From assembly GCA_964434115.1 (NCBI GenBank), contig CAYSSX010000011.1, positions 3,605 to 67,604 on the forward strand: 64,000 bases of DNA, given 5' to 3'. The stretch is from an uncultured bacterium. Lineage in GTDB: Bacteria > Omnitrophota > Omnitrophia > Omnitrophales > Aquincolibacteriaceae. This document shows positions 1 through 64,000 of the stretch, in pieces. How positions within the stretch are numbered: the first letter of the stretch is position 1; every line of letters begins with the position of its first letter. The position numbers and the translations under genes were made by a program. The notes under the pieces are model-generated. The model was not told the origin of the DNA. It made no database searches and saw only the letters and a list, made by a program, of their open reading frames with translations.

Positions 1-848
1 AGCCGTGTCTGTGTGTCCTTTGCGTTTTTGAAAAACTCCCATGTGTCTGCGGCAATGGCTTTCAGAAGCTTTTTATCGTTTCGTTCGGCCTTCAGTTTTT
101 TTCTTCGTCCCTCCGAAAGCACCTCCGCCGGAAATCCCACAAGATTATCGCGGTGGCTTTGAAAAGAAAGATTTTCGCCTCCAAAAAATGAAATCTCATC
201 GAGCCAGAGCGTTCCGCGAACAGGATCCTCCTGCGAAAGAATAGAGAAGCGGAGCGTAATCAACTGATCCTTGTCCAGGCTTTTGAAAAGCCCCGCGGGT
301 AAAGAGATTTCTGCCCATCCGGCGCCGGCATCAGGAAAAGAAGCGGTCACGTCCTGCGACACCTTCTGATGCTTCCAGTCCACAAGGGTTACGCGGATTC
401 TGCCGCGAAAGCGCTCATTCTTCGGGATTTCTAGCTTGCCCTTAAAAGCAAAGGCTGATGCTTGGCTGACATCCAGGCGGTCGAGAAAGGTCTCAAAAAA
501 AACTTGCTCTTTTTTGGAAAGATTGAAGATTGCCTTAAGCGAATGTCCACGCTTTGGGCTTCGGCCATCAATTTTGTCTATTGAAAGATCAAGCGCCCCG
601 ATTGCCGGCTGCTTAATTCTCCATGTTGCGCCCTGCCGGATTGTAAATTTTCCGGTATTAAAATCATCGACAACGACAAACCGGGAAGAAGACGCGAGGG
701 GTTTATCGTCGGGTATTGTCCCAAACGGTTTTTGAGAATCCTCTTGGGCAAAAAGATTCATGGGGAAAAAGGGCAGGGTTACGGCAAAAAAAATGGGCAG
801 GATCCCGGCGATGCTTTTAACGGTTTTATATTTCGTCGGTTTTTTCAT
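1..848 (-). CDS. Partial CDS (runs off the 5' window edge): secreted protein with a beta-sandwich carbohydrate-binding-module-like domain. N-terminal ~282 aa are present.
   Basis: Hand translation of the minus strand from the ATG at 848 gives an open frame to position 1 with no stops (MKKPTKYKTVKSIAGILPIFFAVTLPFFPMNLFAQ...VVVDDFNTGKFTIRQGATW...LWLDEISFFGG...). It has a signal-peptide-like N-terminus and CBM-like DDF/W/LWLDEI motifs. It is not in the ORF track because it is truncated by the window edge. Confidence 0.55.
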   Translation of the reverse strand, partial: MKKPTKYKTVKSIAGILPIFFAVTLPFFPMNLFAQEDSQKPFGTIPDDKPLASSSRFVVVDDFNTGKFTIRQGATWRIKQPAIGALDLSIDKIDGRSPKRGHSLKAIFNLSKKEQVFFETFLDRLDVSQASAFAFKGKLEIPKNERFRGRIRVTLVDWKHQKVSQDVTASFPDAGAGWAEISLPAGLFKSLDKDQLITLRFSILSQEDPVRGTLWLDEISFFGGENLSFQSHRDNLVGFPAEVLSEGRRKKLKAERNDKKLLKAIAADTWEFFKNAKDTQTR

Positions 849-930
849 TTTCAGGAGAACCGTTTAAGGGGCCGCCGCATGAAAATGATTTTAAAAGCGG
901 CAAGCCCGGTAAGGTCTTTAAAAAGAAAAA

Positions 931-970
931 CTCCACAGCCGCAGAATCACGCGCACGGCTGTGGAGTTTT
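931..970. terminator. Bidirectional intrinsic terminator hairpin between the GH94 stop and the start of the edge gene
   Basis: An 11-bp perfect stem, ctccacagccg (931-941) / cggctgtggag (956-966), with a 14-nt loop. It is followed by TTTT on the plus strand, and the complement of aaaaagaaaaa (920-930) gives a T-run on the minus strand. It lies ~17 nt downstream of the GH94 stop codon at 983-985. Confidence 0.5.
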
Positions 971-982
971 CTGTAAGTCCTA

Positions 983-3457
983 TTAACCGAGAGTGATTTG
1001 AACCTTGTGGGTTTTGCCGTCAGAAAACGCCGGAAGAACATTGGAGGAAACTTTCTTTCCGTCCACGAGAACTTCTTTGACGCCTTTGTTAACACCCTTG
1101 GGGTTGTTGACTTCAATCATATACACGGCCTTGCGGAAAGTTCTCTTCGCTTTGAAAGATTTCCAGGCCTTCGGGATCACAGGATCCACAATAAGTCCTT
1201 CTTTCGAGGCGCGAATACCGCAAATCCAGTTGTACGCGACTTTCTGCATCCAAGAACCGGAACCGGAGTACCAGGACCAGCCGCCACGGCCGAAGTTCGG
1301 AGAGTCGGGACCATCCACGTTGCCCGGAGTCACATAGGGTTCCGCATAGTACTTATCCGGATCCATTCCGCGGTAAACAGGACACATGTTCTTGTAGGCT
1401 GAGTACGCCTGCTCCGCATCACCCATCATAACCGCGGCTTGAACGCCCCAGCATGATGCGTGCGTGTACACGCCGCCGTTTTCACGAACAGACGGCGCAT
1501 AACGGGACAGATACCCGATCGTTTCGTCCAGCTTGTCGTATCCGGGAGTGAAAAGGAGCGGTCCGTATTCACGGTACAGCCACTTGTACGCAGAGTTCAT
1601 CGCGGTACGGGCGCGTTCAGGTGTCGCGGTGCCGCAAATAACGGCCCACGTCTGCGCGTTAAGGAAAATTTTTCCGCGGGATTCCGTCTTGCTTCCAAGA
1701 GGAATACCGTTGTCACGCGTCGCGCGGATATACCACTCTCCGTCCCAAGCATGCTGATTAATCGCATCCTTCAATTTCTTGGCGCGATCCAGGTACTTGG
1801 CGGCACGGTCTTTTTCACCACGCTTTTCACAGATCGGCGCAAGGCGATTAAGCAGGCCATGGAAAAAGTGACCCAGCCAAACAGATTCACCTTTCCATTT
1901 CGGGCCGACATGACTCATGCCGTCGTTCCAATCTCCCTCACCCATCAGCGGGAGACCGCGAGGAGACCAGCGCGAAAGCACTTTTTCATAAGAACGGACA
2001 ATATGATCATACACAGTGCCTTCCTGTTTGGGCTGACCCGCTTTGGTGACAAAGGGGGCAACTTCATCAAGAATGCTTTCGTCTCCGGTTTCATCAATGT
2101 AGTTAAGCGTGATGAGCGCAAGCCAGAGAAGGTCATCGACCATCTCGGTGTGGGCACCAATCCCAGCACCAGGATGCCACCAATGATAAACCGTCCCGTC
2201 CGGGAACATCTGCTCGGCGTGCACAAGAATCTGTTTGCGCGTAATTGCCGGGTCGCTCTCCAAGAGACAGTTGGAGTCCTGAAGCTGATCGCGGTAACCA
2301 ATGCCGCCCGAACACTGATAGTAAGCTGTTTTGGCCCACATTCTCGCGCACAGAGCTTGGTAGCGGTACCACTTGTTCGTCACAAAATTCATGGCTTCAT
2401 CCGGAGTTTCAATCCATGACTTGTCGGTCAGGTCATTCCAGTAACCGGTGATTCTGTCGAACTCTTTTTTCACCGTTGCCAAAGAGCTGTACTTTTTAAT
2501 GATGCTTGCGGCTTTCGTCGGATCTTCAAGACGCGCGAGCAGGAACACAAGGGTCTTGCTTTCGCCCGGCTTCAGATTGACATTGGCCTGCAATGCCGCG
2601 ATCGGATCGCCCCACTTTTCGAGTTCGCGGCGATTCTGCACTTTGCCTTCAACAACCGCTTTGGGCGCATCGTAATTGCCGTACATGCCGATAAAGGTTT
2701 CTTTATCGCCGTCGTATCCAACAGGCTTCTGGTTCGTGAGCGCAAGAACACCTGTCAGCGGAGTATCTTTCAAACCCGATGAAATATGCGGGGGTACGAG
2801 CGGCGGACGCTTTCTGCCAATGATCGCGCCAAGCTTGCGGTTAATCTGAACTTCGATAAAGGTCTTCTGAAATTCGCGGTGCGTTTCGGTACCGTTGCCC
2901 AAACACCAGTCAAAGAAAGGAAACACGCTGAGTTGGCGCGCTTTTTTGCTTTCATTTGTCAGGGTCACTTTCCAGATTTCGCAGCTATCCTCACGAGGAA
3001 CAAACATCACCTGCTCGGTTTTGATGTCCTGATATTTTGTTGTGAATTTCGTGTAACCCAAGCCGTAGCGGGCTTCGTAAAAATCATACTTAAAGCTGGT
3101 CGGTTTCCAGGTCGTCGACCAATGCTTCTTGGATTGGTTGTCGCGAACATAAACGTACTTGCCGTACGAATCGCGGATCAAATCCTGGTACCAGGTCGTA
3201 AGGCGTGAAAGTTGTGAATTGCCAAACCAGGAAAAGCCGCCGCCTGTCTGAGTCACAACAAAGCCATAATTTTCATTCGCGCAAACATTCACCCACGGAC
3301 GCGGTGTGCGGGGATCCTTAATCACATATTCGCTTCCGCATTCCGTAAAATAACCGTACTTATTTTCAAATTTGCGGACTTCTTTAGCTACAGGCGCTTT
3401 CGCCTTCGCTGCTTTCGGTGCTGGTTTTTTGGGGCTCTTTGTCAACGTCGTGGTCAT
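983..3457 (-). CDS. GH94-family glycan phosphorylase (cellobiose/cellodextrin phosphorylase-like), with an N-terminal Lys/Ala/Pro-rich extension
   Basis: 824 aa. The N-terminal block KYGYFTECGSEYVIKDPRTPRPWVNVCANENYGFVVTQTGGGFSWFGNS matches the conserved cellobiose-phosphorylase N-terminus (FGYFDD..EYVIT.PRTP.PWINYLG). The size is typical of GH94. Confidence 0.8.
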   Translation of the reverse strand: MTTTLTKSPKKPAPKAAKAKAPVAKEVRKFENKYGYFTECGSEYVIKDPRTPRPWVNVCANENYGFVVTQTGGGFSWFGNSQLSRLTTWYQDLIRDSYGKYVYVRDNQSKKHWSTTWKPTSFKYDFYEARYGLGYTKFTTKYQDIKTEQVMFVPREDSCEIWKVTLTNESKKARQLSVFPFFDWCLGNGTETHREFQKTFIEVQINRKLGAIIGRKRPPLVPPHISSGLKDTPLTGVLALTNQKPVGYDGDKETFIGMYGNYDAPKAVVEGKVQNRRELEKWGDPIAALQANVNLKPGESKTLVFLLARLEDPTKAASIIKKYSSLATVKKEFDRITGYWNDLTDKSWIETPDEAMNFVTNKWYRYQALCARMWAKTAYYQCSGGIGYRDQLQDSNCLLESDPAITRKQILVHAEQMFPDGTVYHWWHPGAGIGAHTEMVDDLLWLALITLNYIDETGDESILDEVAPFVTKAGQPKQEGTVYDHIVRSYEKVLSRWSPRGLPLMGEGDWNDGMSHVGPKWKGESVWLGHFFHGLLNRLAPICEKRGEKDRAAKYLDRAKKLKDAINQHAWDGEWYIRATRDNGIPLGSKTESRGKIFLNAQTWAVICGTATPERARTAMNSAYKWLYREYGPLLFTPGYDKLDETIGYLSRYAPSVRENGGVYTHASCWGVQAAVMMGDAEQAYSAYKNMCPVYRGMDPDKYYAEPYVTPGNVDGPDSPNFGRGGWSWYSGSGSWMQKVAYNWICGIRASKEGLIVDPVIPKAWKSFKAKRTFRKAVYMIEVNNPKGVNKGVKEVLVDGKKVSSNVLPAFSDGKTHKVQITLG

Positions 3458-3476
3458 GGATATCCTCTTTTTTTCC

Positions 3477-4766
3477 TCACTTTTGTGGGGATTTTAGAAT
3501 TTCATTCATCTTTGGAGCAACTTCTTCAAGAACTTCGGCAGCCGTTTTCTTTCCATTAAAAACAAGGTCCAGTTTCGGAAGCAAGTACTTCTGTTCGATT
3601 TCGTGCCAGCGGGAATCGAACGGCGAGAAAACAATGTGATTAACCGCCTCATTCAGCATCTTTTTGTTTGCTGGCGGATCCGGATTGCCTGCCCAGGCTT
3701 CTGATTTCGCAACCTCAATAAGCGAAGGCTGGGCAAGTCCCCTGCGGGCAAGTTCGCGCTGCCCTTCCGGACCGGTCAGCGCCTTGATAACTTCCCAAGC
3801 TTCTTTTTTGTTTTTAGAAGATTTCAAGATCGCATAGCCGGAGCCGCCGGAACCAAAAGCTCTTTCTCCTTCGGCGTTTTTCGGAAACATCACAACATCC
3901 CAATCAAAATTGTAGCGGCGAAGGCCGGGCGTTTCCCAGATTCCGGAAAGAAACATTCCGAGCCGGCCGCTCGCAAACATCAGATCAATGCCCATCCCCA
4001 GATTGGCAAGCGCCACAGGCGCGGGCATAACTTTGTAGAGATTCACAAGATCAGAATAAAATTGAAGTCCTTGAATCGTTTTAGGATCGTTGATTTTTGT
4101 GACCGTGGGGTTTGTAACATTATCAACGAGTCCGCCGCCATTACCATAAACGAAGTTTTGCCAGGCCCAGCCATAAAAACCATACTGAACCGTCCGGCCG
4201 CTTTCATCTTGTTTCGTCAGTGCCCGGGCTATGCGCAGAAGATCATCCCAGGTCCAGTCATCTGTGGGATACGCGAGACCCGCTTCATCAAAAAGCTTCT
4301 TATTATAGAAAACGCATGCAAAGGGGGCAACGTCACGCGGCACGGCGTAAAGATCACCGTTCACGGAAAAGCGGTCACGGATGGAGGGAAAAAAAGCATC
4401 CTTTGAAAATTCCGTATCTGCCGCTGCATAGGGGGCAAGATTTTCAAGGACCCCCTTGCTCGCAAAAGTCACGAAGTAGTCCACTTCGGTCGCAATGATG
4501 TCGGGAGCGGCACCGCCGGCGATGCGTGTCAGAATTTTGCTGTCGTAACCTGTGTAGGGCGTGTGTTCAAAAACAATTTTGATGTCGGGGTGTTTGACTT
4601 GCCAATCTTTTATAGAAGATGTGATGATGTCGATTTCCTCAGGGCTTCCCCAGAATGCGACTTTAATTTCTTTGCCGCTGCCTTGAGTGGATGCGGGGCC
4701 GCATCCGGCAATTGCGAGAAGTGAAAATCCTAACGCTATCGATTTAAGAAATAATTTCATGCGCAC
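3477..4766 (-). CDS. Sugar ABC transporter substrate-binding lipoprotein (family-1 extracellular solute-binding protein)
   Basis: Lipoprotein signal peptide with a lipobox (LLAIAGC). The overall length and composition fit a family-1 SBP. It sits immediately upstream of the GH94 gene in the same orientation. Confidence 0.8.
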   Translation of the reverse strand: MRMKLFLKSIALGFSLLAIAGCGPASTQGSGKEIKVAFWGSPEEIDIITSSIKDWQVKHPDIKIVFEHTPYTGYDSKILTRIAGGAAPDIIATEVDYFVTFASKGVLENLAPYAAADTEFSKDAFFPSIRDRFSVNGDLYAVPRDVAPFACVFYNKKLFDEAGLAYPTDDWTWDDLLRIARALTKQDESGRTVQYGFYGWAWQNFVYGNGGGLVDNVTNPTVTKINDPKTIQGLQFYSDLVNLYKVMPAPVALANLGMGIDLMFASGRLGMFLSGIWETPGLRRYNFDWDVVMFPKNAEGERAFGSGGSGYAILKSSKNKKEAWEVIKALTGPEGQRELARRGLAQPSLIEVAKSEAWAGNPDPPANKKMLNEAVNHIVFSPFDSRWHEIEQKYLLPKLDLVFNGKKTAAEVLEEVAPKMNEILKSPQK

Positions 4767-4880
4767 CTTCGTTATAGACTTTTAAAAAGAGCGGCGATTA
4801 TAGCACACACGCCTTGCGTGTCAATGAGGGAGAAATGCTCTTTCTGCTTGGGTTTTAGGCTGCCGGGAATGTCTTGGGGC

Positions 4881-5804
4881 CTAGGCTTTAGTAACGCCGA
4901 GGCGTTCTAAAACGGCGTCGAGCTCATCCAGCGAATAATAGACAATCTCGATTCGCCCTTGCTTCATGTTCTTTTTAGGGTGAAGTTTGACTTGAGCGCC
5001 CAGGTGTCTGGCCATACGATTTTCCAGATCCAAAATTTCGGGGCTCAGATGGCGTGCCTTTTTAGCGTGCCGCTTGTGAGCCACGCTTCGGCTCACCAAG
5101 GCTTCAACCTGTCGCACCGAAAGATTTTCTTCAATAATACGTTTGGCGATTTGACGCTGATGCTCGGGTGTTAGAAGCGCCAAAAGCGCGCGCGCGTGCC
5201 CGGCTGTCAAACGCCCCTCAGCGATCCAGCTCCGAATATCCTGAGGAAGGCGCAGCAAGCGGAGCATGTTCGCGACCGTTGTCCTCTTCTTTCCAACTCT
5301 TTTAGCTACCTCATCTTGCGATAAAACGTTGTCTTCTGCAATTTTCTCATACGCTTCTGCTTCTTCAATCGGGTTCAGGTCCTGCCGCTGAATGTTTTCG
5401 ATGAGGGCCCACTCGAGAAATTCGGCTGGCGCAATGTCTTTAATGACTGCCGGAACTTTTTCAAGCCCGCAGAGCGCGGCCGCGCGAAAACGCCGTTCAC
5501 CGCAAATTAACTCATACGATTGGGGGCCTAATTTTTTAACAACAACGGGCTGTAAGATGCCTTTTTCCTGAATGGATGCCGCAAGGTCTTCAATGGCTTC
5601 AGGATCAAAAACCTTTCTTGGCTGATCACGATTAGGCCGAATCTGGGAAATCGGAATAAGCTCTAAAAGGCTTTCTCCGCGCCCCGCCGCTGCGGCAGAG
5701 ACACCCCCGGACATTCCCGTGGAGGCCGCCGCCTCCAGCTTTTTATCTTTTACATAACTATCTGGTATTAATGCGCTTAGACCTTTACCTAGGGCTTTTT
5801 TCAT
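4881..5804 (-). CDS. parB: Chromosome partitioning protein ParB/Spo0J
   Basis: GERRFRAA ParB box motif (LICGERRFRAAALCGL), an HTH region, and a ParB-typical C-terminal dimerisation region. It overlaps the parA stop. Confidence 0.9.
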   Translation of the reverse strand: MKKALGKGLSALIPDSYVKDKKLEAAASTGMSGGVSAAAAGRGESLLELIPISQIRPNRDQPRKVFDPEAIEDLAASIQEKGILQPVVVKKLGPQSYELICGERRFRAAALCGLEKVPAVIKDIAPAEFLEWALIENIQRQDLNPIEEAEAYEKIAEDNVLSQDEVAKRVGKKRTTVANMLRLLRLPQDIRSWIAEGRLTAGHARALLALLTPEHQRQIAKRIIEENLSVRQVEALVSRSVAHKRHAKKARHLSPEILDLENRMARHLGAQVKLHPKKNMKQGRIEIVYYSLDELDAVLERLGVTKA

Positions 5805-6681
5805 AATTCGACTCCTCTTTCTTTTCTGGGGATTCCGCCGGCGCTTGTGTCAACGGCTTTGTCTCTTGCGGACGAATCTCTTCTTTGACAGCTTCAGCGT
5901 TCTTATGCTTTTCTTTTTCAGAGAACCGTTTTAAAAACTCGCGCCCCATGGCAACGTAGCTTTTCGATGCCTTGTTTTGAGGATCGTAGATAACCGCAGG
6001 CTTTCCAAAACTCGGCGCTTCCGATAACTTGACAGATCTTGGAATGATCGCTTCGAAGACCTTGTCTTTGAAGTAGGTTTTCACTTCTTCGATAACCTGC
6101 TGGGTTAGATTAGTTCTAAAATCCGCCATTGTTAAAATCACCCCTCCAACCTCCAGGCCTTGATTCAAATTGTCCTTTACAAGCTGAAAGGTATGAAGCA
6201 GCTGCCCAAGCCCTTCGAGCGCATAGTACTCACACTGGAGAGGTATTAGAAGATAGTCGCTAGCGGTTAAACAGTTGATTGTTACGAGCCCCAGGGATGG
6301 CGGGCAATCAATAAAAATAAAGTCGTAATTTTCGGCAATTTTCTTAATCCTCTCCGAGAGAACGTATTCGCGCCGGTTGGCACCCACCAGCTCCAGATCC
6401 GCGCTGGATAAGTCCGTATTCGCCGGAATCACGTCAAGCTTCTTAATCGCCGTCTTCAATATTCCAGGCTCTATCTCCTGGTTATCCACAAGAAGTTGAT
6501 AACTTGTGAATGAAAGCTCGGCTTTGTCTATTCCCAGCCCGCTGGTCGCGTTTCCCTGGGAGTCCATATCGATGAGCAGAGTTTTGTGTCCCGCCTTAGC
6601 TGTGAGCGTCGCCAAATTAACAGCTGACGTTGTTTTGCCTACGCCGCCTTTTTGGTTACAAAAGGAAAATATTTTCTTCAT
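5785..6681 (-). CDS. parA: Chromosome partitioning ATPase ParA/Soj (start probably at the second ATG, 6681), with a ~45-aa charged C-terminal extension
   Basis: Deviant Walker A motif KGGVGKTTSAVNLA. The second ATG (6679-6681) has a GGAGGG Shine-Dalgarno 5 nt upstream, whereas the first (6696) has none. The C-terminus EKEKHKNAEAVKEEIRPQETKP... is an unusual tail. Confidence 0.85.
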   Translation of the reverse strand: MKKIFSFCNQKGGVGKTTSAVNLATLTAKAGHKTLLIDMDSQGNATSGLGIDKAELSFTSYQLLVDNQEIEPGILKTAIKKLDVIPANTDLSSADLELVGANRREYVLSERIKKIAENYDFIFIDCPPSLGLVTINCLTASDYLLIPLQCEYYALEGLGQLLHTFQLVKDNLNQGLEVGGVILTMADFRTNLTQQVIEEVKTYFKDKVFEAIIPRSVKLSEAPSFGKPAVIYDPQNKASKSYVAMGREFLKRFSEKEKHKNAEAVKEEIRPQETKPLTQAPAESPEKKEESNYEKSPR

Positions 6682-6696
6682 TCTGCCCTCCGGCAT

Positions 6697-6712
6697 TGTT
6701 TCACGTGAAACA
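6697..6712. promoter_or_regulatory. parS: parS centromere site (perfect TGTTTCACGTGAAACA palindrome)
   Basis: Exact match to the canonical 16-bp parS consensus, 16 nt upstream of the parA start. Confidence 0.85.
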
Positions 6713-6793
6713 TCGAACGCATCCTAGCTTTCTTAATTTGAAATCTCAAGAGAAAAAGTGACTTCCGGTCAAATTACTGATGGGCGGGGCGAC

Positions 6794-6809
6794 TGTTTCA
6801 CGTGAAACA
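6794..6809. promoter_or_regulatory. parS: parS centromere site (second perfect copy)
   Basis: Exact TGTTTCACGTGAAACA, in the mnmG-parA intergenic region, 97 bp from the first copy. Confidence 0.85.
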
Positions 6810-6822
6810 TGTCTGTTTGAGG

Positions 6823-8643
6823 CTAGAGCGTGAACTTACTGCCGTTCTTTTCCAAATAAACCGCTAATAGGGTCAGGTCGCAAGGGGAGATACCGGGAAT
6901 TCTGGAAGCCTGCGCTATAGTTGCCGGGCAAACTTTTTTGAATTTTTCCTGCGCCTCCCGGCTTATTCCTTTAATTTGGCTATAGTCTATTTTTGAAGGA
7001 ATCTGTTTCTTTTCCATCTTTCTGAACTTTTCAACCTCCTGAAGCTGCCGAACAATGTAACCTTCATATTTGGCATAAATCTGCGCTTTTAACGCTTCTT
7101 CATCGGTTAATTCAGACGAGTGTAACTTGTTTTCTAGTAAATACTTGTAATCGTTTTTTGGGCGCTTTAGGTGGCTGTAAATCGATGCCCCCTGAAAAAA
7201 CTCCGTCTTCATGGTGTCGAGATCGCGCCGAATCTTTTCTTGCCCTTGCCGCATACCCTCTAAGGTATTCTCAGAAATCAGACCAAACTCGCGGCCATAG
7301 GGCATCAACCTTTCATCCGCATTATCTTGCCTGAGAAGGAGGCGGAACTCCGCCCGCGACGTAAACATCCGGTAGGGCTCATTGGTTCCGCGTGTTACAA
7401 GGTCGTCAATGAGTACTCCAATATAGGCTTCTGAACGGTCTAAAACAAAGGGTGGGCCCCCTTTAAGCTTCCGAATCACATTCAGCCCCGCCATTAATCC
7501 TTGGGCTGCGGCCTCTTCATAGCCTGAGGTACAATTAATTTGCCCGGCAAGAAATAGTCCCTCAATTTTTTTTGTTTCCAGGGAGTGATAAAGCTGTGTG
7601 GGCGGAGCACAATCGTATTCGATCGCATATCCCAGCCGGATAAATTTTGCATCCTCGAGACCGGGTATTTCAGCAACAACCGCACGCTGAATATCTTCCG
7701 GCAAGCTGGTCGACAGGCCGTTTACATAAATTTCATCTGTGTCTCGCCCCTCCGGCTCCAAATAAATTTGGTGCCGTGTCTTGTCTGCAAATTTCACGAT
7801 CTTATCTTCGATCGATGGGCAATAGCGCGTGCCCGTTCCCTTGATGGTGCCGCCATAAAGCGGCGACCGGTGAAGATTCTCTTTAATGTAGCGATGTATT
7901 TTTTCGTTGGTGTACGTCAAGTAGCAGGACAGCTGCTGAACGTCTAATTGTTTTGTGCGGTATGAAAATGGGGAAGGGGGGTCATCGCCTTTTTGCTCTT
8001 CGAGGCCTTCCCAGCGAATGCTTTTCGCATCAAGGCGCGGCGGTGTCCCTGTTTTAAACCGAACAAGTTCTATTCCGAGACTTCGCAGCGAGCCGCTTAA
8101 TCCTATCGCGGGCTTTTCTCCAATCCTTCCCCCGGAATAATTTCTTTCTCCAACATGGATGAGCCCCTGTAAAAAAGTCCCTGTTGTAAGAATCACAGCG
8201 CGGCTTTTAACGCTCTCGCCATCCTGCGTTCGAATTCCAACGGCCCGGTTTCCGGAGACTAAAATCTCAATCGCTTGGCCTTCTTTTAATACGATGTTTC
8301 GCTCGCCCTCGATAATTCTTTCCATATACGACGAATATTGTTTTTTATCCGCTTGAGCCCGCGGAGACCAAACAGCCGGGCCTTTTGAGCGGTTGAGCAT
8401 GCGAAACTGAATGCCGGTAGCATCCGTTGCCAGCGCCATCTCGCCGCCAAGTGCGTCGATTTCGCGAACCATGTGGCCTTTGGCAATTCCGCCGATCGCA
8501 GGGTTACATGACATTCTCGCAATGGCCTTTCGGTCCATGGTGAGCAGCATCACTTGGTAGCCTGCGCGGGCAAGGGAAAGCGATGCTTCGACGCCGGCGT
8601 GTCCGGCGCCTACAACGATCGCATCAAACTCTTGAGTGTTCAT
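6823..8643 (-). CDS. mnmG: tRNA uridine 5-carboxymethylaminomethyl modification enzyme MnmG (GidA)
   Basis: 606 aa. N-terminal FAD-binding motif DAIVVGAGHAGVEA. The length and its position next to parAB and yidC are classic. Confidence 0.9.
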   Translation of the reverse strand: MNTQEFDAIVVGAGHAGVEASLSLARAGYQVMLLTMDRKAIARMSCNPAIGGIAKGHMVREIDALGGEMALATDATGIQFRMLNRSKGPAVWSPRAQADKKQYSSYMERIIEGERNIVLKEGQAIEILVSGNRAVGIRTQDGESVKSRAVILTTGTFLQGLIHVGERNYSGGRIGEKPAIGLSGSLRSLGIELVRFKTGTPPRLDAKSIRWEGLEEQKGDDPPSPFSYRTKQLDVQQLSCYLTYTNEKIHRYIKENLHRSPLYGGTIKGTGTRYCPSIEDKIVKFADKTRHQIYLEPEGRDTDEIYVNGLSTSLPEDIQRAVVAEIPGLEDAKFIRLGYAIEYDCAPPTQLYHSLETKKIEGLFLAGQINCTSGYEEAAAQGLMAGLNVIRKLKGGPPFVLDRSEAYIGVLIDDLVTRGTNEPYRMFTSRAEFRLLLRQDNADERLMPYGREFGLISENTLEGMRQGQEKIRRDLDTMKTEFFQGASIYSHLKRPKNDYKYLLENKLHSSELTDEEALKAQIYAKYEGYIVRQLQEVEKFRKMEKKQIPSKIDYSQIKGISREAQEKFKKVCPATIAQASRIPGISPCDLTLLAVYLEKNGSKFTL

Positions 8644-8699
8644 CGATGAAGAAAACCGTCCGAGGGAAATTTATTTCCGGGAAGGGTGGCGCTCTCGTC

Positions 8700-10379
8700 T
8701 TAGTCCGAATGCCGGTCTTCATGATGAAGCGTTACAACAATACGCTTCACGAAGCCTTGCTGAATAATCGAAAGGACGTTATTGAGGAACCAATAAAGCA
8801 CTAGCCCGGAGGGCATGTTGTAAAAAATGAATCCGAAAATGAGCGGCATGAACGCAAACACTTTTTGCTGCTCGGGAGAAACCCCTGTCTGCGGCGTCAT
8901 CTTCTGCTGCACCACCATAGATGCAATCATAAAGAGCGGGAGCAGATTAAAACTGTCGCCAATGACTGGGAGAGAAAACGGAAACATGAAAAGCCGGTCG
9001 GGTTCCGCAAGATTGTGGATCCATCCCAGAAAGGGCGCTCCCTTGAGCTCAATCGCTTCATTCAAGACCTGATAAAAAGCAATGAAAATGGGGATCTGAA
9101 GAACCATCGGCAGGCATCCGCCCATGGGGTTCACGCGATTTCTTTTGTAGAGCTCCATCATTTCTTTATTAAGCCGCGCGGGGTCGCTCTTGAAACGCTC
9201 CTGAAGTGATTTGAGCTTCGGCTGAATCGCCTTCATTTTTTCCATAGATTTATAACTCATGTGCGTAAAGGGCGCGAAAAGAAGCTTGAGAATTACCGTC
9301 AAAAGGATAATGTCCCAGCCAAAGTTGTGTGTAAAGCGGTGGGACGCCTTGAGCGCTTTAAGAAACAAAATTTTAAGAGGTCCAAAAAAGCCCCGGGAGA
9401 GCATATTCTCAAACCCCACGTTAAAGCTCGCGAGGGTTTCATATCTTTGCGGCCCGGCATAAACGAAAACTTCTTTGCGAACGGTCTCTCCCGCGGGAAT
9501 GGAAAGGGGTTCCATGCGAAGCGTGCTCCACAGAACCGGCTCTTCCGACCGGCCTTCCACGGCTGCGGTTTTCCATTCTGGTTTCAGAAGAATGGCAAAA
9601 TATTTTTTTACAACGCCAGCCCACTCCACGTTCTCTGATAAGTGAAACCCTTTTTTAGAAACATGTTTCATGTCGGCGGTTGTCGCCTTGCCATTCCATG
9701 CAACAATACTGAACTCGTGCGGGTTTTGCTGATGCGAGAGATGATCCGCGTGAATTCCCGCGTCAAACTCGAGCGGAATTTGCCGGGTTTCGGAAGATAG
9801 ATTTTCCAGCGCAACATCAAGGCTGATGATTGGCTCCGCATGGCTTAAGACAAAATGCTTGGTCACTCTAAACTGGCCGGGCTTTTCAAACTGAAAGATG
9901 ACCTCATCGCGGTTTTCACTGCCTCCGATAACGCGAAACATGGCGCGGGATAGGTCTACGGGCTCTTGAGAGATACGAAGCGTCAAAAGGCCGGGCTCGA
10001 AGGGCGCTCCGTCAAAAAGGGTGTTCCGGGTCACTTCCTGCCGCCCGGAGTCTCCTTTGTAAATGAGCTTTGTGACGGATCCTCCGCGCGTGGAAAACTC
10101 CGCTTCATAGAGTTCATTTTCAAAACGAATGATTTCTGGTTCAACCAGGGGAGCATCGACTCCTTCGGGCTGAGGCTTTTTCGCGCGAAGATATTCGTCG
10201 TGCGGACGCCCCTCATCAAGCTTTGGGGGTTGCTCGGTTTCAGTGCTTGCCTCCGGCTGAGGCGCAGGAGGATACATAAGCTTGAGAACAAACGGGTAGG
10301 CCAGCATGACGGCCATGGACAAAACCAGCGCGAGTAAATAGTTTTTTTCGTTCTTGGGTTCAGGATTCAACGGGATCAT
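8700..10379 (-). CDS. yidC: Membrane protein insertase YidC
   Basis: 559 aa with a large periplasmic domain followed by the conserved C-terminal multi-TM region. It sits in the rpmH-rnpA-yidD-yidC context. Confidence 0.85.
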
Positions 10380-10572
10380 AGCCTCCGGGATGAAACGGGT
10401 GACACTTCAAGATTCTCAACGCAAAAACCGCAAGCCCGGCAAGGGCGCCTTTTTTTCCTATGGCTTCCTGCGCATACCTTGAACAGCTGGGGTAAAATCT
10501 GCAATTCTCTCCGAGCATCGGTGAGACCCACCGCTGATAGACGCTTAACAAAGTCAGCAAAAAAGGTTTCAT
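10360..10572 (-). CDS. yidD: Membrane protein insertion efficiency factor YidD
   Basis: 70 aa, [38 protein letters not shown], which is the conserved YidD Cys motif. It overlaps the yidC start by 20 nt. Confidence 0.85.
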
Positions 10573-10593
10573 TGTTTTTTCTTTCGCATGCTT

Positions 10594-10983
10594 TTAGCTG
10601 CGCTTCAATACGCCGCTTTCAGCAAGAAGCGTTTCGATTTCCTGTGCAATTTCTTTTTGCTCAGGCAGCCCTTTGTTCGGCCGGGCTTGAATAACGATTA
10701 GAACTCCAGGGTTAATCCGGCTGGCCATTCGCCTAAAAACATCGCGGACCCTTCTTTTCCAAAGATTTCTCCGGGTTGCTTTTGCCTCTGTTTTGCGGCT
10801 TATGACCAGGCCTATCTTAGCCTTCCCGGACTCGCCGTTTTTTTCGACTCTCACGGTCAGCCATTTAGCGCGGAAAGATTTCCCGCACTCAAAAACGCGC
10901 TGGAAATCTCGCCGCTTTAAGATTCGCTGATCTTTCCGAAGGGTTTTGGGGGTATTGCTTTGTGGCTGGCCGAATGGCTTCAT
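10594..10983 (-). CDS. rnpA: Ribonuclease P protein component RnpA
   Basis: 129 aa, basic, in conserved synteny between rpmH and yidD. Confidence 0.8.
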   Translation of the reverse strand: MKPFGQPQSNTPKTLRKDQRILKRRDFQRVFECGKSFRAKWLTVRVEKNGESGKAKIGLVISRKTEAKATRRNLWKRRVRDVFRRMASRINPGVLIVIQARPNKGLPEQKEIAQEIETLLAESGVLKRS

Positions 10984-11029
10984 CGTCCACTCACCGGAAA
11001 CAGGACTGCTGCGATCGCGGTTCCGGGCT

Positions 11030-11182
11030 TTATTTGGAATGGATGGAAATAGTGAGTCTTTTCCGGCCTTTTTTGCGGCGCCGCTGGATTACTTCTTTAC
11101 CGCCCTTTGTGGCAGTACGGGCTCTATACCCGTGCTTAGACCTTCTCTTACGCTTGGATGGCTGATACGTTCTTTTTGGCAC
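11030..11182 (-). CDS. rpmH: 50S ribosomal protein L34 (GTG start). Absent from the ORF track because it is shorter than 60 aa.
   Basis: Hand translation of the minus strand gives (V/M)[49 protein letters not shown], the canonical L34 sequence. There is a GGAAAGG-type Shine-Dalgarno ~10 nt upstream of the GTG at 11180-11182, and the stop is at 11030-11032. Confidence 0.8.
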
Positions 11183-11431
11183 GCTGCTGAAACCTTTCCT
11201 TTTCTATTGCTAACTCGCTGCCGGCGGTTGCCGGCGGTGACAAAAAAACCGCACCTCTTTAATTTCTTAAAGAATGCGGCTCTGTTTCCGCTATGGAAGG
11301 GCGCATTATAACCTAAGTCTTTTCTGGTACGCAAACGGATATTTGGAGGCTTTCCTCAAAAGACCTTGGTTTTTTCTTTTCTGGGCTTTAAAATAGGCTC
11401 ACTTTTGTCCCCGTGGTGGGCCTGTATTTCC

Positions 11432-11440
11432 TGTGGATAA
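11432..11440 (-). promoter_or_regulatory. DnaA box (perfect TTATCCACA on the minus strand)
   Basis: Exact 9-mer consensus. Confidence 0.7.
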
Positions 11441-11518
11441 CTATTTGATAACCTGCTGACGCCTGTGAATTCCTTTCGCTTTTCATCCATTTTTTCCTTT
11501 GTTTCCAAGGTTTTTGCC

Positions 11519-11527
11519 TGTGGATAT
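11519..11527 (-). promoter_or_regulatory. DnaA box (one mismatch, ATATCCACA) next to the dnaA start; likely an autoregulatory site
   Basis: 8/9 match to the consensus, 4 nt upstream of the ATG at 11532. Confidence 0.55.
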
Positions 11528-11531
11528 CCCG

Positions 11532-12914
11532 ATGTCTGATGCCGCCTCTTCTCCCGCTGCCGCGTGGGCTAAAGTTTGCGTTCAGCTTGCGAAAGAACTC
11601 AGCGAGCAGTCTTATAAGACCTGGCTCGAACCCCTTCACATTCGCACGCTTACAGAAGAAAAACTTGTTTTGGCGGTTCCTGATAGCTATTTCGGAAACT
11701 GGCTTCGTGATCATTACCATGACCTCATTCAAAGCTCTGTAAAGGATGTCTTGGGGGGTGCTCGAGACATCGTTTATGAGGTCGTAGAGAAGCCCCTTCC
11801 CCCTTCTTCTCCAGCAGTAAAGCATTCTGCCTCATCAAGGAGCCCTTCTTCCGGTGCCCGTTCCACGCTAGACTCTTTAGGTTTTCCAGAATCGTCTCTT
11901 CACAGAAGTTACACATTTGATGACTTTGTTGTGGGGCCGGGCAACCGCTTTGCTCACGCAGCATCTGTTGCTGTAAGTGAAGCCCCGGCAAAGAATTACA
12001 ATCCTCTCTTTATTCATGGCCCCACGGGTCTTGGAAAAACCCACTTGATGCAGTCTATAGCCCATGAAATGAAAAGAAGAAATCCTAATTTTAAGGTTTT
12101 ATATATTTCTAGTGAGAAATTTACAAACCAGCTTATTACCGCCATACAAACACGCACAACTAATCAATTTAGATCAAAATATAGAAACCTTGATCTTCTA
12201 CTAATCGACGACATTCATTTTCTGGCTGAAAAAGAGGCTACACAGGAAGAGTTTTTTCATACCTTCAACACTCTTTATGATGCCCATAAACAAATCGTTG
12301 TTTCGAGCGACCGCCCTCCCAGAGAAATTCCGGGTCTTGAAGAGCGCCTTGTTTCTCGGTTTGGCTGGGGCTTGGTTACGGATATACAGCCTCCGGATTT
12401 TGAAACACGTGTTGCTATTTTGAAGAAAAAAATGGAGCGGGAAACCGCCCGGGTTCCGGACGATGTGTGTTTTTTTATTGCGAGCCAGTTTAAGTCCAAT
12501 GTTCGTGAGCTTGAGGGCGCCCTTATTCGCGTCGTTGCTTATGGGACTTTAACGGCGCGCCCCATTGATCTGGTTTTGGCAAAACAGACTCTCCGTGACT
12601 CGGTAGAAGAGGAAGAGAAAAAAATAAATATGGATCAGATTCAGCGGCTTGTGGCGGACTATTTTAATATCAAGGTTTCCGACCTTCGTTCAAAGAGCCG
12701 GACAAAGTCGGTTGCGGAACCCCGCCAAATAGCGATGTATCTTGTTCGAACACTCACAACTCACTCTTATCCAGAGATTGGGGATTACTTTGGCGGCCGA
12801 GACCACACAACGGTTCTTCATGCCTGTCAGAAAATATCGAAAGATGTGGACTCTGACCCAAAAAAAATGCGTGTTATTTCTGAAATAAAGGATATGTTGA
12901 AAACTCCCCGGTAG
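11532..12914 (+). CDS. dnaA: Chromosomal replication initiator DnaA (the track ORF begins at 11499, but the ATG at 11532 is the better start)
   Basis: Walker A motif GPTGLGKTHLMQS. Domain IV signature VRTLTTHSYPEIGDYFGGRDHTTVLHA. The 11-aa extension from 11499 would overlap a DnaA box and has no homology support. Confidence 0.9.
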   Translation: MSDAASSPAAAWAKVCVQLAKELSEQSYKTWLEPLHIRTLTEEKLVLAVPDSYFGNWLRDHYHDLIQSSVKDVLGGARDIVYEVVEKPLPPSSPAVKHSASSRSPSSGARSTLDSLGFPESSLHRSYTFDDFVVGPGNRFAHAASVAVSEAPAKNYNPLFIHGPTGLGKTHLMQSIAHEMKRRNPNFKVLYISSEKFTNQLITAIQTRTTNQFRSKYRNLDLLLIDDIHFLAEKEATQEEFFHTFNTLYDAHKQIVVSSDRPPREIPGLEERLVSRFGWGLVTDIQPPDFETRVAILKKKMERETARVPDDVCFFIASQFKSNVRELEGALIRVVAYGTLTARPIDLVLAKQTLRDSVEEEEKKINMDQIQRLVADYFNIKVSDLRSKSRTKSVAEPRQIAMYLVRTLTTHSYPEIGDYFGGRDHTTVLHACQKISKDVDSDPKKMRVISEIKDMLKTPR

Positions 12915-12923
12915 TTATACACA
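12915..12923 (+). promoter_or_regulatory. DnaA box (TTATACACA, one mismatch) immediately after the dnaA stop
   Basis: 8/9 match, at the start of the dnaA-dnaN spacer. Confidence 0.45.
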
Positions 12924-12929
12924 GCCACC

Positions 12930-13045
12930 GGGCACCCATAAATGATTTTAAAATAAAGCTTTAGGGTGGTTGTTCACATATTCACAAGCCTTAATATTAT
13001 GATGACTATATTTAAAATTTTGATAGAATAAAAGAAAAGGGGAGA
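12930..13045. other. AT-rich dnaA-dnaN spacer, a candidate DNA-unwinding element / second oriC part
   Basis: AT-rich runs such as ataaatgattttaaaataaagc and cttaatattatgatgactatatttaaaattttgatagaataaaag stand out against the GC-moderate surroundings. Confidence 0.4.
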
Positions 13046-13049
13046 TGGA

Positions 13050-14150
13050 ATGGAAATCCTCGTTACAAAAAATAACTTTCTTAAGAGTATCTCTCTCGCT
13101 GGAAGCGTTACCTCAAACAAAACAAATACTCTCCCTATCCTCGCAAATATTCTCATTGAAACAGAGGGTGACGCGCAGCTTCGCCTTGTTGGAACCGACC
13201 TCGAGGTTGGGTTATCAACCCATGTCCCATGTAAAGTTGTGAAAGAAGGAAGTATTACTCTTCCCGCAAAAAAGATTCAGGAGATTGTTCGGGAATTACC
13301 GGAAGGGGAAGTTGAGATTTCGGTAGCCAAAAACAACTCCGTGACCATAAGATCCGGAAAAGCAGTTTTTAAAATCATGGGGCTCTCTAAAGAGGATTAT
13401 CCCAAACTTCCCGATATTGATGAAAAGGCAGCTATTGAGTTTGAACAGGCCCTTATTAAAGAGAGTTTAGAGCTCACATCGTTTGCTATTTCCTACGATG
13501 AGACAAGGTATGTGTTAAACGGTGTTCTGATGTCTATAAAAGGGAATCAAGTAAAGTTTGTGGCAACGGACGGAAGAAGGCTCGCGTACATGGATAGAAG
13601 TTTTGAGTCTCCCGTAACACAAAATATAGAAATGATAATCCCCACTAAAGCCGTTCAGGAACTGCTAAAAATTTTAAATTGGGACGGGATAATGAAAATT
13701 TTCCCATCTAAAAACCAGGTCGTATTTGAAGTGGGTGAAACGGTTGTTTTTTCGAGGGTTATTGAAGGGAATTTTCCAAACTATGAACAGGTTATTCCAA
13801 AGAGCGAAAAAACAGCATCGAGCGCTAAAAGAGAAGACTTTCTTCAGGCGATAAAAAGAACCGCCCTTTTAACTTCCGCCGACTCGCCGGCCGTAAAACT
13901 TGATTTTGTAAAAGGTAAAATTCTCATCTCTTCGCGGGCGCCAAACCTCGGAGAGGCAAAAGAAGAATTGACCGCCGAGGTTAAAGGGGACGATATAGCG
14001 ATAGGATTCAATCCCCACTACCTTATGGATGTTTTAAAAAACCTCGACACCGAAAACATTTCCTTTTCTCTTACAGATCCTGATAAGCCCGGATTGATCA
14101 AGGGAAAAGAGGGATACCAATACGTCATTATGCCCATGCAGCTTAATTGA
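13050..14150 (+). CDS. dnaN: DNA polymerase III beta sliding clamp
   Basis: 366 aa, MEILVTKNNFLKSISLAGSVTSNKTNTLPILANILIE..., which is typical DnaN length and N-terminus. It lies directly downstream of dnaA. Confidence 0.9.
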   Translation: MEILVTKNNFLKSISLAGSVTSNKTNTLPILANILIETEGDAQLRLVGTDLEVGLSTHVPCKVVKEGSITLPAKKIQEIVRELPEGEVEISVAKNNSVTIRSGKAVFKIMGLSKEDYPKLPDIDEKAAIEFEQALIKESLELTSFAISYDETRYVLNGVLMSIKGNQVKFVATDGRRLAYMDRSFESPVTQNIEMIIPTKAVQELLKILNWDGIMKIFPSKNQVVFEVGETVVFSRVIEGNFPNYEQVIPKSEKTASSAKREDFLQAIKRTALLTSADSPAVKLDFVKGKILISSRAPNLGEAKEELTAEVKGDDIAIGFNPHYLMDVLKNLDTENISFSLTDPDKPGLIKGKEGYQYVIMPMQLN

Positions 14151-14151
14151 C

Positions 14152-16931
<2,780 letters not shown>

Positions 16932-16974
16932 AGATCCAGTTTCTTAACCTCCAAAAAGAGGGAAGGTAAATAGT

Positions 16975-19461
16975 ATGGCCGATGAAAATCTTTACGCAAT
17001 GAATCAAAAGATTTTTCCTATGCCAATCGAAGATGAAATGCGGAACTCCTACATTGACTACGCTATGTCAGTCATTGTGGGCCGAGCTCTGCCCGACGTA
17101 CGGGATGGGTTAAAGCCTGTTCACCGCCGCATCCTTTTTGCAATGAACGATTTGGGCATCGTTCACAATAAACCTTACCGCAAATCCGCACGTATTGTTG
17201 GTGAAGTGCTCGGAAAATATCACCCGCACGGCGACATCGCTGTTTATGATTCTCTCGTCCGCATGGTTCAAAGCTTTTCGCTCCGCTATCCGCTCGTAGA
17301 CGGGCAAGGAAACTTTGGTTCGATTGACGGCGATAACGCGGCCGCGATGCGTTACACGGAAGCCCGTCTGCATTCAATCAGTAAAGAGCTGCTCGCGGAC
17401 ATTGATAAAAACACGGTCGATTTCACACCGAACTTTGACGAGTCCCTTGAAGAGCCGACAGTGCTGCCGGCAAATGTTCCGAATCTTCTTGTGAACGGAT
17501 CCAGCGGTATCGCGGTCGGTATGGCCACCAACATTCCTCCGCATAATCTTAAAGAAGTTTGCTCGGCTGTAACGGCAATTATTGATAACCCCCAAATCAC
17601 GATTAAAGAACTGATGAAGATTGTGAAGGGGCCGGACTTTCCGACGGGCGGCGTGATTCTTGGACGCGAAGGAATCCGCAATGCTTTCGAGACGGGCCGC
17701 GGCCGAATTGTGGTTCGGGCAAGAGCCGTCATTGAAACAGGTCCCAAGAAGGACGCGATTGTGATCACGGAAATTCCGTATCAAGTGAATAAAACTAATC
17801 TGATCGAATCGATTGTGCGGCTCGTTGAAAGCAAAAAGATAGAAGGTATTTCCGATATTCGCGACGAATCGGATCGCGACGGCATGCGGCTTGTCGTAGA
17901 GCTGAAGAAGGACGCCGTTGGCCAGATTGTTCTCAATCAGCTGTACAAACACACCCAGATGCAGGACACCTTCGGTGTGATTAATTTGGCGATTGTGGGC
18001 GGACAGCCGCGAGTTCTGAACCTCAAGCAAACGATCGAGCAGTACATTCTTTTCCGCGAAGAAGTTGTGACGCGCAGAACCCGCTTCGAGCTCGACAAGG
18101 CCGAAAAACGGGCGCACATTCTAGAAGGTTTGAAAATCGCAGTTTCGAACATCGATAAGGTTATCAAAATTATCAGAGGTTCAAAAAACCCGGAAGCGGC
18201 CAAGGAAGGCCTGATAACGCAATTGAAGCTGACCGACATTCAGGCTAAGGCGATCCTGGAAATGCAGCTGCAGCGTTTGACGGCGCTTGAGACCCTGAAA
18301 ATCGAAGAAGAGTACCTTGCCCTGATCAAGCACATCGAAGAGCTTCGCAGCATTCTGAAAAACCGCAAAAAACTTCTCGAAGTCATCCGAGCGGATAACG
18401 AGCTTGTGAAGGAAGCCTACGGAGACCCCCGGCGAACGGAAATCGTTGCGGACGAAGGCGAAATCGATATCGAAGACCTCATCGCCGAGGAAGACGTCAT
18501 TATTACCATGTCGTTTGCGGGATACATCAAGCGCATTCCCGTGTCTATGTACCGCAGGCAGCGCCGGGGAGGCTCTGGTGTAACAGGCTCGGGACTGAAG
18601 GACGACGAGGATTTTATTCAGCACATGTTTCTTTCGTCAACACACGATACCATTATGTTTTTTACCAACACGGGGCGTGTTTACTGGAGAAAAGCCTATG
18701 AGATTCCGCAGGCTTCCCGCCAGGCCAAGGGTAAAGCGATCGTGAATTTTCTTTCTCTCCGGCCGGATGAAAAAATCTCCAGCTTTTTGCAGGTCAAAGA
18801 GTATGACGATAAAAGATCCATTGTTATGGTGACGAAAAACGGCGTCATCAAGCGTACCAACCTTATTCATTATTCGCGTCCCAGGGCAAACGGGATTGTT
18901 GCCATCAATCTTCGCGAAAAGGATGAGCTTGTGAGCTGTAAGCTTGTCGAAAAGAAGGATGAGATATTTATCGCAACGCTTGCCGGTAAAGCCATTCGCT
19001 TTTCGGAAAAAGACGTTCGCGATATGGGGCGCACTGCAAGCGGTGTCCGGGGAATTAACCTTTCCAAGGGAGACCGTGTTATTGCTGCGGAGGTTGCGGA
19101 CCCGGAAACGGTTGCGCTGAGCGTCACTGAAAACGGGTTTGGAAAAAGATCCAAGTTTAAAGATTACCGTCTTCAAACCCGCGGCGGCAAGGGCGTGATT
19201 AATGTGAAAGTGACAGAAAAGAATGGCCAGGTTGTCGGTGTTCTTGCTGTGCAAGACACGGATGAAATCATTGTGGTCACGACGGGCGGTATGGTGGTGA
19301 GATGCCCAGTAGACCAGATTCGCGTGTCGGGACGGAATGCGCAAGGCGTGCGCGTTATCCGGCTTAAAGAAAAGCATCTTGTTGCTTCCGTGGCCCGCGT
19401 TGTTGAAAAAGAGGAAGAGGGCGGCGACGATGCGCAGCTTGAACTTCCCGGGGAAGAATAG
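16975..19461 (+). CDS. gyrA: DNA gyrase subunit A
   Basis: 828 aa. Active-site region [10 protein letters not shown], the QRDR-like region [15 protein letters not shown], and C-terminal beta-pinwheel repeats. Confidence 0.95.
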
Positions 19462-19475
19462 GGGAATTTTTAAAC

Positions 19476-20732
19476 GTGCTTGATTTGAAGTGGGTTCGAG
19501 AAAATCCCGAGTTGGTTAAAAAAGGTCTTGCGGCCAAGAACGTTTCTTTTGATTTGGAAGCGCTTCTTCAGCTGGACCAAAAAAGAAGGGCTCTTGTCAC
19601 CGAAGGGGAGGCCTTAAAAGCCGAACGTAACCGGGTTAATGAAGAAATAACCCGGCGGAAAAAGGCGGGCGAAGGCGCCGACGATATGATCGGCGCTATG
19701 AAGGCCGTATCCCAAAAAATTAAGGAAATAGACACTGAAGTGGGTGATGTTGAGCAAAAATCACAGCATTTAGCCCTCGTAATCCCAAATATACCCCATG
19801 AATCGGTTCCCGTAGCAAAGGGAGCGGATGGCAATAAAGTGGTTCGAACATGGGGAGACCCGCGAAAGTTTTCCTTCAAACCCAGAACCCATCTTGAGCT
19901 AGGTTCCGAAATTAACAAATTTTTCTCCATGGAATGGGGAAGCAAAATCACAGGGTCTGGATTTCCCGTTTACCGCGGCGAGGGCGCCAAGCTGGAGAGG
20001 GCCCTGATAAATTTTATGCTCGACTTGCATGTTTCGAAGCACGGGTATGAAGAAATCTGGCCGCCTGCGCTGGTGAATCGGGATTCTATGACGGGAACAG
20101 GTCAGCTTCCTAAAATGGAAGAAGACATGTACAAACTCCGTGACGATGAATTTTTTCTGATCCCGACAGCAGAAGTTCCGGTTACCAACCTGATGAGAAA
20201 CGAAGTTCTTGATGAATCAGAACTGCCCAGAAAATTTGTTGCCTACACGCCGTGCTTTCGGCGAGAAGCCGGGTCGTATGGAAAGGACACGAAGGGGCTC
20301 TCGCGGGTTCATCAATTTGACAAGGTTGAGATGGTCCGGCTTGTAAAGCCAGAGGATTCTCTTTCGGAGCTGGAAGACCTGCTTAAAAATGCTGAAGCCG
20401 TTCTGCAGGCCCTCGAACTTCCCTACCGCGTCCTGCTTCTTGGAAGCGGAGATATGAGCTTTGCTGCAGCCAAATGCTATGATCTCGAAGTTTGGGCGCC
20501 GGGAACCGAGAAATGGTTTGAAGTCTCCAGCTGCAGCACCTTTTGGGATTTTCAAGCCAGGCGCGCGAATATTAAGTTTCGCCGGAAAGAAACTCAAAAG
20601 ACAGAATACGTTCACACCTTAAACGGTTCAGGTGTTGCTCTTGCCAGAACAGTGCTTTGTCTGCTTGAAAATTTTCAGACCGAAGAGGGAAAGATTTTTT
20701 ACCCGGAAGCATTAAAGCCGTACATGAAATAA
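19476..20732 (+). CDS. serS: Seryl-tRNA synthetase
   Basis: 418 aa with an N-terminal coiled-coil arm and class-II core motifs (FRREAGSYGKDTKGLSRVHQFDKVE). Confidence 0.9.
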   Translation: MLDLKWVRENPELVKKGLAAKNVSFDLEALLQLDQKRRALVTEGEALKAERNRVNEEITRRKKAGEGADDMIGAMKAVSQKIKEIDTEVGDVEQKSQHLALVIPNIPHESVPVAKGADGNKVVRTWGDPRKFSFKPRTHLELGSEINKFFSMEWGSKITGSGFPVYRGEGAKLERALINFMLDLHVSKHGYEEIWPPALVNRDSMTGTGQLPKMEEDMYKLRDDEFFLIPTAEVPVTNLMRNEVLDESELPRKFVAYTPCFRREAGSYGKDTKGLSRVHQFDKVEMVRLVKPEDSLSELEDLLKNAEAVLQALELPYRVLLLGSGDMSFAAAKCYDLEVWAPGTEKWFEVSSCSTFWDFQARRANIKFRRKETQKTEYVHTLNGSGVALARTVLCLLENFQTEEGKIFYPEALKPYMK

Positions 20733-20845
20733 GAGCTGCAGCCCCCACCGGATTTTTGTCTTGGGATTTTTTGAAATCCCCCTATAATGATCGACCGGCC
20801 CGAGCGCAGCGGCAGGCTCTTTACCGCTGTGCGCCGCAGTTTTAT

Positions 20846-20932
20846 GGAGGAGTGGCAGAGCGGTCGAATGCGGCGGTCTTGAAAACCGTTAGAGTCGAAA
20901 GGCTCTCGTGGGTTCGAATCCTACCTCCTCCG
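20846..20932 (+). tRNA. tRNA-Ser (anticodon TGA), class II with a long variable arm
   Basis: Acceptor GGAGGAG/CTCCTCC, anticodon loop CT-TGA-AA, T-loop GGTTCGAATCC, 87 nt. CCA is not encoded. Confidence 0.85.
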
Positions 20933-20957
20933 AAATCATAATATACCTCCGTTTTTA

Positions 20958-21048
<91 letters not shown>

Positions 21049-21114
21049 TATTTTTTTCCCGCGGTTTTAAGACACGCTCCCCAGGAAGTCCTAGAGAAAG
21101 ACACCGGCTAAAAA

Positions 21115-21996
21115 ATGAAAAACATCAATGTATTTATCGTAAATGCCTTTGTTGAGGATGACGGGTCAGGCGGCAATCCCGCAGGGGTTGTCTTTGACGC
21201 GGACGCCTTGTCTCCTCAAGAAAAGCAAATGATTTCCCGGCGCGTGGGCCTGTCTGAAACAGCCTTTGTTTCAAAATCAAAGACAGCCGATTTCAAAATC
21301 GAATTTTTTACGCCAACCAGACAAATTCCTCACTGCGGTCATGCCACGGTCGGAACCTTTTGCCTTCTTGCAGAAAAAGGTCTCATTGCCAAAGACGGAG
21401 AATCCTCCAAAGAAACCAGCGACGGAACGCGGCGGATTTTTATGACTCTCGGGCAAGCGTATCTGGAACAAACGGCGCCGAAGTATGGAGACCTCAAAGA
21501 TACAACAGAGGAGGAGATTTTGTCTTCTCTGCATATTTCGCATTCGCGATCGCAGTTCTTGAAAAAGCCGCAAATTGTCAGTACCGCTAACCGCCTTCTT
21601 CTCATTCCTCTCTGCGATGGTGAAACTCTAGGCGCGGTAAATCCCCAGATGAAAGACATTGAAAAGATCAGTGAAAAAAACGACCTTGTTGGCTACTACG
21701 TGTTCACAACGGAAGCAAAAAAAGCGGGGCGGACAGCCTCGGCCCGGATGTTTGCTCCGCGCTATGGAATTCAAGAAGAGTCCGCAACCGGGACGGGCGC
21801 TGGCGCGCTCGCCTGTTATCTGTATGATTTTTTTGAAATTCGGAATAAACAAATGATTCTAGAACAGGGCGTTTATATGAATCCGCCGGCCGGCAGTAAG
21901 ATTAATGCAGCGCTGGAGGTAAACGGAAACAGCATTCAGAGCGTCCGGGTGGGCGGAAAGGCCTGTCTTAAAGAAGAAAGAAGAATAGCGGTTTAG
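21115..21996 (+). CDS. PhzF-family isomerase/epimerase
   Basis: 293 aa. MKNINVFIVNAFVEDDGSGGNPAGVVFDA...SETAFV...CGHATVG are conserved PhzF-family motifs. Confidence 0.75.
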   Translation: MKNINVFIVNAFVEDDGSGGNPAGVVFDADALSPQEKQMISRRVGLSETAFVSKSKTADFKIEFFTPTRQIPHCGHATVGTFCLLAEKGLIAKDGESSKETSDGTRRIFMTLGQAYLEQTAPKYGDLKDTTEEEILSSLHISHSRSQFLKKPQIVSTANRLLLIPLCDGETLGAVNPQMKDIEKISEKNDLVGYYVFTTEAKKAGRTASARMFAPRYGIQEESATGTGAGALACYLYDFFEIRNKQMILEQGVYMNPPAGSKINAALEVNGNSIQSVRVGGKACLKEERRIAV

Positions 21997-21997
21997 G

Positions 21998-23257
21998 TCA
22001 CCCGGTTTTTTGCTCCATCGTTCGAGTGTCGAAGCGAAGTTCCCGCAGCTGCTTTGCCCCAAGAGCCGTAAACAAAACAATTCCCAGCGTTACAATTCCT
22101 CCTGCCACAACACAAGGAACCACGCCTATCCAGGCTGCAATGAGACCGCTCTCAAAGGCGCCCAGCTCATTGGACGCGCAGATAAAAACCCAGCTGGCCG
22201 CCGCGATGCGCCCTCTTAAATGCTCGGGAGAGAGCAGCCGAACCATGGACCTCCGAATCACAACACTGATGCCGTCAAAAACGCCGCTAAAAAAAAGAGC
22301 CGCCATCGAAATCCAGAAATTTTTTGAAACCGCGAAAACAAGAATGCTGACGCCAAACCCGGCAACAGCAAGTAAAAGATTTCGTCCGGCCCGCCCAATC
22401 GGAGGGTGGCGCGTAGCGGTGAGTGTTGTTAAAAGAGCGCCCAGTGAAGGGGCTGCGGTGAGAAGTCCCAAACCTTTTGCGCCAACGCCAAGAATGTTTT
22501 CTGCGTAAATAGGCAAGAGCGCCATGGCCCCACCAAATAAAACTGCAAATAAATCCAGAGCCAAGGCGCCGAGCAGGGGCTGGTGAGAAAAAACAAACCG
22601 CCAGCCCGAGGTAAGGCTTTTTAGGAGAGGTTCTTTTAGAGATGGTTTTCCCTGAGGGGCCGGAGAAAGCAGCCATGTACAAAGCCAGGAAAGGGTAAAG
22701 AAAACAAAAATGACCAAGTAAGAGCCTACGGATCCCGAGGCCGCAAAAATAAAGCCAATGCAGGCAGGGCCGGCAATAGAGCAGCTTATCCAGGTGCTGC
22801 TTATCCAGGAGGAGGCATTGACCGTGAGCTGTTTGGGAACGATTTGTGCTTCAAAAGCGGTATTTGCAGGGTCGGCAAAACCCCGGGCGATTCCGGCGAA
22901 AAAAATCACCGCGTAAAGCCCCGGTAAGGAGGCGTGGGTTTGATTCAATGACAAAAGGGCGAGCGCCAGCGCGCAGACGCAGGATGAAGCCCGGGTTAGA
23001 AGAAGAATCTTGTGCCGGTTAAAATGGTCTGCGACATACCCGCCCCAAAGAACGAGTGAAAGCGCAGGAATGGCCTCGACGAGACCCAGCCAGCCCAAAG
23101 CCATGGCCGAGTGGGTAATCTTGTAAATTTGGAAACCGATGACAACCGTCAGGGCGCGGCTGGCCAGCGTGAAGAAACCAATTGATCCTATAAATAAACG
23201 GACATTTTGAATTTTTAGGGCATCGGTAAAGGATAGGCGCTGCTGATGAGGGGCCAT
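21998..23257 (-). CDS. MFS transporter (start probably at the internal ATG, 23257)
   Basis: Twelve-TM-like hydrophobic profile and MFS-typical loop motifs. The N-terminal 41 codons of the track ORF are hydrophilic and unsupported. Confidence 0.7.
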   Translation of the reverse strand: MAPHQQRLSFTDALKIQNVRLFIGSIGFFTLASRALTVVIGFQIYKITHSAMALGWLGLVEAIPALSLVLWGGYVADHFNRHKILLLTRASSCVCALALALLSLNQTHASLPGLYAVIFFAGIARGFADPANTAFEAQIVPKQLTVNASSWISSTWISCSIAGPACIGFIFAASGSVGSYLVIFVFFTLSWLCTWLLSPAPQGKPSLKEPLLKSLTSGWRFVFSHQPLLGALALDLFAVLFGGAMALLPIYAENILGVGAKGLGLLTAAPSLGALLTTLTATRHPPIGRAGRNLLLAVAGFGVSILVFAVSKNFWISMAALFFSGVFDGISVVIRRSMVRLLSPEHLRGRIAAASWVFICASNELGAFESGLIAAWIGVVPCVVAGGIVTLGIVLFTALGAKQLRELRFDTRTMEQKTG

Positions 23258-23402
23258 AAGCGTGTCCTTTATAGAATAATGCGGCCTTCTTGTAAATGAC
23301 GGGATTAAAAAGACGGAGAAAGCGGAAAAGTTTGGAAAATCGTTTCCCAACGGAGAAGAAAAAAATATACTGGTTCCCACTTAGACAGCGGAGCTTTGCT
23401 TT

Positions 23403-23856
23403 ATGTGTCAGCTTTTGGGGATGAACTGTAATGTTCCCACGGATATCTGTTTTTCTTTTCAAGGGTTTTGCGCCCGCGGAGGAAAAACCGATCAGTATCA
23501 GGATGGCCGGGGGATTGCTTTTTTTGAAGGCGCCGGCACAGGAAAAACTCACCCAGGCCATTGCTGAGGCAACAAAAAAAATAGCCGCGCACGGACCGTT
23601 TAACTACCTGCTTTCCGACGGAGAAAGTTTTTTCGCGCATTGCGCAACAAAACTTGCCTACATTGTCAGGGAAGCGCCGTTCTCCGCAGCGCACTTAATT
23701 GATGAAGACATCTCTGTGGACTTTAAAGAAGTAACCTCGGGGAGCGACCGCGTGGCCATTATCGCAACAACGCCGCTGACCGACAATGAGCACTGGACCC
23801 TTATGGCTCCCGGAGAGCTTCTAGCTTTTCAAAACGGGAAACCCGTAAAAAGTTAA
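23403..23856 (+). pseudogene. Remnant of a class-II (YafJ-like) glutamine amidotransferase, with an internal ~95-aa deletion and a frameshift in a T7 run
   Basis: The frame from the ATG at 23403 gives [43 protein letters not shown], the canonical class-II GATase N-terminus with the Cys2 nucleophile, then stops. The ORF at 23431..23856 in another frame carries the C-terminal GATase block (NYLLSDGESFFAHC...APF...DF...V..IAT.PLT..E.W). The two frames join at ttttttt, 23519-23525. Confidence 0.65.
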
Positions 23857-23893
23857 GATCAAAGAAATAAAAACCAAACAGAAGGAGAAAATT

Positions 23894-24172
23894 ATGTCAA
23901 AAGCAAGTGCCCGGCACATCCTCGTCGAGTCCAAGGAAGCCTGTGAAAAACTCAAGGCGGAGATAGAAAAAGGAAGTGACTTTGCCCTAGCCGCGAAAAA
24001 ACACTCGAAATGTCCGTCGGGACAGAGGGGCGGAGATCTCGGAACTTTTTTCCGGGGGCAGATGGTGAAAGAGTTTGACGATGTTGTGTTTACCGGCGAC
24101 CTGGGAAAAGTGCACGGTCCCGTAAAAACCCAGTTTGGGTATCACCTTATCGAAATTACGAGCCGCAGTTAA
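23894..24172 (+). CDS. Parvulin-type peptidyl-prolyl cis-trans isomerase (PpiC/Par10-like)
   Basis: 92 aa. SARHILVESKEACEKL...GGDLGTFFRGQMVKEFDDVVF...GYHLIEI is the classic parvulin fold signature. Confidence 0.8.
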   Translation: MSKASARHILVESKEACEKLKAEIEKGSDFALAAKKHSKCPSGQRGGDLGTFFRGQMVKEFDDVVFTGDLGKVHGPVKTQFGYHLIEITSRS

Positions 24173-24184
24173 AAAGAGGAAATC

Positions 24185-24616
24185 ATGGAAAATCTTGCAA
24201 CTCAGAATTGTCAGGATGTGAATTTGGACCAAGCCCGGGCCGCTGTTACCGCCGCTGTTAACAAATCCAAAGAGCTGGGTTTGAAAATGAACATCGCGGT
24301 TGTCGATGCAGGCGCAAATCTTAAAGCCTTCGCCCGCATGGACGGAGCCTGGCTGGGGTCCATTGATATCTCCATCAAAAAAGCCAAGACAGCGCGCTTT
24401 TTTGATATGCCCACGGGGGTTGTCGGTTCCCTGTCGCAGCCCGGCGGGTCGCTTTTTGGAATCGAACACTCCAACGGCGGGCTTATCACTTTTCCCGGCG
24501 GCATCCCGATTAAAAATAAAGACGGGCAGGTTATTGGAGGGATTGGGGTTTCCGGGAGCACGGTCGAGAATGATCATTTGGTTGCGGAGACAGGCGCGAA
24601 AACGTTTCTTGCGTAA
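24185..24616 (+). CDS. GlcG/HbpS-like (DUF336) heme-binding protein
   Basis: 143 aa. The pattern ...[35 protein letters not shown]...[18 protein letters not shown] is the DUF336 signature. Confidence 0.7.
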
Positions 24617-24652
24617 GCCGGTTTCATAAAAAATCCGTTGGGCTGAGGAAAA

Positions 24653-25891
24653 ATGAAACGCAAAGTCATTGTGACAACACCCTATTGGTCACTCAATGGG
24701 GTGAATGCGTTTTCGGCTGATTTAGCCGAGGGGCTTCAAAAAAAAGGAGCTCAGGTAACATTGCTTTTAACAGCCCCTGATGCTTTTAAGCGCACACCCA
24801 TGCCGCCGCCCCGCGGCGTGCAAATGGAAACCCTTCCCGTGGCCGCCGGAGCATCTCTCAAAGAGAGGCGAGAAGCTCTCCGAGGCTATTTAGAAAATCA
24901 AGGGCCCTGTTTTTACCTGCCCAATTATGATTACAGCCTTTCCTGCATCGCCCCGCAGCTCTCTCCAAAGGTCCGCGTTGTCGGAATTATTCACAGCGAT
25001 GACCCTGAGCATTATGAGCATGCCCGCCGCCTCGGCCCGAGCTGGGATGCAGTGGTGTCGATCACGGAAACCATAAGCCGGAAAATGGAAAAAGAAAATC
25101 CCCGGCTGATGTCCCGAAGCCGGATCATTCCCTACGGAGTTTTACCGTCCGCTGAAAAAACAAGACGCAAAGATTTTACGCCAGGCCCCCTTCGGATTAT
25201 TTATGCGGGCCGTATGGCGGACTATCAAAAAAGAGTTTTTGACCTTCCGTACATCGCAGGGTTCCTCGGAGAGCTTGGCGTTCCCTGTGAGTGGACGCTT
25301 GCGGGAGACGGGATTGACCGTAAAGCGCTTGAGAAAAAGTTCCATAAAATCCAGGCGCGAGCAGCAAAGATTCGGTTTGTCGGAACCCTGGACCGGCAGG
25401 AACTGCGGCAGATCTTTCAGCGGCAGGATATTTTTATTTTAACTTCAAGCTTTGAAGGCCTGCCAATCGCCCTCCTTGAAGCTATGAGCGAAGGATGCAT
25501 CCCCGTGGTTTCAAAGACCGGAAGCGGTATTCCGGATTTGATACAGCCCGGAGAGAATGGCTTTTTTGTTCCGGTTGGAGACAGGAATGGTTTTGCGGAA
25601 AGGATCAAAGCCCTTTTCGATTCCCCCCAAAAGAGGGAAGCTCTATCCTCCCAAGCCCGAAAAACCGCGGCGAAGTATGGCCGGGAAAAAATGGTTGAGG
25701 AGTATGAAAAACTTTTTGACGATCTCGATCTTAGAGCGGTTCAGAACCGGGGACAGACAGGAAGGGTTTTACCGCCGCCCCTTTTACCCGCGGATCCAGC
25801 ACGAATCCCCAGCCTCTTTAAAATCGCCGCACTCCACCTTCGAAAACGAGTCCGTGATCAATGGCAGCAGAGCCTTCAGAAAAGCCCATGA
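24653..25891 (+). CDS. GT4-family glycosyltransferase
   Basis: C-terminal EGLPIALLEAMSEGCIPVVSKTGSGIPDLIQPGENGFFVPVGD, which contains the GT4 E-x7-E motif. Confidence 0.8.
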   Translation: MKRKVIVTTPYWSLNGVNAFSADLAEGLQKKGAQVTLLLTAPDAFKRTPMPPPRGVQMETLPVAAGASLKERREALRGYLENQGPCFYLPNYDYSLSCIAPQLSPKVRVVGIIHSDDPEHYEHARRLGPSWDAVVSITETISRKMEKENPRLMSRSRIIPYGVLPSAEKTRRKDFTPGPLRIIYAGRMADYQKRVFDLPYIAGFLGELGVPCEWTLAGDGIDRKALEKKFHKIQARAAKIRFVGTLDRQELRQIFQRQDIFILTSSFEGLPIALLEAMSEGCIPVVSKTGSGIPDLIQPGENGFFVPVGDRNGFAERIKALFDSPQKREALSSQARKTAAKYGREKMVEEYEKLFDDLDLRAVQNRGQTGRVLPPPLLPADPARIPSLFKIAALHLRKRVRDQWQQSLQKSP

Positions 25892-26679
25892 GTGAACGGG
25901 AGGAATGGCCCAGAATAACACTCGTGACCCCCAATCTAAATCAAGGGGATCACCTTGAGCGAACCCTTTGCTCTGTTCTCGAGCAGGACTACCCTAATCT
26001 TGAATACATGGTGATTGATGGGGGAAGCAGCGATCAAAGCCTGAGCGTCATCCATAAGTATCAGCGCGCGCTTTCCTACTGGGTTTCTGAAAAAGACTCG
26101 GGGCAGTCCCAGGCGATTAACAAAGGGTTTGAACGGGCCACGGGAAGCCTTATGGGCTGGTTGAACGCAGATGACCGGCTTGAGCCCGGAGCGCTTCGGC
26201 ATGTGGCCGGTCTTCTCGGGCCCAGCTGCCCCTGGATTTCTGGCGCGGCAGCCATCACGATCCCCAAAAAACGGATGCCGGTTATCCGGACTCCAAAAGG
26301 AAGCCTGGGAAGAGAGAAAATTTTTCCGTGGCACCGGGGCTGGTTTGCCCAGCCTGCTACTTTTTGGACGCGGGAGCTTTGGGAAAAGGCGGGACCGCTT
26401 GATGAGGGGCTGCACTATGTGATGGACTACGATTTGTGGCTTCGCATGAGCCGCCACGCAGAAGCACAGACAACGCCAAGGGTATTAGCACAGTGTTTTT
26501 TGCATCAAGGGTCAAAAAGCTACACGCAGCGTCTGCGGGTCTACCACGAGATGTTTCAAGTTATGTGCCGATCGGTACGGCGAGATGAAAGAAAAAAACT
26601 TCCGGCTTATGCCGCGGGGCTTGCAGCGAAGTGCTTGTGGGATGCTGCGGCCGGTTTTTTAAAGCTGGGTAAGTTTTGA
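25888..26679 (+). CDS. GT2-family glycosyltransferase
   Basis: ITLVTPNLNQGDHLERTLCSVLEQDYPNLEYMVIDGGSSDQS is the GT-A fold N-terminus with a DGG(S)D motif. An ATGA overlap with the upstream GT4 gives the start at 25888. Confidence 0.8.
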   Translation: MSEREEWPRITLVTPNLNQGDHLERTLCSVLEQDYPNLEYMVIDGGSSDQSLSVIHKYQRALSYWVSEKDSGQSQAINKGFERATGSLMGWLNADDRLEPGALRHVAGLLGPSCPWISGAAAITIPKKRMPVIRTPKGSLGREKIFPWHRGWFAQPATFWTRELWEKAGPLDEGLHYVMDYDLWLRMSRHAEAQTTPRVLAQCFLHQGSKSYTQRLRVYHEMFQVMCRSVRRDERKKLPAYAAGLAAKCLWDAAAGFLKLGKF

Positions 26680-27836
26680 TAAAGGGCCGTGAGCTTTTTC
26701 GCCGTGTGAGAGACATCAAAAGCCGAACGAACCCTGTCCTGTCCGCACAGAGCCGCGCGCTCCCGGAGCCCGGGCGAAGAGATTAAAAGCGAAAGAATCT
26801 TTGCAAGCGCAGAGACATCCCGGGGCGGGTAAAGAAAACCCGAATCATTTGAGACGATTATTTCGGGATTGCCCGCCGTGTTCGCTGCCACGAGAACACA
26901 CCCTGAAGCCAAAGCCTCAAGGTTGGAAGTTGCAAGCCCCTCCTGCGTGCTTGGATCTACAAAAATAGCCACACTCCTAAGAAACTCCGGCATATTTTCC
27001 GGAGAAATAAACCCTTCTAGAGTAATGATCTGCGAAAGTCCGAGTTTGGATATGAGGCCTTCAAGAACAGGCCTCTCGGGTCCTGCTCCCGCAATCTTGA
27101 CGCAGATGCCGGGCAAGATCGGGTGCGGAAGTTTGCTGACAGCGTGAATAAGGTCAGAAATATTTTTTTCAGGAACAAGTCTCTTTGCGCAGCCCACCAC
27201 CACCCTTGACGGCTTGGCGCCTTGTTCGTGCTTGACGCTGAAGCGGTGAGTGTCAATGCCGTTGGCGATGACCGTAAAGCTTTTGCGAGGCAGCCCGTAT
27301 ACGGATGCAGCTTGAGCAAGATAATCACTGCAAGCCACGTTAGCTTCGGCATGCCGGTGTGTGAAGCGGAGCAAGGGTGCGAAATACTTTGGGAGATGAA
27401 AGTCTCCTCCAAGCGCAGTAATGACCACGGGTTTACGATGGAAGGGTTTTAAGAGAACAGCGATGAAGCCCATCGGAAGGTACCAGGGCGCGTGAAGGAT
27501 ATCGAAGGGTTCGCGTGAAATCGCACGCATGATTTGATAAGCAGAGGCAAAAAAGTAAAAAGGGAGTTCCAGCCACGCCAAAAGATTCTTTTTGAGAGAG
27601 GGCATTAGGCCCGGAAAGCGGTGAAGGCGGGAATTCCTCCAGGGCAGAAAAGGATAGGCCCGCACGCGAACCCCCGGGCCTTCCGAATACTCCAGAAGGG
27701 TGTTCTCGGGACTAAAAACAAGGATTTGAATTTCATGACCTTCAGCAGCGAGGGCCAAAAAGGTGTCTTTTAAAAACGGTGCCCACCCCGCGTGCCCGGG
27801 CAAAGGGTAGCTCGAGGTCGGGATCAAGATTTTCAT
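26607..27836 (-). CDS. GT4-family glycosyltransferase
   Basis: 409 aa with a GT-B two-domain profile and a C-terminal EGLATSNLEALASGCVLVAANTAGNPEIIV motif. Confidence 0.75.
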   Translation of the reverse strand: MKILIPTSSYPLPGHAGWAPFLKDTFLALAAEGHEIQILVFSPENTLLEYSEGPGVRVRAYPFLPWRNSRLHRFPGLMPSLKKNLLAWLELPFYFFASAYQIMRAISREPFDILHAPWYLPMGFIAVLLKPFHRKPVVITALGGDFHLPKYFAPLLRFTHRHAEANVACSDYLAQAASVYGLPRKSFTVIANGIDTHRFSVKHEQGAKPSRVVVGCAKRLVPEKNISDLIHAVSKLPHPILPGICVKIAGAGPERPVLEGLISKLGLSQIITLEGFISPENMPEFLRSVAIFVDPSTQEGLATSNLEALASGCVLVAANTAGNPEIIVSNDSGFLYPPRDVSALAKILSLLISSPGLRERAALCGQDRVRSAFDVSHTAKKLTALYQNLPSFKKPAAASHKHFAASPAA

Positions 27837-29581
27837 TTTTCGTTTACCGATCTCTGAAGCAGGCTTTCCAGCTGGCCGGCAAGAGGCAGTGCCCCCAGCT
27901 GAAATAAAATTTCCTGTTCGGTTTTTGCCGAGGTCCTGTTGCCGGATTTTAGAAGTGCTACCGCGCGATTGAAATGAGACGAAGGGTTGAAGGGATCGTT
28001 GTCGACGGCCTTATTGTAAAAAAGAAGAGCCTCTCGGAGCTTTCCCTGAAGGAGGCAGACATTCGCAAGATTGTTGTAGCTGTGCCCAAGGAGATGCCTG
28101 TCGTCCGGAATCTTTTTGGCGTAGCCAATGGCCCGCTTGAAGCTCTTGGAAGCCATCAGGAAATTTTTTTGCTCACCGTACATCGCTCCGAGGTTGTTGT
28201 AAGTGGCAGCGTTTCGAGGGCTCAACTCAACGGCCCTTAAGCAGTAGGGAATGGCCCGCGAAAAGTTTTTCTCATCTTTCCAGGCGAGGCACAGCCGCGC
28301 ATAGCCGCGAGCCTTGGAAGGGGATTTTTGGATCACATCTTCCCAGATTGTAATTTCGCTTTTCCAGGCTTTATTTCTTTCGTAAGTCAAAACAGAAAAA
28401 ATAAGGACAATGACCCCTAAAGCGGCCAGCGCTTTTTGGGGTCCGCGCATAACCGCAAAAAAAGAATAAGTCAAAACCGCCGCAAAGCCTGCCATGGGAA
28501 GATAGAGACGGTGTTCAAAAATAACATCCCGGATAGGTAAAATTCCCGACTCCACACTCAATGAAACAAAGAACCAGAGCACGCCCCAAAAGAGCAGGCG
28601 GTGCCGCGAACGAATGCAAAAAGCGGCGGCCAGGATGGCGAGGATCAAACCCGCGGAGAGCAGGGGCGGCGCAGAAAAAAAGCTGTGAGAGACCGGGAAA
28701 TCGTAATCCAGGTTTTGGTTTGCAGGAAAAATAAGCAGACGAAGGTAGGTTCTGATGACGCTGAGCTGCGTTAAGAAGTAATCGGCTCCAAAGGCGGTGG
28801 GGTAACCGTAGTAAAAATGAGGACGGAGATAAAAGCCCAGTTTTCCCGAGGCTGCAACCGCGGCGGGGATCAGAAGAATCGCGGCGGCAAAAGGCACGAG
28901 ACCCAGGAGGCGCTTCTTCCGGGGGGTAGAGCCATCAAAGAAAAGCCATTCAGCGAGCAGGATCATCACGGGAAGCGTTGCCGAGATTTCTTTACTGAAG
29001 AGGGCCAACACCATGGCGAAAAGAGACAGAGCATAAAAAAGGCGGCGGCCGGAAAACCGGAAAGTAAGGTAGGAAACCACGCTTAAAAGATAGAGAAAGG
29101 TGGCTAGAACCGCAAACCGCTGCCAGATGTAAGTCACCGCTTGAGTTTGAATCGGATGACATAGAAATACCAGAGAAGCAGCCCAAGCTGCCCAAGCCCC
29201 TGAATTTTCAGGAATGCAGCCGCGCGCGCGCGGAGACGCTGAGAGAAGCTGAAACATTCGAAAAACCAGCAGCGAGGCGCCGACATGCAGCAAAAGATTC
29301 GTGAGGTGATAGCCCGCGACCGAAAGGCCGTGGATGCGAAAATTAAAGGCGAAAGTCAGAAAAGTGAAACAGCGGGTTACATTGTCACCTTCACAAGATT
29401 TGAAAAGCGGGTACGGGGGACGTAAAAAAGGATTGTCCCGGATGGAGCCGATACCGTCAAAGTGAAACCCCGAGTGGAAAGTGTTGGAATAAATTAAGAA
29501 ACCCAAAAAGAAGTTTAGAAAAAGGAGGCCTAAAGGAAAAAGGTGCTTCTGACGGACGTCCCGGGAAAGGCCTTTAGACAT
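27833..29581 (-). CDS. Polytopic membrane protein with C-terminal TPR repeats (DUF1736/PMT_2, TMTC-like GT-C glycosyltransferase family)
   Basis: 582 aa. About 10 predicted TM helices N-terminally, including a HLTNLLLH motif. The C-terminal ~200 aa contain TPR-like repeats (YNNLGAMYGEQKNF..., YNNLANVCLLQGKLREALLFYNKAVDNDPFN). Confidence 0.65.
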   Translation of the reverse strand: MSKGLSRDVRQKHLFPLGLLFLNFFLGFLIYSNTFHSGFHFDGIGSIRDNPFLRPPYPLFKSCEGDNVTRCFTFLTFAFNFRIHGLSVAGYHLTNLLLHVGASLLVFRMFQLLSASPRARGCIPENSGAWAAWAASLVFLCHPIQTQAVTYIWQRFAVLATFLYLLSVVSYLTFRFSGRRLFYALSLFAMVLALFSKEISATLPVMILLAEWLFFDGSTPRKKRLLGLVPFAAAILLIPAAVAASGKLGFYLRPHFYYGYPTAFGADYFLTQLSVIRTYLRLLIFPANQNLDYDFPVSHSFFSAPPLLSAGLILAILAAAFCIRSRHRLLFWGVLWFFVSLSVESGILPIRDVIFEHRLYLPMAGFAAVLTYSFFAVMRGPQKALAALGVIVLIFSVLTYERNKAWKSEITIWEDVIQKSPSKARGYARLCLAWKDEKNFSRAIPYCLRAVELSPRNAATYNNLGAMYGEQKNFLMASKSFKRAIGYAKKIPDDRHLLGHSYNNLANVCLLQGKLREALLFYNKAVDNDPFNPSSHFNRAVALLKSGNRTSAKTEQEILFQLGALPLAGQLESLLQRSVNEK

Positions 29582-30830
29582 AATGGATCTCAGGCAAAGG
29601 TTCGCGGGTTATTTTTTGATTTTTCCACTGAAGGGGAATGGCCAAGAGACCTTTTTTGACCGGAGAATTCTCCAGGGAAGCATGGAAAGCCTCTTGATCG
29701 TGGAGATTGAAAACAAGAGTTCGGGCACTTCCTTTTTCGATCCCCTGGAGACGGAGAAGGCGGGCGCGTATTTGATAAGTTCCAGAATTTAAAATCCCAG
29801 CCGGAAAAAAAACAGAGCAAAGAAAATGGCCGTGCCCGTCCGGGAGCATGCCTTGCGGAAGGGTCTCCCGATAGAGCAGAAGACCGTCAATGCGCTCCAA
29901 ACATATTTCCAGCGAAACGTTTAGGGAAGCATCGCGGACAAAGTACTCGATCTGAACCTGCATGGGCGAGCTCTTCGCGGGGCGGGGCTGATGATCCAGC
30001 AGGCGGAGCGCCGTGATCTGCGCGGGCGCGTCTGCGGTGAACGGAAAGGTTTCAAAAGTCCTTTCTGTGGAAAGGGAGTCGAGGTATGTGCGAATGACAT
30101 TTTTGATGGGGCCATAGGCCGCCAGACGGCCGCCATCCATCAAAAGCCCCTGCCCGCAATAACGCACAAGAGCGTTGATGTCATGGCTTACCAGCATCAC
30201 AGTTCTGCCTTCTCCCGTGATGAAATCCATCTGAGCCCGGCATTTTTTTTGAAACCCAAGATCGCCTACGGCGAAGACCTCGTCGACTAAAAGAATTTCG
30301 GATTCAAGATGCGACGCGATCGAAAAGGCCAGGCGCAGGTACATGCCCCAGGAATAGCGTTTGACGGGAGTGTTTATAAACATTTCCAGCTCTGAAAAAG
30401 CAATAATGGCCTCGAGCTTTCGCCGGATTTCCCGGCGCTTCATGCCGAGGATCGCCCCATGGAGATAAATATTGTCTAACCCTGAGAGCTCCGGATGAAA
30501 GCCCGCGCCGATCTCAAGAAGGCTCGCGGTGCGGCCGCGTAAAACAACCCTGCCTGAAGTCGGTTCCGTGATGCCGGATAAAATTCTGAGCAATGTTGAT
30601 TTCCCAGCCCCGTTATTTCCCAGGACGCCAACAACTTCTCCTCGTGAAATTTCAAAGGAAACATCCCGCAGCGCTTGCAAGGAGTCGAGGTGTGACGGGC
30701 CGACTCCAGCCTCCTTCCGCTTGAAAAAGTTTTTTGCCAGCCAGTTTCGGCCCGAGCGGATGAGGCCCGCTTCAGAGGGGAGGCGGTAAGCCTTGGATAG
30801 ATTTTCAGCCTGAATCATCGCCGCGGGCAT
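29574..30830 (-). CDS. wzt: Polysaccharide ABC exporter ATP-binding protein (Wzt/TagH-like), with a C-terminal glycan-binding domain
   Basis: Walker A GVLGNNGAGKST, a signature/LSGG-like region, and a ~170-aa C-terminal extension typical of Wzt. Confidence 0.8.
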   Translation of the reverse strand: MPAAMIQAENLSKAYRLPSEAGLIRSGRNWLAKNFFKRKEAGVGPSHLDSLQALRDVSFEISRGEVVGVLGNNGAGKSTLLRILSGITEPTSGRVVLRGRTASLLEIGAGFHPELSGLDNIYLHGAILGMKRREIRRKLEAIIAFSELEMFINTPVKRYSWGMYLRLAFSIASHLESEILLVDEVFAVGDLGFQKKCRAQMDFITGEGRTVMLVSHDINALVRYCGQGLLMDGGRLAAYGPIKNVIRTYLDSLSTERTFETFPFTADAPAQITALRLLDHQPRPAKSSPMQVQIEYFVRDASLNVSLEICLERIDGLLLYRETLPQGMLPDGHGHFLCSVFFPAGILNSGTYQIRARLLRLQGIEKGSARTLVFNLHDQEAFHASLENSPVKKGLLAIPLQWKNQKITREPLPEIHYV

Positions 30831-31691
30831 CTAGAGCGTATCCACGAAAGTTCGCTCGGCGCGTGAAAAAACCAGCGCTCCCGAAATCAGCACCGCGAAG
30901 GAGACCGCGACAGAGAGTGTCACATCCCATGAGGAAATACGGCCGGTCCCCAAGAAAAGAACACGCGAAAATTCGATAAGCGTGGCCATGGGGTTGAGCC
31001 CCGCCCAAGGGCGAAAATTTTCAGGGATGGATGAAACGGGATAAATCACAGGGGTTATAAACATCAAAAGATTAACAGCAAAATCGAGAATGTGCTGCAG
31101 ATCCCGGTGCTTCACCGTAAGCGAAGCCACCCACAAGCCCAGTCCGAGCGTGGTACTCATGAGTAAAAACAGGCAGGGAGGCAGGAGGAAAAAAAGCCGG
31201 AGATCAGGGGGCGCCGGCTCCCAGCCCCTGAAAAAAAAGAAGAAGGCATAAAAAGAACCAAAGACAAAGCCTTGGGCCGCGAGTGTAACAAGATTCGCAA
31301 GCAAAAGAGAAAGAGGAATTGTGAGCCGGGGAAAGTAGACCTTTCCTAAGAGCGAAGCGTTAGAAGTTAGAGAGCCGGCAATCCGCGTAAAGGTGTAGGA
31401 AAAATAACGCCAAAAGAGAAGACCGCAAAGATAGAACAAAATAGCCGGAGTGCCGCCCGTGGAAACCCCCAGAGTTTTGTTGAAAATAATGACAAAAACA
31501 GCTGCCGCCAAGACCGGCTGAACAAGAAACCACAAAGGCCCGAGAAGCGTCTGATGAAAAGCCGTGTGCAAATACCTGCGATAAAGGAAGTAAACAAGGT
31601 CTTTGTACTCAAACAATTCACGCCACTTGAGATTTAAGAGCCCCCGAGTAGGTTCGATAATACGCAGGTAACCGCCCTCACGATTCCGCAT
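30831..31691 (-). CDS. wzm: ABC-2 type polysaccharide exporter permease (Wzm-like). The start is probably the internal ATG at 31691, not the track's 31901.
   Basis: Six-TM ABC-2 profile beginning after MRNREGGYLRIIEPTRG. The longer track ORF would overlap the upstream gene by more than 200 nt. Confidence 0.7.
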   Translation of the reverse strand: MRNREGGYLRIIEPTRGLLNLKWRELFEYKDLVYFLYRRYLHTAFHQTLLGPLWFLVQPVLAAAVFVIIFNKTLGVSTGGTPAILFYLCGLLFWRYFSYTFTRIAGSLTSNASLLGKVYFPRLTIPLSLLLANLVTLAAQGFVFGSFYAFFFFFRGWEPAPPDLRLFFLLPPCLFLLMSTTLGLGLWVASLTVKHRDLQHILDFAVNLLMFITPVIYPVSSIPENFRPWAGLNPMATLIEFSRVLFLGTGRISSWDVTLSVAVSFAVLISGALVFSRAERTFVDTL

Positions 31692-32475
31692 GACAAAGAG
31701 TCCTTTCGGAAGGCTGGGCCAAGACACGATCCCTGACGAGTTCAAGCTGGGATATTTTGTTTTCAATCCCGCAGGTCCAGTTGGCATGATGTAAGACGAT
31801 GTCGCCGGGAACCCCCAGACGGTCTCCCTTGGCCCAAATTTTTTCAGTCTGGATTCCAGGACTGAAAAAGCTGGGCGGGAAATAGCGCAGACGAACTCCA
31901 TAAGAACTTCCTAGATGAGGCTTTAAAAAGAGCAAAAGAGACCGCATCGGCCCTTGCAGCCAAACAAAGCGGCTCAAAAATGAAACGATCTTCCAAAGAA
32001 TGCGAAGGGGCGCACGCGCTCTCCTAAACCACAGATCGTTGAGAGCTTCTTGGTCGTGTTTTTCAGGAAAAAGGGCCATTTCCATCTGTACGTCCCGCCA
32101 CAAGCGGATCGTTTTGGCATTGGACCGGCAGGCGAAGAATCCGGTTCCCAAGGTCCCCTGGGGAGAATCTTGCAAAACAGCAAGGTCGCAGCGGGCCATG
32201 AGGGTTAGAACCCAAGGCTCTGTTTTTCTGAAAAATTGGATATCGACATCTGAAAAGAGGAAAACTTCCCCCGGATTTTCGCGGAGGGCCCGAAGGATAA
32301 GAGAAACCTTTTTATGAATAGCACGATTCCAAGAGGAGTCCTTGTAATTTCCAGTCCCCGCTGAGGGGTCTGAATCCAGTTGAAGGAGGTAAGGGTCTTT
32401 GAGGCTGGGGAGAAACCATTGCTCGGCCAATGGCCGGTGAGAGACAGAACAAAGACAATAGAGCTTCAGCGGCAT
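31678..32475 (-). CDS. Putative nucleotide-diphospho-sugar transferase (Nucleotid_trans-like, DxD)
   Basis: 265 aa. The FLFSDVDIQFF DxD-type motif, and its placement inside the glycan cluster. Confidence 0.4.
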   Translation of the reverse strand: MPLKLYCLCSVSHRPLAEQWFLPSLKDPYLLQLDSDPSAGTGNYKDSSWNRAIHKKVSLILRALRENPGEVFLFSDVDIQFFRKTEPWVLTLMARCDLAVLQDSPQGTLGTGFFACRSNAKTIRLWRDVQMEMALFPEKHDQEALNDLWFRRARAPLRILWKIVSFLSRFVWLQGPMRSLLLFLKPHLGSSYGVRLRYFPPSFFSPGIQTEKIWAKGDRLGVPGDIVLHHANWTCGIENKISQLELVRDRVLAQPSERTLCHAES

Positions 32476-32490
32476 GGGGGCACGGGGACG

Positions 32491-33255
32491 TTAAAGATAG
32501 GTTTTAATCAGGCTTTGGCCGGACCGAAACAAATAATCCCAAGAATTCCGGGCGAGCCGCGAGTCGCGAAGCTTTGGGTTCACAGAAACAGGGACTTCGC
32601 GGAGCCTTAGGTTATAGCGTCCGGCAAGAAGGATTGTCTCCAGTGTGTAAGTGTAAGTGGAAACAAGATTCATGAGCAGGGCTGTGCGGCGGTTGCAAGC
32701 CCTAAAGCCGCTTGTAGCGTCCTTAACTCCCGTTCCAGAGATTTTGCCGATGACCCAGCTGCCCGTTTTTTGTAAGCGCTTTTTCATCCAAGAAAAATCG
32801 GAAATTTCTTCGATAGGACGTGTCCCGATCACAAAATCAGCCCCGTCTTCAAGGATCGGGCGGATAAGATCAGGAATGTGCCGCGCAGAGTATTGGTTGT
32901 CAGCATCCGTATTGATGATGATATCGGCCCCCCAATCCAGCCCGTAACGGAGGCCCGATGAGAAAGCTTGGGCAAGGCCGCGGTGATTTTCAAACCGGAT
33001 AAGATGAGAAACACCATTTTCTTTGGCCACGCGCGAAGTGCTGTCCGTGCTTCCGTCATCCACCACAAGGACAGCAAGCTCTTTGACTCCCGGAATTTTT
33101 TTTGGCAGATCCCGAAGAGTGATGGGAAGACAGGCCTCCTCGTTCCAGCACGGGATTTGAATCATGACTTTAAGATTGTTTTGGAAAAGCGCGGACGAGG
33201 ATGCGCGGAGGCTGTCGAACAGCATTGGATCCTGAGAGAGAAAGGTCTGCGTCAT
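32491..33255 (-). CDS. GT2 glycosyltransferase (DPM1/polyprenol-phosphate glycosyltransferase-like). The start is uncertain; candidates are 33390, 33255 and 33165.
   Basis: VMIQIPCWNEEACLPITL...LVVDDGSTDSTSRVAKENG...LAQAFSSGLRY are typical GT2 (PF00535) motifs. Confidence 0.75.
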   Translation of the reverse strand: MTQTFLSQDPMLFDSLRASSSALFQNNLKVMIQIPCWNEEACLPITLRDLPKKIPGVKELAVLVVDDGSTDSTSRVAKENGVSHLIRFENHRGLAQAFSSGLRYGLDWGADIIINTDADNQYSARHIPDLIRPILEDGADFVIGTRPIEEISDFSWMKKRLQKTGSWVIGKISGTGVKDATSGFRACNRRTALLMNLVSTYTYTLETILLAGRYNLRLREVPVSVNPKLRDSRLARNSWDYLFRSGQSLIKTYL

Positions 33256-33469
33256 GTCGGACCATACCCAAAGAGAGTCAACCGTGATTGTCGTTGAAGA
33301 GAAGCGAGCAGAAATTAGTTTATCGGAAAAAAGGTATGAAGCAAGACTGAAATCATGAAAACCTGATTCAGGCCCGGGTTTATCCCCCAAGACTACGGCG
33401 AAGCAAAAGGATGGAAAGAAAAATCATAGACAAAAACTAATAAATATATGCTGATTATCTATTTTGTAA

Positions 33470-33547
33470 ATGATTCGAGGGGAAGTATGCTTCGTTCATC
33501 GAAGCGGTGAAGCCGGAAGAGGCCGTTACAAAGGAGATTAGCTTGTC
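33470..33547 (+). ncRNA. Candidate yybP-ykoY (Mn2+) riboswitch-like leader upstream of TerC
   Basis: GGGGAAGUA (33479-33487) resembles the conserved GGGGAGUA L1 element. Then a hairpin gcttcg-ttcat-cgaagc (33489-33505), then ...GAUUAGCUUGUCAUGG spanning the SD and ATG. TerC-family genes are a classic target of this riboswitch. Confidence 0.35.
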
Positions 33548-34507
33548 ATGGAAAATTTGATACCCTGGATTGTTTTTAATCTTTTCGTTTTACTGATGCT
33601 GGCCCTTGATTTGGGAGTTTTTCATAAAAAAAATCATGTCATAAACTTCAAAGAAGCCTTAGCTTGGAGCGGGGTGTGGATCGGCCTCGCGCTCGCCTTT
33701 AATCTGGGGATTTATTTTTGGAAGGGCCCTCAAAGCGGGCTGGAATTTTTGACCGGCTATCTGATCGAAAAGGCATTAAGCGTTGATAATATCTTTGTTT
33801 TCATCATGATCTTTGCTTATTTCAAAGTCCCTGCCCTCTATCAGCACAAGGTTCTCTTTTGGGGAATCCTGGGCGCCCTGGTCATGCGAGCCCTTTTTAT
33901 AGCCGCGGGGATCACTCTTTTAAAGCAATTCCATGGGCTTATTTATATCTTCGGGGCATTTCTAATCTTTACGGGGATCAAGATGGCTCTGAAAAAAGAT
34001 GAGGAAATCCACCCCGAAAACAACCCGTTCATTAAACTGTGCAAAAAAATCCTTCCGACAACCCATGAGTACGACGGGGGGAATTTTTTTACTAAAATCT
34101 CGGGCAGGTTTTATGCAACGCCGCTTTTTTTGGCGCTCGTTCTCGTTGAATTGACCGATGTCGTTTTTGCGGTTGATTCTATACCGGCTATTCTTGCGGT
34201 CACAGAAGACCCTTTCATTGTTTACACGTCAAACGTTTTTGCCATTCTGGGCATGCGGTCGCTCTACTTTGCGGTCTCGGGAAGCATGAGCAAATTTCAC
34301 TTCTTGCACTATGGTTTAGCAGCGATCCTTGTTTTTGTGGGCTCCAAAATGATGCTGGCAGAGTTCTATAAAGTCCCGATAGGCTTATCGCTTGCCATGA
34401 TAGCGTCCGCGCTTCTTTGCTCTGTTGGGGCCTCTAAAATTTGGCCCCAAAAAAAGGAGGAAGAAAATCTTTCAGGAGAGTCTAAAAAGGATTCTTGTGG
34501 AATTTAA
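33548..34507 (+). CDS. TerC-family integral membrane protein (Mn/metal exporter family)
   Basis: 319 aa. LSVDNIFVFIMIF and a second DSIPAILAV repeat are characteristic of the TerC family. Confidence 0.8.
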   Translation: MENLIPWIVFNLFVLLMLALDLGVFHKKNHVINFKEALAWSGVWIGLALAFNLGIYFWKGPQSGLEFLTGYLIEKALSVDNIFVFIMIFAYFKVPALYQHKVLFWGILGALVMRALFIAAGITLLKQFHGLIYIFGAFLIFTGIKMALKKDEEIHPENNPFIKLCKKILPTTHEYDGGNFFTKISGRFYATPLFLALVLVELTDVVFAVDSIPAILAVTEDPFIVYTSNVFAILGMRSLYFAVSGSMSKFHFLHYGLAAILVFVGSKMMLAEFYKVPIGLSLAMIASALLCSVGASKIWPQKKEEENLSGESKKDSCGI

Positions 34508-34562
34508 GTGCTGTGAGGAATATAAATAGTCATCGGGAGCTAAAACCCGACAGGAGAGAGCA

Positions 34563-35159
34563 ATGAAAAAAAATATTTTAATCGGACTCGGTGTTGTGAT
34601 TGCTCTGGCGCTGATTATGGCGTCGAGTTTCGGAGGTATCTATAACCGCCTTGTAACATCCGAGGAAGGCGTGAAAAGCGCCTGGGCCCAGGTTGAGAAC
34701 GTGTATCAACGCAGACTGGATCTTATTCCCAACCTTGTTGAAACCGTCAAGGGATACGCGGCACACGAAAAAGAAACCCTCTCCCGGGTGGTCGAAGCGC
34801 GAGCCAGCATTTCACAGATGAAAATTTCGTCGGACGTTGTTAACGATCCCGCGGCACTTGAAAAATTTCAGGCTTCGCAAGGGACCCTTTCTTCAGCGCT
34901 CAGCCGGCTGCTTGTAGTGGCTGAACAGTATCCTGACCTGAAGGCAAGCCAGAATTTTTTAGCCCTGCAGAGCCAGCTCGAAGGCACCGAGAATAGAATC
35001 ACGGTCGAGCGTATGAGATTCAATGAAGCGGCGCAAAAATTCAACACCTTACGCAGGACCTTTCCCGCTGCGTTTTTGGCCAACATGATGGGGTTTAAAG
35101 AGAAAGCCTACTTTCAAGCTGACGCTGCGGCCGCAAAAGCCCCCAGTGTTCAGTTTTAA
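34563..35159 (+). CDS. LemA-family protein
   Basis: 198 aa with an N-terminal TM segment followed by SAWAQVENVYQRRLDLIPNLVETVKGYAAHEKETL, the LemA signature. Confidence 0.8.
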   Translation: MKKNILIGLGVVIALALIMASSFGGIYNRLVTSEEGVKSAWAQVENVYQRRLDLIPNLVETVKGYAAHEKETLSRVVEARASISQMKISSDVVNDPAALEKFQASQGTLSSALSRLLVVAEQYPDLKASQNFLALQSQLEGTENRITVERMRFNEAAQKFNTLRRTFPAAFLANMMGFKEKAYFQADAAAAKAPSVQF

Positions 35160-35162
35160 GCC

Positions 35163-35960
35163 ATGACGAAGGCTCTAAAAGCCGGAATCGTATTTGTTTT
35201 TTTGGGCCTCATGCCCGCCGCATCCGCCGCCCTTAAAATACCGGCCCAGCCTGATGGGTATATCACGGATCAAGCGGGCATGATGACGCCTGCGCTTCGG
35301 TCCCGCCTTGAGGCACGGCTGCAGGATTTTGAAAAGCAGACCACCAGCCAAATTTTGATAGCCACATTTCAAACCCTTGATGGGGAATCACTCGAAGATT
35401 TTTCAATACGCGTTGCCGAAACCTGGAAAGCCGGTCAGCAAGGGAAGGACAACGGGGTTCTTTTGCTTATCTTTCGAGACGATCGAAAAATCAGAATCGA
35501 AGTGGGCTATGGCCTCGAAGGGGTTTTAACGGACGCCCTCTCTGCGGCAATCATTCGAGACATCATTACGCCACAGTTCAAGACCGGGAATTTTGACCAA
35601 GGCATCGAAGACGGCGCGGATGCCCTCATGAAAACCATTCGCGGGGAATATACAGCGCCGCGCCCCGAGCCGCCCAGCGAGACCGACGGACTCGTCCACG
35701 CTGTCCTCATGGTGCTTTTGGCTGCCGGCGTGCTGGATGTGATTCGCTATCTATCTTATTGGTCAGGGCATCGCAGCTACAGCGGCCGGTACGGTGTCTG
35801 GGAATGGTTTTTTCTTTTTTCTATTCTTTGGTTTATTCTTAGACTTCTTTTGAGCAGCCGGGGCGGTTACTCCGGCCGAAGCGGCGGCTGGAACAGCGGC
35901 GGCGGTTACTCCGGCGGCGGGGGACGTTTTGGCGGCGGCGGTGCGAGCGGAGGGTGGTGA
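35163..35960 (+). CDS. TPM-domain (YgcG-like) protein with a C-terminal Gly-rich tail
   Basis: A signal/TM segment, then the TPM core GVLLLIFRDDRKIRIEVGYGLEGVLTDALSAAIIRDIITPQFKTGNFDQGI, a second TM segment, and a GGYSGRSGGWNSGGGYSGGGGRFGGGG tail. The 3-nt gap after LemA fits the classic LemA-TPM pair. Confidence 0.75.
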   Translation: MTKALKAGIVFVFLGLMPAASAALKIPAQPDGYITDQAGMMTPALRSRLEARLQDFEKQTTSQILIATFQTLDGESLEDFSIRVAETWKAGQQGKDNGVLLLIFRDDRKIRIEVGYGLEGVLTDALSAAIIRDIITPQFKTGNFDQGIEDGADALMKTIRGEYTAPRPEPPSETDGLVHAVLMVLLAAGVLDVIRYLSYWSGHRSYSGRYGVWEWFFLFSILWFILRLLLSSRGGYSGRSGGWNSGGGYSGGGGRFGGGGASGGW

Positions 35961-36424
35961 TGAAAAAAATGGCATTTATGAGATTTCCTATCCCGGCGCT
36001 CTTTTTCTCTCGAAAAGAAAAAGAGAGGATTCAAAGCGCTATTCGAGAGGTTGAAAAAGAGACCTCTGCCGAGATCCGCGTCCATCTTGAACGCCGGCAA
36101 AAAGGGCGTGATACTTTGGAACAGGCCCGCGAGTCTTTTGAAAGAATCGGAATGACGGCGACGCAAGAAAAGAACGGGATCCTTATTTTTTTATGCCCCG
36201 AAACTCGACGCTTTGCCGTTTTGGGTGACTCGGGCATTCATGAAAAGGTTTCCCAAGACTTTTGGGAAGAAATCAGCCGCGCGATGAAACCTCATTTTTT
36301 ACAGGATCGATTTGCCGACGGTATTGTCGAGGCTGTGGAAAAAATCGGAAGCCGAGTGAAGAAATTTTTTCCAAGAAAAACGGGCGACCGGAACGAACTT
36401 CCGGATAATATTTCCCACGGTTGA
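35954..36424 (+). CDS. Second TPM-domain protein (cytoplasmic-type)
   Basis: 156 aa. ERIQSAIREVEKETSAEIRVHL...NGILIFLCPETRRFAVLGDSGIHEKV...FADGIVEAVEKIG is the TPM pattern. Confidence 0.65.
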   Translation: MVMKKMAFMRFPIPALFFSRKEKERIQSAIREVEKETSAEIRVHLERRQKGRDTLEQARESFERIGMTATQEKNGILIFLCPETRRFAVLGDSGIHEKVSQDFWEEISRAMKPHFLQDRFADGIVEAVEKIGSRVKKFFPRKTGDRNELPDNISHG

Positions 36425-36445
36425 AAGGCTGATGGAAGAGAACCC

Positions 36446-37444
36446 TTGAACAAACGCCTTCTCCTGTACCTTGCTGAAAATTACAACGGAGCACCCCCCG
36501 CATCAGAAGCCCCCTGCATTTCCTCGCACTGGCAGCAATGTCTTGAGCGGCTCAAAATCAAAACCGATGATGAAGGGAAAATTATTTTCCTGGCCGCCCG
36601 GGACACGGGGCTCGACACCTTTGAGCGGCGGGGTTTTTTAGATGCATTGACCGAGTTCCTAAACATGGCTATCCATTGGCTGCGGCTTCCCAGAAAAAAA
36701 GAACTGTTAAAGCTCTCCGCGAAGGCGCTTTCAGTTTGCCGGGCGATGAAACGCCCTTTTAACTTCGACGTTTTCCGCCAGCTGTACTGTCTGGCAGTCA
36801 TTAAGGAAAACTTTGGCGTTCAGGGGGCCCCCGAGCTTTGCCGGAATGTGCTCATGGTGGGGGACGGCTACGGGATTCTTTCCGCGGTTTTCAAAGAGGT
36901 TTTTCCAGAAAGCCGTTTGGTTCTGGTCGATCTCGGGAAAACACTATTGCTTCAGGCGGCCTATTGCCAGCTCGCGCACCCAGGGAAAAAGCACAGGCTT
37001 TTTAACGAAGTTGACGCGTCGAGCAGCGACTTCGTGTACTGCCCGGCCGAGTTTTTGGAGAAACTCGAAGGGCTCCGGTTCGATTTAGCAGTTAATATCG
37101 TTTCGATGCATGAGATGAATGCCGGGAGCATCCGCCGCTACTTTGATTTTTTCCGGAAAAATATGAACGAGAGAAATCTGTTTTATTGCTGTAACCGGGA
37201 GTACAAGCAGCTCAAAGGAGGCGAGAAGACGCTCTTTTCTGATTATCCGTGGCACCCGGAAGACAAAATATTTTTTGATGAACCATGTCCGTGGCATCAG
37301 GTTTTTCTCTCCAGAAGGTCAGGCCGAAGCCCGGGCTTGGGCGGGTTTAGATTCCTCCCCCGGCTGAACTATTATCACAGCGAATCAAAAGGGTATGGGA
37401 GGATAAGGCACCGTCTTTGTGTCTTGGGGGTGGAGACACCTTGA
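36446..37444 (+). CDS. Putative class-I SAM-dependent methyltransferase (sugar O-methyltransferase-like)
   Basis: Motif I-like VLMVGDGYGILSAVF followed by LVLVDLGKTLL and DLAVNIVSMHEMN (motif IV-like). Confidence 0.45.
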   Translation: MNKRLLLYLAENYNGAPPASEAPCISSHWQQCLERLKIKTDDEGKIIFLAARDTGLDTFERRGFLDALTEFLNMAIHWLRLPRKKELLKLSAKALSVCRAMKRPFNFDVFRQLYCLAVIKENFGVQGAPELCRNVLMVGDGYGILSAVFKEVFPESRLVLVDLGKTLLLQAAYCQLAHPGKKHRLFNEVDASSSDFVYCPAEFLEKLEGLRFDLAVNIVSMHEMNAGSIRRYFDFFRKNMNERNLFYCCNREYKQLKGGEKTLFSDYPWHPEDKIFFDEPCPWHQVFLSRRSGRSPGLGGFRFLPRLNYYHSESKGYGRIRHRLCVLGVETP

Positions 37445-37461
37445 AACGTAAAAGGCGATCC

Positions 37462-38022
37462 TTAACGGGGTTTTTTCGGGAACACGCGAACAGCGATGTC
37501 CTTCGGAGCCTTTGCTAAAAAGCAGATTGTTTTTTTTAAGAAACCTGGCAGCCGGACCCTGCCGTTGTTCAATTCCCGAAGCCTTTTAAAAATAACATGA
37601 AGAGTCCATTCCGCGAGCGATAAAAAGCCAATCAGGCGCGACGAAAGCCTTGATCCGGCCGACGAAAAATTCACGGACTTTTTATCTCTTCGCGCCCCCT
37701 GCACAATGCCCACAAGGCTCTCCTTAAAAAATGGAGGATCCGCGACCCAGGCGTTGTCCGGCTTTGCAATCATTCCGAACTTTTCGCCGATGGGCTTTCG
37801 ATACAGAAAACGGTGAACCCAGCGATGCCCGCGCGCCGTATAGACAACAATGTCTCCCAGCCGAAGGTCCTGTGCTGAGACAGGCCGGACAAGAATTAAA
37901 TCTTCATCTTGGAGCACAGGGAACATGCATTGCCCCTTATAAATGAACCGCACAAGACCCTCGCGGGTTTCGACAGTATTAATAAGCCGCAGAGCTTCTT
38001 CCTTAATGGGGGTATCAGCCAT
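37462..38022 (-). CDS. Soluble S24/S26-type (signal-peptidase-I / LexA-like) peptidase homologue, in which the Ser/Lys dyad positions carry Cys and His
   Basis: 186 aa. KGQCMFPVLQDEDLILV aligns with SPase-I box B (G-D-S-M-x-P-T-L..GD.L.V). LGDIVVY aligns with box C (RGDIVV). RWVHRFLYRKPIGE aligns with box D (V-K-R-vIGlPGD). So S becomes C and K becomes H. There is no N-terminal TM anchor. Confidence 0.55.
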   Translation of the reverse strand: MADTPIKEEALRLINTVETREGLVRFIYKGQCMFPVLQDEDLILVRPVSAQDLRLGDIVVYTARGHRWVHRFLYRKPIGEKFGMIAKPDNAWVADPPFFKESLVGIVQGARRDKKSVNFSSAGSRLSSRLIGFLSLAEWTLHVIFKRLRELNNGRVRLPGFLKKTICFLAKAPKDIAVRVFPKKPR

Positions 38023-38087
38023 AAAATAGAACCCTTCCAGAGGTTGTAGAGATCATCGGCATCAGGTAACCTTTCTATAGGAGGGGT

Positions 38088-38438
38088 TTGAACCCTGTGG
38101 CCCGAGGGAAACGGCTGTTACCAAACCGGAACAATCCGTTGACCCCCGAAATGTGCAGAGCTAAACTGGTCTTAATGCAAATCCTTGTCGATAAAGAAGT
38201 TGTTTGCTGGAGTAAGCTGGGAGACGAAACGCTCCTGCTGAACCTTGATACAGGCTATTATTACACGCTCGATGAGCTGGGCGGCTTGATCTGGGAGATG
38301 CTGATCGAGCAGCATGATCAGGAAAAGATCGTAGAACGGATTGTCTCCGAGTACGAAGCCGAAAGAAAGTCTGTGGAAAGTGACTTGAAAACTCTTCTGG
38401 AAGAACTTCAGAGAGAGGGTATGATTGTCATTAAGTAG
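38088..38438 (+). CDS. PqqD-family protein (RiPP recognition element-like). Start uncertain among TTG 38088, GTG 38097 and ATG 38175.
   Basis: The C-terminal 88 aa, MQILVDKEVVCWSKLGDETLLLNLDTGYYYTLDELGGLIWEMLIEQHDQEKIVERIVSEYEAERKSVESDLKTLLEELQREGMIVIK, fit the PqqD/RRE pattern (..vL.N..TG.yy.LN..g..IWe.l..........l...Y.v......Dv..fl..L...GLi). It is paralogous to the gene at 48091. Confidence 0.8.
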   Translation: MNPVARGKRLLPNRNNPLTPEMCRAKLVLMQILVDKEVVCWSKLGDETLLLNLDTGYYYTLDELGGLIWEMLIEQHDQEKIVERIVSEYEAERKSVESDLKTLLEELQREGMIVIK

Positions 38439-38449
38439 GGAGGTCCGTT

Positions 38450-38563
38450 GTGGAAAACGCAGAGAAACAGGAAAAGCCCGAAAGCAATGGAAAGAAGAAG
38501 CTTTATAAGAAGCCGGCCATAAAAAAATATGAACGGCTCTATGAACCCGGAATCGGATCTTAA
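38450..38563 (+). CDS. Unannotated 37-aa basic peptide, a candidate precursor/substrate peptide of the adjacent modification system
   Basis: GTG at 38450, preceded by GGGAGG (38438-38443) with a 6-nt spacer. Translation: (M)ENAEKQEKPESNGKKKLYKKPAIKKYERLYEPGIGS, stop TAA at 38561-38563. It starts 12 nt after the PqqD stop. It is homologous to the peptide at 47852 through a shared Y-x-K-P-A-(I/L)-x-K motif. Confidence 0.6.
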   Translation: MENAEKQEKPESNGKKKLYKKPAIKKYERLYEPGIGS

Positions 38564-38598
38564 CACGCGCTTGAAAAACCCTCACTAATCCTGGGCTG

Positions 38599-40422
38599 AT
38601 GAAACCCTCTATGCCCTTCCCCCGCGTCAGTTGTATTGTTCCTGTCTTCAATGGAGAGAAGTATTTGTCCGAAACCATCGAAAGCATTCTTGGCCAAACC
38701 TACTCAAACATTGAAACTATCGTTATTGATGACGGCTCCACGGACGGCACCGCCGAAGTTTTAAAGCAGTACACTGGACGGGTCCGGGCGTTTAAACAAA
38801 ACCATTCAGGGCCTTCTGCGGCCCGGAATTTGGGCATTGAAAAATCATCGGGAGAACTCATCGCGTTTCTTGATGCGGACGATCTGTGGGCACCCGAAAA
38901 AATTCAGCAGCAAGTCGAACATCTTCAAGCTCACGCAGAACTTGATGTGTGTTTTACACAGGCCAGGAATTTTTGGATTCCCGAATTAGAGCATGAAAAA
39001 AAGAGGCTTGAGGAAGAAGGGCTCGTAAAATTTATCCACCCCTTTTTGGTCTGCACCTTCTTGGGCAGAAGAGAGATTTTTGACAAAGTCGGGATGTTTA
39101 AGCCGGAGCTTGTGATTGGCGAAGATAGTGATTTTTTTTGCCGGATGAAAGACGCGGGAATTCAAAGCGGTGTTATTTCGAAAAATTTAGTTTTCAGAAG
39201 ACTGCATGAGAGCAACCTCACCCGGAACATGTCGCTGTTCACCCGTGTGGAGCTTCAGCAGAGAGCCGCAGAGGCTCTGGGGAGGTATCGGCAAAAAGAA
39301 GCGGAGGCATCCTGCTCAGAGCAGCCCGGCAAGGCAGAAGGAAAGCCTTCGAGCCGGAAAGATGCCGATATTTTTTTTGAAGCTTTAAGCAAGGTCTATA
39401 CTCGCGCACGAAACAGCCGCGCCGGTGCAGCGGATTTTTATTATTCCATCGCCGGACATACCGTAAAACTTTGTTTTGCCGGGCCGGCACTTATTTCCCT
39501 GATGACCCCGGCACTTGAACATCTCCGAGTCAAGACACAGGAGCGCGCGGAGCTGACAATCGGCCTCTGTGATTTTGATTCTAATGACGTGGTAATGCCG
39601 GAGGTTCCTTGTACCTTTAAGGATTATACGGCGCGCCGGAAAACGACAGAATTTAATGATGATGAATACCTCCGGGCAGACTATCAAGAAAGAGCTCAAA
39701 AGCTCCACGTTCTCCACGCACAAAAAGACGAAGCCTTCTTTTTTGTAAAAAACAGCGCCTCCGTTCTCCAGGCTGATCAAGGCGCCCCGCTTGCCAAAAT
39801 TTTCCGCTGGTGGATGCGAAAAAAGGGGATCCAGCTTGTTCATGGCGGAGTTGTTGGAATGAATGGCACCGGAATTTTGCTGGCCGGAAAAGGGGGTTCG
39901 GGAAAATCGACTACAGCGCTCACCTGCCTGGCCGGAGGCATGGACTACCTAAGTGATGACTATTGCCTTGTCGAGTCCAAGCCGGTACCGGCCGCCTACA
40001 GTTTATATTGCAGCGGTAAAGTGCAGTCCAATAACCTTGACCTTGTGCCCGGGCTTTCGAAGTTAAGCAGTAAGGGCCGCCCGGATCAGGAGTCAGGGAA
40101 AACCCTTTTCTTTGTTCAGGAGCTGTTTCCTGAAAGAATAACCCGGCAACTTCTTCTTAAAGCGATTCTTATTCCCGTGATCGAAGCGCGCCCGCAAAGT
40201 GAACTTATAGGAGCATCGGCTGTCGCGGCGCTTCAGGCCTTGGCCCCGAGCACTCTGTTTCAGCTTCCCGGGTCAAAAAATAAGGACTTTTATGAGCTGG
40301 TTAAGATTGTAGAATCTCTTCCCTGTTATGTTTTCCGGGTCGGAAGCGACCCCGGGGAAGCAACGAGAATCATCCGCGAATTTTTAACCTCTCAAACGCC
40401 GGAAGCGAAGAACAAGGCTTAG
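38599..40422 (+). CDS. Bifunctional-looking protein: N-terminal GT2 glycosyltransferase fused to a C-terminal HPr-kinase-like P-loop kinase domain
   Basis: N-terminus: VSCIVPVFNGEKYLSETIESILGQTYSNIETIVIDDGSTDGT...LDADD (GT-A fold, DxD). C-terminus: LVHGGVVGMNGTGILLAGKGGSGKSTTALTCLAGGMDYLSDDYCLVE, which aligns with the HprK core (lHG..v...G.GvLi.G.SG.GKSe.AL.L...Gh.LvaDD). Confidence 0.7.
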   Translation: MKPSMPFPRVSCIVPVFNGEKYLSETIESILGQTYSNIETIVIDDGSTDGTAEVLKQYTGRVRAFKQNHSGPSAARNLGIEKSSGELIAFLDADDLWAPEKIQQQVEHLQAHAELDVCFTQARNFWIPELEHEKKRLEEEGLVKFIHPFLVCTFLGRREIFDKVGMFKPELVIGEDSDFFCRMKDAGIQSGVISKNLVFRRLHESNLTRNMSLFTRVELQQRAAEALGRYRQKEAEASCSEQPGKAEGKPSSRKDADIFFEALSKVYTRARNSRAGAADFYYSIAGHTVKLCFAGPALISLMTPALEHLRVKTQERAELTIGLCDFDSNDVVMPEVPCTFKDYTARRKTTEFNDDEYLRADYQERAQKLHVLHAQKDEAFFFVKNSASVLQADQGAPLAKIFRWWMRKKGIQLVHGGVVGMNGTGILLAGKGGSGKSTTALTCLAGGMDYLSDDYCLVESKPVPAAYSLYCSGKVQSNNLDLVPGLSKLSSKGRPDQESGKTLFFVQELFPERITRQLLLKAILIPVIEARPQSELIGASAVAALQALAPSTLFQLPGSKNKDFYELVKIVESLPCYVFRVGSDPGEATRIIREFLTSQTPEAKNKA

Positions 40423-40490
40423 AAGGTTAATTTTAAAGAGAAGCGAAAACTCAAAACGGGTACGCATCCCCGTCAGGAAAAATTTCCCAA

Positions 40491-41672
40491 ATGAACTCAG
40501 CAGATAAAAAAGAGCACTCTAAAGAAATACTGTTTATTCTCGAATGCCTTCAGTCGCTTATCCAAAACCGGGCGCCTGAGATAGACTCCCGGCGGATCAC
40601 CGGCCTCGACTGGAATCAGCTCCTCCGATTGGCCCGCGAGCAAAGGGTTCTGGGGCTTTTCGGGCATGTCCTCGAGAAGGGCGGGGCATTTCCTTTGGTT
40701 CCCGTGACGGTAAAAGAGGAAATCGAAAAAGGTGTTCATGAATACAACCAGGGCCTGCTGATCAAAAAGTGGCAATTTGGGTCCATTCACCGTTTATGCC
40801 GCGAGCAGAACCTCGAAATCATTCCTTATAAAGGCGCCGCCCTTGCGCTCACCGTTTTTAAAGACCTGCCTTTTCGCCGCATGAGCGATATTGATATTTT
40901 TATCCGTGAAAGCGATGCTGCGCGCATTTATCCGCTTTTTTTTAAGCAAGGCTTCGCAAGACTTGAAACGCCTTACCCTAACCGATGGCAGGCAGAGATT
41001 CTTCGGGGTGCTTATGCCGCCCCGTCAGGAAGAGAGTCCCTTTTTAAGCAAGGGTGGGACATTGATATTCATAGGCAAGCGAGATATCACATTGAAAAAG
41101 ATATCGTTTCGCTGGATATGCAGGACGTTTGGTCCAGAGCAAAGCCCAGGGCCACGGAGCTTGGAGAGGTCCTTTTTCTCGATGATATTGATCATACCCT
41201 GCTTTTGCTTTTTCACGCGATCGATCTTTTTGCCCCGCATTTCAGCCAGATTGTGGATACCGCCCTGCTGATGAAAAGCTCCGCGATTCGTAAAGAGGAT
41301 CTGATAGCAAGGCTCCCCGGAAACCTCGGCCCGGAGGCCAGTGCTTTTTTAGAAACCGCCAGCGATGCTATCGAAGAGTTTCTAGCGCCTCAGAAAAGGA
41401 GCGGAAATTTTTCAGAAGCAACGATCCGTTTTTTTGATTTGTTTTTTTACAAACGCAAGAGGACCTACGAAGAGCCGTTATCCAGCTCCGGCTGGAAGCG
41501 CCTTGCCAAAAGCCTAAAAGCCATACGGAGCGTTCGCGAGAAGGTGGTGTTTATCGCGGGATTTTTTGTGCCGGATCCAGAATACTACAAAAAGCAAGGC
41601 AAGAGCGGCCTCAGCAGTTACCTTCACCACTGGGGACAGCTGAGCTCGCGTATTTTGAAATCATTTAATTGA
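40491..41672 (+). CDS. Nucleotidyltransferase-family protein (PF14907-like 'uncharacterised nucleotidyltransferase')
   Basis: 393 aa. IPYKGAALALTVFKDLPFRRMSDIDIFI is the nucleotidyltransferase-fold G[SA]...D.D motif. This family is seen in lasso-peptide and other RiPP neighbourhoods. Confidence 0.55.
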   Translation: MNSADKKEHSKEILFILECLQSLIQNRAPEIDSRRITGLDWNQLLRLAREQRVLGLFGHVLEKGGAFPLVPVTVKEEIEKGVHEYNQGLLIKKWQFGSIHRLCREQNLEIIPYKGAALALTVFKDLPFRRMSDIDIFIRESDAARIYPLFFKQGFARLETPYPNRWQAEILRGAYAAPSGRESLFKQGWDIDIHRQARYHIEKDIVSLDMQDVWSRAKPRATELGEVLFLDDIDHTLLLLFHAIDLFAPHFSQIVDTALLMKSSAIRKEDLIARLPGNLGPEASAFLETASDAIEEFLAPQKRSGNFSEATIRFFDLFFYKRKRTYEEPLSSSGWKRLAKSLKAIRSVREKVVFIAGFFVPDPEYYKKQGKSGLSSYLHHWGQLSSRILKSFN

Positions 41673-41682
41673 GACCCGGTGG

Positions 41683-42624
41683 ATGATGCGTCAACAGCTG
41701 CATTTTTTGGATATTACAATTGAACTCACCGGGGCCGCCGATTCAAATTCGCGGACTCTGCTGAAAGAGCTTCAAGGGTATGGCTCAACAGCAATCCGCA
41801 AAGATGTCTCAGGAACACTGAGCATCAAAAAGGCCGCAAACTTCAGAATTCCTAAACAAGCCTGCCTGAAAGGCTTTTGGAGATCTTCGGGACTTCGGCA
41901 CTATGCCGAAACGACAACTCATTTTTGGGTTCAAGGAAAATCAGCGATTGTCAGTAATCTGCATACCCGCGGCGTTGAAATTCATTTGGGCGATAACCCT
42001 TCTGCCGAATTTATTGCCGCGGCTAGAAACGCGATCAAGTGGCTGATCATCAAGGCTGCGGAAAAATCAGGTTATGGATATGCCCATGCGGCAGCCGCTT
42101 ATTTCCGCGGGCGGAGTATTCTTCTGCCTGGAAATCCGGGCGCCGGAAAGTCCTCCTTTGTGATGCGCCTGATGAAAGCCGGAGCCGTGGTCCTTAACGA
42201 TGATGTAACCCTGATTCATCTGGGTTCTGGCCGTATGATCCCGCTGGCCCTGAACCTTCACGTTAAAGGGGATTTTTCTAAACGGTTCAATGTTTCGCCG
42301 CGCGAGCGCTGGGCATGGTTTCGCGATGAGGCGGTAAAAGAAGCCGAAAAGGTCAAAGGGGTGGATGTTATTTTATTTCCACAGGTATGGGCAGCGTCCG
42401 AGAGCCGTGTCAAAAAACTATCGCCCGAAGAAACGGAAATACGGCTGGATGGTATTTACCTGAAAGAGATGTCCTGGAACGCTTTTCCTGCTCCATCGCA
42501 AAGAATGAAATCAGCTCACCGGAAAATGATCAAGAATGCGGACAGCTATGTTTTTTACTGCGGAACACACGAAGCAAAAATCCAGAAGCGGCTGGAGAAT
42601 TTTTTGAAAAAATATGAAGAATAA
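41683..42624 (+). CDS. HPr-kinase-like (HprK-related) P-loop kinase
   Basis: YAHAAAAYFRGRSILLPGNPGAGKSSFVMRLMKAGAVVLNDDVTLI, i.e. P-loop followed by a DD motif as in the HprK C-terminal domain. Confidence 0.6.
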   Translation: MMRQQLHFLDITIELTGAADSNSRTLLKELQGYGSTAIRKDVSGTLSIKKAANFRIPKQACLKGFWRSSGLRHYAETTTHFWVQGKSAIVSNLHTRGVEIHLGDNPSAEFIAAARNAIKWLIIKAAEKSGYGYAHAAAAYFRGRSILLPGNPGAGKSSFVMRLMKAGAVVLNDDVTLIHLGSGRMIPLALNLHVKGDFSKRFNVSPRERWAWFRDEAVKEAEKVKGVDVILFPQVWAASESRVKKLSPEETEIRLDGIYLKEMSWNAFPAPSQRMKSAHRKMIKNADSYVFYCGTHEAKIQKRLENFLKKYEE

Positions 42625-43537
42625 TCAGCGTCCTTTTTTTGTTTTTCAAGGAAAGATGCGTGTTGAGGTCCTCTCAGACAGAGCTGCCGCCAGTCAGTTA
42701 AAACGGCACCAAGACGCCGGGCGGGAGGAGAGGACTTTGCTGGCCGGCCGCCTTAAAATCTATAAAGTGAGAAGGTTCACGCCGCTCAACCACCGGGCGC
42801 TGCGCGCTCACTGCAACGGTCAAACCCGCAGGGAAGAGTATGCAAAGTCCGGGACCCACACCTACTTGGCGCCCACTTTTCAAATCCGCCTCGACAAGCG
42901 GAAGAGAAGCTGCCGCGTCGAATACTTGAAATGGGACTCCCGCCTGCTTCATGAAGTCCGGCTCCTGATACGCTGGATTATGAAATCAGCGCATCTCGAT
43001 CAGGGGTGTGTTTATTTTCCGGGCATTCTGCTGGGCTCTGACGACGGTGGCGGGGTCGCTTTTACGGGGCAGCAGGAGTGTGGGATTTTGGATGCTTTGC
43101 CGCGCGTTTCAGCTTTTGGGAGGGGCCGGCCCGGCAGTTATGGTTTTATCATGAATCCGAAGTCAAAACAGATCACAGCGCTGCCTTTTCCGGGAGTCTG
43201 CAAATATGAGAGCTCCCGGGTCTATGCTGAGGCCTTGGAAAAAACAAAACAGAAGGAGGGGGAAAAGAGCCCCCGCTTCTCCAGGAGGATTGTTTTTGTC
43301 CAATCCTGGAACCGGCCGGACTCTCACCTGGGAAGTCTTTCCAGGCGTGAAGGAGTTCTAAAACTGGATGAGCTGAACCGGAGAGCTTACGAGTATTTTT
43401 TCCCCAGTCAAAGAGAGCGTCTTTTGGAGCGCTACCAAGGCATGCGGCAGCTCAGGTTTTTTCAGCTCAATCTCGGAACAGATTCCGTGAAAGCCGCAAC
43501 GCTGCTTTCACGCTTTCTGAGGGAAGGGAAAAAGTGA
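42614..43537 (+). CDS. Hypothetical protein
   Basis: 307-aa ORF translationally coupled to its neighbours (ATGA overlap). No motifs recognised. Confidence 0.4.
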   Translation: MKNNQRPFFVFQGKMRVEVLSDRAAASQLKRHQDAGREERTLLAGRLKIYKVRRFTPLNHRALRAHCNGQTRREEYAKSGTHTYLAPTFQIRLDKRKRSCRVEYLKWDSRLLHEVRLLIRWIMKSAHLDQGCVYFPGILLGSDDGGGVAFTGQQECGILDALPRVSAFGRGRPGSYGFIMNPKSKQITALPFPGVCKYESSRVYAEALEKTKQKEGEKSPRFSRRIVFVQSWNRPDSHLGSLSRREGVLKLDELNRRAYEYFFPSQRERLLERYQGMRQLRFFQLNLGTDSVKAATLLSRFLREGKK

Positions 43538-44565
43538 AAGAAACCGTTTTTTGTACTGTGGTTTCGCGAAGCTTTTTGCCTGGAGCGTTGGCGCTGTACC
43601 GATCCCTGGAAAAGCATTGCGTTGATTTGAGTTTTACAGCGCTTGTTATAGACATCCATCCGGCCGAGGCGCGCAAACTGTCCGTAAAACTGCCTTTTCA
43701 GATCCTGACTCCCGAAGCGCTTGATGCACCCGGCCTTCGCCGTCTCTGGAAATATTATTCTGTTTTTGAACTTTGCAATGTTCTACGGCCCTTTCTGATC
43801 CGGCATCTCTTGAAAAAAAAGAAGCCCAACCAAGTTATTTATCTCGACTCGGATATCTATGTAACCGGGCGTTTTGACTATATTGAGAAAAAGCTGAATC
43901 AGTACGTTTACGCCTTTACCCCCCACACGCTAAAACCTTATCCGCTGGATTCGTTCGTGCCAAACGACCTGTCTTTGCTGCACTACGGAATTTATAACAG
44001 CGGCTTTCAGGCCTATAGAAACCATCCGCAAAGCTTCAAGGTTCTTGAATGGCTGATGCCAAGGCTCATGCTTTATGGGTTCAATGATCCGCCCCGGTAT
44101 TACGTGGATCAAAAATTTCTTCCGCTGGCAGCAGCCAGTTTCCCGGAAGGTTTTTTTTGCGTGGATCATCCAGGCTATAACATTGCTTACTGGAACCTTC
44201 ACGAACGCAAAATTGAAATAAAAGCAGGCCGTTATTTTACCCAGGGCAGCCCGGCCGTTTTCTTTCATTTCAGCGGATACGATTTAAGACGCCCCGGGGA
44301 ATGGACTCAGCGGGGGAGAAAAAAAGATCCCAGCCAGCCCTCGGGGACAAGCGGGATTTCCCTGAGGAAGCCCGCAAAGCACGCGGTGCCCACGCTCGGA
44401 AAAGTCTTGGCGGAATACCGGGAACTCCTTAAGGGATGCTGCGAGGAATTGAAAGGGGAAAAGAAAGCGGAGCTGAAAAAGCAAACGAGAAATAGAAACA
44501 GGGCCAGGTTTTTTAAAGAGGAGTACCCAAAACTCCTCAAGCAAATAAATCTTTTAAAACGTTGA
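43534..44565 (+). CDS. Putative GT-A-fold nucleotide-sugar transferase (DxD motif)
   Basis: VIYLDSDIYVTGRFDYI DxD context, with its start overlapping the upstream stop. The family assignment is tentative. Confidence 0.4.
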   Translation: MKETVFCTVVSRSFLPGALALYRSLEKHCVDLSFTALVIDIHPAEARKLSVKLPFQILTPEALDAPGLRRLWKYYSVFELCNVLRPFLIRHLLKKKKPNQVIYLDSDIYVTGRFDYIEKKLNQYVYAFTPHTLKPYPLDSFVPNDLSLLHYGIYNSGFQAYRNHPQSFKVLEWLMPRLMLYGFNDPPRYYVDQKFLPLAAASFPEGFFCVDHPGYNIAYWNLHERKIEIKAGRYFTQGSPAVFFHFSGYDLRRPGEWTQRGRKKDPSQPSGTSGISLRKPAKHAVPTLGKVLAEYRELLKGCCEELKGEKKAELKKQTRNRNRARFFKEEYPKLLKQINLLKR

Positions 44566-45664
44566 GGTATTCCGCGTTCTTTTGTTCCACAAAAAAACGA
44601 GCTTTTTCAGACAGCCCTGAAGCCAGCGAATCGTCTTCCAGAACTGACAGAACATGTTTCGAAAACTCTTCAGCGTTCCGACCCACCAAAAAAGCGTCCG
44701 TGTCTTTTAGGCCTCTTGCCCCCAAAGGGGAAGTGACCAAGGGCATTCCAAAGCCAAGGGCCGTCCTATTTTTAGTGCTGATTCCTGTCGCAAAGACCTC
44801 GGCGGAAACAACGACCCTTGCAGATTCAAAAAAGGAATCGAGGGTTTCTTGATACCCCTCAAGGGTCAGGCTGGGGGCTTTTTCTTCGATTAGCTGGCAG
44901 ATAGTTCCCGCAACCGAAAGCCGGGCTTCCGGGCACTGGCTTTGAATCCGCGGCCAAATCTGATGAAAAAAGTATTTGAAATTGGCAAGTCCTACCTGGT
45001 TTGCCGAAGAAAAAAAGACAACATTGTTTTTATTCCTCGGTGAAAATTTATTTTTTACAGGGGTCCAAAGCCCGAGTTCCACAACCGGTCTTGCGGCCGC
45101 CTTTTTGAAATACTCGGCGTCATTTTTTTGGATCGCGAGCAAAAGGTCTGAACGGAGCAGCGCCTTTGCCTCTTCCTCGGGGGAAAAGGAATACCCGTCG
45201 GACAGGGGGATGTTATGCGCGAGAAGCTGCTCATTTCTGTTGGCGTGAACATCATGGGTGTCGAGAATTTTTAAAACCGGAAACGAAAAGTAGTCTAGAA
45301 GCCGAGAAATGGAGGCATACATCACGACCACAGCCTGCGGACGAACAGACTCGAAATGCGCACGAATCGGAGCCTCCAGCCCGTCATCAAACCAGTCATC
45401 GACCCTGCGGATATGGCTGAGACAAATTTTCCCGGAAGACCGCCTCATGTTTTCCCCCTCCGCGTAATCCAGCGAGGCAAAATTTCCCCATTCCTTTTTC
45501 ATTGCCGGCAAATGGTCATCCTTTGCCTGGCGCGAGGTTCGGAGATAGAGGAAGTGGACGTCGTGGCCAAGCTCACGGAGCTTTTGAGTCAGGAAAAAAA
45601 TGCGGGACCGATGACCCGCATTTTGCGGGTGTGTGGCGATGGGGGAGACAATGAGAATTCTCAT
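44537..45664 (-). CDS. GT4-like glycosyltransferase
   Basis: MRILIVSPIATHPQNAGHRSRIFFLTQKLRELGHDVHFLYL is the GT4 N-terminal domain pattern. There is also a C-terminal GT-B domain. Confidence 0.55.
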   Translation of the reverse strand: MRILIVSPIATHPQNAGHRSRIFFLTQKLRELGHDVHFLYLRTSRQAKDDHLPAMKKEWGNFASLDYAEGENMRRSSGKICLSHIRRVDDWFDDGLEAPIRAHFESVRPQAVVVMYASISRLLDYFSFPVLKILDTHDVHANRNEQLLAHNIPLSDGYSFSPEEEAKALLRSDLLLAIQKNDAEYFKKAAARPVVELGLWTPVKNKFSPRNKNNVVFFSSANQVGLANFKYFFHQIWPRIQSQCPEARLSVAGTICQLIEEKAPSLTLEGYQETLDSFFESARVVVSAEVFATGISTKNRTALGFGMPLVTSPLGARGLKDTDAFLVGRNAEEFSKHVLSVLEDDSLASGLSEKARFFVEQKNAEYLNVLKDLFA

Positions 45665-45713
45665 GGGCGGCTATGAAATCATTAAACCCGCCGAAGGGGC
45701 AAGTATTTTCATT

Positions 45714-46781
45714 TTAAATCGGCTCACCGGGCGAAGGAATGTTTTCTAAAAGCCCTTTTAAGGCACGCCGCTGAACAGCGCTCAAGCGCACCCCCTCAAA
45801 GATTTTTGCAGCACGCGCCAATTCAAAGTAACCTTCCTTGCTCTTTTGGGAAAAATTGAAACCGTTTCCCGTGCTGTACTTTACCGCAAGCATGGCGCGG
45901 AACGACTTTGGCTCCCGGTATTGTTTGTGGAGCGCGTTGGCATCAAAAAGGATCACGGTTCCTTTAGGTCCTACACAGTTTACAACCGGGTATTTTGACC
46001 GCACGTAAGCATCAGAATAGAGGGAATCGCTTAAACTCAAGGGAACCCTCCAGGGCCTGTGAGAGCCCTTCGCGATAAGCATGCGGACACTGCTTTCCGT
46101 GACGTCATTTAAAAAGACCAGCATCTTGAGGGTGTTAACGTTATCGCTATGCCATTCGGTTACGATTTCCTCTTCAGGGGGGGATGACGGAGCGCTTAAA
46201 GTGTTGACCACGGTAATCACCGGAAGATCCTGGACAAAGGGCTGATAGCCAAAAATTTGCCCGAGGGCCGAAAGAATCGTTTCATGGAGGGCTATTTTTG
46301 AAAAGGCTTCATCCAAAAGACTTAGGTAGCGAACCGTTAATTCTTTGACGGGTTGGTTTTTGTTCGGGACCGCAGAATAACGGTCGGCAAGTCCGTGAAT
46401 TTGATTTTGAAAATAGCCGGGCAGGATGACGAACCCATCGGATTTAAAGGAGTGTACCCAGGAGCTTATTTCTTGGTTTCGCTGAATATCAGAGGGAAGA
46501 TTTTCTGATAAGCGAAATGATTGCGGAAGGGGAAAAATCTGCCCGTGGGATAGTTTCAGCAGAAACCTTTCCGGGCGCAATAGGTTCTTTATGATAAGCA
46601 GTCCCGGGGAATCTGACCCGATGCGTTTTTCGCAGTAAAGATCCGGAGCGTTTTTTACAAGGCTGCGAGTCATCCAAGCCAGGAAGCCGCTGGTTAAACT
46701 CTTCCAGCCTCGCCGCCACAAGCGGGGCTGATGGTTAGCGATGAACCGGTACGTGTTTGCCATTTTTTTACTAAGCCGCAT
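45714..46781 (-). CDS. Putative PhyH-family Fe(II)/2-oxoglutarate-dependent dioxygenase
   Basis: 355 aa. A TEWHSDNV (H-x-D) motif and a later His-containing segment. The assignment is tentative. Confidence 0.35.
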   Translation of the reverse strand: MRLSKKMANTYRFIANHQPRLWRRGWKSLTSGFLAWMTRSLVKNAPDLYCEKRIGSDSPGLLIIKNLLRPERFLLKLSHGQIFPLPQSFRLSENLPSDIQRNQEISSWVHSFKSDGFVILPGYFQNQIHGLADRYSAVPNKNQPVKELTVRYLSLLDEAFSKIALHETILSALGQIFGYQPFVQDLPVITVVNTLSAPSSPPEEEIVTEWHSDNVNTLKMLVFLNDVTESSVRMLIAKGSHRPWRVPLSLSDSLYSDAYVRSKYPVVNCVGPKGTVILFDANALHKQYREPKSFRAMLAVKYSTGNGFNFSQKSKEGYFELARAAKIFEGVRLSAVQRRALKGLLENIPSPGEPI

Positions 46782-46798
46782 GATGGCCGCTCTTACTC

Positions 46799-47755
46799 TT
46801 AAAGGATAAAGTCATAAGCGCCCAGCCACTGGAAGACTTTGGCGCCAAACCCGCTGTAAAATCGAAATAATCCGTCGCCTCTTCCGGGCGATGAGGAGTC
46901 GGCAGCTGGACGCTGAACACCCCAAAGATCCAAAACGGAGCAGCCCGTCTTTTTTCCGAACAGCATGGCCTGCCACATCAAAGCATAGTTGACCATCGCG
47001 TTTTTATAAACCCGGCTTGAGGCGCCATGAGGAAAGTATAGCCGGTCACCCGCCTTGAAAAGCATCATGACCGCCGCCGTTTCTCCCCGGTAGGTCGCTT
47101 TAAGCAGGTGAAGCATTCCTGTGGGTTTCATGATCTTCCAAAACAAACGCAGGGTTTCTGGTGAATGAGGGTAGGCAATCCCCGCACGAACCACAGTGAC
47201 GTTGAAAAAAAGATGCAGAAACTCCTCAAAGCATTGGTCTGAGTTATCCCGGGTTACCGCGACACCCTTTCTTTCCGCGAGCCGGATATTGTAGCGGGTC
47301 TTAGAGTGCATTTTTCCAAGCAAAGCTGGATCCGGCCCTTCCAGCGAAATAAGCAGTGTGTGCTGAGGATAAACACCTCGCGAATTCAAGCCCCCCTGGG
47401 AATGAATTTTTCTTTCGATCGATCGCTTTTCGGCTTTATCAGTTGAAGTCATAGGGTAAAGCCATCCGTAGCAGGGCTCGATTTTGAGCGAAATACAGGC
47501 GTGCTTTTTCGCGATCGTCTTTAGATAGGAAATCTGTCTGCGGCCGGGAAGCGGAGCTCTTGGAACATAGGCGAGGTTGTGATTCCGGACCACGCTTTTT
47601 TGGATGATAGCCTGGACCCCGAAGCTGGGCCCGGGATCTTCTTTCAAGCGGTGCCGAATGACTTTGAACCCCAGCCTGTGACAGTAACGGCCCCATTCGT
47701 AGGTTTGGAGGGGATGAGAAACACCTTTATTGAATTGGGCCGGGGTCACGTTCAT
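46799..47755 (-). CDS. FemAB-family (FemXAB-like, GNAT-fold) aminoacyl/peptidyl transferase homologue
   Basis: 318 aa. HLLKATYRGETAAVMMLFKAGDRLYFPHGASS...KNAMVNYALMWQAMLFGKKTGCSVLDLWGV matches the FemABX C-terminal lobe pattern (...yyl.Gas....k....yll.weai.wake.G....D..G). Confidence 0.55.
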   Translation of the reverse strand: MNVTPAQFNKGVSHPLQTYEWGRYCHRLGFKVIRHRLKEDPGPSFGVQAIIQKSVVRNHNLAYVPRAPLPGRRQISYLKTIAKKHACISLKIEPCYGWLYPMTSTDKAEKRSIERKIHSQGGLNSRGVYPQHTLLISLEGPDPALLGKMHSKTRYNIRLAERKGVAVTRDNSDQCFEEFLHLFFNVTVVRAGIAYPHSPETLRLFWKIMKPTGMLHLLKATYRGETAAVMMLFKAGDRLYFPHGASSRVYKNAMVNYALMWQAMLFGKKTGCSVLDLWGVQRPAADSSSPGRGDGLFRFYSGFGAKVFQWLGAYDFIL

Positions 47756-47851
47756 TTATCGGTCTCTATTGGAGATTGTTAAGAACTATAAGATTGATCA
47801 AGAGGCATCCGCGATGTAAGCTTTTCATAGTAATCAAAAAAGGACTAAAAA

Positions 47852-47998
47852 GTGGCAAAAAAAAAATCACAATCTCCCAAGCCTAAGACTAAGCTAGCAC
47901 CGCCGAAAGGCAGGCAAAAGAGAAAACCCTATCAAAAGCCTGCGCTTGAAAAACATAGCGAAGTTCAGTTGTGGGCGTTTGGGACCATGGGCGGGTGA
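47852..47998 (+). CDS. Unannotated 48-aa basic peptide, paralogue of the 38450 peptide and candidate precursor/substrate peptide
   Basis: GTG at 47852 with AAAGGA ~8 nt upstream. Translation: (M)AKKKSQSPKPKTKLAPPKGRQKRKPYQKPALEKHSEVQLWAFGTMGG, stop TGA at 47996-47998. RKPYQKPALEKHSEV aligns with KKLYKKPAIKKYERL of the first peptide at the protein level, but with different codons. Confidence 0.6.
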   Translation: MAKKKSQSPKPKTKLAPPKGRQKRKPYQKPALEKHSEVQLWAFGTMGG

Positions 47999-48090
47999 AG
48001 CCAGGCCCGGCAGGCTTAAAACGGATGCAATTTTAAAACGAAATCACGGGCGAATGCGGATATTGATGCAGAATCTCTTAATGGGGCAGC

Positions 48091-48375
48091 ATGTATAAGA
48101 TCGATCAAAAGGCCGTTGTCTGGAAAAAAACGGAATCCGAAGTGGTGCTCCTTAATCTAAGCACCGGACACTACTACACACTCAATGCGGCAGGCCTTGT
48201 GTTGTGGGACGGAGTTCTTAAAAAGCTTTCACCCGAGAAGATCGCTCGAAAACTGGAATCAGAGTTCGAGGTGGAATACAAAACCGCCTTTAAGGACACG
48301 CTCGAATGTCTTGATCAGCTGACCCAAGAGGGAATCATCACGAGACCGCCTACGCCTTCAACTAAAAAGAAATAA
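48091..48375 (+). CDS. PqqD-family protein (second RRE-like paralogue)
   Basis: 94 aa. MYKIDQKAVVWKKTESEVVLLNLSTGHYYTLNAAGLVLWDGVL...LESEFEVEYKTAFKDTLECLDQLTQEGII is the PqqD pattern. It starts 92 nt after the peptide gene. Confidence 0.8.
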   Translation: MYKIDQKAVVWKKTESEVVLLNLSTGHYYTLNAAGLVLWDGVLKKLSPEKIARKLESEFEVEYKTAFKDTLECLDQLTQEGIITRPPTPSTKKK

Positions 48376-48393
48376 CCCGGCCGAATTCTCCCC

Positions 48394-49479
48394 ATGGTGG
48401 ATATCGTCATCGTCACTTATAATGCGCGGTCCGAGCTCATGAAATGCCTTGAGTCGGTCCGGCGTTATACGCCCGCTTCAATGTATAAATTATATGTTGT
48501 TAATAATGCCAGCAGCGACGGCACCCGCCAATATCTTGATCAAACCCGCCTTGTGAATGGTCAGTTTTTTCATCTTCCCCGGAACCTTGGGTTCTCGGGT
48601 GCAGCCAATTGGATAATCCCAAAGCTAAAATCGGCAGACGTAGTTTTTTTGGATGACGACGCCAGGGCCACCCCAGGCTGGCTTTCCGGGCTTGTCCGTT
48701 CGGTGAAAAAATCAAAAAAAACCGGCATGGTGGGCTGCAAGATTATTTATCCAGACAAAAAAATTTTTTCGTGCGAGGTTCGGTTTGGGCCGAGAAGAAT
48801 CTTATTTTTTAAAGACAGGGACCTGGGGCAGGCCGACTACGTTAAAGAAGTGGATGCTCTGGCGGGTGCCTGCTTTCTTGTCCCGCGAAAGATTTTGAAA
48901 AAAATAGGCCCCTTTGACGAAAGTTTCTTTCCCTGTCAGGGAGAAGACTGGGATTATTGTCTTCGAATCCGGAAAGCCGGCTATAAAATTATCTACAATG
49001 GCAAAGTAAGTATTATTCACAGTAATCTTTTCCGTGCGGGCGGCGAAAAAGTAAATAAAGAAAACAAAACCCGGTTCTATGAAAAGTGGAATGCGTATCT
49101 TGCTAAGCACTTTCCGCGCAAAGACAGCCACTTTGCAGACAGACTTATGTCGAAAGCGATTGCCGCGCTTGAGGCCGGCGACAGCGAAAGGGCCTTAAAG
49201 ATCTCCGGCAAGCTGGCCAAGAGCCGCCCCGAACTTGTTGAGCTGTGGGTTCCCGCGCTTGCCTATATAAGACTTCAAAATTTCAAGAAAGCCTTACCGA
49301 AGTTAAAAGAAATTATAAAAAGGAATCCGGATAACTATTCCGCACGGAGTTACCTTACCCTCTGTTTGCGCAGCCTGGGGATGAAGGGCGAAGCGGAGGC
49401 GTACACGGAGAAGATGCTTGCCTGCGTCACAAAGAACATAGACAAAAAAAGAGCCGCCGTTTCAAGGGGCAAACCTTGA
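48394..49479 (+). CDS. GT2 glycosyltransferase with a C-terminal TPR-like helical domain (SunS-like architecture)
   Basis: N-terminus: MVDIVIVTYNARSELMKCLESV...NNASSDGT...VVFLDDDA (GT-A fold, DxD). C-terminal ~110 aa have TPR-like repeats (AIAALEAGDSERALKISGKLAKSRPELVELW...LQNFKKALPKLKEIIKRNPDNYSARSYL). Confidence 0.7.
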   Translation: MVDIVIVTYNARSELMKCLESVRRYTPASMYKLYVVNNASSDGTRQYLDQTRLVNGQFFHLPRNLGFSGAANWIIPKLKSADVVFLDDDARATPGWLSGLVRSVKKSKKTGMVGCKIIYPDKKIFSCEVRFGPRRILFFKDRDLGQADYVKEVDALAGACFLVPRKILKKIGPFDESFFPCQGEDWDYCLRIRKAGYKIIYNGKVSIIHSNLFRAGGEKVNKENKTRFYEKWNAYLAKHFPRKDSHFADRLMSKAIAALEAGDSERALKISGKLAKSRPELVELWVPALAYIRLQNFKKALPKLKEIIKRNPDNYSARSYLTLCLRSLGMKGEAEAYTEKMLACVTKNIDKKRAAVSRGKP

Positions 49480-50537
49480 GCATACAACCGCTGAAGATAG
49501 AGCCTGTTTTCATTATGAGCTCAGAGAGATCAGGCAGCAATTTGCTCCGCGTGCTGCTTTCAAATCATCCGAACATTCATTCGGCGCCGGCCCCGCATTT
49601 TTTGAAGATTTTCCACACCATAATCTCATCTTATGGAGACCTGTCGGATCGAGGGAACGTCGAAACCCTTTTTTTTGACATGGCCAATTTTGTCAGTGAC
49701 GAGGGGACCGCGTGGAACACGAAGTTCGACTTCAAAACGCTCTATGAAGAGTTCAGGCCGAAAAGCTTTCTGGACTGCTTCCACCTTTTTTACACGGTAA
49801 ACACCCGCGAAAGCGGGAAGCAGAGATTTGTTGTGAAAGAAAACAACCTTTTCGATTTTGCTTTCCAGCTTGTTCATTATTATGGATCGCCTAAGTTTAT
49901 ATACTTGTACCGGGACCCGAGAGACTATGCCGCATCCTGGATGCGGCTGTCCCACAATACCTTAACGCCCTATGCGGCCGCGGTAAGATGGGCGTACGAA
50001 CAGGAAAAGTGCCTTGAGCTGATGGATGGATTCGGTCTAAAGGCTTTTCCAGTTAAATACGAGGAGTTGATTACAGATACGGCTCAGGTGATGAGTGGTG
50101 TGCTCCGGCATCTTGAGGAGCCGGATACCGATCTTTGCTGCCAGGTAGACACCCGAAAAACAGCGTGCTTTGCCTGGAACGAGAGCTGGGCCAACATCGC
50201 GCAGCCGGTCCTCAAAAACAACAGCGGCCGATACAGGTTTTTTTTGAAGAAAAAAGATATCCTGATCATTGAGAGTGCGGCTAAAGCGCCGATGCTGAAA
50301 CTGGGGTACGCGTTAGAAACCCGGGCTGACTGGAAACCTTCCATGGCGTTCCGGTGGACAGAGAAGGTGCGCGGCAGAATAAAGCGCTTTCAGGCTTCAG
50401 TGAATCGAAACAGAACAAAGGATTTCTTAGACATGAAAAAAAATCTGGTGGAAAGCATCCGCGCGCGGCAGCGTGGTTTGGCTGACAGCAGCGCCTCCCG
50501 CGGCGGGACTCGAAATCCTGGCGGAGGGAAGGCGTGA
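49476..50537 (+). CDS. Sulfotransferase-family protein
   Basis: PVFIMSSERSGSNLLRVLL is a 5'-PSB-like motif (P.F.I.G..RSGTT) and RDPRDYAASWMR is 3'-PB-like. The start overlaps the upstream stop. Confidence 0.65.
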   Translation: MSIQPLKIEPVFIMSSERSGSNLLRVLLSNHPNIHSAPAPHFLKIFHTIISSYGDLSDRGNVETLFFDMANFVSDEGTAWNTKFDFKTLYEEFRPKSFLDCFHLFYTVNTRESGKQRFVVKENNLFDFAFQLVHYYGSPKFIYLYRDPRDYAASWMRLSHNTLTPYAAAVRWAYEQEKCLELMDGFGLKAFPVKYEELITDTAQVMSGVLRHLEEPDTDLCCQVDTRKTACFAWNESWANIAQPVLKNNSGRYRFFLKKKDILIIESAAKAPMLKLGYALETRADWKPSMAFRWTEKVRGRIKRFQASVNRNRTKDFLDMKKNLVESIRARQRGLADSSASRGGTRNPGGGKA

Positions 50538-51517
50538 TTAAAAAAATATTCACGACAGCTTACCTGCGTATTGAACTTCAAACAAACTCCCGCCAGGTTG
50601 CAGCTCTGTTAAGCCGGTCGATGAGTTTTGGCGTCCGGCCGGAGAAAAGCGCCGTGAAAATTTCCTTCTTTATTACGCACGTCCCCAAATCAAGTTTTGG
50701 AGATGGCGATTATTCCTACCACCGCTTGCGCAGCAGGGAAGGGATCGCCACTCGCCTTCATCATGGATGTTTGGCCTCAGTGTCGGTTGATGAGAAAAGA
50801 ATGAGGGTTACGGGTGCGGTTTATGATTTGAAAGAAAAACACCATCCGCGTCTCGCTCAAACACTTTTTATCGACCCCCTTATTCAGCTGCTCAGCCTTC
50901 ATGGCTACCAGTTTCTCCACTGTGCACTGATCGAGAAGGGCGGCGAATGCGTTCTTGTATCGGGGCCGTCTGGAAGCGGTAAGAGCACCCTGTCTTTAGC
51001 CCTTGCCATGCACGGAGCAAAGCTGCTGACCGACGACAAGTGCCTTTTTAGATTTAACCCGGAAGGGGGCTGTACATTTTTGGCGATGCGGCAAAGCATT
51101 GGTGTTCAGCCGCATCTCTGGAGAAAATTTTCAGCGATAAGAAAATTTCCTTCAGAAATCGATTGTGACGGCAAGCGAAGGCGTATCCCGGCAGACTCTT
51201 TTGGGAAACAGTCCGCCGATCAATTTAAGTTTGCCCCCAAGGCGATTCTTTTCCCGAAGTTCAGAAAAGGCGGGAAGGTTAGAATGAAAAGCCTTTCCGC
51301 CAAAGAAGCACTTAAACGTCTGTGGGCCGACAAAAGCAATGCCTGTAATGCGGGGCGAAACAAGAAAAGTCTTAGCGAAGCCCTTTTCAGCCTTCATCAG
51401 CTGACAAAACAAACCCCGGCTTACCAGGTTTTTTATAACGATCCAGAGGTTGGAAAAATCGGAAGCCTTGTGGAGCCTTTGTTTGCGGGCCGCGGCCAGT
51501 TTCATGAATCCCGGTAA
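50534..51517 (+). CDS. HPr-kinase-like (HprK-related) P-loop kinase, the third in the locus
   Basis: FLHCALIEKGGECVLVSGPSGSGKSTLSLALAMHGAKLLTDDKCLF. GTG start overlapping the sulfotransferase stop. Confidence 0.6.
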   Translation: MIKKIFTTAYLRIELQTNSRQVAALLSRSMSFGVRPEKSAVKISFFITHVPKSSFGDGDYSYHRLRSREGIATRLHHGCLASVSVDEKRMRVTGAVYDLKEKHHPRLAQTLFIDPLIQLLSLHGYQFLHCALIEKGGECVLVSGPSGSGKSTLSLALAMHGAKLLTDDKCLFRFNPEGGCTFLAMRQSIGVQPHLWRKFSAIRKFPSEIDCDGKRRRIPADSFGKQSADQFKFAPKAILFPKFRKGGKVRMKSLSAKEALKRLWADKSNACNAGRNKKSLSEALFSLHQLTKQTPAYQVFYNDPEVGKIGSLVEPLFAGRGQFHESR

Positions 51518-52484
51518 AACCTTCTTTTCAGGCCGGGCCGATTCCCCGGAACTCTGGCGAAAATTTATTGACCCCGCGGATTGGTCCGAAGCGGTAAGGC
51601 AATTCCCCAGCGCCCCCTGGAAGCTTTATTTGATGCCCGCAGGGCAGTACACCCCCAAAGAGTGGAATCATTTTAAGCGGGCTGTGCGCTGGGTCTGGAA
51701 AAAGGCCGCGGAGAACCGGAGCCAGAGGCGTGAAAAACTTTCGGTACGGGATCTATTAAAAATCAATGCCCTTGTTATCTTTGGGGATTCCACCCTTTGG
51801 CGGAAAACCTTGCGGAATAACCGGCCGATTTTCAATTACCGGACGACTGAGGAAATCCTGCGGGTTTATGAGAGCGGTTCATGCCTTTACCGCAATGGTG
51901 ATGGACTTCCCTTACGCATTGATGGATTTTGGCCCGCCGAAGCAGCCTCCCTGGATTTTTTTACCTGCTGCAGGGCGCTTGCAGCGACGCCTTTTGATAA
52001 AAACCCCAAACAATGGGAAAAGGTTCTGCGGCATTTCAAAACCTTGCTTCATCAGAAAGTCTCAGGACGCGGTGAAAAATGGCAGGTCTACTTTACGACG
52101 AGGCGCAAAGACCTGATTAAGCAGCTGGAAATTATTTTGGACTGGTATCAGGCGCAAGCGAATCGTCTTCTTGCCGCCCAGGAAAGCGCAGGCTTTCACC
52201 CTCGTGAGGTCCTTGAACTGGCAGTCAAAATGCAGCGCTACGTTGACATGACCCAGTTCTGTATGGATGGCTCCGGCAGAACAAGCAAACTGGTTCAGGA
52301 GTATATTTTTCTGCGTTTTGGGTACTTCCCCCCAAAGCCCGTTTATTATGAGGCGTACCGGCGAGGCTGGGAAAATGGCACTTACCTCCCATTAAAGAAA
52401 GCGATCCAGATGCAGCGGCGAGGCTGGACGGCTGTTCGGCTAAACAGTCCGGGCAAGCGCCCAGCCAAAGGCCGCTCGGATTGA
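51504..52484 (+). CDS. Hypothetical protein (the start is probably the ATG at 51504, not 51450)
   Basis: ~326-aa ORF, last gene of the co-directional block. No confident motif. Confidence 0.4.
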   Translation: MNPGKTFFSGRADSPELWRKFIDPADWSEAVRQFPSAPWKLYLMPAGQYTPKEWNHFKRAVRWVWKKAAENRSQRREKLSVRDLLKINALVIFGDSTLWRKTLRNNRPIFNYRTTEEILRVYESGSCLYRNGDGLPLRIDGFWPAEAASLDFFTCCRALAATPFDKNPKQWEKVLRHFKTLLHQKVSGRGEKWQVYFTTRRKDLIKQLEIILDWYQAQANRLLAAQESAGFHPREVLELAVKMQRYVDMTQFCMDGSGRTSKLVQEYIFLRFGYFPPKPVYYEAYRRGWENGTYLPLKKAIQMQRRGWTAVRLNSPGKRPAKGRSD

Positions 52485-52694
52485 GCGCGTATTCATCCCG
52501 GTTGGATGCGCCTCGAACCCGTTAAAGATCGCCCCGGTTTCAGAGGCTAGACAAAACAATTTTCCTTCTATACAAAACACCTCCTTTTTAGGTATACTTT
52601 CCGGCCTTAAGGCGCGAAGCAGTTGCCCATAAGCAGCGGCCTTTGAAACAGACCCTTTAGGGCTTCCGTGGTAAGACATCGCAAGTCTCTTTGT

Positions 52695-52700
52695 TATAAT
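52695..52700 (+). promoter_or_regulatory. Candidate -10 box (TATAAT) for tRNA-Arg
   Basis: Perfect TATAAT, 15 nt upstream of the mature tRNA 5' end. Confidence 0.35.
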
Positions 52701-52715
52701 ACTTTGCAAGTTCAT

Positions 52716-52789
52716 GCGCCCGTAGCTCAACTGGATAGAGCATCTGACTACGGATCAGAAGGTTAGAGGTTCGACTCCTCTCGGGCGCA
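52716..52789 (+). tRNA. tRNA-Arg (anticodon ACG)
   Basis: GCGCCCGTAGCTCAACTGGATAGAGCATCTGACTACGGATCAGAAGGTTAGAGGTTCGACTCCTCTCGGGCGCA. Cloverleaf with anticodon loop CT-ACG-GA, 74 nt. Confidence 0.85.
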
Positions 52790-52855
52790 TATTTATTAAG
52801 CCCTAACCAGAAGGAACTCTTCTGGTTATTTTTTTGCGAAAAGGCAGAGGCCCGA

Positions 52856-53350
52856 ATGAAAAAAACCCCCCAGGATCTCCATGAGCATTTTATGCTGGAA
52901 GCGCTGAAGCAGGCGCAAAAGGCGTTTGATGCCGGCGAAGTTCCCGTGGGGGCTGTGATGGTTTATGAGAATAAGATTATTGCCCGGGCCTATAATCAGA
53001 TGGAGCTGCTGAAAGACCCCACCGCGCACGCTGAAATTGTGGCCATGACACAGGCCTCCGAAACACTTTCCCATCAGAATGAAAATCATCGCGGTTCCCT
53101 TGAAAATGCCACGCTTTATGTGACCCTTGAGCCCTGCCTGATGTGTTCGGGAGCGCTGATCAATACGAAATGTAAAAGCCTGGTCTATGGAACACCGGAC
53201 CCTCGCGCGGGAGCGTGCGGCAGTCTTTACAATGTGGTTCAGGATGACAGGCTGAACCACAGGCTTCAAGTCACGAGCGGTGTTTTGGCTGAGGAGTCCA
53301 AGTTTCTTCTCAAAGAGTTCTTTCGGACGCTGCGCAAAGAACAGCGGTAG
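52856..53350 (+). CDS. tadA: tRNA-specific adenosine deaminase TadA
   Basis: 164 aa. HAEIVAM and LEPCLMCSGAL, the CDA-fold zinc ligand motifs (H-A-E / P-C-x-x-C). Confidence 0.85.
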   Translation: MKKTPQDLHEHFMLEALKQAQKAFDAGEVPVGAVMVYENKIIARAYNQMELLKDPTAHAEIVAMTQASETLSHQNENHRGSLENATLYVTLEPCLMCSGALINTKCKSLVYGTPDPRAGACGSLYNVVQDDRLNHRLQVTSGVLAEESKFLLKEFFRTLRKEQR

Positions 53351-53513
53351 AATCAAACCAGAGCTTGATTCTTTCGGATAAAATTGATTAAATGAACCCT
53401 CTTTGACCTCCCCGAAGGACTGGAGGAGGATCTCCCGGGTCTTCTTAAGGAAAATCCCGTCTTTATTTTCAAGGCGCCAAGCAGCTTGTGTGCAGGCTCA
53501 TTGAGTTCATTTT

Positions 53514-53603
53514 GGAGAGGTCGCATAGCCCGGTCGAGTGCGCTCGCTTGGAAAGCGAGTAGACCGCAAGGTCTCAAGGGTTCGAATCCCTTCCTCTCCG
53601 CCA
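53514..53603 (+). tRNA. tRNA-Ser (anticodon GGA), with encoded CCA
   Basis: GGAGAGG acceptor, anticodon loop TT-GGA-AA, long variable arm, T-loop GGTTCGAATCC, 3' CCTCTCC-G-CCA. Confidence 0.8.
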
Positions 53604-53652
53604 TTTCCCCAGCCTGTCCTTTCTGGCAGGCTGGGGGAGTTCTCTGAAAAAG

Positions 53653-53941
53653 GGATTCGAAGCCGACCCAAGCGCCGTAAGGATGAAGCGAGGGCGGCCG
53701 GCTTCGGAGGAGGCCGCTGACAAGCGGACGGGGGAGAAGGAATCCCGCATTCATCATTCATCCTCATTTTTCGGCAAGGTTTCATGAATTGGATTCGAAG
53801 CCGACCCAAGCGCCGTAAGGATGAAGCGAGGGCGGCCGGCTTCGGAGGAGGCCGCTGACAAGCGGGCGGGGGAGAAGGAACCCCGCATTCATCCTCATTT
53901 TTCGACAAGGTTTCATGAATGCCGACCCGAGCGCATTTTTA
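53653..53941. repeat. Tandem direct repeat of unknown function, ~138-bp unit, 2.1 copies, between tRNA-Ser(GGA) and the ABC exporter
   Basis: Copy 1, 53653-53790, begins ggattcgaagccgacccaagcgccgtaaggatgaagcgagggcggccggcttcggaggaggccgctgacaagcgg. Copy 2, 53791-53920, is near-identical but 7 nt shorter. A truncated third start, tgccgacccgagcgc, lies at 53921-53935. Confidence 0.8.
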
Positions 53942-53957
53942 ACCGTACCCCCGCTTA

Positions 53958-54896
53958 GTGACCATGACCCCAGCCATAGCCATACAAAACCTGACCAAAT
54001 TTTATAAACAGTTCAAAGCCCTCGACGGTGTTTCTTTTGAAGTTGAACCGGGAGCCTTCTTCGGCTTTTTGGGCCCCAACGGTGCGGGCAAAACAACCAC
54101 CATTGGCGTTTTGACCGGGCTTGCCAACTTTCAGACCGGGGATGTCCGAGTTTTCGGCCATGACGTGAGGTCCGGGTACCGGGAAACGCGGCGTCTCATT
54201 GGACTGGTTCCGCAGGAGTTTAATTTTGATCCGTTTCTTTCCGCGGAGCAGATTTTGACTTTTGAGGGCGGATATTTCGGCCTGCCCAGGGCAGAAGCGA
54301 AAAAGCGCGCGCATGAACTCCTGAAGGTCTTTGACCTTTGGGAAAAGCGGACCGGGAACTATAAGAAACTTTCCGGGGGGATGAAGCGCCGGCTTTTAAT
54401 TGCCCGGGCCCTTATGCACAGTCCTAAAATCCTGATCCTGGATGAGCCCACGGCCGGGGTGGATCTCGAACTTCGTCATCATCTCTGGGATTTTCTGAGG
54501 AAGCTCAACGAAAAAGGGACCACCATTTTTTTGACAACACATTATATCGAAGAAGCGGAAAAACTTTGCAGCCGGATCGGCGTTATCCATCAAGGGAGCA
54601 TGGTTGCTCTTGATAACACCGAAGTGCTGATTCAAAAAATGGCAGGCGATCAGGTGGAGCTTTATTTTAAACGGCCCCTCCAGGCTCTCCCGGAGCTTCT
54701 AAAAAAACTCCCTGTTTTTCTTGAGGAAAACGGAAGCCGGCTTCGCTTTGAAGAGAAACATCAAATCGTTTCCGCCGTGCTGAAAATTCTTCATGACGAA
54801 AAGCTTGAAGTGGATCGGCTGGACGTGCGGAGGCCGACCTTGGAAGACGCCTTCCTGAAGCTTGTCGCAAAGGGAAACGGAGCGATTAAAGTATGA
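53958..54896 (+). CDS. ABC transporter ATP-binding protein (ABC-2 exporter type)
   Basis: Walker A GPNGAGKTT, signature LSGGMKRRL, Walker B ILILDEPT. Confidence 0.85.
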   Translation: MTMTPAIAIQNLTKFYKQFKALDGVSFEVEPGAFFGFLGPNGAGKTTTIGVLTGLANFQTGDVRVFGHDVRSGYRETRRLIGLVPQEFNFDPFLSAEQILTFEGGYFGLPRAEAKKRAHELLKVFDLWEKRTGNYKKLSGGMKRRLLIARALMHSPKILILDEPTAGVDLELRHHLWDFLRKLNEKGTTIFLTTHYIEEAEKLCSRIGVIHQGSMVALDNTEVLIQKMAGDQVELYFKRPLQALPELLKKLPVFLEENGSRLRFEEKHQIVSAVLKILHDEKLEVDRLDVRRPTLEDAFLKLVAKGNGAIKV

Positions 54897-55657
54897 AGAT
54901 CAGCGTGGGTTTTAAAACCCTTGTGGAGCGGGAAGTTTTTCGCTTTTTCTCCGTCTTCAGCCAGACGATTTTCCCGCCCGTGGTCTCAAGCTTTCTCTAT
55001 ATTTTTATTTTTGGGTACTCTTTGGGAGCTCGGATCGAAACGGTTCACGGGTTCCCATATCTTGTTTTCCTGGTTCCCGGGCTTGTCATGATGTACGTCA
55101 TTGAAGGGGCCTACGCGAACACCTCCAGCTCGCTGTTTATTTCCAGATGGGCAAATAATATCGAGGAACTCCTGGTGACGCCGCTTTCTTATTTAGAAAT
55201 GGTTCTTGCGATTTTAATCGGCGGGCTGGCCCGAAGCCTTGTCACGGCCTTTGGAGTTTACCTCGTGTCCTTGTGTTTTGTCAGATTCGAGATAGCGCAT
55301 CCGGGCCTGGTGCTTTTTTTTATGATTTTTGTTTCGCTAAGTTTTTCTGCTGCGGGTATGATTGTGGCGCTGTTTGCCGAGGAGTTTGAACACCTGACGA
55401 TTGCGACAACCTTTGTAATCACACCACTTGTTTTTCTGGGAGGTGTTTTTCACTCCTTGGACATGGTGCCTCAAGCGCTCCGCGGCGTGACCATTTTTAA
55501 TCCGATGTTTTACATGGTCAACGGCCTGCGCTATGGAATACTCGGAACCTCAGATGTTCCGGTGGGGCTGTGTGCGGCGGTCGTGACCGTGCTTTTTTTC
55601 GCCTTATTCTTTTTCACCGTATTTCTTTTTAAGACAGGTTATAAACTGAGAAAATAG
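54893..55657 (+). CDS. ABC-2 family transporter permease
   Basis: 254 aa, six hydrophobic segments, overlapping the ATPase stop. Confidence 0.75.
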   Translation: MKISVGFKTLVEREVFRFFSVFSQTIFPPVVSSFLYIFIFGYSLGARIETVHGFPYLVFLVPGLVMMYVIEGAYANTSSSLFISRWANNIEELLVTPLSYLEMVLAILIGGLARSLVTAFGVYLVSLCFVRFEIAHPGLVLFFMIFVSLSFSAAGMIVALFAEEFEHLTIATTFVITPLVFLGGVFHSLDMVPQALRGVTIFNPMFYMVNGLRYGILGTSDVPVGLCAAVVTVLFFALFFFTVFLFKTGYKLRK

Positions 55658-55672
55658 CCAGGAGCAGGCCTT

Positions 55673-56656
55673 ATGCTGACCACCTATCTCTACCGTAAAG
55701 AGCAGCCTTTGAAAAAAGAGGCCAGCCGTGCGGAAATGTTCGCGGCCCTCAAAGACCCGGAAAGCCTTTTGTGGGTCGACCTGGAAGACCCCACGGATTT
55801 TGAGACGGAGCTGCTGGTGGAGATTTTTAATTTTCATCCGCTCGCGATCGAAGACTGCCTTTGCGATCATTCCGAGCCCAAAATGGATGACTATGAAGAG
55901 CACTTGTTTATTGTTGTTCATGCCGTGAACATCGAGAAGGATGAAGAAAAAGAACTGGATCAGCTGATGAGCCGCGAGCTGAATATTTTCTTCGGAAAAA
56001 ATTATATTGTGACACTGCACAAAACCCCGATTAAGACCATGATGCAGGTCCGCGCCGCCATTGAAAAAAGACCGGAGAAGATGCTGGGCCATGGCTCGGA
56101 CCTTCTCCTCCATGAGATTCTGGACCGCCTGGTCGATAACTATCAGCCCGCGCTTGATCACTTTGACGTGAAGATTGATAAATTGGAAGAAGACCTGTTC
56201 AGTAACGACTCACGGGATTATCTCGCTACGATCATGCAGGCAAAGCGCGATGTTTTTAACCTCCGCAGGCTTATTTCTCCCCAGAGGGATCTCCTTAATA
56301 ACCTTACACGCATCCACACGGATTTTATTACCCCAAACCACATGATGTATTTCCGCGATGTGTATGACCACCTTCTCCGTGTCTACGGACTTACGGAGAG
56401 CTTCCATGAATCCCTTTCGAACATTCTGCAGGTTTACTTTTCCTATTCGTCGAACAAACTGAATGAGATCATTAAACATATGACCGTCATGGCCACCTTG
56501 ACGATGCCGTCAGTGATTGTGGCCAGTATTTACGGAATGAATTTTGAACACATGCCGGAACTTCACTGGCGATACGGGTATCATTTCTCAATATTTCTTT
56601 CGCTGTTCATTTCCGCGTCCCTGCTGCTTTGGATGAAAATTAAAAAATGGATCTGA
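55673..56656 (+). CDS. corA: Magnesium/cobalt transporter CorA
   Basis: 327 aa. C-terminal two TM segments with the YGMNFEHMPEL GMN motif. Confidence 0.85.
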   Translation: MLTTYLYRKEQPLKKEASRAEMFAALKDPESLLWVDLEDPTDFETELLVEIFNFHPLAIEDCLCDHSEPKMDDYEEHLFIVVHAVNIEKDEEKELDQLMSRELNIFFGKNYIVTLHKTPIKTMMQVRAAIEKRPEKMLGHGSDLLLHEILDRLVDNYQPALDHFDVKIDKLEEDLFSNDSRDYLATIMQAKRDVFNLRRLISPQRDLLNNLTRIHTDFITPNHMMYFRDVYDHLLRVYGLTESFHESLSNILQVYFSYSSNKLNEIIKHMTVMATLTMPSVIVASIYGMNFEHMPELHWRYGYHFSIFLSLFISASLLLWMKIKKWI

Positions 56657-57708
56657 AGAAATTTGCGCCCAGCCTTTATGATTTGACCCTTGCTGAAGCC
56701 GAAGCCCTCGCGAAGGAAAAAAATCAGCCCGCTTACCGGGGGCGGCAGATGCTGGAATGGCTGTACAAGCATTTGGTCAACGACCTTTCAAAAGCAAGAA
56801 CCCTCCCTGAAGATTTCCGCAAGAGCCTTTCAGAAACACACACGGCCTCCGCCCTTGAGCTGGTAGAGGCGAACCGTTCCTCCAATGGCGAGTCCACAAA
56901 GTTTCTTTACCGCACCCGTGATCAGCGGCTTTTGGAGACGGTGCTGATTTCCCAGAGCGGCCGTGAAACGGTCTGTGTCTCAACCCAGCTGGGCTGTAAA
57001 ATGGGCTGTGTTTTTTGCGCCAGCGGGAAAGGGAAATTTGGAAGGAATCTTACGGCTGGGGAAATCGTCGAGCAGGTCGCGGGGGTTGCCCGGAAAACTG
57101 AAAAACGCGTTTCGAATATTGTTTTCATGGGTATGGGGGAACCGCTGGACAACTTTGATGCCACGATGAAAGCTTTGGATATCCTCCAAGCCCCTTGGGG
57201 GTTCGGAATCGGCTCCCGCCGAATTACCGTCTCGACTTCCGGCATCACGCCAAAGATGATCGAGTTTGTGAAACGTCACGAGGGCCGGGTCAGGCTTTCC
57301 GTGTCCCTGCATTCGAGCAACGATAAGACGCGAACAGAACTCATGCCCATCAACAAACGTTATAACCTTCCCGAGCTTGTGAAAACGCTTACGGAAATTA
57401 ACCGTACGCTGAAGCGCGAAATCACCTTTGAGTTTACCGTGATTGACGGGATCAATGATTCCAAGGAAGAAGCCGAGGGGCTGGCCAGTATTTCAAAACC
57501 GCTGGCCGCGAAGGTCAATCTTATTCCGTATAATCCGATCAGTGAGATGGATTTTAAAACACCGTCCAAAGAAAAAGTCGAAGCCTTCCAGAAAATTCTG
57601 GAATCACACGGGCTTCGTGTGACCGTGCGCCAGACGGCCGGCCGCGATATCAATGCCGCCTGCGGTCAGCTGCGGCTGGACCGCGAAAAAGAATCCCCCG
57701 CCGCTTAA
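56647..57708 (+). CDS. rlmN: 23S rRNA m2A2503 / tRNA m2A37 methyltransferase RlmN (radical SAM)
   Basis: CVSTQLGCKMGCVFCASG radical-SAM CxxxCxxC motif, and the conserved downstream Cys in GMGEPL... Confidence 0.85.
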   Translation: MDLKKFAPSLYDLTLAEAEALAKEKNQPAYRGRQMLEWLYKHLVNDLSKARTLPEDFRKSLSETHTASALELVEANRSSNGESTKFLYRTRDQRLLETVLISQSGRETVCVSTQLGCKMGCVFCASGKGKFGRNLTAGEIVEQVAGVARKTEKRVSNIVFMGMGEPLDNFDATMKALDILQAPWGFGIGSRRITVSTSGITPKMIEFVKRHEGRVRLSVSLHSSNDKTRTELMPINKRYNLPELVKTLTEINRTLKREITFEFTVIDGINDSKEEAEGLASISKPLAAKVNLIPYNPISEMDFKTPSKEKVEAFQKILESHGLRVTVRQTAGRDINAACGQLRLDREKESPAA

Positions 57709-57784
57709 GCCTTCCCTATAAAGATCTCTGACAGAAAACTTCCCGGGATTGAATGATAAGGATGACTGAGCGCCCGTGAGGAGT

Positions 57785-58432
57785 CTACCGGGCAAAGCAG
57801 TAGAGGAACATTCCCGATTTTGAACCCAAAAGACGCTCCGGTGAAAGCGCAAAGGGCAGGACATTGAGGCCGCCGGTCTCGATGACGTCCATTCCCGCAT
57901 GAAGATCCAGAAGTTCCTTTTTTGTAAAAGGCTTTGCCGGGGCAGCTGTAGTTTCAGAGGGCGGAGGTTTCCATAGCGCATCTTGGTTGAGAACGAACGT
58001 CCCGACGATGCCTACGGGAGTTTTCATGCGTTTGAAATTTTTAAGGATGGAGAAGCGGTCTTTTTCCGGGAGGCTTTCGAAAAGCCCTGCTGTGAAAATG
58101 AAATCAAAGCGTTCATCGTAGCGGGAGCCCAGATCCGGGGCGAGAAGATCCTCCTTCAAATAGGCTTCGCAGCGGTTGTTTGTTTCCCGCCGTGTCAGGG
58201 CAAGGGCGCTCTCGGAATGATCGAGCGAATAAACAACACATCCCATGGAAAGAAAGTAATCTGAAAAAAAACCTGAACCGCACCCCGCGTCCAGAACAGA
58301 CTGACCGGGTTTCAAATAAGGCGCGAGCTGTTTCATAATCCGTATATGGCCCCAGCTTTTCTTTGTAAACCGCGATGCGCTGTTGTTTTTCCAGGGCCGA
58401 TCCCAGTTTTCCTGCGCCGCGCCTGTCCTCAT
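57785..58432 (-). CDS. Class-I SAM-dependent methyltransferase
   Basis: VLDAGCGSGFFSDYF motif I. Confidence 0.7.
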   Translation of the reverse strand: MRTGAAQENWDRPWKNNSASRFTKKSWGHIRIMKQLAPYLKPGQSVLDAGCGSGFFSDYFLSMGCVVYSLDHSESALALTRRETNNRCEAYLKEDLLAPDLGSRYDERFDFIFTAGLFESLPEKDRFSILKNFKRMKTPVGIVGTFVLNQDALWKPPPSETTAAPAKPFTKKELLDLHAGMDVIETGGLNVLPFALSPERLLGSKSGMFLYCFAR

Positions 58433-59439
58433 GCGTCATCATCAGCCTGTTGAAAGTAAAATTTAAAAAATCCCACCGCGGCGCCAAAAAACCAGAAGAA
58501 GGCCCGGACAAATGAAACACAGGCACCCACGAAAGCGGTTGCCGGATCCCGTGTCACGATGTAAGGGAAAGAGGCCAGCGAACAGATCAGGAGAACGAAA
58601 AAGGAAAGGCCTTGAATAAGAGATGCGCCGGGAATGAAGGAGGGTAAGAGCGCGGAAGACACAGTGAAAAGCCCGGCGGCAAGAATCTGGTATTTATCGG
58701 AGTTTCCTGTGTAACCGTCGCCCGAGCGTTTTTCCGGATGATCCCGGTAGACAAGCATTCTGTCATAACCCCGGCGGCATTGGTTTTTCATGTAGGCCGT
58801 AAAAGACTCAGGGTGGTAATGACCGACCACCGCATCACGAACAAAAGCAATCTTGTGTTTTTTTGAGATCCGGTAAGTAAGGTCCCAGTCTTCACCGCTG
58901 GGCTTCTTGTACATTTCTTTGAATCCGCCGGTTTCTTCAAGCACCTGTTTTCTTACGGCTAAATTGTAAGAGCCGTGCGCGTCGACCGTTTTGCCGATAC
59001 GGCTGTGGCGCCAGGCAATCTCCAGACCGATGAAACGGGCCAGAATATTTTCAGGGTTCATGGTTCTGTAAGTTCCGGCACTGGCACCGACATTGGGATT
59101 TTCAAAGGGAACGATCAGTTTTTCAAGCCAATCCGGATCCGGAACGCAATCGCCGTCCGTGAAGACACAGATTTCGGAGAGGCTGCCCTTCCAGCCGAGG
59201 TTACGTGCCGCTGCCGGGCCTCGGTTGTTTTGATGAAAAATACGCAGCCGGGAATTCTGGAGAGCGGAATCGCGGAGAATGGCATTGGTTCTATCGGAAG
59301 AGCCGTCATCGACAATGATGATTTCTTGCGGCTGATGGGACTGCTTGCTTAAAGCGCTTAGCAGGTGAGGAAGGTGTTTTTCCTCATTAAAAACAGCAAC
59401 CACAACCGCAACCCTATACGCAGAAATTTCTGAAGGCAT
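58429..59439 (-). CDS. GT2 glycosyltransferase with C-terminal TM segments
   Basis: VAVVVAVFNEEKHLPHLLSALSKQ...IIIVDDGSSDRT...TDGDC motifs, plus a hydrophobic C-terminus. Confidence 0.75.
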   Translation of the reverse strand: MPSEISAYRVAVVVAVFNEEKHLPHLLSALSKQSHQPQEIIIVDDGSSDRTNAILRDSALQNSRLRIFHQNNRGPAAARNLGWKGSLSEICVFTDGDCVPDPDWLEKLIVPFENPNVGASAGTYRTMNPENILARFIGLEIAWRHSRIGKTVDAHGSYNLAVRKQVLEETGGFKEMYKKPSGEDWDLTYRISKKHKIAFVRDAVVGHYHPESFTAYMKNQCRRGYDRMLVYRDHPEKRSGDGYTGNSDKYQILAAGLFTVSSALLPSFIPGASLIQGLSFFVLLICSLASFPYIVTRDPATAFVGACVSFVRAFFWFFGAAVGFFKFYFQQADDDA

Positions 59440-59445
59440 GAGGGG

Positions 59446-61059
59446 CTAGGATGCTTCAGGGGTTCGTGCTACATGGGCCATGTTTACGCTTTTCTGAGCT
59501 GCGTCTCCTCCCGCTGAAGAGGGGGGTTTTGGTTCTGAAGAAGAAGGCGCTTTCGGGGTTTTGTCAGTGGTGTACATGGCCACCAGCTTTTGAATGAAAT
59601 ATTGAAGGCCCTTCACAATCCGTGAACGCTCTCTGGGCTTCAAAGCGAACTGTTTTAATTTTGACCAAAGGTAGCCAGGGCGAAAGTAAAACTCTTTAAG
59701 GGCTTGGTCGCAGAAAGCCGTCAGTTCTTCTTTTGAGATGCTGGTGCGGTTCAGCTGGGACATGTAATAGCCCGAGCCTTTGAGCCAGGTGGCGTAGTTT
59801 TCCGTTTCGAGCTCTCCGCGCTTTTTCGCTTCTTCGTAAGCTCGCGTGCCGGGGTAAACCATCATCGGAAAAAACTGGGCGGTATCCGGGTTCATGCGCT
59901 TTGCAAACTCAAGCGTGCCGCGCATCGTATCTTTCGTTTCTCCCGCACCGCCGAGTAAAAAGCACCCGTGAATAAGGATGCCCGCCTGCTTGCAGGCATC
60001 GACGAATTTTTCACGGATCTTGCCCGTGGCCCCGCCTTTTTTCATATTGCGAAGCATCTCCTGATCATCCGATTCAAAACCCACGCAAAACAGCCGGCAC
60101 CCTGATTTATGCATCAGCTTCAGAAGCTCAACATCGTCAAAATCCGCACGCGCATTGCCCGACCAGGTGACTTGAAGGCCCCGGCGGATAATTTCTTCAG
60201 ACATCTCACGCATGCGCACTTTATCGAGAGTCATGGTGTCATCTTCAAACATGATTTCTTTGTTATGCGGCCAGGTTTTTACGATGAACTCCATTTCATC
60301 GACAACGTCTTTGACGGAGCGGGCACGGTAACGCTGCCCCGTGATCGTCTGGGGAAAAACACAGTAAGTGCACTGATAAGGACACCCGCGGCCGCCGACA
60401 ATCGTAATTTCAGGGTGAAGCTGAGCGCCATAACTGTAGTTTTCAATTTTCAAAAAATCTTTGTAAATCAAACTGGCCCAGGGAATCTCGTCCATTTTTT
60501 CCCACATGGGGCGGTCCGCATTGCGAAGGAATTGATCCCCCAAACGGTAGGCGAGGCCAAGGACAGAAGAAAGCTCCTCGCGCTTTTTTCCAGCGCCGAA
60601 GTGATTCGCCACATCAAGAATCGTGAAGTCGTATTCTCCGACAGCCACAAAATCAAGGCGTTTGGACATTTGAAGGGTTTCTATCGGCCGGGCGGTTGCG
60701 TGTGTCCCGACAAGCATGGTCATGGCTCCCGTGCTTTCAGAAAGATCATCCATCACCTGGACGTCATGGCAAACGGACGCCGTGACCGTGGTGGAAACAA
60801 TGAGGTCCGGGGCGAATTTTTTAATACGTTCCTTGGTCTGAGCAAGGTCATAGCGGTCTGCGGGAGCATCAAGAAAATCAATGGTGTGTCCGCCTTTGCG
60901 TGTGACTCCCGCGGCAAGAGCAAGGTAGATCGGGTAATAAAGAGTTCCGGAAGGGGCAACGCCCGGAGAGCGGCTTTCGCGCGAGTAGCGCTCATGGAAC
61001 GGAATATTAAGAAAAAAAACTTTCATGGAGGCATCCTTCCCTTCGGGTTGCCCTAACAT
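59446..61059 (-). CDS. B12-binding-domain radical SAM enzyme (class B radical SAM)
   Basis: N-terminal cobalamin-binding-like domain, then GGRGCPYQCTYCVFP, which contains the CxxxCxxC motif. 537 aa. Confidence 0.75.
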   Translation of the reverse strand: MLGQPEGKDASMKVFFLNIPFHERYSRESRSPGVAPSGTLYYPIYLALAAGVTRKGGHTIDFLDAPADRYDLAQTKERIKKFAPDLIVSTTVTASVCHDVQVMDDLSESTGAMTMLVGTHATARPIETLQMSKRLDFVAVGEYDFTILDVANHFGAGKKREELSSVLGLAYRLGDQFLRNADRPMWEKMDEIPWASLIYKDFLKIENYSYGAQLHPEITIVGGRGCPYQCTYCVFPQTITGQRYRARSVKDVVDEMEFIVKTWPHNKEIMFEDDTMTLDKVRMREMSEEIIRRGLQVTWSGNARADFDDVELLKLMHKSGCRLFCVGFESDDQEMLRNMKKGGATGKIREKFVDACKQAGILIHGCFLLGGAGETKDTMRGTLEFAKRMNPDTAQFFPMMVYPGTRAYEEAKKRGELETENYATWLKGSGYYMSQLNRTSISKEELTAFCDQALKEFYFRPGYLWSKLKQFALKPRERSRIVKGLQYFIQKLVAMYTTDKTPKAPSSSEPKPPSSAGGDAAQKSVNMAHVARTPEAS

Positions 61060-61143
61060 TATCGTTGTTTTTGGGCAGAATTTAACCCACGAACCTACAA
61101 AACTATACCCTGAAATTATAAGTAACTCAAACTAAATAACTTT

Positions 61144-61177
61144 AAATAGCAATTATATTATAATAAATAGCAATTAT
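61144..61177. promoter_or_regulatory. Two perfect 13-bp direct repeats (AAATAGCAATTAT) spaced 21 bp apart, in the AT-rich region upstream of the radical-SAM operon
   Basis: Copies at 61144-61156 and 61165-61177. The two-helical-turn phasing suggests a dimeric regulator binding site. Confidence 0.4.
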
Positions 61178-61183
61178 GGGTGT

Positions 61184-61822
61184 TTAAACAGGCTGCATTT
61201 TACAGAAAACCTGAAACAAAAAAGACTGATGAGAAGCGGGAAACTCTTTCTGAACAGAGAGCCGGCTTCCGGTTTGAGAGGAAAAAGACTGTCCGAATTG
61301 AATCAGCTTGTCTTTATCCGCGGGTGAATAATAAGGGTGCAGCAGTACAAGAATCCCGCCCGGCGCAAGAGACTGCCAGAGATTTTTAAAAATCCGGCGC
61401 ACAAGATGAGGGTGGTGATCGGCGCCAAGATAAGGCAGAACGCTGAAAAGCCAAACCGCACCATAGGTGTGGGGTTTGGGATGAAAGCTGTCGAGACTGC
61501 TTTCAACAAATAAGACGGAAGGCCCCGAGATTCTTTCCTGGGCGCGGGCAAGGGCATCAGCCTGGATATCTAAAAGGTGGTAGTGAGGAATCAAGTCCGA
61601 TAGCGGATCATAGAACCAGCCTTCTCCGCCGCCAGCGTCAAGAAGGGGGAGCTGTGCGGCTTCGGAAGATCTCGCTTGGAGCGCTTCCCGTATCGAAGGC
61701 AAAAAAGGATCGCGCAGGTCGCGGCTGCGCCAGGGATCTTCCATGGCGTAAAGCGATGAAAGTTTTTTCCGCAGCCGCGTCTTAAAAAAGAAGTAAGAAA
61801 TTTTTTCTGCTAAAAGCATCAC
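61184..61822 (-). CDS. SAM-dependent methyltransferase-like protein (NodS/TehB-like)
   Basis: YAMEDPW motif and LLDAGGGEGW (a degenerate motif I). Confidence 0.45.
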   Translation of the reverse strand: MMLLAEKISYFFFKTRLRKKLSSLYAMEDPWRSRDLRDPFLPSIREALQARSSEAAQLPLLDAGGGEGWFYDPLSDLIPHYHLLDIQADALARAQERISGPSVLFVESSLDSFHPKPHTYGAVWLFSVLPYLGADHHPHLVRRIFKNLWQSLAPGGILVLLHPYYSPADKDKLIQFGQSFSSQTGSRLSVQKEFPASHQSFLFQVFCKMQPV

Positions 61823-61882
61823 GATTCCTGATTCGGAGAGGTGTTTTATTTACGGAAGAAAGCTCTCGTGAGTTCAGGAAAA

Positions 61883-63568
61883 TCATGAAGCTGTCATTTG
61901 TGTCTGAACCGGAGGGTCTTCAAGCTTCTGGAGCTGAGGGTGATCCCGGCGCCCCTGATTGAGCGCTTGAGAAAGGTAACCGTTCGTTAAACCGTCAAGC
62001 AGAGAGGTTAACTCCTCAAGCCGAAGACGGTTTTCATAAAAGGTACGGACATCCTGAGCCTTGGCATAGGCAAGCTCCATTTGCAGGCGGCGGCGCTCGT
62101 AGTAAAGACGCGTGGCCTCGGCAAGAAGGTCATTTCGAAGTTCGGTCATGAGTTTATCCCGGCTGTCGATGGAAGTCTGATTCGAGCTCCAGATAAAATC
62201 TCCAAGATCCCAGCTGACCCCGAGATCCCACCCGCTGTCGAGCTGATCGGGTCCCGCGATATAGCGGTCAGGGTCACTTGTGCCGCCCCGGTCAATATCC
62301 ACATTGTTTCCCCTGGAAACATCTCGCCCGAAAGATACGGTCGGAAAAAAAGCGCGAAGCCTTGACTCCGCATGCCAGCGGCGGGTTTTTCCCGGAGACA
62401 CATTGGCTGCCTTGATCACAGCCTTTTGAATGTCCCGGGCAGAAGGCTCCACGCGAAGGATGAGCTGAAGGAGCTCCGCGGTCTCTGGAAAAGGGGTTTC
62501 CCCTCGCGGAGCCATTTCCAGATCAGCGCCCAGAGGAAAAGTGAGAACGCCGTCGCCGGTAACAGCCGCAAGGGATTCCGAGTTTCCTGAAATTAAGCAA
62601 AGCGACTTCACATCCGTGGAAGAAAGACCTTGATAGAGTTCCCGCCAAAGGCCGCGGGCGGCATCAAAAATAAAAATTCCGGAAGATGTTCCGGCTGCGA
62701 GAAGCTGGGTTTTTTTGGCCCAAACCAAATAACGGATGGTGTGATTTTTTAATCCTGACAAAGGAAGGCGCCGAGAAGACATCTTCTCAATGTCATATTC
62801 AAAGACGCCATCGGATGTTCCAAGCCAAATGCGGAAAGGAGCGTGGTCTGAAAATTCCGCGGCCATAATTTCAGGCGCAGAAGCCGTTGATGATTCAGAA
62901 AAATCCGAGATGCTTTCATCCGAATCTTTTCCCTCCGGTGAGCGGAGGGAAAACACACAGCGGAAAGAGGACAGGGTATCGGTGACATAAACGCGGGAAC
63001 TTGTGATGACCCAGAAGCGGTCATTTTCAAAATGAATTTTCCGGACAGGTTCGCGGTCTGAAAAATTTTCAAACCGGTGCCAGGTGGCACCCTGGTCATC
63101 AGACTCAAAGAGGCCTTGGTCCGTTCCCGCGAGCCAGTAATCGGGATCCTCCGGCAGTATAGAAAATGAAAGCACGCGTGCGGAGCGGCTCCATTTCTTT
63201 GCAAAAGCCTCAGACCATTCTCCCGAATCCAAATTGCCGAAATAAGCGCCGTTTTCTGTAAGCGCAAAAAGTTTCCCGGGAAGAGCTGGAAATGCCGCCA
63301 TGTCCAAAATGGCCGCATCGCCATTTCCAGGTCTTCCAAAACTTTTCCATGTTCCCTCTTTTGTGCCGCCTAAAATTTCTGATGCCGATGCCGCCAAAAG
63401 CAAGCTGGGTTCTGCCGGGTTGGGTGCTAGAGCCGTAATTTTTCCAGGGGCCGCGGGCTGTTCAACCGGCCGTTCCCAAGTCGGCATCGCGGACGCAGAA
63501 ACCTCAAAAGCAAACATCGTTACAAGGGCCAAAAGCATTGTTTTTCCAAGAAAATGCATAAAAATCAC
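61883..63568 (-). CDS. Secreted BNR/Asp-box beta-propeller protein with a C-terminal helical (TolC-like) segment
   Basis: Signal peptide MIFMHFLGKTMLLALVTMFAFEVSASA. Asp-box SDDQGATW. C-terminal heptad-like region RNDLLAEATRLYYERRRLQMELAYAKAQ. Confidence 0.5.
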   Translation of the reverse strand: MIFMHFLGKTMLLALVTMFAFEVSASAMPTWERPVEQPAAPGKITALAPNPAEPSLLLAASASEILGGTKEGTWKSFGRPGNGDAAILDMAAFPALPGKLFALTENGAYFGNLDSGEWSEAFAKKWSRSARVLSFSILPEDPDYWLAGTDQGLFESDDQGATWHRFENFSDREPVRKIHFENDRFWVITSSRVYVTDTLSSFRCVFSLRSPEGKDSDESISDFSESSTASAPEIMAAEFSDHAPFRIWLGTSDGVFEYDIEKMSSRRLPLSGLKNHTIRYLVWAKKTQLLAAGTSSGIFIFDAARGLWRELYQGLSSTDVKSLCLISGNSESLAAVTGDGVLTFPLGADLEMAPRGETPFPETAELLQLILRVEPSARDIQKAVIKAANVSPGKTRRWHAESRLRAFFPTVSFGRDVSRGNNVDIDRGGTSDPDRYIAGPDQLDSGWDLGVSWDLGDFIWSSNQTSIDSRDKLMTELRNDLLAEATRLYYERRRLQMELAYAKAQDVRTFYENRLRLEELTSLLDGLTNGYLSQALNQGRRDHPQLQKLEDPPVQTQMTAS

Positions 63569-63687
63569 CTCATTGTTTAATTTTAAATCATAAAATATAT
63601 GAAAATAGATGAATCGTCAAGAAAGACTTGAGACTCGATAAATTCATGTTATAGTCACTCGCATTTTTACGCCCATTTGGAGGGGTC

Positions 63688-64000
63688 ATGAGTTTTCGCT
63701 GTGGGATCGTCGGGCTGCCGAACGTTGGCAAATCCACCATTTTTAATGCCCTGTCAAAGGCCAAGGCAGAGGCCTCTAACTATCCCTTTTGTACGATCGA
63801 TCCCAATAAGGGAATCGTGACCATTCCCGATCCTCGCCTGGATGCCCTGACAGAAATTTACAAGCCCGGAAAAACAACTTCCAACACCATGGAGTTCTAC
63901 GACATCGCGGGTTTGGTGGCCGGAGCTTCAGAGGGTGAAGGGCTGGGGAATCAATTTCTTGGACATATCAAGGAAGTCGAAGCCATTCTTCATGTTGTTC
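63688..64000 (+). CDS. ychF: Ribosome-binding ATPase YchF (Obg-like GTPase family), partial at the 3' window edge
   Basis: [22 protein letters not shown]...[10 protein letters not shown] is the YchF N-terminus, with an SD (GGAGGGG) upstream of the ATG at 63688. Confidence 0.85.

Follow-up and report, generated by a model that had tools for sequence, protein, structure and literature searches.

Linear polyphosphorylated peptides (LPPs), described through LppA, LppK, LppB, LppS, LppD and LppN of Paenibacillus alginolyticus, are called restricted to Bacillota in the paper that reports them (Popov et al., Nat Commun 2026, May 2026; PMC13381572). Biochemistry in that system demonstrates peptide phosphorylation by an enzyme set homologous to the one considered here; 18 residues separate Tyr-16 of LppA from Ser3, which is the sole phosphorylation site, and LppK rejected Thr as a substitute for Ser3 (PMC13381572). 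Crystal structures show the [Y]xxPx[L/I] motif docking into lasso and LPP RREs.

HprK-like kinases are also found in the paeninodin and pseudomycoidin pathways (PadeK, PsmK/PsmN), where they act on the C-terminal Ser of the linear precursor. A PF14907-type nucleotidyltransferase adds a hexose to the phosphate, and some of these clusters carry a sulfotransferase gene. Mycofactocin biosynthesis (MftA-F, MftM) modifies a precursor of ~30 aa at its conserved C-terminus and involves a PqqD-like chaperone, a peptidase, a GT2 and a sugar methyltransferase. A pairing of a PqqD chaperone with an HprK-like P-loop protein, predicted and uncharacterised, is further represented by the NCBIfam 'HPr-rel-A system' (TIGR04352, HprK-related kinase A; TIGR04353, PqqD chaperone; TIGR04355, HprK-related kinase B) and by ScmC/ScmD of SynChlorMet.

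Gene content and relation to LPP clusters

The locus lies within a 64 kb stretch of DNA from an uncultured Candidatus Omnitrophota bacterium (the window). Besides two PqqD-family RRE proteins and several glycosyltransferases, it encodes a PF14907 protein, a FemAB-like protein, a sulfotransferase, a protease resembling signal peptidases and three kinase domains of the HprK-like P-loop type. This content, largely proposed in the original prediction, was confirmed by Pfam and NCBIfam profile calls, and the Fic-fold, PhyH-like, GT4, GT8-like and NanM-like methyltransferase genes, missing from that earlier list, also belong to the locus. The genes form two modules, A with pepA and B with pepB, the latter adding the sulfotransferase and an orphan Fic-fold protein. 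The features are as follows.

36446..37444, + strand: NanM-like putative sugar O-methyltransferase, 332 aa (TIGR04371 66.4 bits, above the cut-off of 44)
37462..38022, - strand: signal-peptidase-I-like (SEC11/SipW/LppS-type) protease, 186 aa (Peptidase_S24 24.8 bits; sigpep_I_arch E 4e-10)
38175..38438, + strand: RRE 1, discrete lasso-type PqqD family (PF05402 59.5 bits; lasso_PqqD_Bac 60.9 bits)
38450..38563, + strand: pepA, candidate 37-aa precursor MENAEKQEKPESNGKKKLYKKPAIKKYERLYEPGIGS, RRE motif YKKPAI, C-terminal Ser37 (Tyr+18) being the predicted modification site
38599..40422, + strand: GT2 (residues 1-230) fused to an HprK/PEPCK-like P-loop kinase domain (residues ~270-600), predicted to be bifunctional (Walker A GKGGSGKST, then SDDY)
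40491..41672, + strand: PF14907 (NTP_transf_5) nucleotidyltransferase, counterpart of LppN/PsmN (PF14907 104.6 bits)
41683..42624, + strand: stand-alone HprK-like P-loop kinase, 313 aa (HprK_rel_A E 4.8e-10, 39 bits against a cut-off of 200)
42614..43537, + strand: 307-aa protein with no Pfam/NCBIfam match
43534..44565, + strand: GT8-like putative glycosyltransferase, 343 aa, weak assignment (Glyco_transf_8 E 0.0099, below its cut-off)
44537..45664, - strand: GT4-type glycosyltransferase, 375 aa (Glyco_trans_1_4 42.3 bits)
45714..46781, - strand: PhyH-like putative Fe(II)/2-oxoglutarate dioxygenase, 355 aa (PhyH E 8.6e-4, below its cut-off)
46799..47755, - strand: FemAB/GNAT-like transferase, 318 aa, transcribed divergently from pepB (FemAB 58.6 bits; Acetyltransf_6 48.9 bits)
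47852..47998, + strand: pepB, candidate 48-aa precursor MAKKKSQSPKPKTKLAPPKGRQKRKPYQKPALEKHSEVQLWAFGTMGG, RRE motif YQKPAL, Thr45 (Tyr+18) being the predicted modification site
48091..48375, + strand: RRE 2, discrete lasso-type PqqD family, 94 aa (PF05402 51.1 bits)
48394..49479, + strand: GT2 with a C-terminal TPR region, 361 aa (Glycos_transf_2 72.5 bits; TPR matches over residues 238-346)
49476..50537, + strand: sulfotransferase, 353 aa, or 340 aa from a later start (Sulfotransfer_3 72.2 bits)
50534..51517, + strand: module B HprK-like P-loop kinase, 327 aa (HprK_rel_A 56.8 bits; Hpr_kinase_C 24.8 bits; Walker A GPSGSGKST, then TDDK)
51504..52484, + strand: orphan Fic-fold protein, 326 aa (Gln251 at the position of the family's Fic catalytic His)

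The earlier description of neighbouring genes as overlapping or abutting was loose, because gaps reach 68-92 nt.

The core gene set matches the set that defines LPPs, and the locus is related, distantly and with unusual features, to the 'linear polyphosphorylated peptide' pathway. The original interpretation is partly supported: the assignment to ribosomal-peptide modification (RiPP-type) instead of primary metabolism is supported, while the label 'apparently undescribed' is superseded, the same core having been published as the LPP family of Bacillota (PMC13381572). Overall, a two-module, RRE-dependent RiPP-type locus that shares ancestry with the phosphorylation machinery of LPPs and paeninodin-type peptides is the probable reading, and its enzymes most likely phosphorylate and glycosylate the two small conserved peptides. 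As in LPP clusters, a discrete lasso-type RRE adjoins a signal-peptidase-I-like protease that is of archaeal type and anchor-less, and the locus encodes an HprK-like kinase and a PF14907-type NTP transferase. The leader likewise has YxxPx(V/L/I) and a hydroxyl residue at +18, with position +8 taken by His or an aromatic residue and +11 by a hydrophobic one; the locus and the LPP clusters also do without a lasso cyclase and are set among polysaccharide-biosynthesis genes. In contrast to LPP clusters, the phylum is Omnitrophota, the precursors possess next to no core, module A joins its kinase to a GT2 in one protein, the protease carries Cys instead of Ser as its nucleophile, an MsbA-like exporter is missing from the window, and the sulfotransferase, GT2-TPR, FemAB-like, PhyH-like and Fic-fold proteins are additional.

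The two candidate precursors

Directly observed are the genes and their folds, the fact that the peptides exist and are conserved, and the motif with its spacing. Each short ORF adjoins one RRE gene, and both are genuine genes, recurring in syntenic loci with mostly synonymous changes towards the C-terminus. pepB is present again in two related loci (L004 and L006); over the final 24 codons, 8-15 differences are synonymous and 1-2 non-synonymous, the encoded 24 residues are nearly invariant, and DNA conservation drops away 3' of the stop codon. The pepA family comprises seven members in six loci, each located between, or adjoining, the RRE and GT2-kinase genes and preceded by a Shine-Dalgarno-like site. 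All seven end G-[ST]-stop at Tyr+18, with the final residue varying only between Ser and Thr. The proposed homology of the two ORFs was also borne out: when the pepA and pepB family HMMs were compared with the 923 ORFs of the window, the other peptide was the best non-self match (E 0.005 and 0.097), and a MAFFT alignment places the two families in register.

Several of these features favour an LPP-related, RRE-dependent system, namely the conserved G-[ST] ends, the purifying selection, the invariable company of RRE, protease and GT2-kinase, the lasso-type RRE-binding motif YxKPx(L/I) common to both peptides, and the Ser or Thr exactly at Tyr+18, which reproduces the spacing to Ser3 in LppA. 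Counting against it, an LPP-precursor HMM gave no significant match to pepA or pepB (E 2-7), and the FET cleavage motif and QSWN motif (FET↓xQSWN in LPPs) and the long Gly/Asn-rich LppA core are absent from both. The precursors, at 37-48 aa, end 0-3 residues past the modification site, as opposed to the 45-residue core of LppA. Ser/Thr interchange at the predicted site, pepB and several pepA copies having Thr, is a further departure from LPPs and also weighs against the relationship.

The same peptides bear on whether this could be an ordinary surface-polysaccharide locus in which sugars or lipid carriers, and not the products of the short ORFs, would be the substrates of the PqqD, HprK-like and PF14907 proteins. 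Such a locus would fit the flanks, where glycosyltransferases are numerous and ABC-2 (Wzm/Wzt-like) transporters occur as two pairs, and the occurrence in the broader family, across many phyla, of GT2-HprK fusions and PF14907 proteins without a discrete peptide gene. However, the peptides are conserved, under selection and equipped with an exact RRE-binding motif beside RRE and enzyme genes, peptide binding is the sole known role of RREs, and the homologous LPP enzymes phosphorylate a peptide (PMC13381572), making this explanation quite improbable. The surrounding glycan-biosynthesis genes, as reported for LPPs, count for the LPP-related reading.

Conservation in the peptides is the inverse of that in typical RiPPs, with an invariant C-terminus and an N-terminus that is free to vary. 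A disposable scaffold or primer, on which a phospho-glycosyl (methylated or sulfated) small molecule or glycan would be built and then clipped off following PQQ, mycofactocin or pearlin logic, the product not being a bioactive peptide, deserves some consideration but is unlikely. The near-invariant C-termini would mark pepA and pepB as scaffolds, and the few residues beyond the modification site, the kinase-fused GT2, the several glycosyltransferases, the sugar-O-methyltransferase-like protein, the sulfotransferase and the glycan-biosynthesis neighbourhood point the same way. The mycofactocin gene set is also similar in its short precursor, conserved C-terminus, PqqD-like chaperone, peptidase, GT2 and sugar O-methyltransferase-like protein. 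Unlike mycofactocin, the locus has no homolog of the radical SAM protein MftC, of MftD or of MftE, its chemistry appears centred on a kinase, and the window GT2s match the MftF model weakly (59-68 bits against a cut-off of 280). No radical-SAM or other residue-excising or rebuilding enzyme is encoded within the locus, and the retained composition of the N-terminal halves argues that the whole peptide may be functional. These halves are basic in both peptides.

RREs, kinases and protease

Both PqqD-like proteins exceed the PqqD cut-off (PF05402, 23.4 bits), in agreement with their proposed role as RREs, and share 39% identity. Although the longest RRE 1 ORF begins at 38088, Met at 38175 is the likely start, orthologs beginning at the equivalent Met. 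BLASTP similarity of RRE 1 to LppB (30% identity, E 5e-9) supports the LPP relationship; among PDB entries, RRE 1 matches TbiB1 (2e-12), PbaB1 (2e-9) and LppB (6e-4), and the proximity of the RREs to generic lasso B1 proteins such as TbiB1 and PbaB1 rather than LppB tells against it. This best match to lasso B1 models and structures, together with an enzyme set corresponding to the tailoring enzymes of paeninodin-type clusters, could suggest a degenerate or split lasso cluster with cyclase and B2 protease encoded elsewhere. That explanation is highly improbable: as originally claimed, no Asn-synthase-like cyclase or transglutaminase-like B2 protease ORF occurs in the whole window, nor in seven related loci, and since the peptides end 0-3 residues past Tyr+18, a 7-9-residue ring with an acidic acceptor is impossible. 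Paeninodin and pseudomycoidin clusters differ accordingly in having a macrolactam cyclase, a B2 cysteine protease and a possible lasso core, and paeninodin leaders typically carry Trp where the motif here has Tyr (PMC13381572).

The LPP-related reading draws further support from the kinases. Three HprK-like P-loop domains are present as predicted, one of them being part of the GT2 fusion protein and not a separate kinase; the fusion protein has an HprK/PEPCK fold, the kinase domains retain Walker A and the downstream DD, and paeninodin-type HprK homologs phosphorylate a C-terminal Ser. The HprK-like matches fall short of curated cut-offs, which counts against it. The database association mentioned in the original prediction exists in name, in that NCBIfam contains 'HprK-related kinase A/B' and an 'HPr-rel-A system PqqD family peptide chaperone', but the window proteins match these and SynChlorMet partially, scoring far under the family cut-offs (39-57 against 200, 20 against 35, 25 against 125), and the radical SAM/SPASM partner is absent here. 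The 41683..42624 kinase is a paralog of the two other kinase domains and lies within a four-gene insertion that L004 lacks. Weak similarity of the adjoining 307-aa protein to its C-terminus (E 0.002) suggests that this protein could be a kinase paralog that has degenerated and lacks a P-loop. A search of 5.8 billion proteins returned only nine homologs of the module B kinase. Bona fide HPr kinases are ruled out (TIGR00679 20-29 bits against a cut-off of 240; no ptsH nearby).

The protease, a predicted leader peptidase, lacks an N-terminal membrane anchor and has Cys32 in place of the catalytic Ser, with His70 and Asp95 completing the predicted triad. It aligns end to end with LppS (BLASTP E 4e-12; Cys32/His70/Asp95 corresponding to Ser29/His68/Asp93), in favour of the LPP relationship, and in the match of a three-ortholog profile to SEC11A (E 2e-5) the Cys falls on Ser56. 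The Cys is kept in six of six orthologs of its clade, more distant relatives having Ser.

Proposed pathway and tailoring enzymes

All of the chemistry, including where cleavage would occur and in which order the steps would follow, is inferred from homology to LppK, PadeK, PsmN and LppS. The discrete PqqD-type RREs would each bind YxKPx(L/I) of the adjoining mini-precursor and offer the hydroxyl 18 positions downstream (the C-terminal Ser/Thr of pepA; Thr45 of pepB) to an HprK-like P-loop kinase, which would phosphorylate it. A sugar could then be added to the phosphate or hydroxyl, candidates being the kinase-fused GT2, the GT2-TPR protein, the PF14907 nucleotidyltransferase and the other glycosyltransferases, and be decorated by the sulfotransferase and NanM-like O-methyltransferase. 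The LppS-like Cys protease might cleave a short distance before the modified residue, the predicted position being just behind the small residue at Tyr+15, and so release a very short modified C-terminal fragment. A product of 3-6 residues would be unprecedented for such an enzyme set, which counts against the scheme; the peptidase may therefore cut elsewhere or not at all.

The PF14907 gene is conserved in L004, L008 and L100, and in L099 the protein is fused to an ABC exporter upstream of the same operon; this fusion ties the family to LppN, LppD and export and favours an LPP relationship. LppN showed no activity in the published system (PMC13381572), which counts against it, as do the missing catalytic His of the Fic-fold protein and the lack of an MsbA-like exporter in the window. 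The proposed SunS-like identity of the GT2-TPR protein found no counterpart in TIGR04195 (no match; 26 bits for the other GT2 against a cut-off of 350), leaving the glycocin analogy without sequence support. The PhyH-like and FemAB-like genes are conserved members of module B, with the former at the same position and the latter syntenic in L004 and L006-L008. The NanM-like gene is an optional member of module A, adjoining the peptidase gene in L009 and L092-L095 and absent in L010, L098, L099 and L100.

Gene content and genomic setting of the locus

The open reading frames (ORFs) of 35–54.5 kb were listed and scanned against Pfam and NCBIfam, and the scan upheld the gene list of the original prediction. 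The locus encodes two PqqD proteins (PF05402; 59.5 and 51.1 bits, cut-off 23.4), three HprK-like P-loop domains, a PF14907 nucleotidyltransferase (104.6 bits), a Sulfotransfer_3 protein (72.2 bits), a FemAB/GNAT-like protein, a GT2 glycosyltransferase with a C-terminal TPR region and a Peptidase_S24 or archaeal-type signal-peptidase-like protein. Further members are a NanM-like sugar O-methyltransferase (above cut-off), a GT4 protein, a weak GT8-like protein and a weak PhyH-like protein. Two ORFs of the locus have no family match in either database. No Pfam or NCBIfam match was obtained for ORF 42614–43537 (307 aa), a member of the locus with weak similarity to the C-terminal end of the kinase next to it, or for ORF 61883–63568 (561 aa). 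The locus is bounded by a tRNA-Arg gene (52715–52790) and, relative to the related locus L004, contains a four-gene insertion (41683–45664). Promoter-like sites occur at chance level in the window, and no operon boundaries can be derived from them.

The presence of mnmG, yidC, dnaA (11499–12914), dnaN, gyrB, gyrA and serS in window positions 1–21000, together with a GC skew that turns from negative values to positive ones at about 12 kb, indicates that the window covers the chromosomal origin region. At 90% identity, the GyrA of the window clusters with a protein named as Candidatus Omnitrophica/Omnitrophota. Upstream of the locus lies a glycan-biosynthesis block (24653–33390) composed of GT4, GT2, GT4, a 582-aa TPR protein, a Wzt/Wzm-like ABC pair, a Nucleotid_trans protein and GT2. 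In two related loci from other genomes (L010 and L100) the same block directly abuts the protease gene, so that the TerC/LemA/TPM genes at 33.5–36.4 kb represent an insertion in the genome of the window. A pure polysaccharide locus, a reading that would accommodate the glycan block and the glycosyltransferases, would have to account for the conserved peptide genes and RREs described below and is judged very improbable.

Several described classes were considered. No Pfam or NCBIfam match to an Asn-synthetase-like cyclase or a transglutaminase-like B2 protease was found among the ORFs of the locus and the other large ORFs of the window, as had been predicted, and neither gene occurs in the related loci; a lasso cluster is rejected on these grounds. 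A glycocin cluster is likewise rejected and the proposed SunS likeness is not borne out, the test against the SunS family model (TIGR04195) having been negative. The prediction that the kinases are not genuine HPr kinases holds: they score 19.7–28.7 bits against TIGR00679 (cut-off 240), and no PTS genes are present among the window ORFs examined.

Short peptide genes and their RREs

Two short ORFs flank the discrete PqqD-family proteins, RRE 1 (38175–38438) and RRE 2 (48091–48375):

38450–38563, pepA, 37 aa, between RRE 1 and the GT2-kinase gene
47852–47998, pepB, 48 aa, 92 nt upstream of RRE 2

The kinase of the pepB module has only nine homologs among 5.8 billion proteins. The two homologs on long contigs (66–67% identical) are fully syntenic, and in both of them the ORF in the same place ends in the 24 residues of pepB, KPY(Q/R)KP(A/V)LEKHSEVQLWAFGTMGG. 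The last 24 codons of pepB show 8–15 synonymous differences and only 1–2 non-synonymous differences, the N-terminal half is free to change yet Lys-rich throughout, and the similarity of the DNA drops sharply directly 3' of the stop codon. Orthologs of the GT2-kinase fusion (40–54% identity) led to five further loci, each with an ORF of 37–39 aa between the RRE and the enzyme genes. One of the related loci (L100) carries two pepA-type genes in tandem (3672–3951) ending in GLGS and GLGT, respectively, so that a single cluster uses both Ser and Thr at the terminal position. The seven members of the pepA family, including the window copy, share the consensus Y-x-K-P-x-x-K-K-[YF]-[ED]-R-[LI]-Y-E-x-G-x-G-[ST]-stop, and an SD-like site precedes every one of them. 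A metagenome scan for RLYEPGxG[ST]-stop returned only the organism of L009, one of the related loci, and three chance matches.

The recurrence of the short ORFs in syntenic loci and the synonymous excess over the last 24 codons of pepB confirm the proposal that they are real genes, and a chance-ORF reading is rejected. Their proposed homology is also supported. In a MAFFT alignment pepA and pepB are in register, with K, Y, K-P, K and G invariant and followed by Ser or Thr, and in reciprocal HMM searches of 923 window ORFs each is the best non-self match of the other (E-values 0.005 and 0.097). On this comparative evidence, pepA and pepB are genuine and mutually homologous genes. Both contain YxKPx(L/I), an instance of the [Y/W]xxPx[L/V/I] motif by which the leaders of lasso and related peptides dock into discrete RREs in crystal structures (PMC13381572).

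The best solved relatives of RRE 1 are the lasso B1 proteins TbiB1 (2 × 10−12), PbaB1 (2 × 10−9) and TfuB1 (1 × 10−6), followed by LppB (9x8z_B; phmmer E-value 6 × 10−4, pairwise E-value 5 × 10−9 at 30% identity), the RRE of the linear polyphosphorylated peptide (LPP) system. Despite this resemblance to lasso B1 proteins, the absence of cyclase and B2 protease genes leaves a split lasso cluster hardly credible.

A broader family, found in many phyla and taxa including Bacteroidales, cyanobacteria, Acidobacteriota, Chlamydiae, Planctomycetota, Roseobacter and Abditibacterium, consists of PqqD proteins of 140–200 aa with a C-terminal tail. The tail bears a strongly conserved motif, [FYW]xxPxLxK[YF]xDMxDLLLLDPIHEVDExGWP, which amounts to an RRE-binding-like motif joined in cis to the RRE. 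The PqqD protein is followed by proteins of the HprK-like, GT2 and PF14907 types, with neither a discrete peptide gene nor a protease. Copies of this PqqD-tail protein are found in the following loci of other genomes:

L011, 8312–8773
L014, 420–890
L017, 5483–5929
L018, L020, L023, L024, L027, L028, L031, L035, L038, L045, L055 and others

No description of this family was found. A scan of genome contigs, a set outside which the species of the window falls, returned mostly members of this family or GT2-only matches. Its identification with the HPr-rel-A system of Haft is rejected since its proteins score far below the cut-offs of TIGR04352, TIGR04353 and TIGR04355. The window proteins likewise stay under these cut-offs (39.0, 56.8 and 26.6 bits against 200; 20.3 against 35).

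Relationship to LPP clusters

LPPs were defined in Bacillota by Popov et al. (Nat Commun, 20 May 2026; PMC13381572), which overtakes the description of the present system as apparently undescribed. LPP clusters are without a lasso cyclase and are located in capsule loci. Their core comprises LppS, an anchor-less archaeal-type signal-peptidase-I homolog (Ser29/His68/Asp93), the discrete RRE LppB, the HprK-like kinase LppK, an MsbA-like exporter and the NTP transferase LppN, which was inactive in the authors' host. The precursors bear YxxPxVLxHQxIxFETxxS; LppK polyphosphorylates core Ser3 and LppS makes an RRE-dependent cut after Thr-1. The single published system halted at the polyphosphorylated intermediate, no end product or function is assigned to LPPs, and the family was termed 'restricted to the Bacillota' (PMC13381572).

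Comparison with the LPP proteins, using sequences from the Supplementary Data of PMC13381572, identifies counterparts of most core components. A discrete lasso-type RRE is present, although TbiB1 and PbaB1 score above LppB, as are an HprK-like kinase and, as the PF14907 protein, an NTP transferase; the equation of LppN with PF14907 draws on work on paeninodins and is not stated in the LPP paper. An LppS-type protease is also present (37462–38022), divergent from RRE 1 at a distance of 65 nt and matching LppS with a BLASTP E-value of 4 × 10−12 over 125 residues, but its Cys32/His70/Asp95 lie opposite Ser29/His68/Asp93 of LppS. A profile of three orthologs matches human SEC11A (E-value 2 × 10−5) and aligns the Cys with the catalytic Ser56. 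The Cys is kept in all six proteases of the clade (window, L009, L010, L098, L099 and L100), whereas Ser occupies this position in LppS, a Schekmanbacteria homolog and a deltaproteobacterial relative (L013). The Cys-for-Ser swap within the SEC11/SipW signal-peptidase-I fold is clade-specific, suggesting that this fold can carry Cys at the predicted nucleophile position; we know of no described Cys-type member. When homologs of the protease were sought by a word-indexed search, two proteins alone were retrieved.

Two LPP features differ. No ABC_membrane-type exporter corresponding to LppD was found in the locus or the window, in which the ABC genes are ABC-2 pairs only (29574–31901 and 53958–55657). 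In L099 a 959-aa PF14907-ABC_membrane-ABC_tran fusion (148–3027) immediately precedes the RRE-peptide-protease-GT2/kinase operon. Moreover, pepA and pepB have neither the full LPP precursor motif nor a long variable core. With the LPP precursor they have in common only Y, P, hydrophobic residues at +5 and +11, His/Tyr at +8 and Ser/Thr at +18; the FET and QSWN motifs and the 45-residue core of LppA are absent, the peptides ending at +18 to +21, and an LPP-precursor HMM gives no significant match (E-values 2.1 and 7.1). The register nevertheless coincides: Tyr-16 and Ser3 of LppA are 18 residues apart, and Ser/Thr stands exactly at Tyr+18 in pepA, where it is the last residue, and in pepB, where the three residues MGG follow. 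At +15, the LppS cut position in LppA, each of the three peptides has a small residue: LppA has Thr, pepA has Gly and pepB has Ala.

The locus is real, conserved and of RiPP type. As a clearly divergent variant of LPP clusters, from a phylum new to them, it extends the LPP-type family beyond Bacillota. It departs from the described clusters in its unusually minimal precursor, fused kinase-glycosyltransferase, Cys protease and additional sulfotransferase and Fic-fold components.

Proposed pathway and accessory proteins

The precursor comprises a recognition motif and a putative modified residue and nothing more, and the kinase is physically fused to a glycosyltransferase. The stripped precursor would fix the predicted modification site by register at Tyr+18 and, together with the fusion, points to a conserved chemistry in which glycosylation follows phosphorylation. 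According to an earlier review, the HprK homologs of the paeninodin type act on the linear precursor, phosphorylating its C-terminal Ser, and the pseudomycoidin nucleotidyltransferase adds hexoses to the phosphate of its precursor.

Upon the established genes, folds, motifs and conserved positions, a pathway can be proposed in which each chemical step is drawn from homologs. The RRE would dock the YxKPx(L/I) motif of the peptide, the HprK-like kinase would phosphorylate the hydroxyl residue at +18, the GT2 enzymes and the PF14907 protein would add sugar, the methyltransferase and the sulfotransferase would decorate this sugar and the Cys-type LppS-like protease would clip near +15/+16, the predicted cut lying after Gly34 in pepA and after Ala42 in pepB. 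This general model is considered likely, with much lower confidence in its details. That the peptide acts instead as a scaffold or primer, a reading compatible with a precursor ending at +18 to +21, is unlikely. A more specific and rather doubtful version takes pepA and pepB as minimal disposable scaffolds, on which an RRE-guided phospho-glycosyl group is built at the terminal Ser/Thr and O-methylated or sulfated, the protease then freeing a 3–6-residue fragment or the peptide priming a sulfated glycan. If this were true, pepA and pepB would not be antimicrobial-peptide precursors, and the product of the LPP-type enzymes would be a small glycophospho-metabolite or a glycoconjugate with a ribosomal template, in a phylum whose bacteria are ultra-small and may depend on hosts. 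For the likely pathway of docking, phosphorylation and glycosylation, the related loci L009, L098 and L099, in which the minimal module is self-contained and consists of RRE, peptide, protease and GT2-kinase, offer a four-gene system with a 37-aa peptide for reconstitution.

The family of ORF 51504–52484 has the consensus H-[FIV]-x-x-D-G-S-G-R-T with the spacing of the Fic motif, and Gln replaces the Fic His in this ORF and its closest orthologs, so that it is assigned from its motif as a Fic-fold protein whose putative activity is uncertain. A Fic fold would be consistent with the theme of the locus, the transfer of phosphate-containing groups to hydroxyls, and the assignment draws an orphan Fic-fold family into a peptide-modification locus. 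The family has only 17 representatives among 1.84 billion proteins; one member (P0177) comprises 1659 aa. In L009, an Exo_endo_phos protein and a PLD-family protein (11821–14091) lie co-directionally 3' of the GT2-kinase gene; both belong to phosphodiesterase families and may be candidate members of the pathway.

Follow-up and report, generated by a model that had tools for sequence, protein, structure and literature searches.

A predicted Cys-His-Asp leader peptidase of the ER/archaeal signal-peptidase type beside an LPP-like gene set in an Omnitrophota-like bacterium

We describe a 186-residue peptidase homologue, encoded within a 64,000-nucleotide stretch of DNA from an uncultured Omnitrophota bacterium (contig CAYSSX010000011.1; hereafter the window), in which a cysteine, Cys32, occupies the position of the serine nucleophile. 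By profile comparison, the protein belongs to the ER/archaeal-type branch of signal peptidases (Sec11/SipW/LppS), which normally carries a Ser-His-Asp triad; His70 is therefore ordinary, and Cys32 is the sole unusual residue. We consider it likely that the protein, a homologue of LppS on the ER/archaeal-type signal-peptidase fold, faces the cytoplasm and serves as leader peptidase in an LPP-like RiPP pathway. LppS is the SpI-like leader peptidase of the linear polyphosphorylated peptide (LPP) RiPP clusters, represented by the protein of Paenibacillus alginolyticus (WP_029196374.1; Popov et al., Nat Commun 2026, PMC13381572). A peptidase on the S26 scaffold linked to an RRE, the kind of protein to which an earlier note on this DNA had pointed, has already been published, as has the LppS-type family itself; for the cysteine-for-serine variant we found no earlier description.

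Fold, family and predicted active site

The peptidase gene runs from an ATG start to a TAA stop (Table 1). Its sequence boxes, GQCMFPVL (residues 30–37), LGDIVVY (55–61) and WVHRFL (68–73), had been aligned in the earlier note with those of signal peptidase I, and both the open reading frame and an alignment to the P-type enzyme 4nv4 confirm this; in the latter, the family histidine falls on the general-base lysine (vHRllk versus YVKRIIG). The protein exceeds the cut-off of Pfam Peptidase_S24 (E=1.9e-5; 24.8 bits against 23.3 bits) and matches the NCBIfam model of archaeal-type signal peptidase I under its curated cut-off (E=4.3e-10). A phmmer search with the single sequence gave no match at E<=10 among PDB sequences. 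The polypeptide comprises an N-terminal amphipathic helix (residues 5–21), a beta core (24–118) and two C-terminal helices (122–151 and 160–180). An AF2 model built from a 105-sequence alignment has a pLDDT of 93.3 and was used in place of one built from a 2-sequence alignment, which was unusable (pLDDT 38). With the peptidase model, Foldseek retrieved LexA, SEC11A/C, SpsB, SipA and UmuD', with LexA C-terminal domains at the top of the ranking.

A 105-sequence family profile matched human SEC11A (E=6e-14) and SEC11C (E=1e-13), with bacterial P-type signal peptidases at 2e-5 to 4e-4 and LexA at 0.06. Together with the Peptidase_S24 match, the SEC11A match upholds the earlier assignment of the protein to the S24/S26 (clan-SF) peptidases. 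The profile pairs C32, H70, R71, D89 and D95 with S56, H96, R97, D116 and D122 of SEC11A, in which S56, H96 and D122 form the triad and D116 and R97 a salt bridge. From this pairing, we expect Cys32, His70 and Asp95 to act as a catalytic triad, in place of the Cys/His dyad proposed earlier; Asp95 aligns with D93 of LppS as well as with D122 of SEC11A. The comparisons with SEC11A, 4nv4 and LppS all place Cys and His at the nucleophile and general-base positions, as had been read from the boxes. The accompanying view that histidine in place of lysine is an atypical change has to be given up, since His is the rule in the Sec11/SipW/LppS branch and fills the general-base column in 149 of 151 family members. 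M33, P35, H70, R71, D89 and D95 are conserved in the family.

The peptidase has the same fold as ER/archaeal-type signal peptidase I (MEROPS S26B: SEC11A/C, archaeal Sec11 and B. subtilis SipW). The x-M-x-P, GD, HR and K-x-D-N...D boxes occur in both, as do a histidine as general base, the Asp of the triad and the salt bridge between Arg and Asp. They differ in the nucleophile (Ser there, Cys32 here), in the N-terminal transmembrane anchor, which the peptidase lacks, and in the substrate, a Sec signal peptide there and presumably an RRE-bound RiPP leader here. P-type signal peptidase I (S26A, LepB) and LexA/UmuD (S24) instead use a Ser-Lys dyad, with the Lys position held by His in the 149 family members noted above. 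Three independent metagenome contigs encode this same protein, and the cysteine recurs in a homologue with 65% identity; Cys32 is therefore not a sequencing error. Residues 28–36 of the query include no Ser or Thr that could take its place.

BLASTP aligned the peptidase with LppS over 125 residues at 22% identity (E=4e-12), pairing C32, H70 and D95 with S29, H68 and D93, and hhalign gave a probability of 99.4% (E=3.9e-21). The triad spacing is the same (29/68/93 in LppS, 32/70/95 here), and both proteins are small, with an N-terminal helix replacing the membrane anchor; the peptidase here, however, exceeds LppS by 35 residues, possesses a second C-terminal helix and has Cys where LppS has Ser. 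Cleavage by LppS depends on the RRE LppB, requires FET at precursor positions -3 to -1 and is lost in the mutants S29A, H68A and D93A; deletion of lppS abolishes processing (PMC13381572). The earlier note's suggestion of a leader peptidase is very probably right, given the homology to an enzyme for which RRE-dependent leader cleavage is experimentally established; with the LPP-like gene set of the window taken into account, this reading is well supported.

The absence of an N-terminal anchor, also seen earlier, extends to the query and its 150 relatives: in none of the 151 members does a 19-residue window before the nucleophile exceed a Kyte-Doolittle value of 1.6, and the query reaches at most 0.33 there. 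Without an N-terminal transmembrane anchor, the catalytic domain should therefore face the cytoplasm. In the query, hydrophobicity over 19 residues peaks at 1.14, in a C-terminal helix; in 44/151 relatives the C-terminal helix rises above 1.6. As LppS is also poorly soluble (PMC13381572), membrane association is possible. The move of the enzyme to the reducing cytoplasm may have made a Cys nucleophile tolerable.

Exchange of serine and cysteine at the nucleophile

A word-indexed protein search returned 2 relatives and an exhaustive HMMER scan 2069 matches; the family counts given here rest on the query and the best 150 of the 2069 matches (cluster representatives). The nucleophile column is scoreable in 137 sequences of this set, with Ser in 107 and Cys in 30, and a wider set of 164 sequences has Ser in 112 and Cys in 52. 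Both sets contain Ser or Cys alone, never Ala, Gly or others. A neighbour-joining tree with Fitch parsimony gives at least about 11 Ser/Cys switches. The Ser-type relatives use an AGT codon, one base from TGT.

According to the earlier note, normal residues in relatives would have pointed to degeneration or a local artefact. Most relatives do have Ser, and a fifth to a third have Cys; these Cys members keep the His as well as Arg71 and Asp89 in 100% of cases and Asp95 in 92%. On this pattern of conservation, the cysteine is selected, and is neither decay nor a local artefact.

Engineering has also put a cysteine in the place of the nucleophile in a clan-SF signal peptidase: in 1990s work from the Dalbey laboratory, E. 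coli leader peptidase LepB S90C reportedly kept its activity. That variant was made in the laboratory from a Ser-Lys P-type enzyme, whereas the cysteine here is natural, conserved and set in a Ser-His-Asp type. Our literature search found no description of a natural Cys variant of signal peptidases, and the LPP paper makes no mention of a Cys nucleophile (PMC13381572).

The protein might instead be an inactive pseudo-peptidase, in which the Ser-to-Cys change ended hydrolysis, so that the protein now only binds the RRE-leader complex as a scaffold or chaperone. The canonical Ser nucleophile is indeed gone, and non-catalytic signal-peptidase homologues exist, with S. pyogenes SipA among the fold matches. 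We nonetheless regard this as improbable: a dead site should lose the His, the Arg-Asp pair and the triad Asp that the Cys members keep, the nucleophile column admits only Ser and Cys, LepB S90C is said to be active, and the window holds no second peptidase of the LppS-like family that could carry out the cleavage.

An LPP-like gene set in the window

By sequence similarity, the window holds an LPP-like set of two RREs, two candidate precursors, three HprK-like proteins and an NTP_transf_5 protein (Table 1). RRE 1 is encoded by the divergent PqqD gene that the earlier note had recognized; its open reading frame is open from 38088, and the likely start, judged from 87-aa orthologues, is the ATG at 38175, upstream of the peptidase. 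Its best NCBIfam match is the lasso PqqD chaperone (E=9.5e-17, under cut-off), and it shares 30% identity with LppB (E=5e-9). The three HprK-like P-loop proteins each score under curated cut-offs (E=2.3e-6, 1.8e-5 and, for HprK_rel_A, 4.8e-10) and are likened to LppK by family only. The locus is rich in glycosyltransferases and includes one FemAB-like gene.

Table 1. Positions of the peptidase, its predicted active-site codons and neighbouring features in the window
Feature	Position	Strand	Basis
NanM-like putative sugar O-methyltransferase	36446..37444	+	NCBIfam TIGR04371 E=2.9e-18
LppS-like ER/archaeal-type (S26B-like) peptidase	37462..38022	-	186-aa ORF; Pfam/NCBIfam; profile versus SEC11A; BLASTP/hhalign versus LppS; AF2; Foldseek
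Asp95, predicted third triad member	codon GAT 37738-37740	-	aligns with SEC11A Asp122, LppS Asp93
Asp89, predicted structural pair with Arg71	codon GAC 37756-37758	-	sequence; aligns with SEC11A D116
His70, general-base position	codon CAC 37813-37815	-	aligns with SEC11A His96, LppS His68, P-type SPase Lys
Cys32, nucleophile position	codon TGC 37927-37929	-	aligns with SEC11A Ser56, LppS Ser29
PqqD-type RRE 1 (LppB-like)	38175..38438	+	Pfam PqqD E=4e-16; divergent from peptidase
Candidate precursor peptide A, 37 aa: MENAEKQEKPESNGKKKLYKKPAIKKYERLYEPGIGS	38450..38563	+	ORF; YxxPxI leader motif, C-terminal Ser at Y+18
Fusion of GT2 glycosyltransferase and HprK/ScmC-like P-loop domain	38599..40422	+	Pfam Glycos_transf_2 E=6e-37; Hpr_kinase_C E=2.3e-6 (under cut-off); PF27840 ScmC
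NTP_transf_5 nucleotidyltransferase	40491..41672	+	Pfam E=8e-30; LppN counterpart by family name only
HprK-related P-loop protein, LppK-like candidate kinase	41683..42624	+	NCBIfam HprK_rel_A E=4.8e-10 (under cut-off); Pfam Hpr_kinase_C E=0.011
Candidate precursor peptide B, 48 aa: ...RKPYQKPALEKHSEVQLWAFGTMGG	47852..47998	+	ORF; YxxPxL, Thr at Y+18; register matched by eye with peptide A and LppA
PqqD-type RRE 2	48091..48375	+	Pfam PqqD E=1.7e-13; paralogue of RRE 1, 38% identity, E=6e-21
Second modification module: GT2-TPR, sulfotransferase, HprK-like protein (50534-51517), unknown protein	48394..52484	+	Pfam

An "uncharacterized NTP transferase" is among the core LPP genes (PMC13381572). 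A discrete PqqD-type RRE, HprK-like proteins, an NTP transferase and YxxP precursors thus lie beside both peptidases, in each case in a polysaccharide locus without a lasso cyclase. The arrangement here departs from the LPP clusters in that GT2 and one of the HprK-like domains form a single fusion protein, and in that the MsbA-like exporter of those clusters was not found among the window ORFs scanned, which were those of 150 aa or more. The only ABC transporters in the scanned ORFs are ABC-2 types at 29574–31901 and 53958–55657; the latter was rejected as a cluster member, as tRNA-Arg, a tadA-like deaminase gene and tRNA-Ser intervene.

A lasso-peptide cluster was also rejected: the scanned window ORFs include no cyclase and no B2 gene, nor any transglutaminase-like or Asn-synthetase-like protein. 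The lasso pathway offers a parallel all the same, in that a PqqD-type RRE (B1) reads YxxPxL and passes the leader to a Cys-His-Asp-type peptidase (B2, a transglutaminase-fold Cys protease), the same logic as is proposed here, and the window RRE scores best against lasso PqqD models. The folds, however, are unrelated, the peptidase here being clan-SF, which makes B2 an analogue and not a homologue.

Candidate precursor peptides

Peptides A and B and their orthologues share Y-x-x-P-x-[ILV] and a Ser/Thr at Y+18, in the register of the phosphorylated S3 of the LPP motif. LPP precursors carry YxxPxVLxHQxIxFETxxS, and S3 is phosphorylated by LppK (PMC13381572). The LPP residues HQ and FET show no conservation in peptides A and B or the orthologues; the precursors here, of 37–48 aa, thus lack the FET cleavage motif, and they end at or 3 residues past the Ser/Thr that matches S3. 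Peptide A is an annotated gene on L002, and orthologous 37-aa peptides occur in L093 and L095. The 37-aa precursors of the query clade are strictly conserved as ...Y-x-K-P-x-[ILV]-KK-[YF]-[ED]-R-[LI]-YEPG-[ILF]-G-[ST]-COOH. If the LPP register holds, peptide A would be cut after Gly34 and the core would be 3 residues long (I-G-S), which is odd for a RiPP.

So unusual a core, along with the loss of the FET site residues, could be taken to mean that the peptidase is active but makes another cut, degrading spent leaders or processing another protein of the cluster. This seems unlikely to us, given its repeated tight linkage to RREs and YxxP short ORFs, one relative being fused to an RRE, and the action of LppS on the RRE-bound precursor (PMC13381572).

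Loci of the relatives

A locus search with the family alignment found no relatives in species-representative genomes, and a scan of metagenomes for related loci yielded 4. In 9/11 other loci examined, the peptidase has a PqqD domain close by or as a fusion partner, P0185 being a peptidase-PqqD fusion. Short ORFs are also frequent neighbours in the loci examined, as are genes of the ScmC/HprK-like, NTP_transf_5, radical SAM or GT2 kinds. In L093 and L095, which hold Cys-type orthologues, the order is peptidase, divergent PqqD, 37-aa peptide(s) and GT2-HprK fusion; L093 has a methyltransferase on the other side of the peptidase, and its ORF 6555–7628 looks by eye homologous to the NanM-like gene of the window. 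The gene set of the second modification module is also found beside Ser-type relatives, in L005 and L009.

Several natural peptide transpeptidases have Cys nucleophiles, and the thioester might here too be used for transfer, with the Cys types acting as transpeptidases or ligases that join a peptide to an amino sugar or to another peptide in a polysaccharide-related pathway. The abundance of glycosyltransferases, the FemAB-like gene and the very short core predicted by register would suit such a role. We doubt it strongly nevertheless, for Ser (L005, L009) and Cys (window, L093, L095) interchange among close relatives in the same cassette type, and the same reaction is therefore argued for both; LppS, moreover, is a plain hydrolase (PMC13381572). 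Finally, a housekeeping role as signal peptidase of the SipW/Sec11 type, or a regulatory one with self-cleavage as in LexA/UmuD, suggested by the Pfam class and by the top-ranking LexA domains, is very improbable for a protein that, with all 151 members, has no anchor before the nucleophile, carries no DNA-binding domain, has a His base in place of the S24 Lys, belongs to a family whose profile favours SEC11A over LexA (6e-14 versus 0.06) and is encoded in a RiPP-type cassette.

Discussion

In our preferred reading, that of a leader peptidase, the PqqD-type RRE would, by analogy with LppS, bind YxxPx[I/L] in the leaders of the 37-aa and 48-aa precursors, dock on the N-terminal helix of the peptidase and offer the leader-core junction to the active site. 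There, His70, oriented by Asp95, would activate Cys32 for attack on the scissile bond, and the acyl-enzyme would be a thioester in place of the usual ester; Arg71 and Asp89 would stabilize the site through a buried salt bridge. The HprK-like and glycosyltransferase enzymes probably modify the Ser/Thr at Y+18 before cleavage, comparable to the action of LppK on LPP S3. That Cys32 is catalytically active, that the RRE is required, and which peptide is cut and where, we likewise infer by analogy.

More tentatively, we speculate that the Cys-His-Asp enzymes of clan SF could constitute a natural, recurrently evolved lineage of thiol peptidases, and that the query clade might process its 37-aa precursors to a tiny phospho-/glyco-decorated tripeptide, or else employ the peptide as an expendable primer, with a glycan or polyphosphate built on its C-terminal Ser/Thr. 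If such a lineage is real, it would give clan SF, to date described as consisting of serine peptidases only, a further catalytic type. Should Cys32 prove to be the working nucleophile, the LexA/signal-peptidase fold would join those, such as the chymotrypsin fold, that occur with Ser as well as with Cys; such proteins would then be mis-typed as serine "signal peptidase I" in many databases, and a thiol class would have to be considered in the choice of inhibitors and active-site probes and in the rules by which RiPP leader peptidases are annotated. The 37-aa peptide, 87-aa RRE and 186-aa peptidase make compact test systems.

LPPs have been described as restricted to Bacillota (PMC13381572), whereas the LPP-like cassettes considered here occur in an Omnitrophota-like organism, the host of the window, in cable bacteria and in several metagenomic lineages. 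Cassettes of this kind, with an RRE, HprK-like protein, NTP transferase and SpI-like peptidase, thus appear to reach well beyond Bacillota. In these other hosts, their partners include glycosyltransferases, sulfotransferases or radical-SAM enzymes, and their precursors are unusually minimal; the 2026 discovery of LPPs would thereby gain a much broader and more varied footing.

Predicted active site and fold of the peptidase

The peptidase homologue is an ORF of 186 amino acids, in which all the signal-peptidase-like boxes quoted in the earlier note were located: GQCMFPVL (residues 30-37), LGDIVVY (55-61) and WVHRFL (68-73). It matches Pfam Peptidase_S24 (E=1.9e-5; 24.8 bits, gathering score 23.3), and among NCBIfam models it scores best against TIGR02228, archaeal-type signal peptidase I (E=4.3e-10, under the model's cut-off). 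Three separate metagenome contigs encode an identical protein, and a 65%-identical homologue, which also adjoins a divergent PqqD gene, retains the cysteine, so Cys32 is not an assembly error.

A word-indexed protein search returned two relatives only, and an exhaustive HMMER scan 2069 cluster representatives at E<=1e-3. In an alignment of the query with the best 150 of these 2069 matches (151 sequences), Met33, Arg71 and Asp89 are invariant, Pro35, Gly56, Asp57, Asp95 and Gly105 are more than 90% conserved, Lys87 is about 85% conserved and His70 is His in 149. At the Cys32 position 107 sequences have Ser and 30 have Cys; the other 14 are gapped, their gene calls starting at Met33. Judged by sequence, the pattern [S/C]-M-x-P ... 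G-D ... H-R ... K-G-D-N ... D is of the ER/archaeal type.

A 105-member family profile matched human SEC11A (E=6e-14) and SEC11C (1e-13), bacterial P-type enzymes at 2e-5 to 4e-4 and LexA at about 0.06. It pairs the nucleophile column with SEC11A Ser56, His70 with His96, Arg71 with Arg97, Asp89 with Asp116 and Asp95 with Asp122; according to the structural study of the human signal peptidase complex, Ser56/His96/Asp122 form the catalytic triad, and Asp116 and Arg97 a salt bridge. The earlier note had described an S24/S26 homologue with a catalytic dyad, substituted twice, Ser to Cys and Lys to His. The second substitution is right as to position, the general-base Lys of the P-type enzyme 4nv4 aligning with the family His; however, the SEC11A alignment and the family columns make His the normal residue of the ER/archaeal-type branch. 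Because the query belongs to this Ser-His-Asp branch, the doubly substituted framing is wrong, and a triad of Cys32, His70 and Asp95 is expected in place of the dyad. The sole departure from the branch rule is Cys for Ser.

In the AlphaFold2 model, computed with a 105-sequence alignment (pLDDT 93.3, pTM 0.86), residues 5-21 form an N-terminal helix and residues 24-118 a beta core, followed by two long helices at the C-terminal end, 122-151 and 160-180. Foldseek against the PDB returned LexA C-domains, SEC11C/A, SpsB, SipA and UmuD', and the predicted fold is that of clan SF. A hydropathy scan found no transmembrane candidate ahead of the nucleophile in any of the 151 members, as the earlier note had proposed for the query, and for this reason the catalytic domain should face the cytoplasm. 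The query's hydropathy maximum (1.14) lies in the first C-terminal helix; in 44 of 151 relatives this helix scores above 1.6, and the protein may associate with the membrane peripherally or through a tail anchor.

Serine and cysteine at the nucleophile position

A 164-sequence set, biased by its manner of collection, contains 112 members with a Ser nucleophile and 52 with Cys; His is present in 163, Asp89 in 164 and Asp95 in 155. The nearest relatives of the query mix the two states, with Cys in the query, P0002-P0005, P0007-P0009 and P0013, and Ser in P0006 and P0010-P0012. A second, larger Cys clade, with Candidatus Electrothrix proteins among its members, carries the motifs GHCMKP ... KAHRFL ... 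TKSDRR. Fitch parsimony on a rough neighbour-joining tree gives at least 11 Ser/Cys switches. Among relatives with DNA at hand, the nucleophile codon is AGT in Ser types and TGC or TGT in Cys types, one base apart.

The earlier note had held that normal residues in relatives would imply degeneration. Relatives do mostly carry Ser, yet Cys recurs with His, Arg71 and Asp89 at 100% and Asp95 at 92%. Gaps aside, the family alignments hold no residue other than Ser or Cys in the nucleophile column, which does not fit decay of the site, and query residues 28-36 include no Ser or Thr. The conservation within the Cys group, the alternation among relatives, the one-base codon difference and the restricted column fit two interchangeable nucleophiles rather than decay.

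Gene neighbourhoods

Divergent from the peptidase lie, in order, a PqqD-type RiPP recognition element (RRE), a 37-aa ORF (candidate precursor peptide A), a GT2-HprK/ScmC fusion, an NTP_transf_5 protein, an HprK-related protein and an unknown protein. A second module, 10 kb further, holds a 48-aa ORF (peptide B), another PqqD sharing 38% identity with the first, a GT2-TPR protein, a sulfotransferase, an HprK-like protein and an unknown protein. Among all ORFs of the window a profile search found only one peptidase of this family, and neither an Asn-synthetase-like cyclase nor a transglutaminase-like B2 was found among the window ORFs scanned. The GT2-HprK fusion suggests that phosphorylation and glycosylation of the peptide are coupled. 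Two ORFs of about 307-344 aa without Pfam or NCBIfam match, one per module, each follow and overlap the end of an HprK-like gene and may be a conserved unknown partner. Between the modules lie a FemAB-family protein and, by a weak match, a PhyH-like dioxygenase; a FemAB-type aminoacyl transferase near short precursors could add residues to peptide or sugar.

Of 11 further loci with family members, most have the peptidase beside ScmC/HprK-like and PqqD genes; NTP_transf_5, radical-SAM or GT2 genes also occur at these loci, together with ABC transporters and ORFs of 29-74 aa. Ser-type P0185 joins an N-terminal peptidase and a C-terminal PqqD RRE in one polypeptide, and P0157 and P0170 carry a C-terminal GNAT acetyltransferase domain. 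Loci L093 and L095, with Cys-type orthologues, keep the window's gene order, in which the peptidase is succeeded by a divergent PqqD gene (87 aa), 37-aa peptides, of which there are one or two, and the GT2-HprK fusion; in L093 a methyltransferase also occupies the opposite flank of the peptidase, as in the window. In L005 and L009 a GT2 domain is joined to a PqqD domain instead of an HprK-like one.

The larger Cys clade is represented by L007 (Candidatus Electrothrix communis CP130629.1), L006, L010 and L011, whose cassettes combine NTP_transf_5, ABC transporter, radical SAM enzyme, PqqD and ScmC-like genes variously. In their precursors (61-74 aa) a Y-x-[KR]-P leader motif precedes a Cys-rich core, of CSDMASS type in three of the four and different in L006. 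These cassettes look like a different, uncharacterised RiPP class with the same peptidase.

Coordinates of features in the window and at related loci (L handles)
Feature	Location	Strand	Remark
Peptidase ORF	window 37462-38022	-	ATG to TAA; ORF listing
Cys32 codon TGC	window 37927-37929	-	raw sequence
His70 codon CAC	window 37813-37815	-	raw sequence
Asp89 codon GAC	window 37756-37758	-	raw sequence
Asp95 codon GAT	window 37738-37740	-	raw sequence
Candidate precursor peptide A, MENAEKQEKPESNGKKKLYKKPAIKKYERLYEPGIGS	window 38450-38563		short ORF
Candidate precursor peptide B, ...RKPYQKPALEKHSEVQLWAFGTMGG	window 47852-47998		short ORF
Candidate precursor, ...KKPYEKPILKKFERLYEPGFGT	L093 5484-5597	-	short ORF
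Candidate precursor, ...KKAYKKPVVKKYDRIYEPGLGS	L095 5451-5564	-	short ORF
Candidate precursor, ...KKVYKKPAVKKYDRIYEPGLGT	L095 5285-5446	-	short ORF
Candidate precursor, ...KKPYRKPVLKKYTQVLKVTLGT	L009 176-265		short ORF
GT2-HprK/ScmC-like P-loop fusion	window 38599-40422	+	directly downstream of precursor gene
GT2-HprK/ScmC-like fusion	L093 3659-5434	-	conserved
GT2-HprK/ScmC-like fusion	L095 3457-5235	-	conserved
P0185 peptidase-RRE	L008 8001-8720
ORF without domain match	window 42614-43537	+	first module
ORF without domain match	window 51450-52484	+	second module
PhyH-like dioxygenase	window 45714-46781	-	weak match
FemAB-family protein	window 46799-47755	-	Pfam E=6.7e-16
Replication-origin neighbourhood	window 4881-19461		parB, parA, mnmG/gidA, yidC, dnaA, dnaN, gyrB, gyrA
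serS and two tRNA-Ser genes	window 19476-21048		after origin neighbourhood
tRNA-Ser(gga)	window 53514-53603
Tandem duplication	window 53653-53920		138-bp unit, two copies

Comparison with the LPP pathway

Linear polyphosphorylated peptides (LPPs) were reported in 2026 (Nature Communications, PMC13381572). Conserved in their core are the signal-peptidase-like LppS, the discrete RRE LppB, the HprK-like kinase LppK, the NTP transferase LppN and a pump resembling MsbA; the clusters often lie inside capsule loci, and lasso genes are mostly absent. LppK polyphosphorylates core residue Ser3, deletion of lppS abolishes leader removal after Thr-1, cleavage by LppS requires LppB, and the S29A, H68A and D93A mutants of LppS are dead. 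In an AF3 model the RRE-leader sheet packs against the LppS N-terminal helix (PMC13381572).

Against LppS (sequence from Supplementary Data 1 of that paper), BLASTP aligned the query over 125 residues at 22% identity (E=4e-12), pairing C32 with S29, H70 with H68, D89 with D87 and D95 with D93; the His and Asp positions thus correspond, whereas Cys32 stands where LppS has Ser29. The family profile matched LppS with an hhalign probability of 99.4%, and the first window RRE is 30% identical to LppB. Given this homology and the RRE-linked cassette, the proposal that the query is a leader peptidase is well founded, and it probably acts as the RRE-dependent leader peptidase of an LPP-like pathway.

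The LPP leader consensus is YxxPxVLxHQxIxFETxxS (PMC13381572). All six candidate precursors carry Y-x-x-P-x-[ILV] and a Ser/Thr exactly 18 residues past the Tyr, the register of the phosphorylated LPP Ser3. This residue is the last one in five of the six, and the near-invariant C-terminus of the family reads Y-x-K-P-x-[ILV]-KK-[YF]-[ED]-R-[LI]-YEPG-[ILF]-G-[ST]-stop. Since the terminal Ser/Thr falls in the Ser3 register, the "core" may be only about three residues. By register alone, peptide A would be cut after Gly34, leaving I-G-S; we infer this site, as the candidate precursors do not conserve the FET residues that determine cleavage of LppA.

Chromosomal setting and relation to published work

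The seryl-tRNA synthetase of the window is closest to one MAG (70%), then to Candidatus Omnitrophota MAGs (57-59%). By this single marker the organism would lie outside the Bacillota, and the locus is chromosomal because the window also carries dnaA, dnaN, gyrB, gyrA and parAB. Directly downstream of tRNA-Ser(gga) and upstream of an ABC transporter lies a tandem duplication (copies 97-98% identical) that Tandem Repeats Finder did not report and a separate repeat search of the window found.

The RRE-linked use of a signal-peptidase scaffold is already published (PMC13381572), and the main text of that paper mentions cysteine solely for the lasso B2 peptidase. Its supplementary list holds 199 SpI sequences, 94 with SMYP; a search for twelve C-M-x-P variants found two members, Thiolapillus brandeum WP_082030566.1 (GHCMAP, RRE-adjacent) and Paenibacillus kobensis WP_127529584.1 (GNCMHP), singleton SSN clusters 18 and 28 in Supplementary Data 1, on neither of which the paper comments. 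In the literature, incompletely covered, we found no description of a natural Cys nucleophile in the clan-SF fold. What appears new is a variant of the LppS-type peptidase in which Cys, conserved and recurrent, takes the place of Ser. Here it belongs to a divergent LPP-like cassette whose precursors are minimal, apparently outside the Bacillota, where LPPs were defined and to which PMC13381572 restricts them.

Follow-up and report, generated by a model that had tools for sequence, protein, structure and literature searches.

The linear polyphosphorylated peptides (LPP), with their proteins LppA, LppB, LppK, LppS, LppN and LppD, have been described from Paenibacillus alginolyticus and other Bacillota (Popov et al., Nat Commun 2026, PMC13381572), to which they are described as restricted. 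Their clusters combine a SipW-like archaeal-type signal peptidase (LppS), a discrete RRE (LppB), an HprK-like kinase (LppK), an NTP transferase (LppN) and an MsbA-like pump (LppD), and sit within capsular polysaccharide loci, without a lasso cyclase (PMC13381572). The domain models used for these proteins are TIGR02228, PqqD, TIGR04249/04352/04355/00679, NTP_transf_5 and TIGR02203/4 (PMC13381572, Supplementary Data 2). The precursors are 35-200 aa long, have cores with variable C-termini and carry the motif YxxPxVLxHQxIxFETxxS, LppS cleaving after T(-1) (PMC13381572). LppK polyphosphorylates only Ser3 of LppA, its S3T and S3Y variants not being phosphorylated (PMC13381572).

In paeninodin-type lasso systems, the HprK homologues have been reported to target specifically the C-terminal Ser of the linear precursor, and the NTP-transferase PsmN to add hexoses to the phosphate on that Ser. 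Mycofactocin (MftA/MftB/MftE/MftF) and PQQ (PqqA/PqqD) are small molecules that derive from the last residues of a short, conserved, RRE-bound peptide, and the mycofactocin product is decorated by a GT2 enzyme.

In a stretch of 64,000 nucleotides from an uncultured bacterium (the window), we analysed a 37-codon ORF for which an earlier note had proposed the role of a precursor peptide belonging with the RRE-like (PqqD) gene beside it. The window GyrB shares 67-75% identity with proteins named Candidatus Omnitrophota, and the window also carries parAB, mnmG, yidC (long, of the diderm type), dnaA, dnaN, gyrB, gyrA and serS; this marks it as the region of the replication origin in an Omnitrophota chromosome. 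Between ~24.6 kb and 61.8 kb lies a glycan-biosynthesis region, with many glycosyltransferases (GT1, GT2 and GT4), ABC-2 exporters, methyltransferases and a sulfotransferase. Identical DNA is present in two public Logan assemblies, SRR16481187 and SRR16481186, and automatic gene calling on these reported the small ORF in one and omitted it in the other. In the literature searched, we found no paper tying Omnitrophota to RiPP precursors or describing the window peptide. With a probability of roughly 0.72, we propose that the small ORF is the substrate peptide gene of an LPP-like RiPP pathway of Candidatus Omnitrophota, working by the mechanism developed below.

The ORF occupies 38450..38563 on the plus strand, with a GTG start and a TAA stop at 38561-38563, on which the reading of the sequence, the ORF list, the translation and the base check all agree. 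Its product is (M)ENAEKQEKPESNGKKKLYKKPAIKKYERLYEPGIGS, of 37 aa, for which we found no match in Pfam, NCBIfam or the PDB. A Shine-Dalgarno sequence, GGGAGG (38438..38443, plus strand), lies 6 nt 5' of the GTG, the spacer TCCGTT filling 38444-38449, and the GGGAGG-N6-GTG arrangement and TAA first reported are thus exact to the base. The distances first reported had to be corrected. The PqqD gene ends with a TAG at 38436-38438, whose last base doubles as the first G of GGGAGG, and the gap between this stop and the small ORF is 11 nt instead of the 12 nt given. Nor does the ORF fill the space before the GT2-kinase gene exactly, as had been claimed: 35 nt are left up to the first ATG of that gene (38599), or 47 nt up to an alternative ATG at 38611, the start chosen by one gene caller.

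Homologous peptides were collected mainly through the GT2-kinase protein, which has hundreds of homologues, a handful of them 40-54% identical over their full length. Homologues in this range gave 7 of the 8 lineages that we compared (window included). The DNA around six of these homologues was retrieved. Five contigs, which cover P0002, P0003, P0004, P0005, P0010 and P0012, reach far enough upstream, and each of these loci has a 37-39 aa ORF right after PqqD; on the sixth, that of P0006 (contig L094), there are only 169 nt upstream of the GT2-kinase gene, too few to show whether the peptide is present. The eighth lineage came from a phmmer search with the 37-aa peptide against 1.84 billion representative proteins, which added one member, P0248 (51 aa, E = 9.8e-4), its gene flanked by a PqqD gene and a signal-peptidase-like gene. 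In all, there are 11 homologous peptides, from ORFs of 37-51 aa, every one directly 3' of a PqqD gene, with two tandem copies in three lineages (L085, L093 and L096). When the motif [YF][DE]R[LI]YEPGφG[ST]-stop was turned into a degenerate DNA pattern (~43 bits) and run on the JGI metagenome collection, it found four stretches (5 matches), all of them true members with no apparent chance match, and all four directly follow the stop of an ORF that shares its C-terminus with the PqqD genes of L083/L085. A profile scan of genome contigs with the GT2-kinase alignment returned only relatives of ≤37% identity or GT2-only proteins, none with a YEPGxG[ST] peptide. Within the window itself, a weak tblastn match of the peptide (58873..58950, minus strand, E = 0.006 for the 64-kb database) lies inside a GT2 gene and was taken as a Lys-rich chance match.

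The motif common to the 11 peptides is ...KKxYxKPxφKK[YFH][DE]R[LI]Y[EQ][PM]GφG[STY]-stop. Their last ~22 residues are conserved, and the N-terminal 15-32 residues differ in sequence, charge and length; in one homologue the N-terminus is acidic and 32 residues long. For the last 22 codons, pN ranges from 0.02 to 0.30 and pS from 0.21 to 1.0, with synonymous sites mostly saturated, and dN/dS is 0.04-0.31 where computable. Frame +0 is the only one open in all loci, and SD-like purine runs precede the ATG in most homologues. The region shows no sign of a conserved RNA structure: its fold z-score is -0.25, the minimum free energy not being below that of shuffled sequence, and an Rfam search over 37000-40000 gave no match at E ≤ 1 and none reaching a gathering score near the small ORF. 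Among the checks that the earlier note had named for its proposal were conservation of the frame, a Ka/Ks below 1 and the lack of any conserved RNA fold. The ORF passes each of these three, its frame and its 22 C-terminal residues being kept in 8 lineages, and the proposal of a precursor peptide for the PqqD gene is supported.

Some features would suit a chance ORF or something non-coding, be it a structured RNA or a spacer for the translational coupling of PqqD and GT2-kinase: the ORF is very short, one of two gene calls omits it, and no Pfam or NCBIfam family matches it. Such an element would not be expected to keep its protein at saturated synonymous sites, in the sole open frame everywhere, and to occur in tandem copies in some loci; with the unremarkable fold z-score and the lack of an Rfam match added, we find this explanation extremely improbable. 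The homologues, the purifying selection and the sole open frame make 38450..38563 a genuine coding gene for a precursor-like peptide, and within the reach of sequence evidence we regard its coding status as settled. Two antisense ORFs, 38172..38687 and 38408..38566, were discarded, their frames having stops in homologous loci.

The gene just upstream, 38088..38438 on the plus strand (gene callers put its start at 38097), encodes a discrete PqqD-family RRE (Pfam PqqD, 59.5 bits, above cut-off). Its best NCBIfam match is lasso_PqqD_Bac, below cut-off, and it scores 20.3 bits with TIGR04353 ('HPr-rel-A system'; cut-off 35) and 28.3 bits with TIGR04248 ('SynChlorMet cassette'; cut-off 100), both short of assignment. 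A profile of seven PqqD proteins of the family matched, in the PDB, TbiB1 (E = 1e-19), 9x90_B, TfuB1 and 9x8z_B, the sequence of the last being that of LppB as rebuilt from the primers in PMC13381572. The RRE is nearer in sequence to the lasso B1 proteins (TbiB1) than to LppB. It has an invariant D99 that aligns with LppB D70, and a D62 (N in PqqD2) that aligns with LppB N33; in LppB, D70 hydrogen-bonds the leader Tyr and N33 fixes the Pro kink (PMC13381572). The peptides carry a candidate ligand. Their YxxPx[ILVA] fits the RRE-binding motif [Y/W]xxPx[L/V/I/A/F/Y], and in the window peptide this motif is Y19-K-K-P22-A-I24. The leader-core layout suggested in the earlier note holds in outline, with a refinement: the leader is recognised by YxxPxφ and not by the Lys-rich N-terminus, which is variable. 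The RRE is a candidate binder of YxxPxφ: it would take up Y19-K-K-P22-A-I24 as an added beta-strand, as lasso B1 and LppB do, and would thereby make the conserved C-terminal part of the peptide, KKYERLYEPGIGS, accessible to the enzymes of the neighbouring genes.

The same data raise the question of a lasso-peptide precursor. The RRE is nearest to lasso B1 proteins and lasso_PqqD models, YxxPxφ is the lasso leader motif, and paeninodin-like clusters typically include genes for a kinase, a nucleotidyltransferase and a sulfotransferase. We took a lasso system to need a cyclase, a B2 protease and a core of ≥~14 residues, with an N-terminal Gly/Ala/Ser/Cys and an Asp/Glu at 7-9, and this is not what the locus holds. 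Neither an Asn_synthase/TIGR01536 (Asn-synthetase-like) cyclase nor a Transglut_core3 B2 protease was found in the large window ORFs or in the gene lists of the related loci, and the window peptide has only 13 residues after the RRE motif, roughly what a lasso leader would still need to be complete, and could not accommodate a macrolactam ring with its tail. Because of the missing cyclase and B2 protease and of these 13 residues, we exclude a lasso precursor, leaving it a vanishingly small probability.

The likely site of modification follows from a comparison with LppA, which we rebuilt from the mutagenesis primers (Supplementary Data 3, PMC13381572) as MEENTKREQKLYARPMVLSQQPVRFET followed by AQSWNKGKGN. 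In a Tyr-anchored alignment of LppA (KLYARPMVLSQQPVRFETAQS) with the window peptide (KLYKKPAIKKYERLYEPGIGS), the two share K, L, Y, P and the final S and have similar residues at V/I, Q/E and V/L, KLYARPMVLSQQPVRFET and the adjoining AQS of LppA pairing with KLYKKPAIKKYERLYEPG and IGS of the window peptide. All 11 peptides stop exactly at Y+18, which is the position of LppA Ser3; the last residue is Thr in six and Tyr in one, and the window peptide ends with Ser37. Of the LPP precursor motif, the window peptide has the Y, the P, the hydrophobic residues at +5/+11 and the S/T at +18, and lacks the L at +6, the FET at +13..+15 and a core beyond +18. The C-terminal Ser/Thr itself is the putative acceptor, on this alignment, and modification of Tyr is less likely than that of the terminal Ser/Thr. 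As the precursor ends at the acceptor, the functional core may amount to one to three residues; by the LppA register it may possibly be just the last three, φ-G-S/T, and a three-residue core would be unprecedented for the LPP family.

Downstream of the peptide gene, 38599..40422 (plus strand) encodes a fusion protein of 607 aa with an N-terminal GT2 and a C-terminal HprK/ScmC-like kinase domain, as judged from Pfam, NCBIfam and an alignment with HPrK/P. The GT2 part matches Pfam Glycos_transf_2 with 127.6 bits. Residues 405-461 give weak matches to Hpr_kinase_C, TIGR04355, TIGR04352 and TIGR00679, and the precomputed assignment is PF27840 (ScmC). An alignment of the kinase core with L. casei HPrK/P spans HG...GxSGxGKS...DD, and H415, G430, G435, K436, S437, T438 and D454 are invariant in 17 homologues. 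From these features the protein is a candidate kinase for the terminal Ser/Thr and a candidate glycosyltransferase: its HprK/ScmC-like domain would phosphorylate the hydroxyl of Ser37 (of Thr in several homologues), possibly repeatedly. The fusion of the kinase to a GT2 argues for phosphorylation and glycosylation on the same substrate.

The next gene, 40491..41672 (plus strand), encodes an LppN/PsmN-like protein of the NTP_transf_5 nucleotidyltransferase fold (PF14907, 104.6 bits, above cut-off), and it likewise adjoins in L085, L093 and L097. It is a candidate enzyme for adding sugar to phosphate, and the fused GT2, the NTP_transf_5 protein or both would add one or more sugars to the phosphate or to the residue. 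There follow, on the same strand, a second, stand-alone HprK-related kinase-like protein (41683..42624; TIGR04352 HprK_rel_A, E = 4.8e-10, below cut-off), with the P-loop GNPGAGKSS, and a protein without family assignment that continues the operon-like run (42614..43537; no Pfam or NCBIfam match), whose membership of the system is uncertain; a GT8-like gene also lies near the small ORF. The NCBIfam matches of the RRE, the protease and the kinase are all below the curated cut-offs.

The GT2 domain allows another chemistry on the same substrate, in which it would glycosylate the terminal Ser, Thr or Tyr directly, in the manner of a glycocin or O-glycopeptide, the HprK-like domains serving for sugar phosphorylation, as phosphorylases or for non-catalytic binding. 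The peptides may end in Ser, Thr or, once, Tyr, whereas LppK is strict for Ser, which implies either a different kinase specificity or a different modification; moreover, a GT2 is joined to a kinase-like domain in hundreds of homologues, and the domain has a weak match to the SunS family of peptide S-glycosyltransferases (E = 3.8e-6). Its best matches, however, are glycosyltransferases of polysaccharides and not of peptides, the HG, P-loop and DD of the kinase are invariant, and the alignment of Y+18 with the LppA phospho-Ser, together with the preference of the lasso kinases for a C-terminal Ser, fits phosphorylation. On balance, we regard direct glycosylation as unlikely and keep to the LPP-like pathway.

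The LPP-like pathway also needs a leader peptidase, for which a candidate lies on the other side of the RRE gene. The minus-strand gene 37462..38022, divergent from the PqqD gene and 65 nt apart from it, encodes a 186-aa archaeal/eukaryotic-type signal-peptidase-I-like protease, with Peptidase_S24 as its Pfam match and TIGR02228 (sigpep_I_arch, E = 4.3e-10, below the curated cut-off) as its best NCBIfam match. A profile of six members of the protease family matches human SEC11A (E = 2.5e-8). In this alignment, an invariant Cys32 falls on the catalytic Ser56 of SEC11A, VHRF on His96 and KxDN..D on TKGDNN..DD, and a Cys32-His70-Asp95 triad thus replaces Ser-His-Asp. The spacing of 32/70/95 compares with S29/H68/D93 in LppS, whose residues we read from the primers (GTS29MYPF, AH68RF and HD93E). 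Because of the SEC11A alignment and this spacing, we call the protease LppS-like but Cys-using. Its gene is present in 7 of the 8 peptide-bearing lineages, the contig of the remaining one (L093) being too short to tell, and in L095, L096 and L097 it lies on the same strand, directly 3' of the peptide gene. The module of protease, RRE, peptide and GT2-kinase thus recurs in related lineages. As a distant deltaproteobacterial relative (L004) keeps the Ser (GHSMAPTL), the swap from Ser to Cys is clade-specific.

This Cys protease would remove the leader, cutting after Gly34 if the LppA register applies, and the released product would be a phospho-glycosylated φ-Gly-Ser/Thr. The cleavage site is uncertain, since the residues on which LppS depends are not conserved in peptides of the window type: F, E and T at -3, -2 and -1 and L at -10 are replaced by E, P/M, G and K. 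We infer the binding, the phosphorylation, the glycosylation, this cleavage site and the biological role of the product alike from the comparisons above.

What becomes of the product is touched by the pattern of conservation. The 22 C-terminal residues are near-invariant although the enzymes are only 40-54% identical, which resembles a cofactor or scaffold peptide (PqqA, MftA) more than a variable core, and is typical of cofactor-like RiPPs. The peptide might accordingly be a disposable scaffold or primer, of which the last one to three residues enter a small phospho-glycosylated molecule or prime a glycan before the protease releases it, by the logic seen in PQQ, mycofactocin and the pearlins. 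The precursor ending at its acceptor, the position of the locus in a large glycan region with ABC-2 (Wzm/Wzt-like) exporters and the matches of the GT2 to MftF-type models, below cut-off, all agree with this. But neither a radical SAM enzyme nor any other that cross-links is encoded beside the peptide, no LPP product is available for comparison, and the idea overlaps, as a special case, with the LPP-like substrate peptide; as a separate explanation, we hold it to be quite improbable. One version is doubtful but conceivable: an invariant 37-aa scaffold on which the phosphorylated Ser/Thr, or φ-Gly-Ser/Thr, would anchor a glycan built by the GT2 and the surrounding glycosyltransferases, the Cys protease releasing a tiny product. 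If true, the scaffold would represent a peptide-primed route to a phosphoglycan or a cofactor-like molecule, and a hint at the end product of LPP systems.

Our preferred reading, an LPP-like substrate peptide, can be set against each of the known systems. Like the mycofactocin and PQQ systems, the locus has a short peptide (~30-40 aa) whose C-terminus is invariant, together with a discrete PqqD-family RRE and a dedicated peptidase. It differs from them in having no radical SAM maturase beside the peptide and in its predicted chemistry, phosphorylation and glycosylation instead of cross-linking, and no homology of the window peptide to MftA or PqqA was detected. With the paeninodin and pseudomycoidin systems (PadeK/ThcoK, PsmK/PsmN), it has in common an HprK-like kinase, an NTP-transferase fold and the same type of RRE and leader motif, but the window has neither a macrolactam cyclase nor a B2 cysteine protease, its leader protease is of another fold and its peptide is too short for a lasso.

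We also observed, in GTDB genomes of many phyla, tail-fused PqqD proteins beside GT2/HprK-like fusions, for which no described family was found. Like the window locus, these have a PqqD domain, a [YFW]xxPxφxx[YF]xD[ML] segment and a neighbouring HprK-like/GT2 protein. Unlike in the window, the PqqD protein itself (140-200 aa) bears the motif segment as its C-terminal tail, with no separate gene for it, LLLLDPIHEVDExGWP or LLALDPPMPG is conserved, and a signal-peptidase-like gene is usually absent.

For LPP, four of the five core domains are matched by window proteins (TIGR02228, PqqD, HprK-like and NTP_transf_5), the MsbA type being the one missing: among the annotated window ORFs there is no such exporter (TIGR02203/02204), only ABC-2-type ones (29574..31901 and 53958..55657). 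The discrete RRE keeps the Asp for the leader Tyr, the leader has YxxPxφ after K-L and a hydroxyl residue at Y+18, there are one to three precursor genes per cluster, and the locus likewise lies in a polysaccharide region without a cyclase. There are also differences. Besides the altered cleavage determinants, the precursor ends at the acceptor, without the variable core of LPP, and the acceptor is Ser or Thr (once Tyr), where LppK is strict for Ser. The kinase is fused to a GT2, a fusion not described for LPP, and there are extra HprK-like paralogues; the nucleophile of the protease is Cys in place of the Ser of LppS, the RRE is nearer to lasso B1 than to LppB, and the host belongs to the Omnitrophota.

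The locus thus presents the core logic of LPP (RRE, HprK-like kinase, NTP_transf_5 protein and signal-peptidase-like protease) in an uncultivated phylum and in stripped-down form, and a 37-codon gene, below size cut-offs and missed by one of two gene calls, is the proposed key substrate of a multi-gene pathway. Its short precursor and its enzyme fusion would be informative for the end product of LPP. The window system is of a known kind, that of LPP, and not categorically new, yet it is a clearly distinct variant, new in its Omnitrophota host, its precursor ending at the acceptor, its kinase-GT2 fusion and its Cys-type protease of the SPase-I fold.

The window holds a second module, paralogous to that of protease, RRE (RiPP recognition element, PqqD family) and peptide. 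It opens with a 48-codon ORF (47852..47998, +), which has a GTG start preceded by AAGGA and encodes VAKKKSQSPKPKTKLAPPKGRQKRKPYQKPALEKHSEVQLWAFGTMGG. The second PqqD gene (48091..48375, +) lies 92 nt downstream and is followed by the gene for a GT2-TPR protein (48394..51517, +), and then by those for a sulfotransferase and a further HprK-like protein; none of the genes adjoining this module is signal-peptidase-like. The product of the 48-codon ORF carries a YxKPAL motif, as does the first peptide. Counting from the Tyr of this RRE-binding motif (Y+n), it has the His at Y+8 of the consensus of the linear polyphosphorylated peptides (LPP) of Bacillota (PMC13381572), and a Thr at Y+18, followed by MGG.

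The more distant loci with GT2 and HprK-like genes (L006-L037, L046 and L099) encode a PqqD protein of 140-200 aa (for example L009 3472-3903, L014 2388-3029, L018 2519-3007 and L099 7568-7984). These loci come from many phyla, including Cyanobacteria, Acidobacteriota, Chloroflexota, Chlamydiae, Planctomycetota and Alphaproteobacteria. An Ala/Pro/Ser-rich linker leads to a tail of the form [YFW]xxPxφxx[YF]xDMx[DE]LLLLDPIHEVDExGWP, or its variant ...LLALDPPMPG..., and such a protein resembles an RRE that has a leader-like ligand of its own attached. None of the NCBIfam models covers this tail, and we found no published description of it.

Two long antisense ORFs, of 171 aa (38172..38687, -) and 52 aa (38408..38566, -), overlap the first PqqD and peptide genes. 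We rejected both as genes: stops break the antisense frames in the homologous loci, and the ORFs thus appear to be by-products of the codon composition of the sense strand. Among related lineages with a homologous peptide beside the PqqD gene, some loci carry a second peptide copy in tandem that looks degenerate or divergent. In L096 (2381-2500) this copy has an in-frame TAA after MSEK, within an A-rich run; it could be a pseudogene, or the TAA could stem from a homopolymer error in the assembly. The second copy of L093 (825-941) ends in Tyr and shows K-to-E, Y-to-H and E-to-Q changes in its conserved part.

Between the GT2/Nucleotid_trans/TPR genes and the protease-RRE-peptide module of the window sits a TerC-LemA-TPM-TPM block (33548..36424). 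In L085 and L086 the protease gene comes immediately next to the GT2/Nucleotid_trans/TPR genes, so this block seems to have been inserted into a conserved gene order; L095 and L096 also have LemA and an M48 peptidase gene close to the module. The far end of the glycan region (57785..61822, -) carries the gene for a B12-binding radical SAM protein (59446..61059, -), flanked by one GT2 gene and two SAM-methyltransferase genes; we saw no link between this protein and the peptide. Positions 983..20732 are the neighbourhood of the chromosomal origin, with genes for a GH94 phosphorylase and a sugar-binding protein, parB, parA, mnmG, yidC, dnaA, dnaN, gyrB, gyrA, serS and two tRNA-Ser genes. Judged by its sequence, GyrB (67-75 % identity to named members; best match 94 %) places the genome in Candidatus Omnitrophota.

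The signal-peptidase-I-fold protease of the clade is encoded at 37462..38022 (-) in the window and, in related loci, at L083 3886-4437, L085 3569-4147, L086 3769-4380, L095 4449-5000, L096 2522-3082 and L097 5484-5909. The protein begins with an amphipathic helix, not with a membrane anchor, and the His and Asp are kept. The position of the catalytic Ser is held by an invariant Cys (motif G-x-C-M-x-P-x-L), whereas the Ser is still present in a distant relative (L004), and SEC11A, SipW and the LPP protease LppS all have a catalytic Ser at this position.
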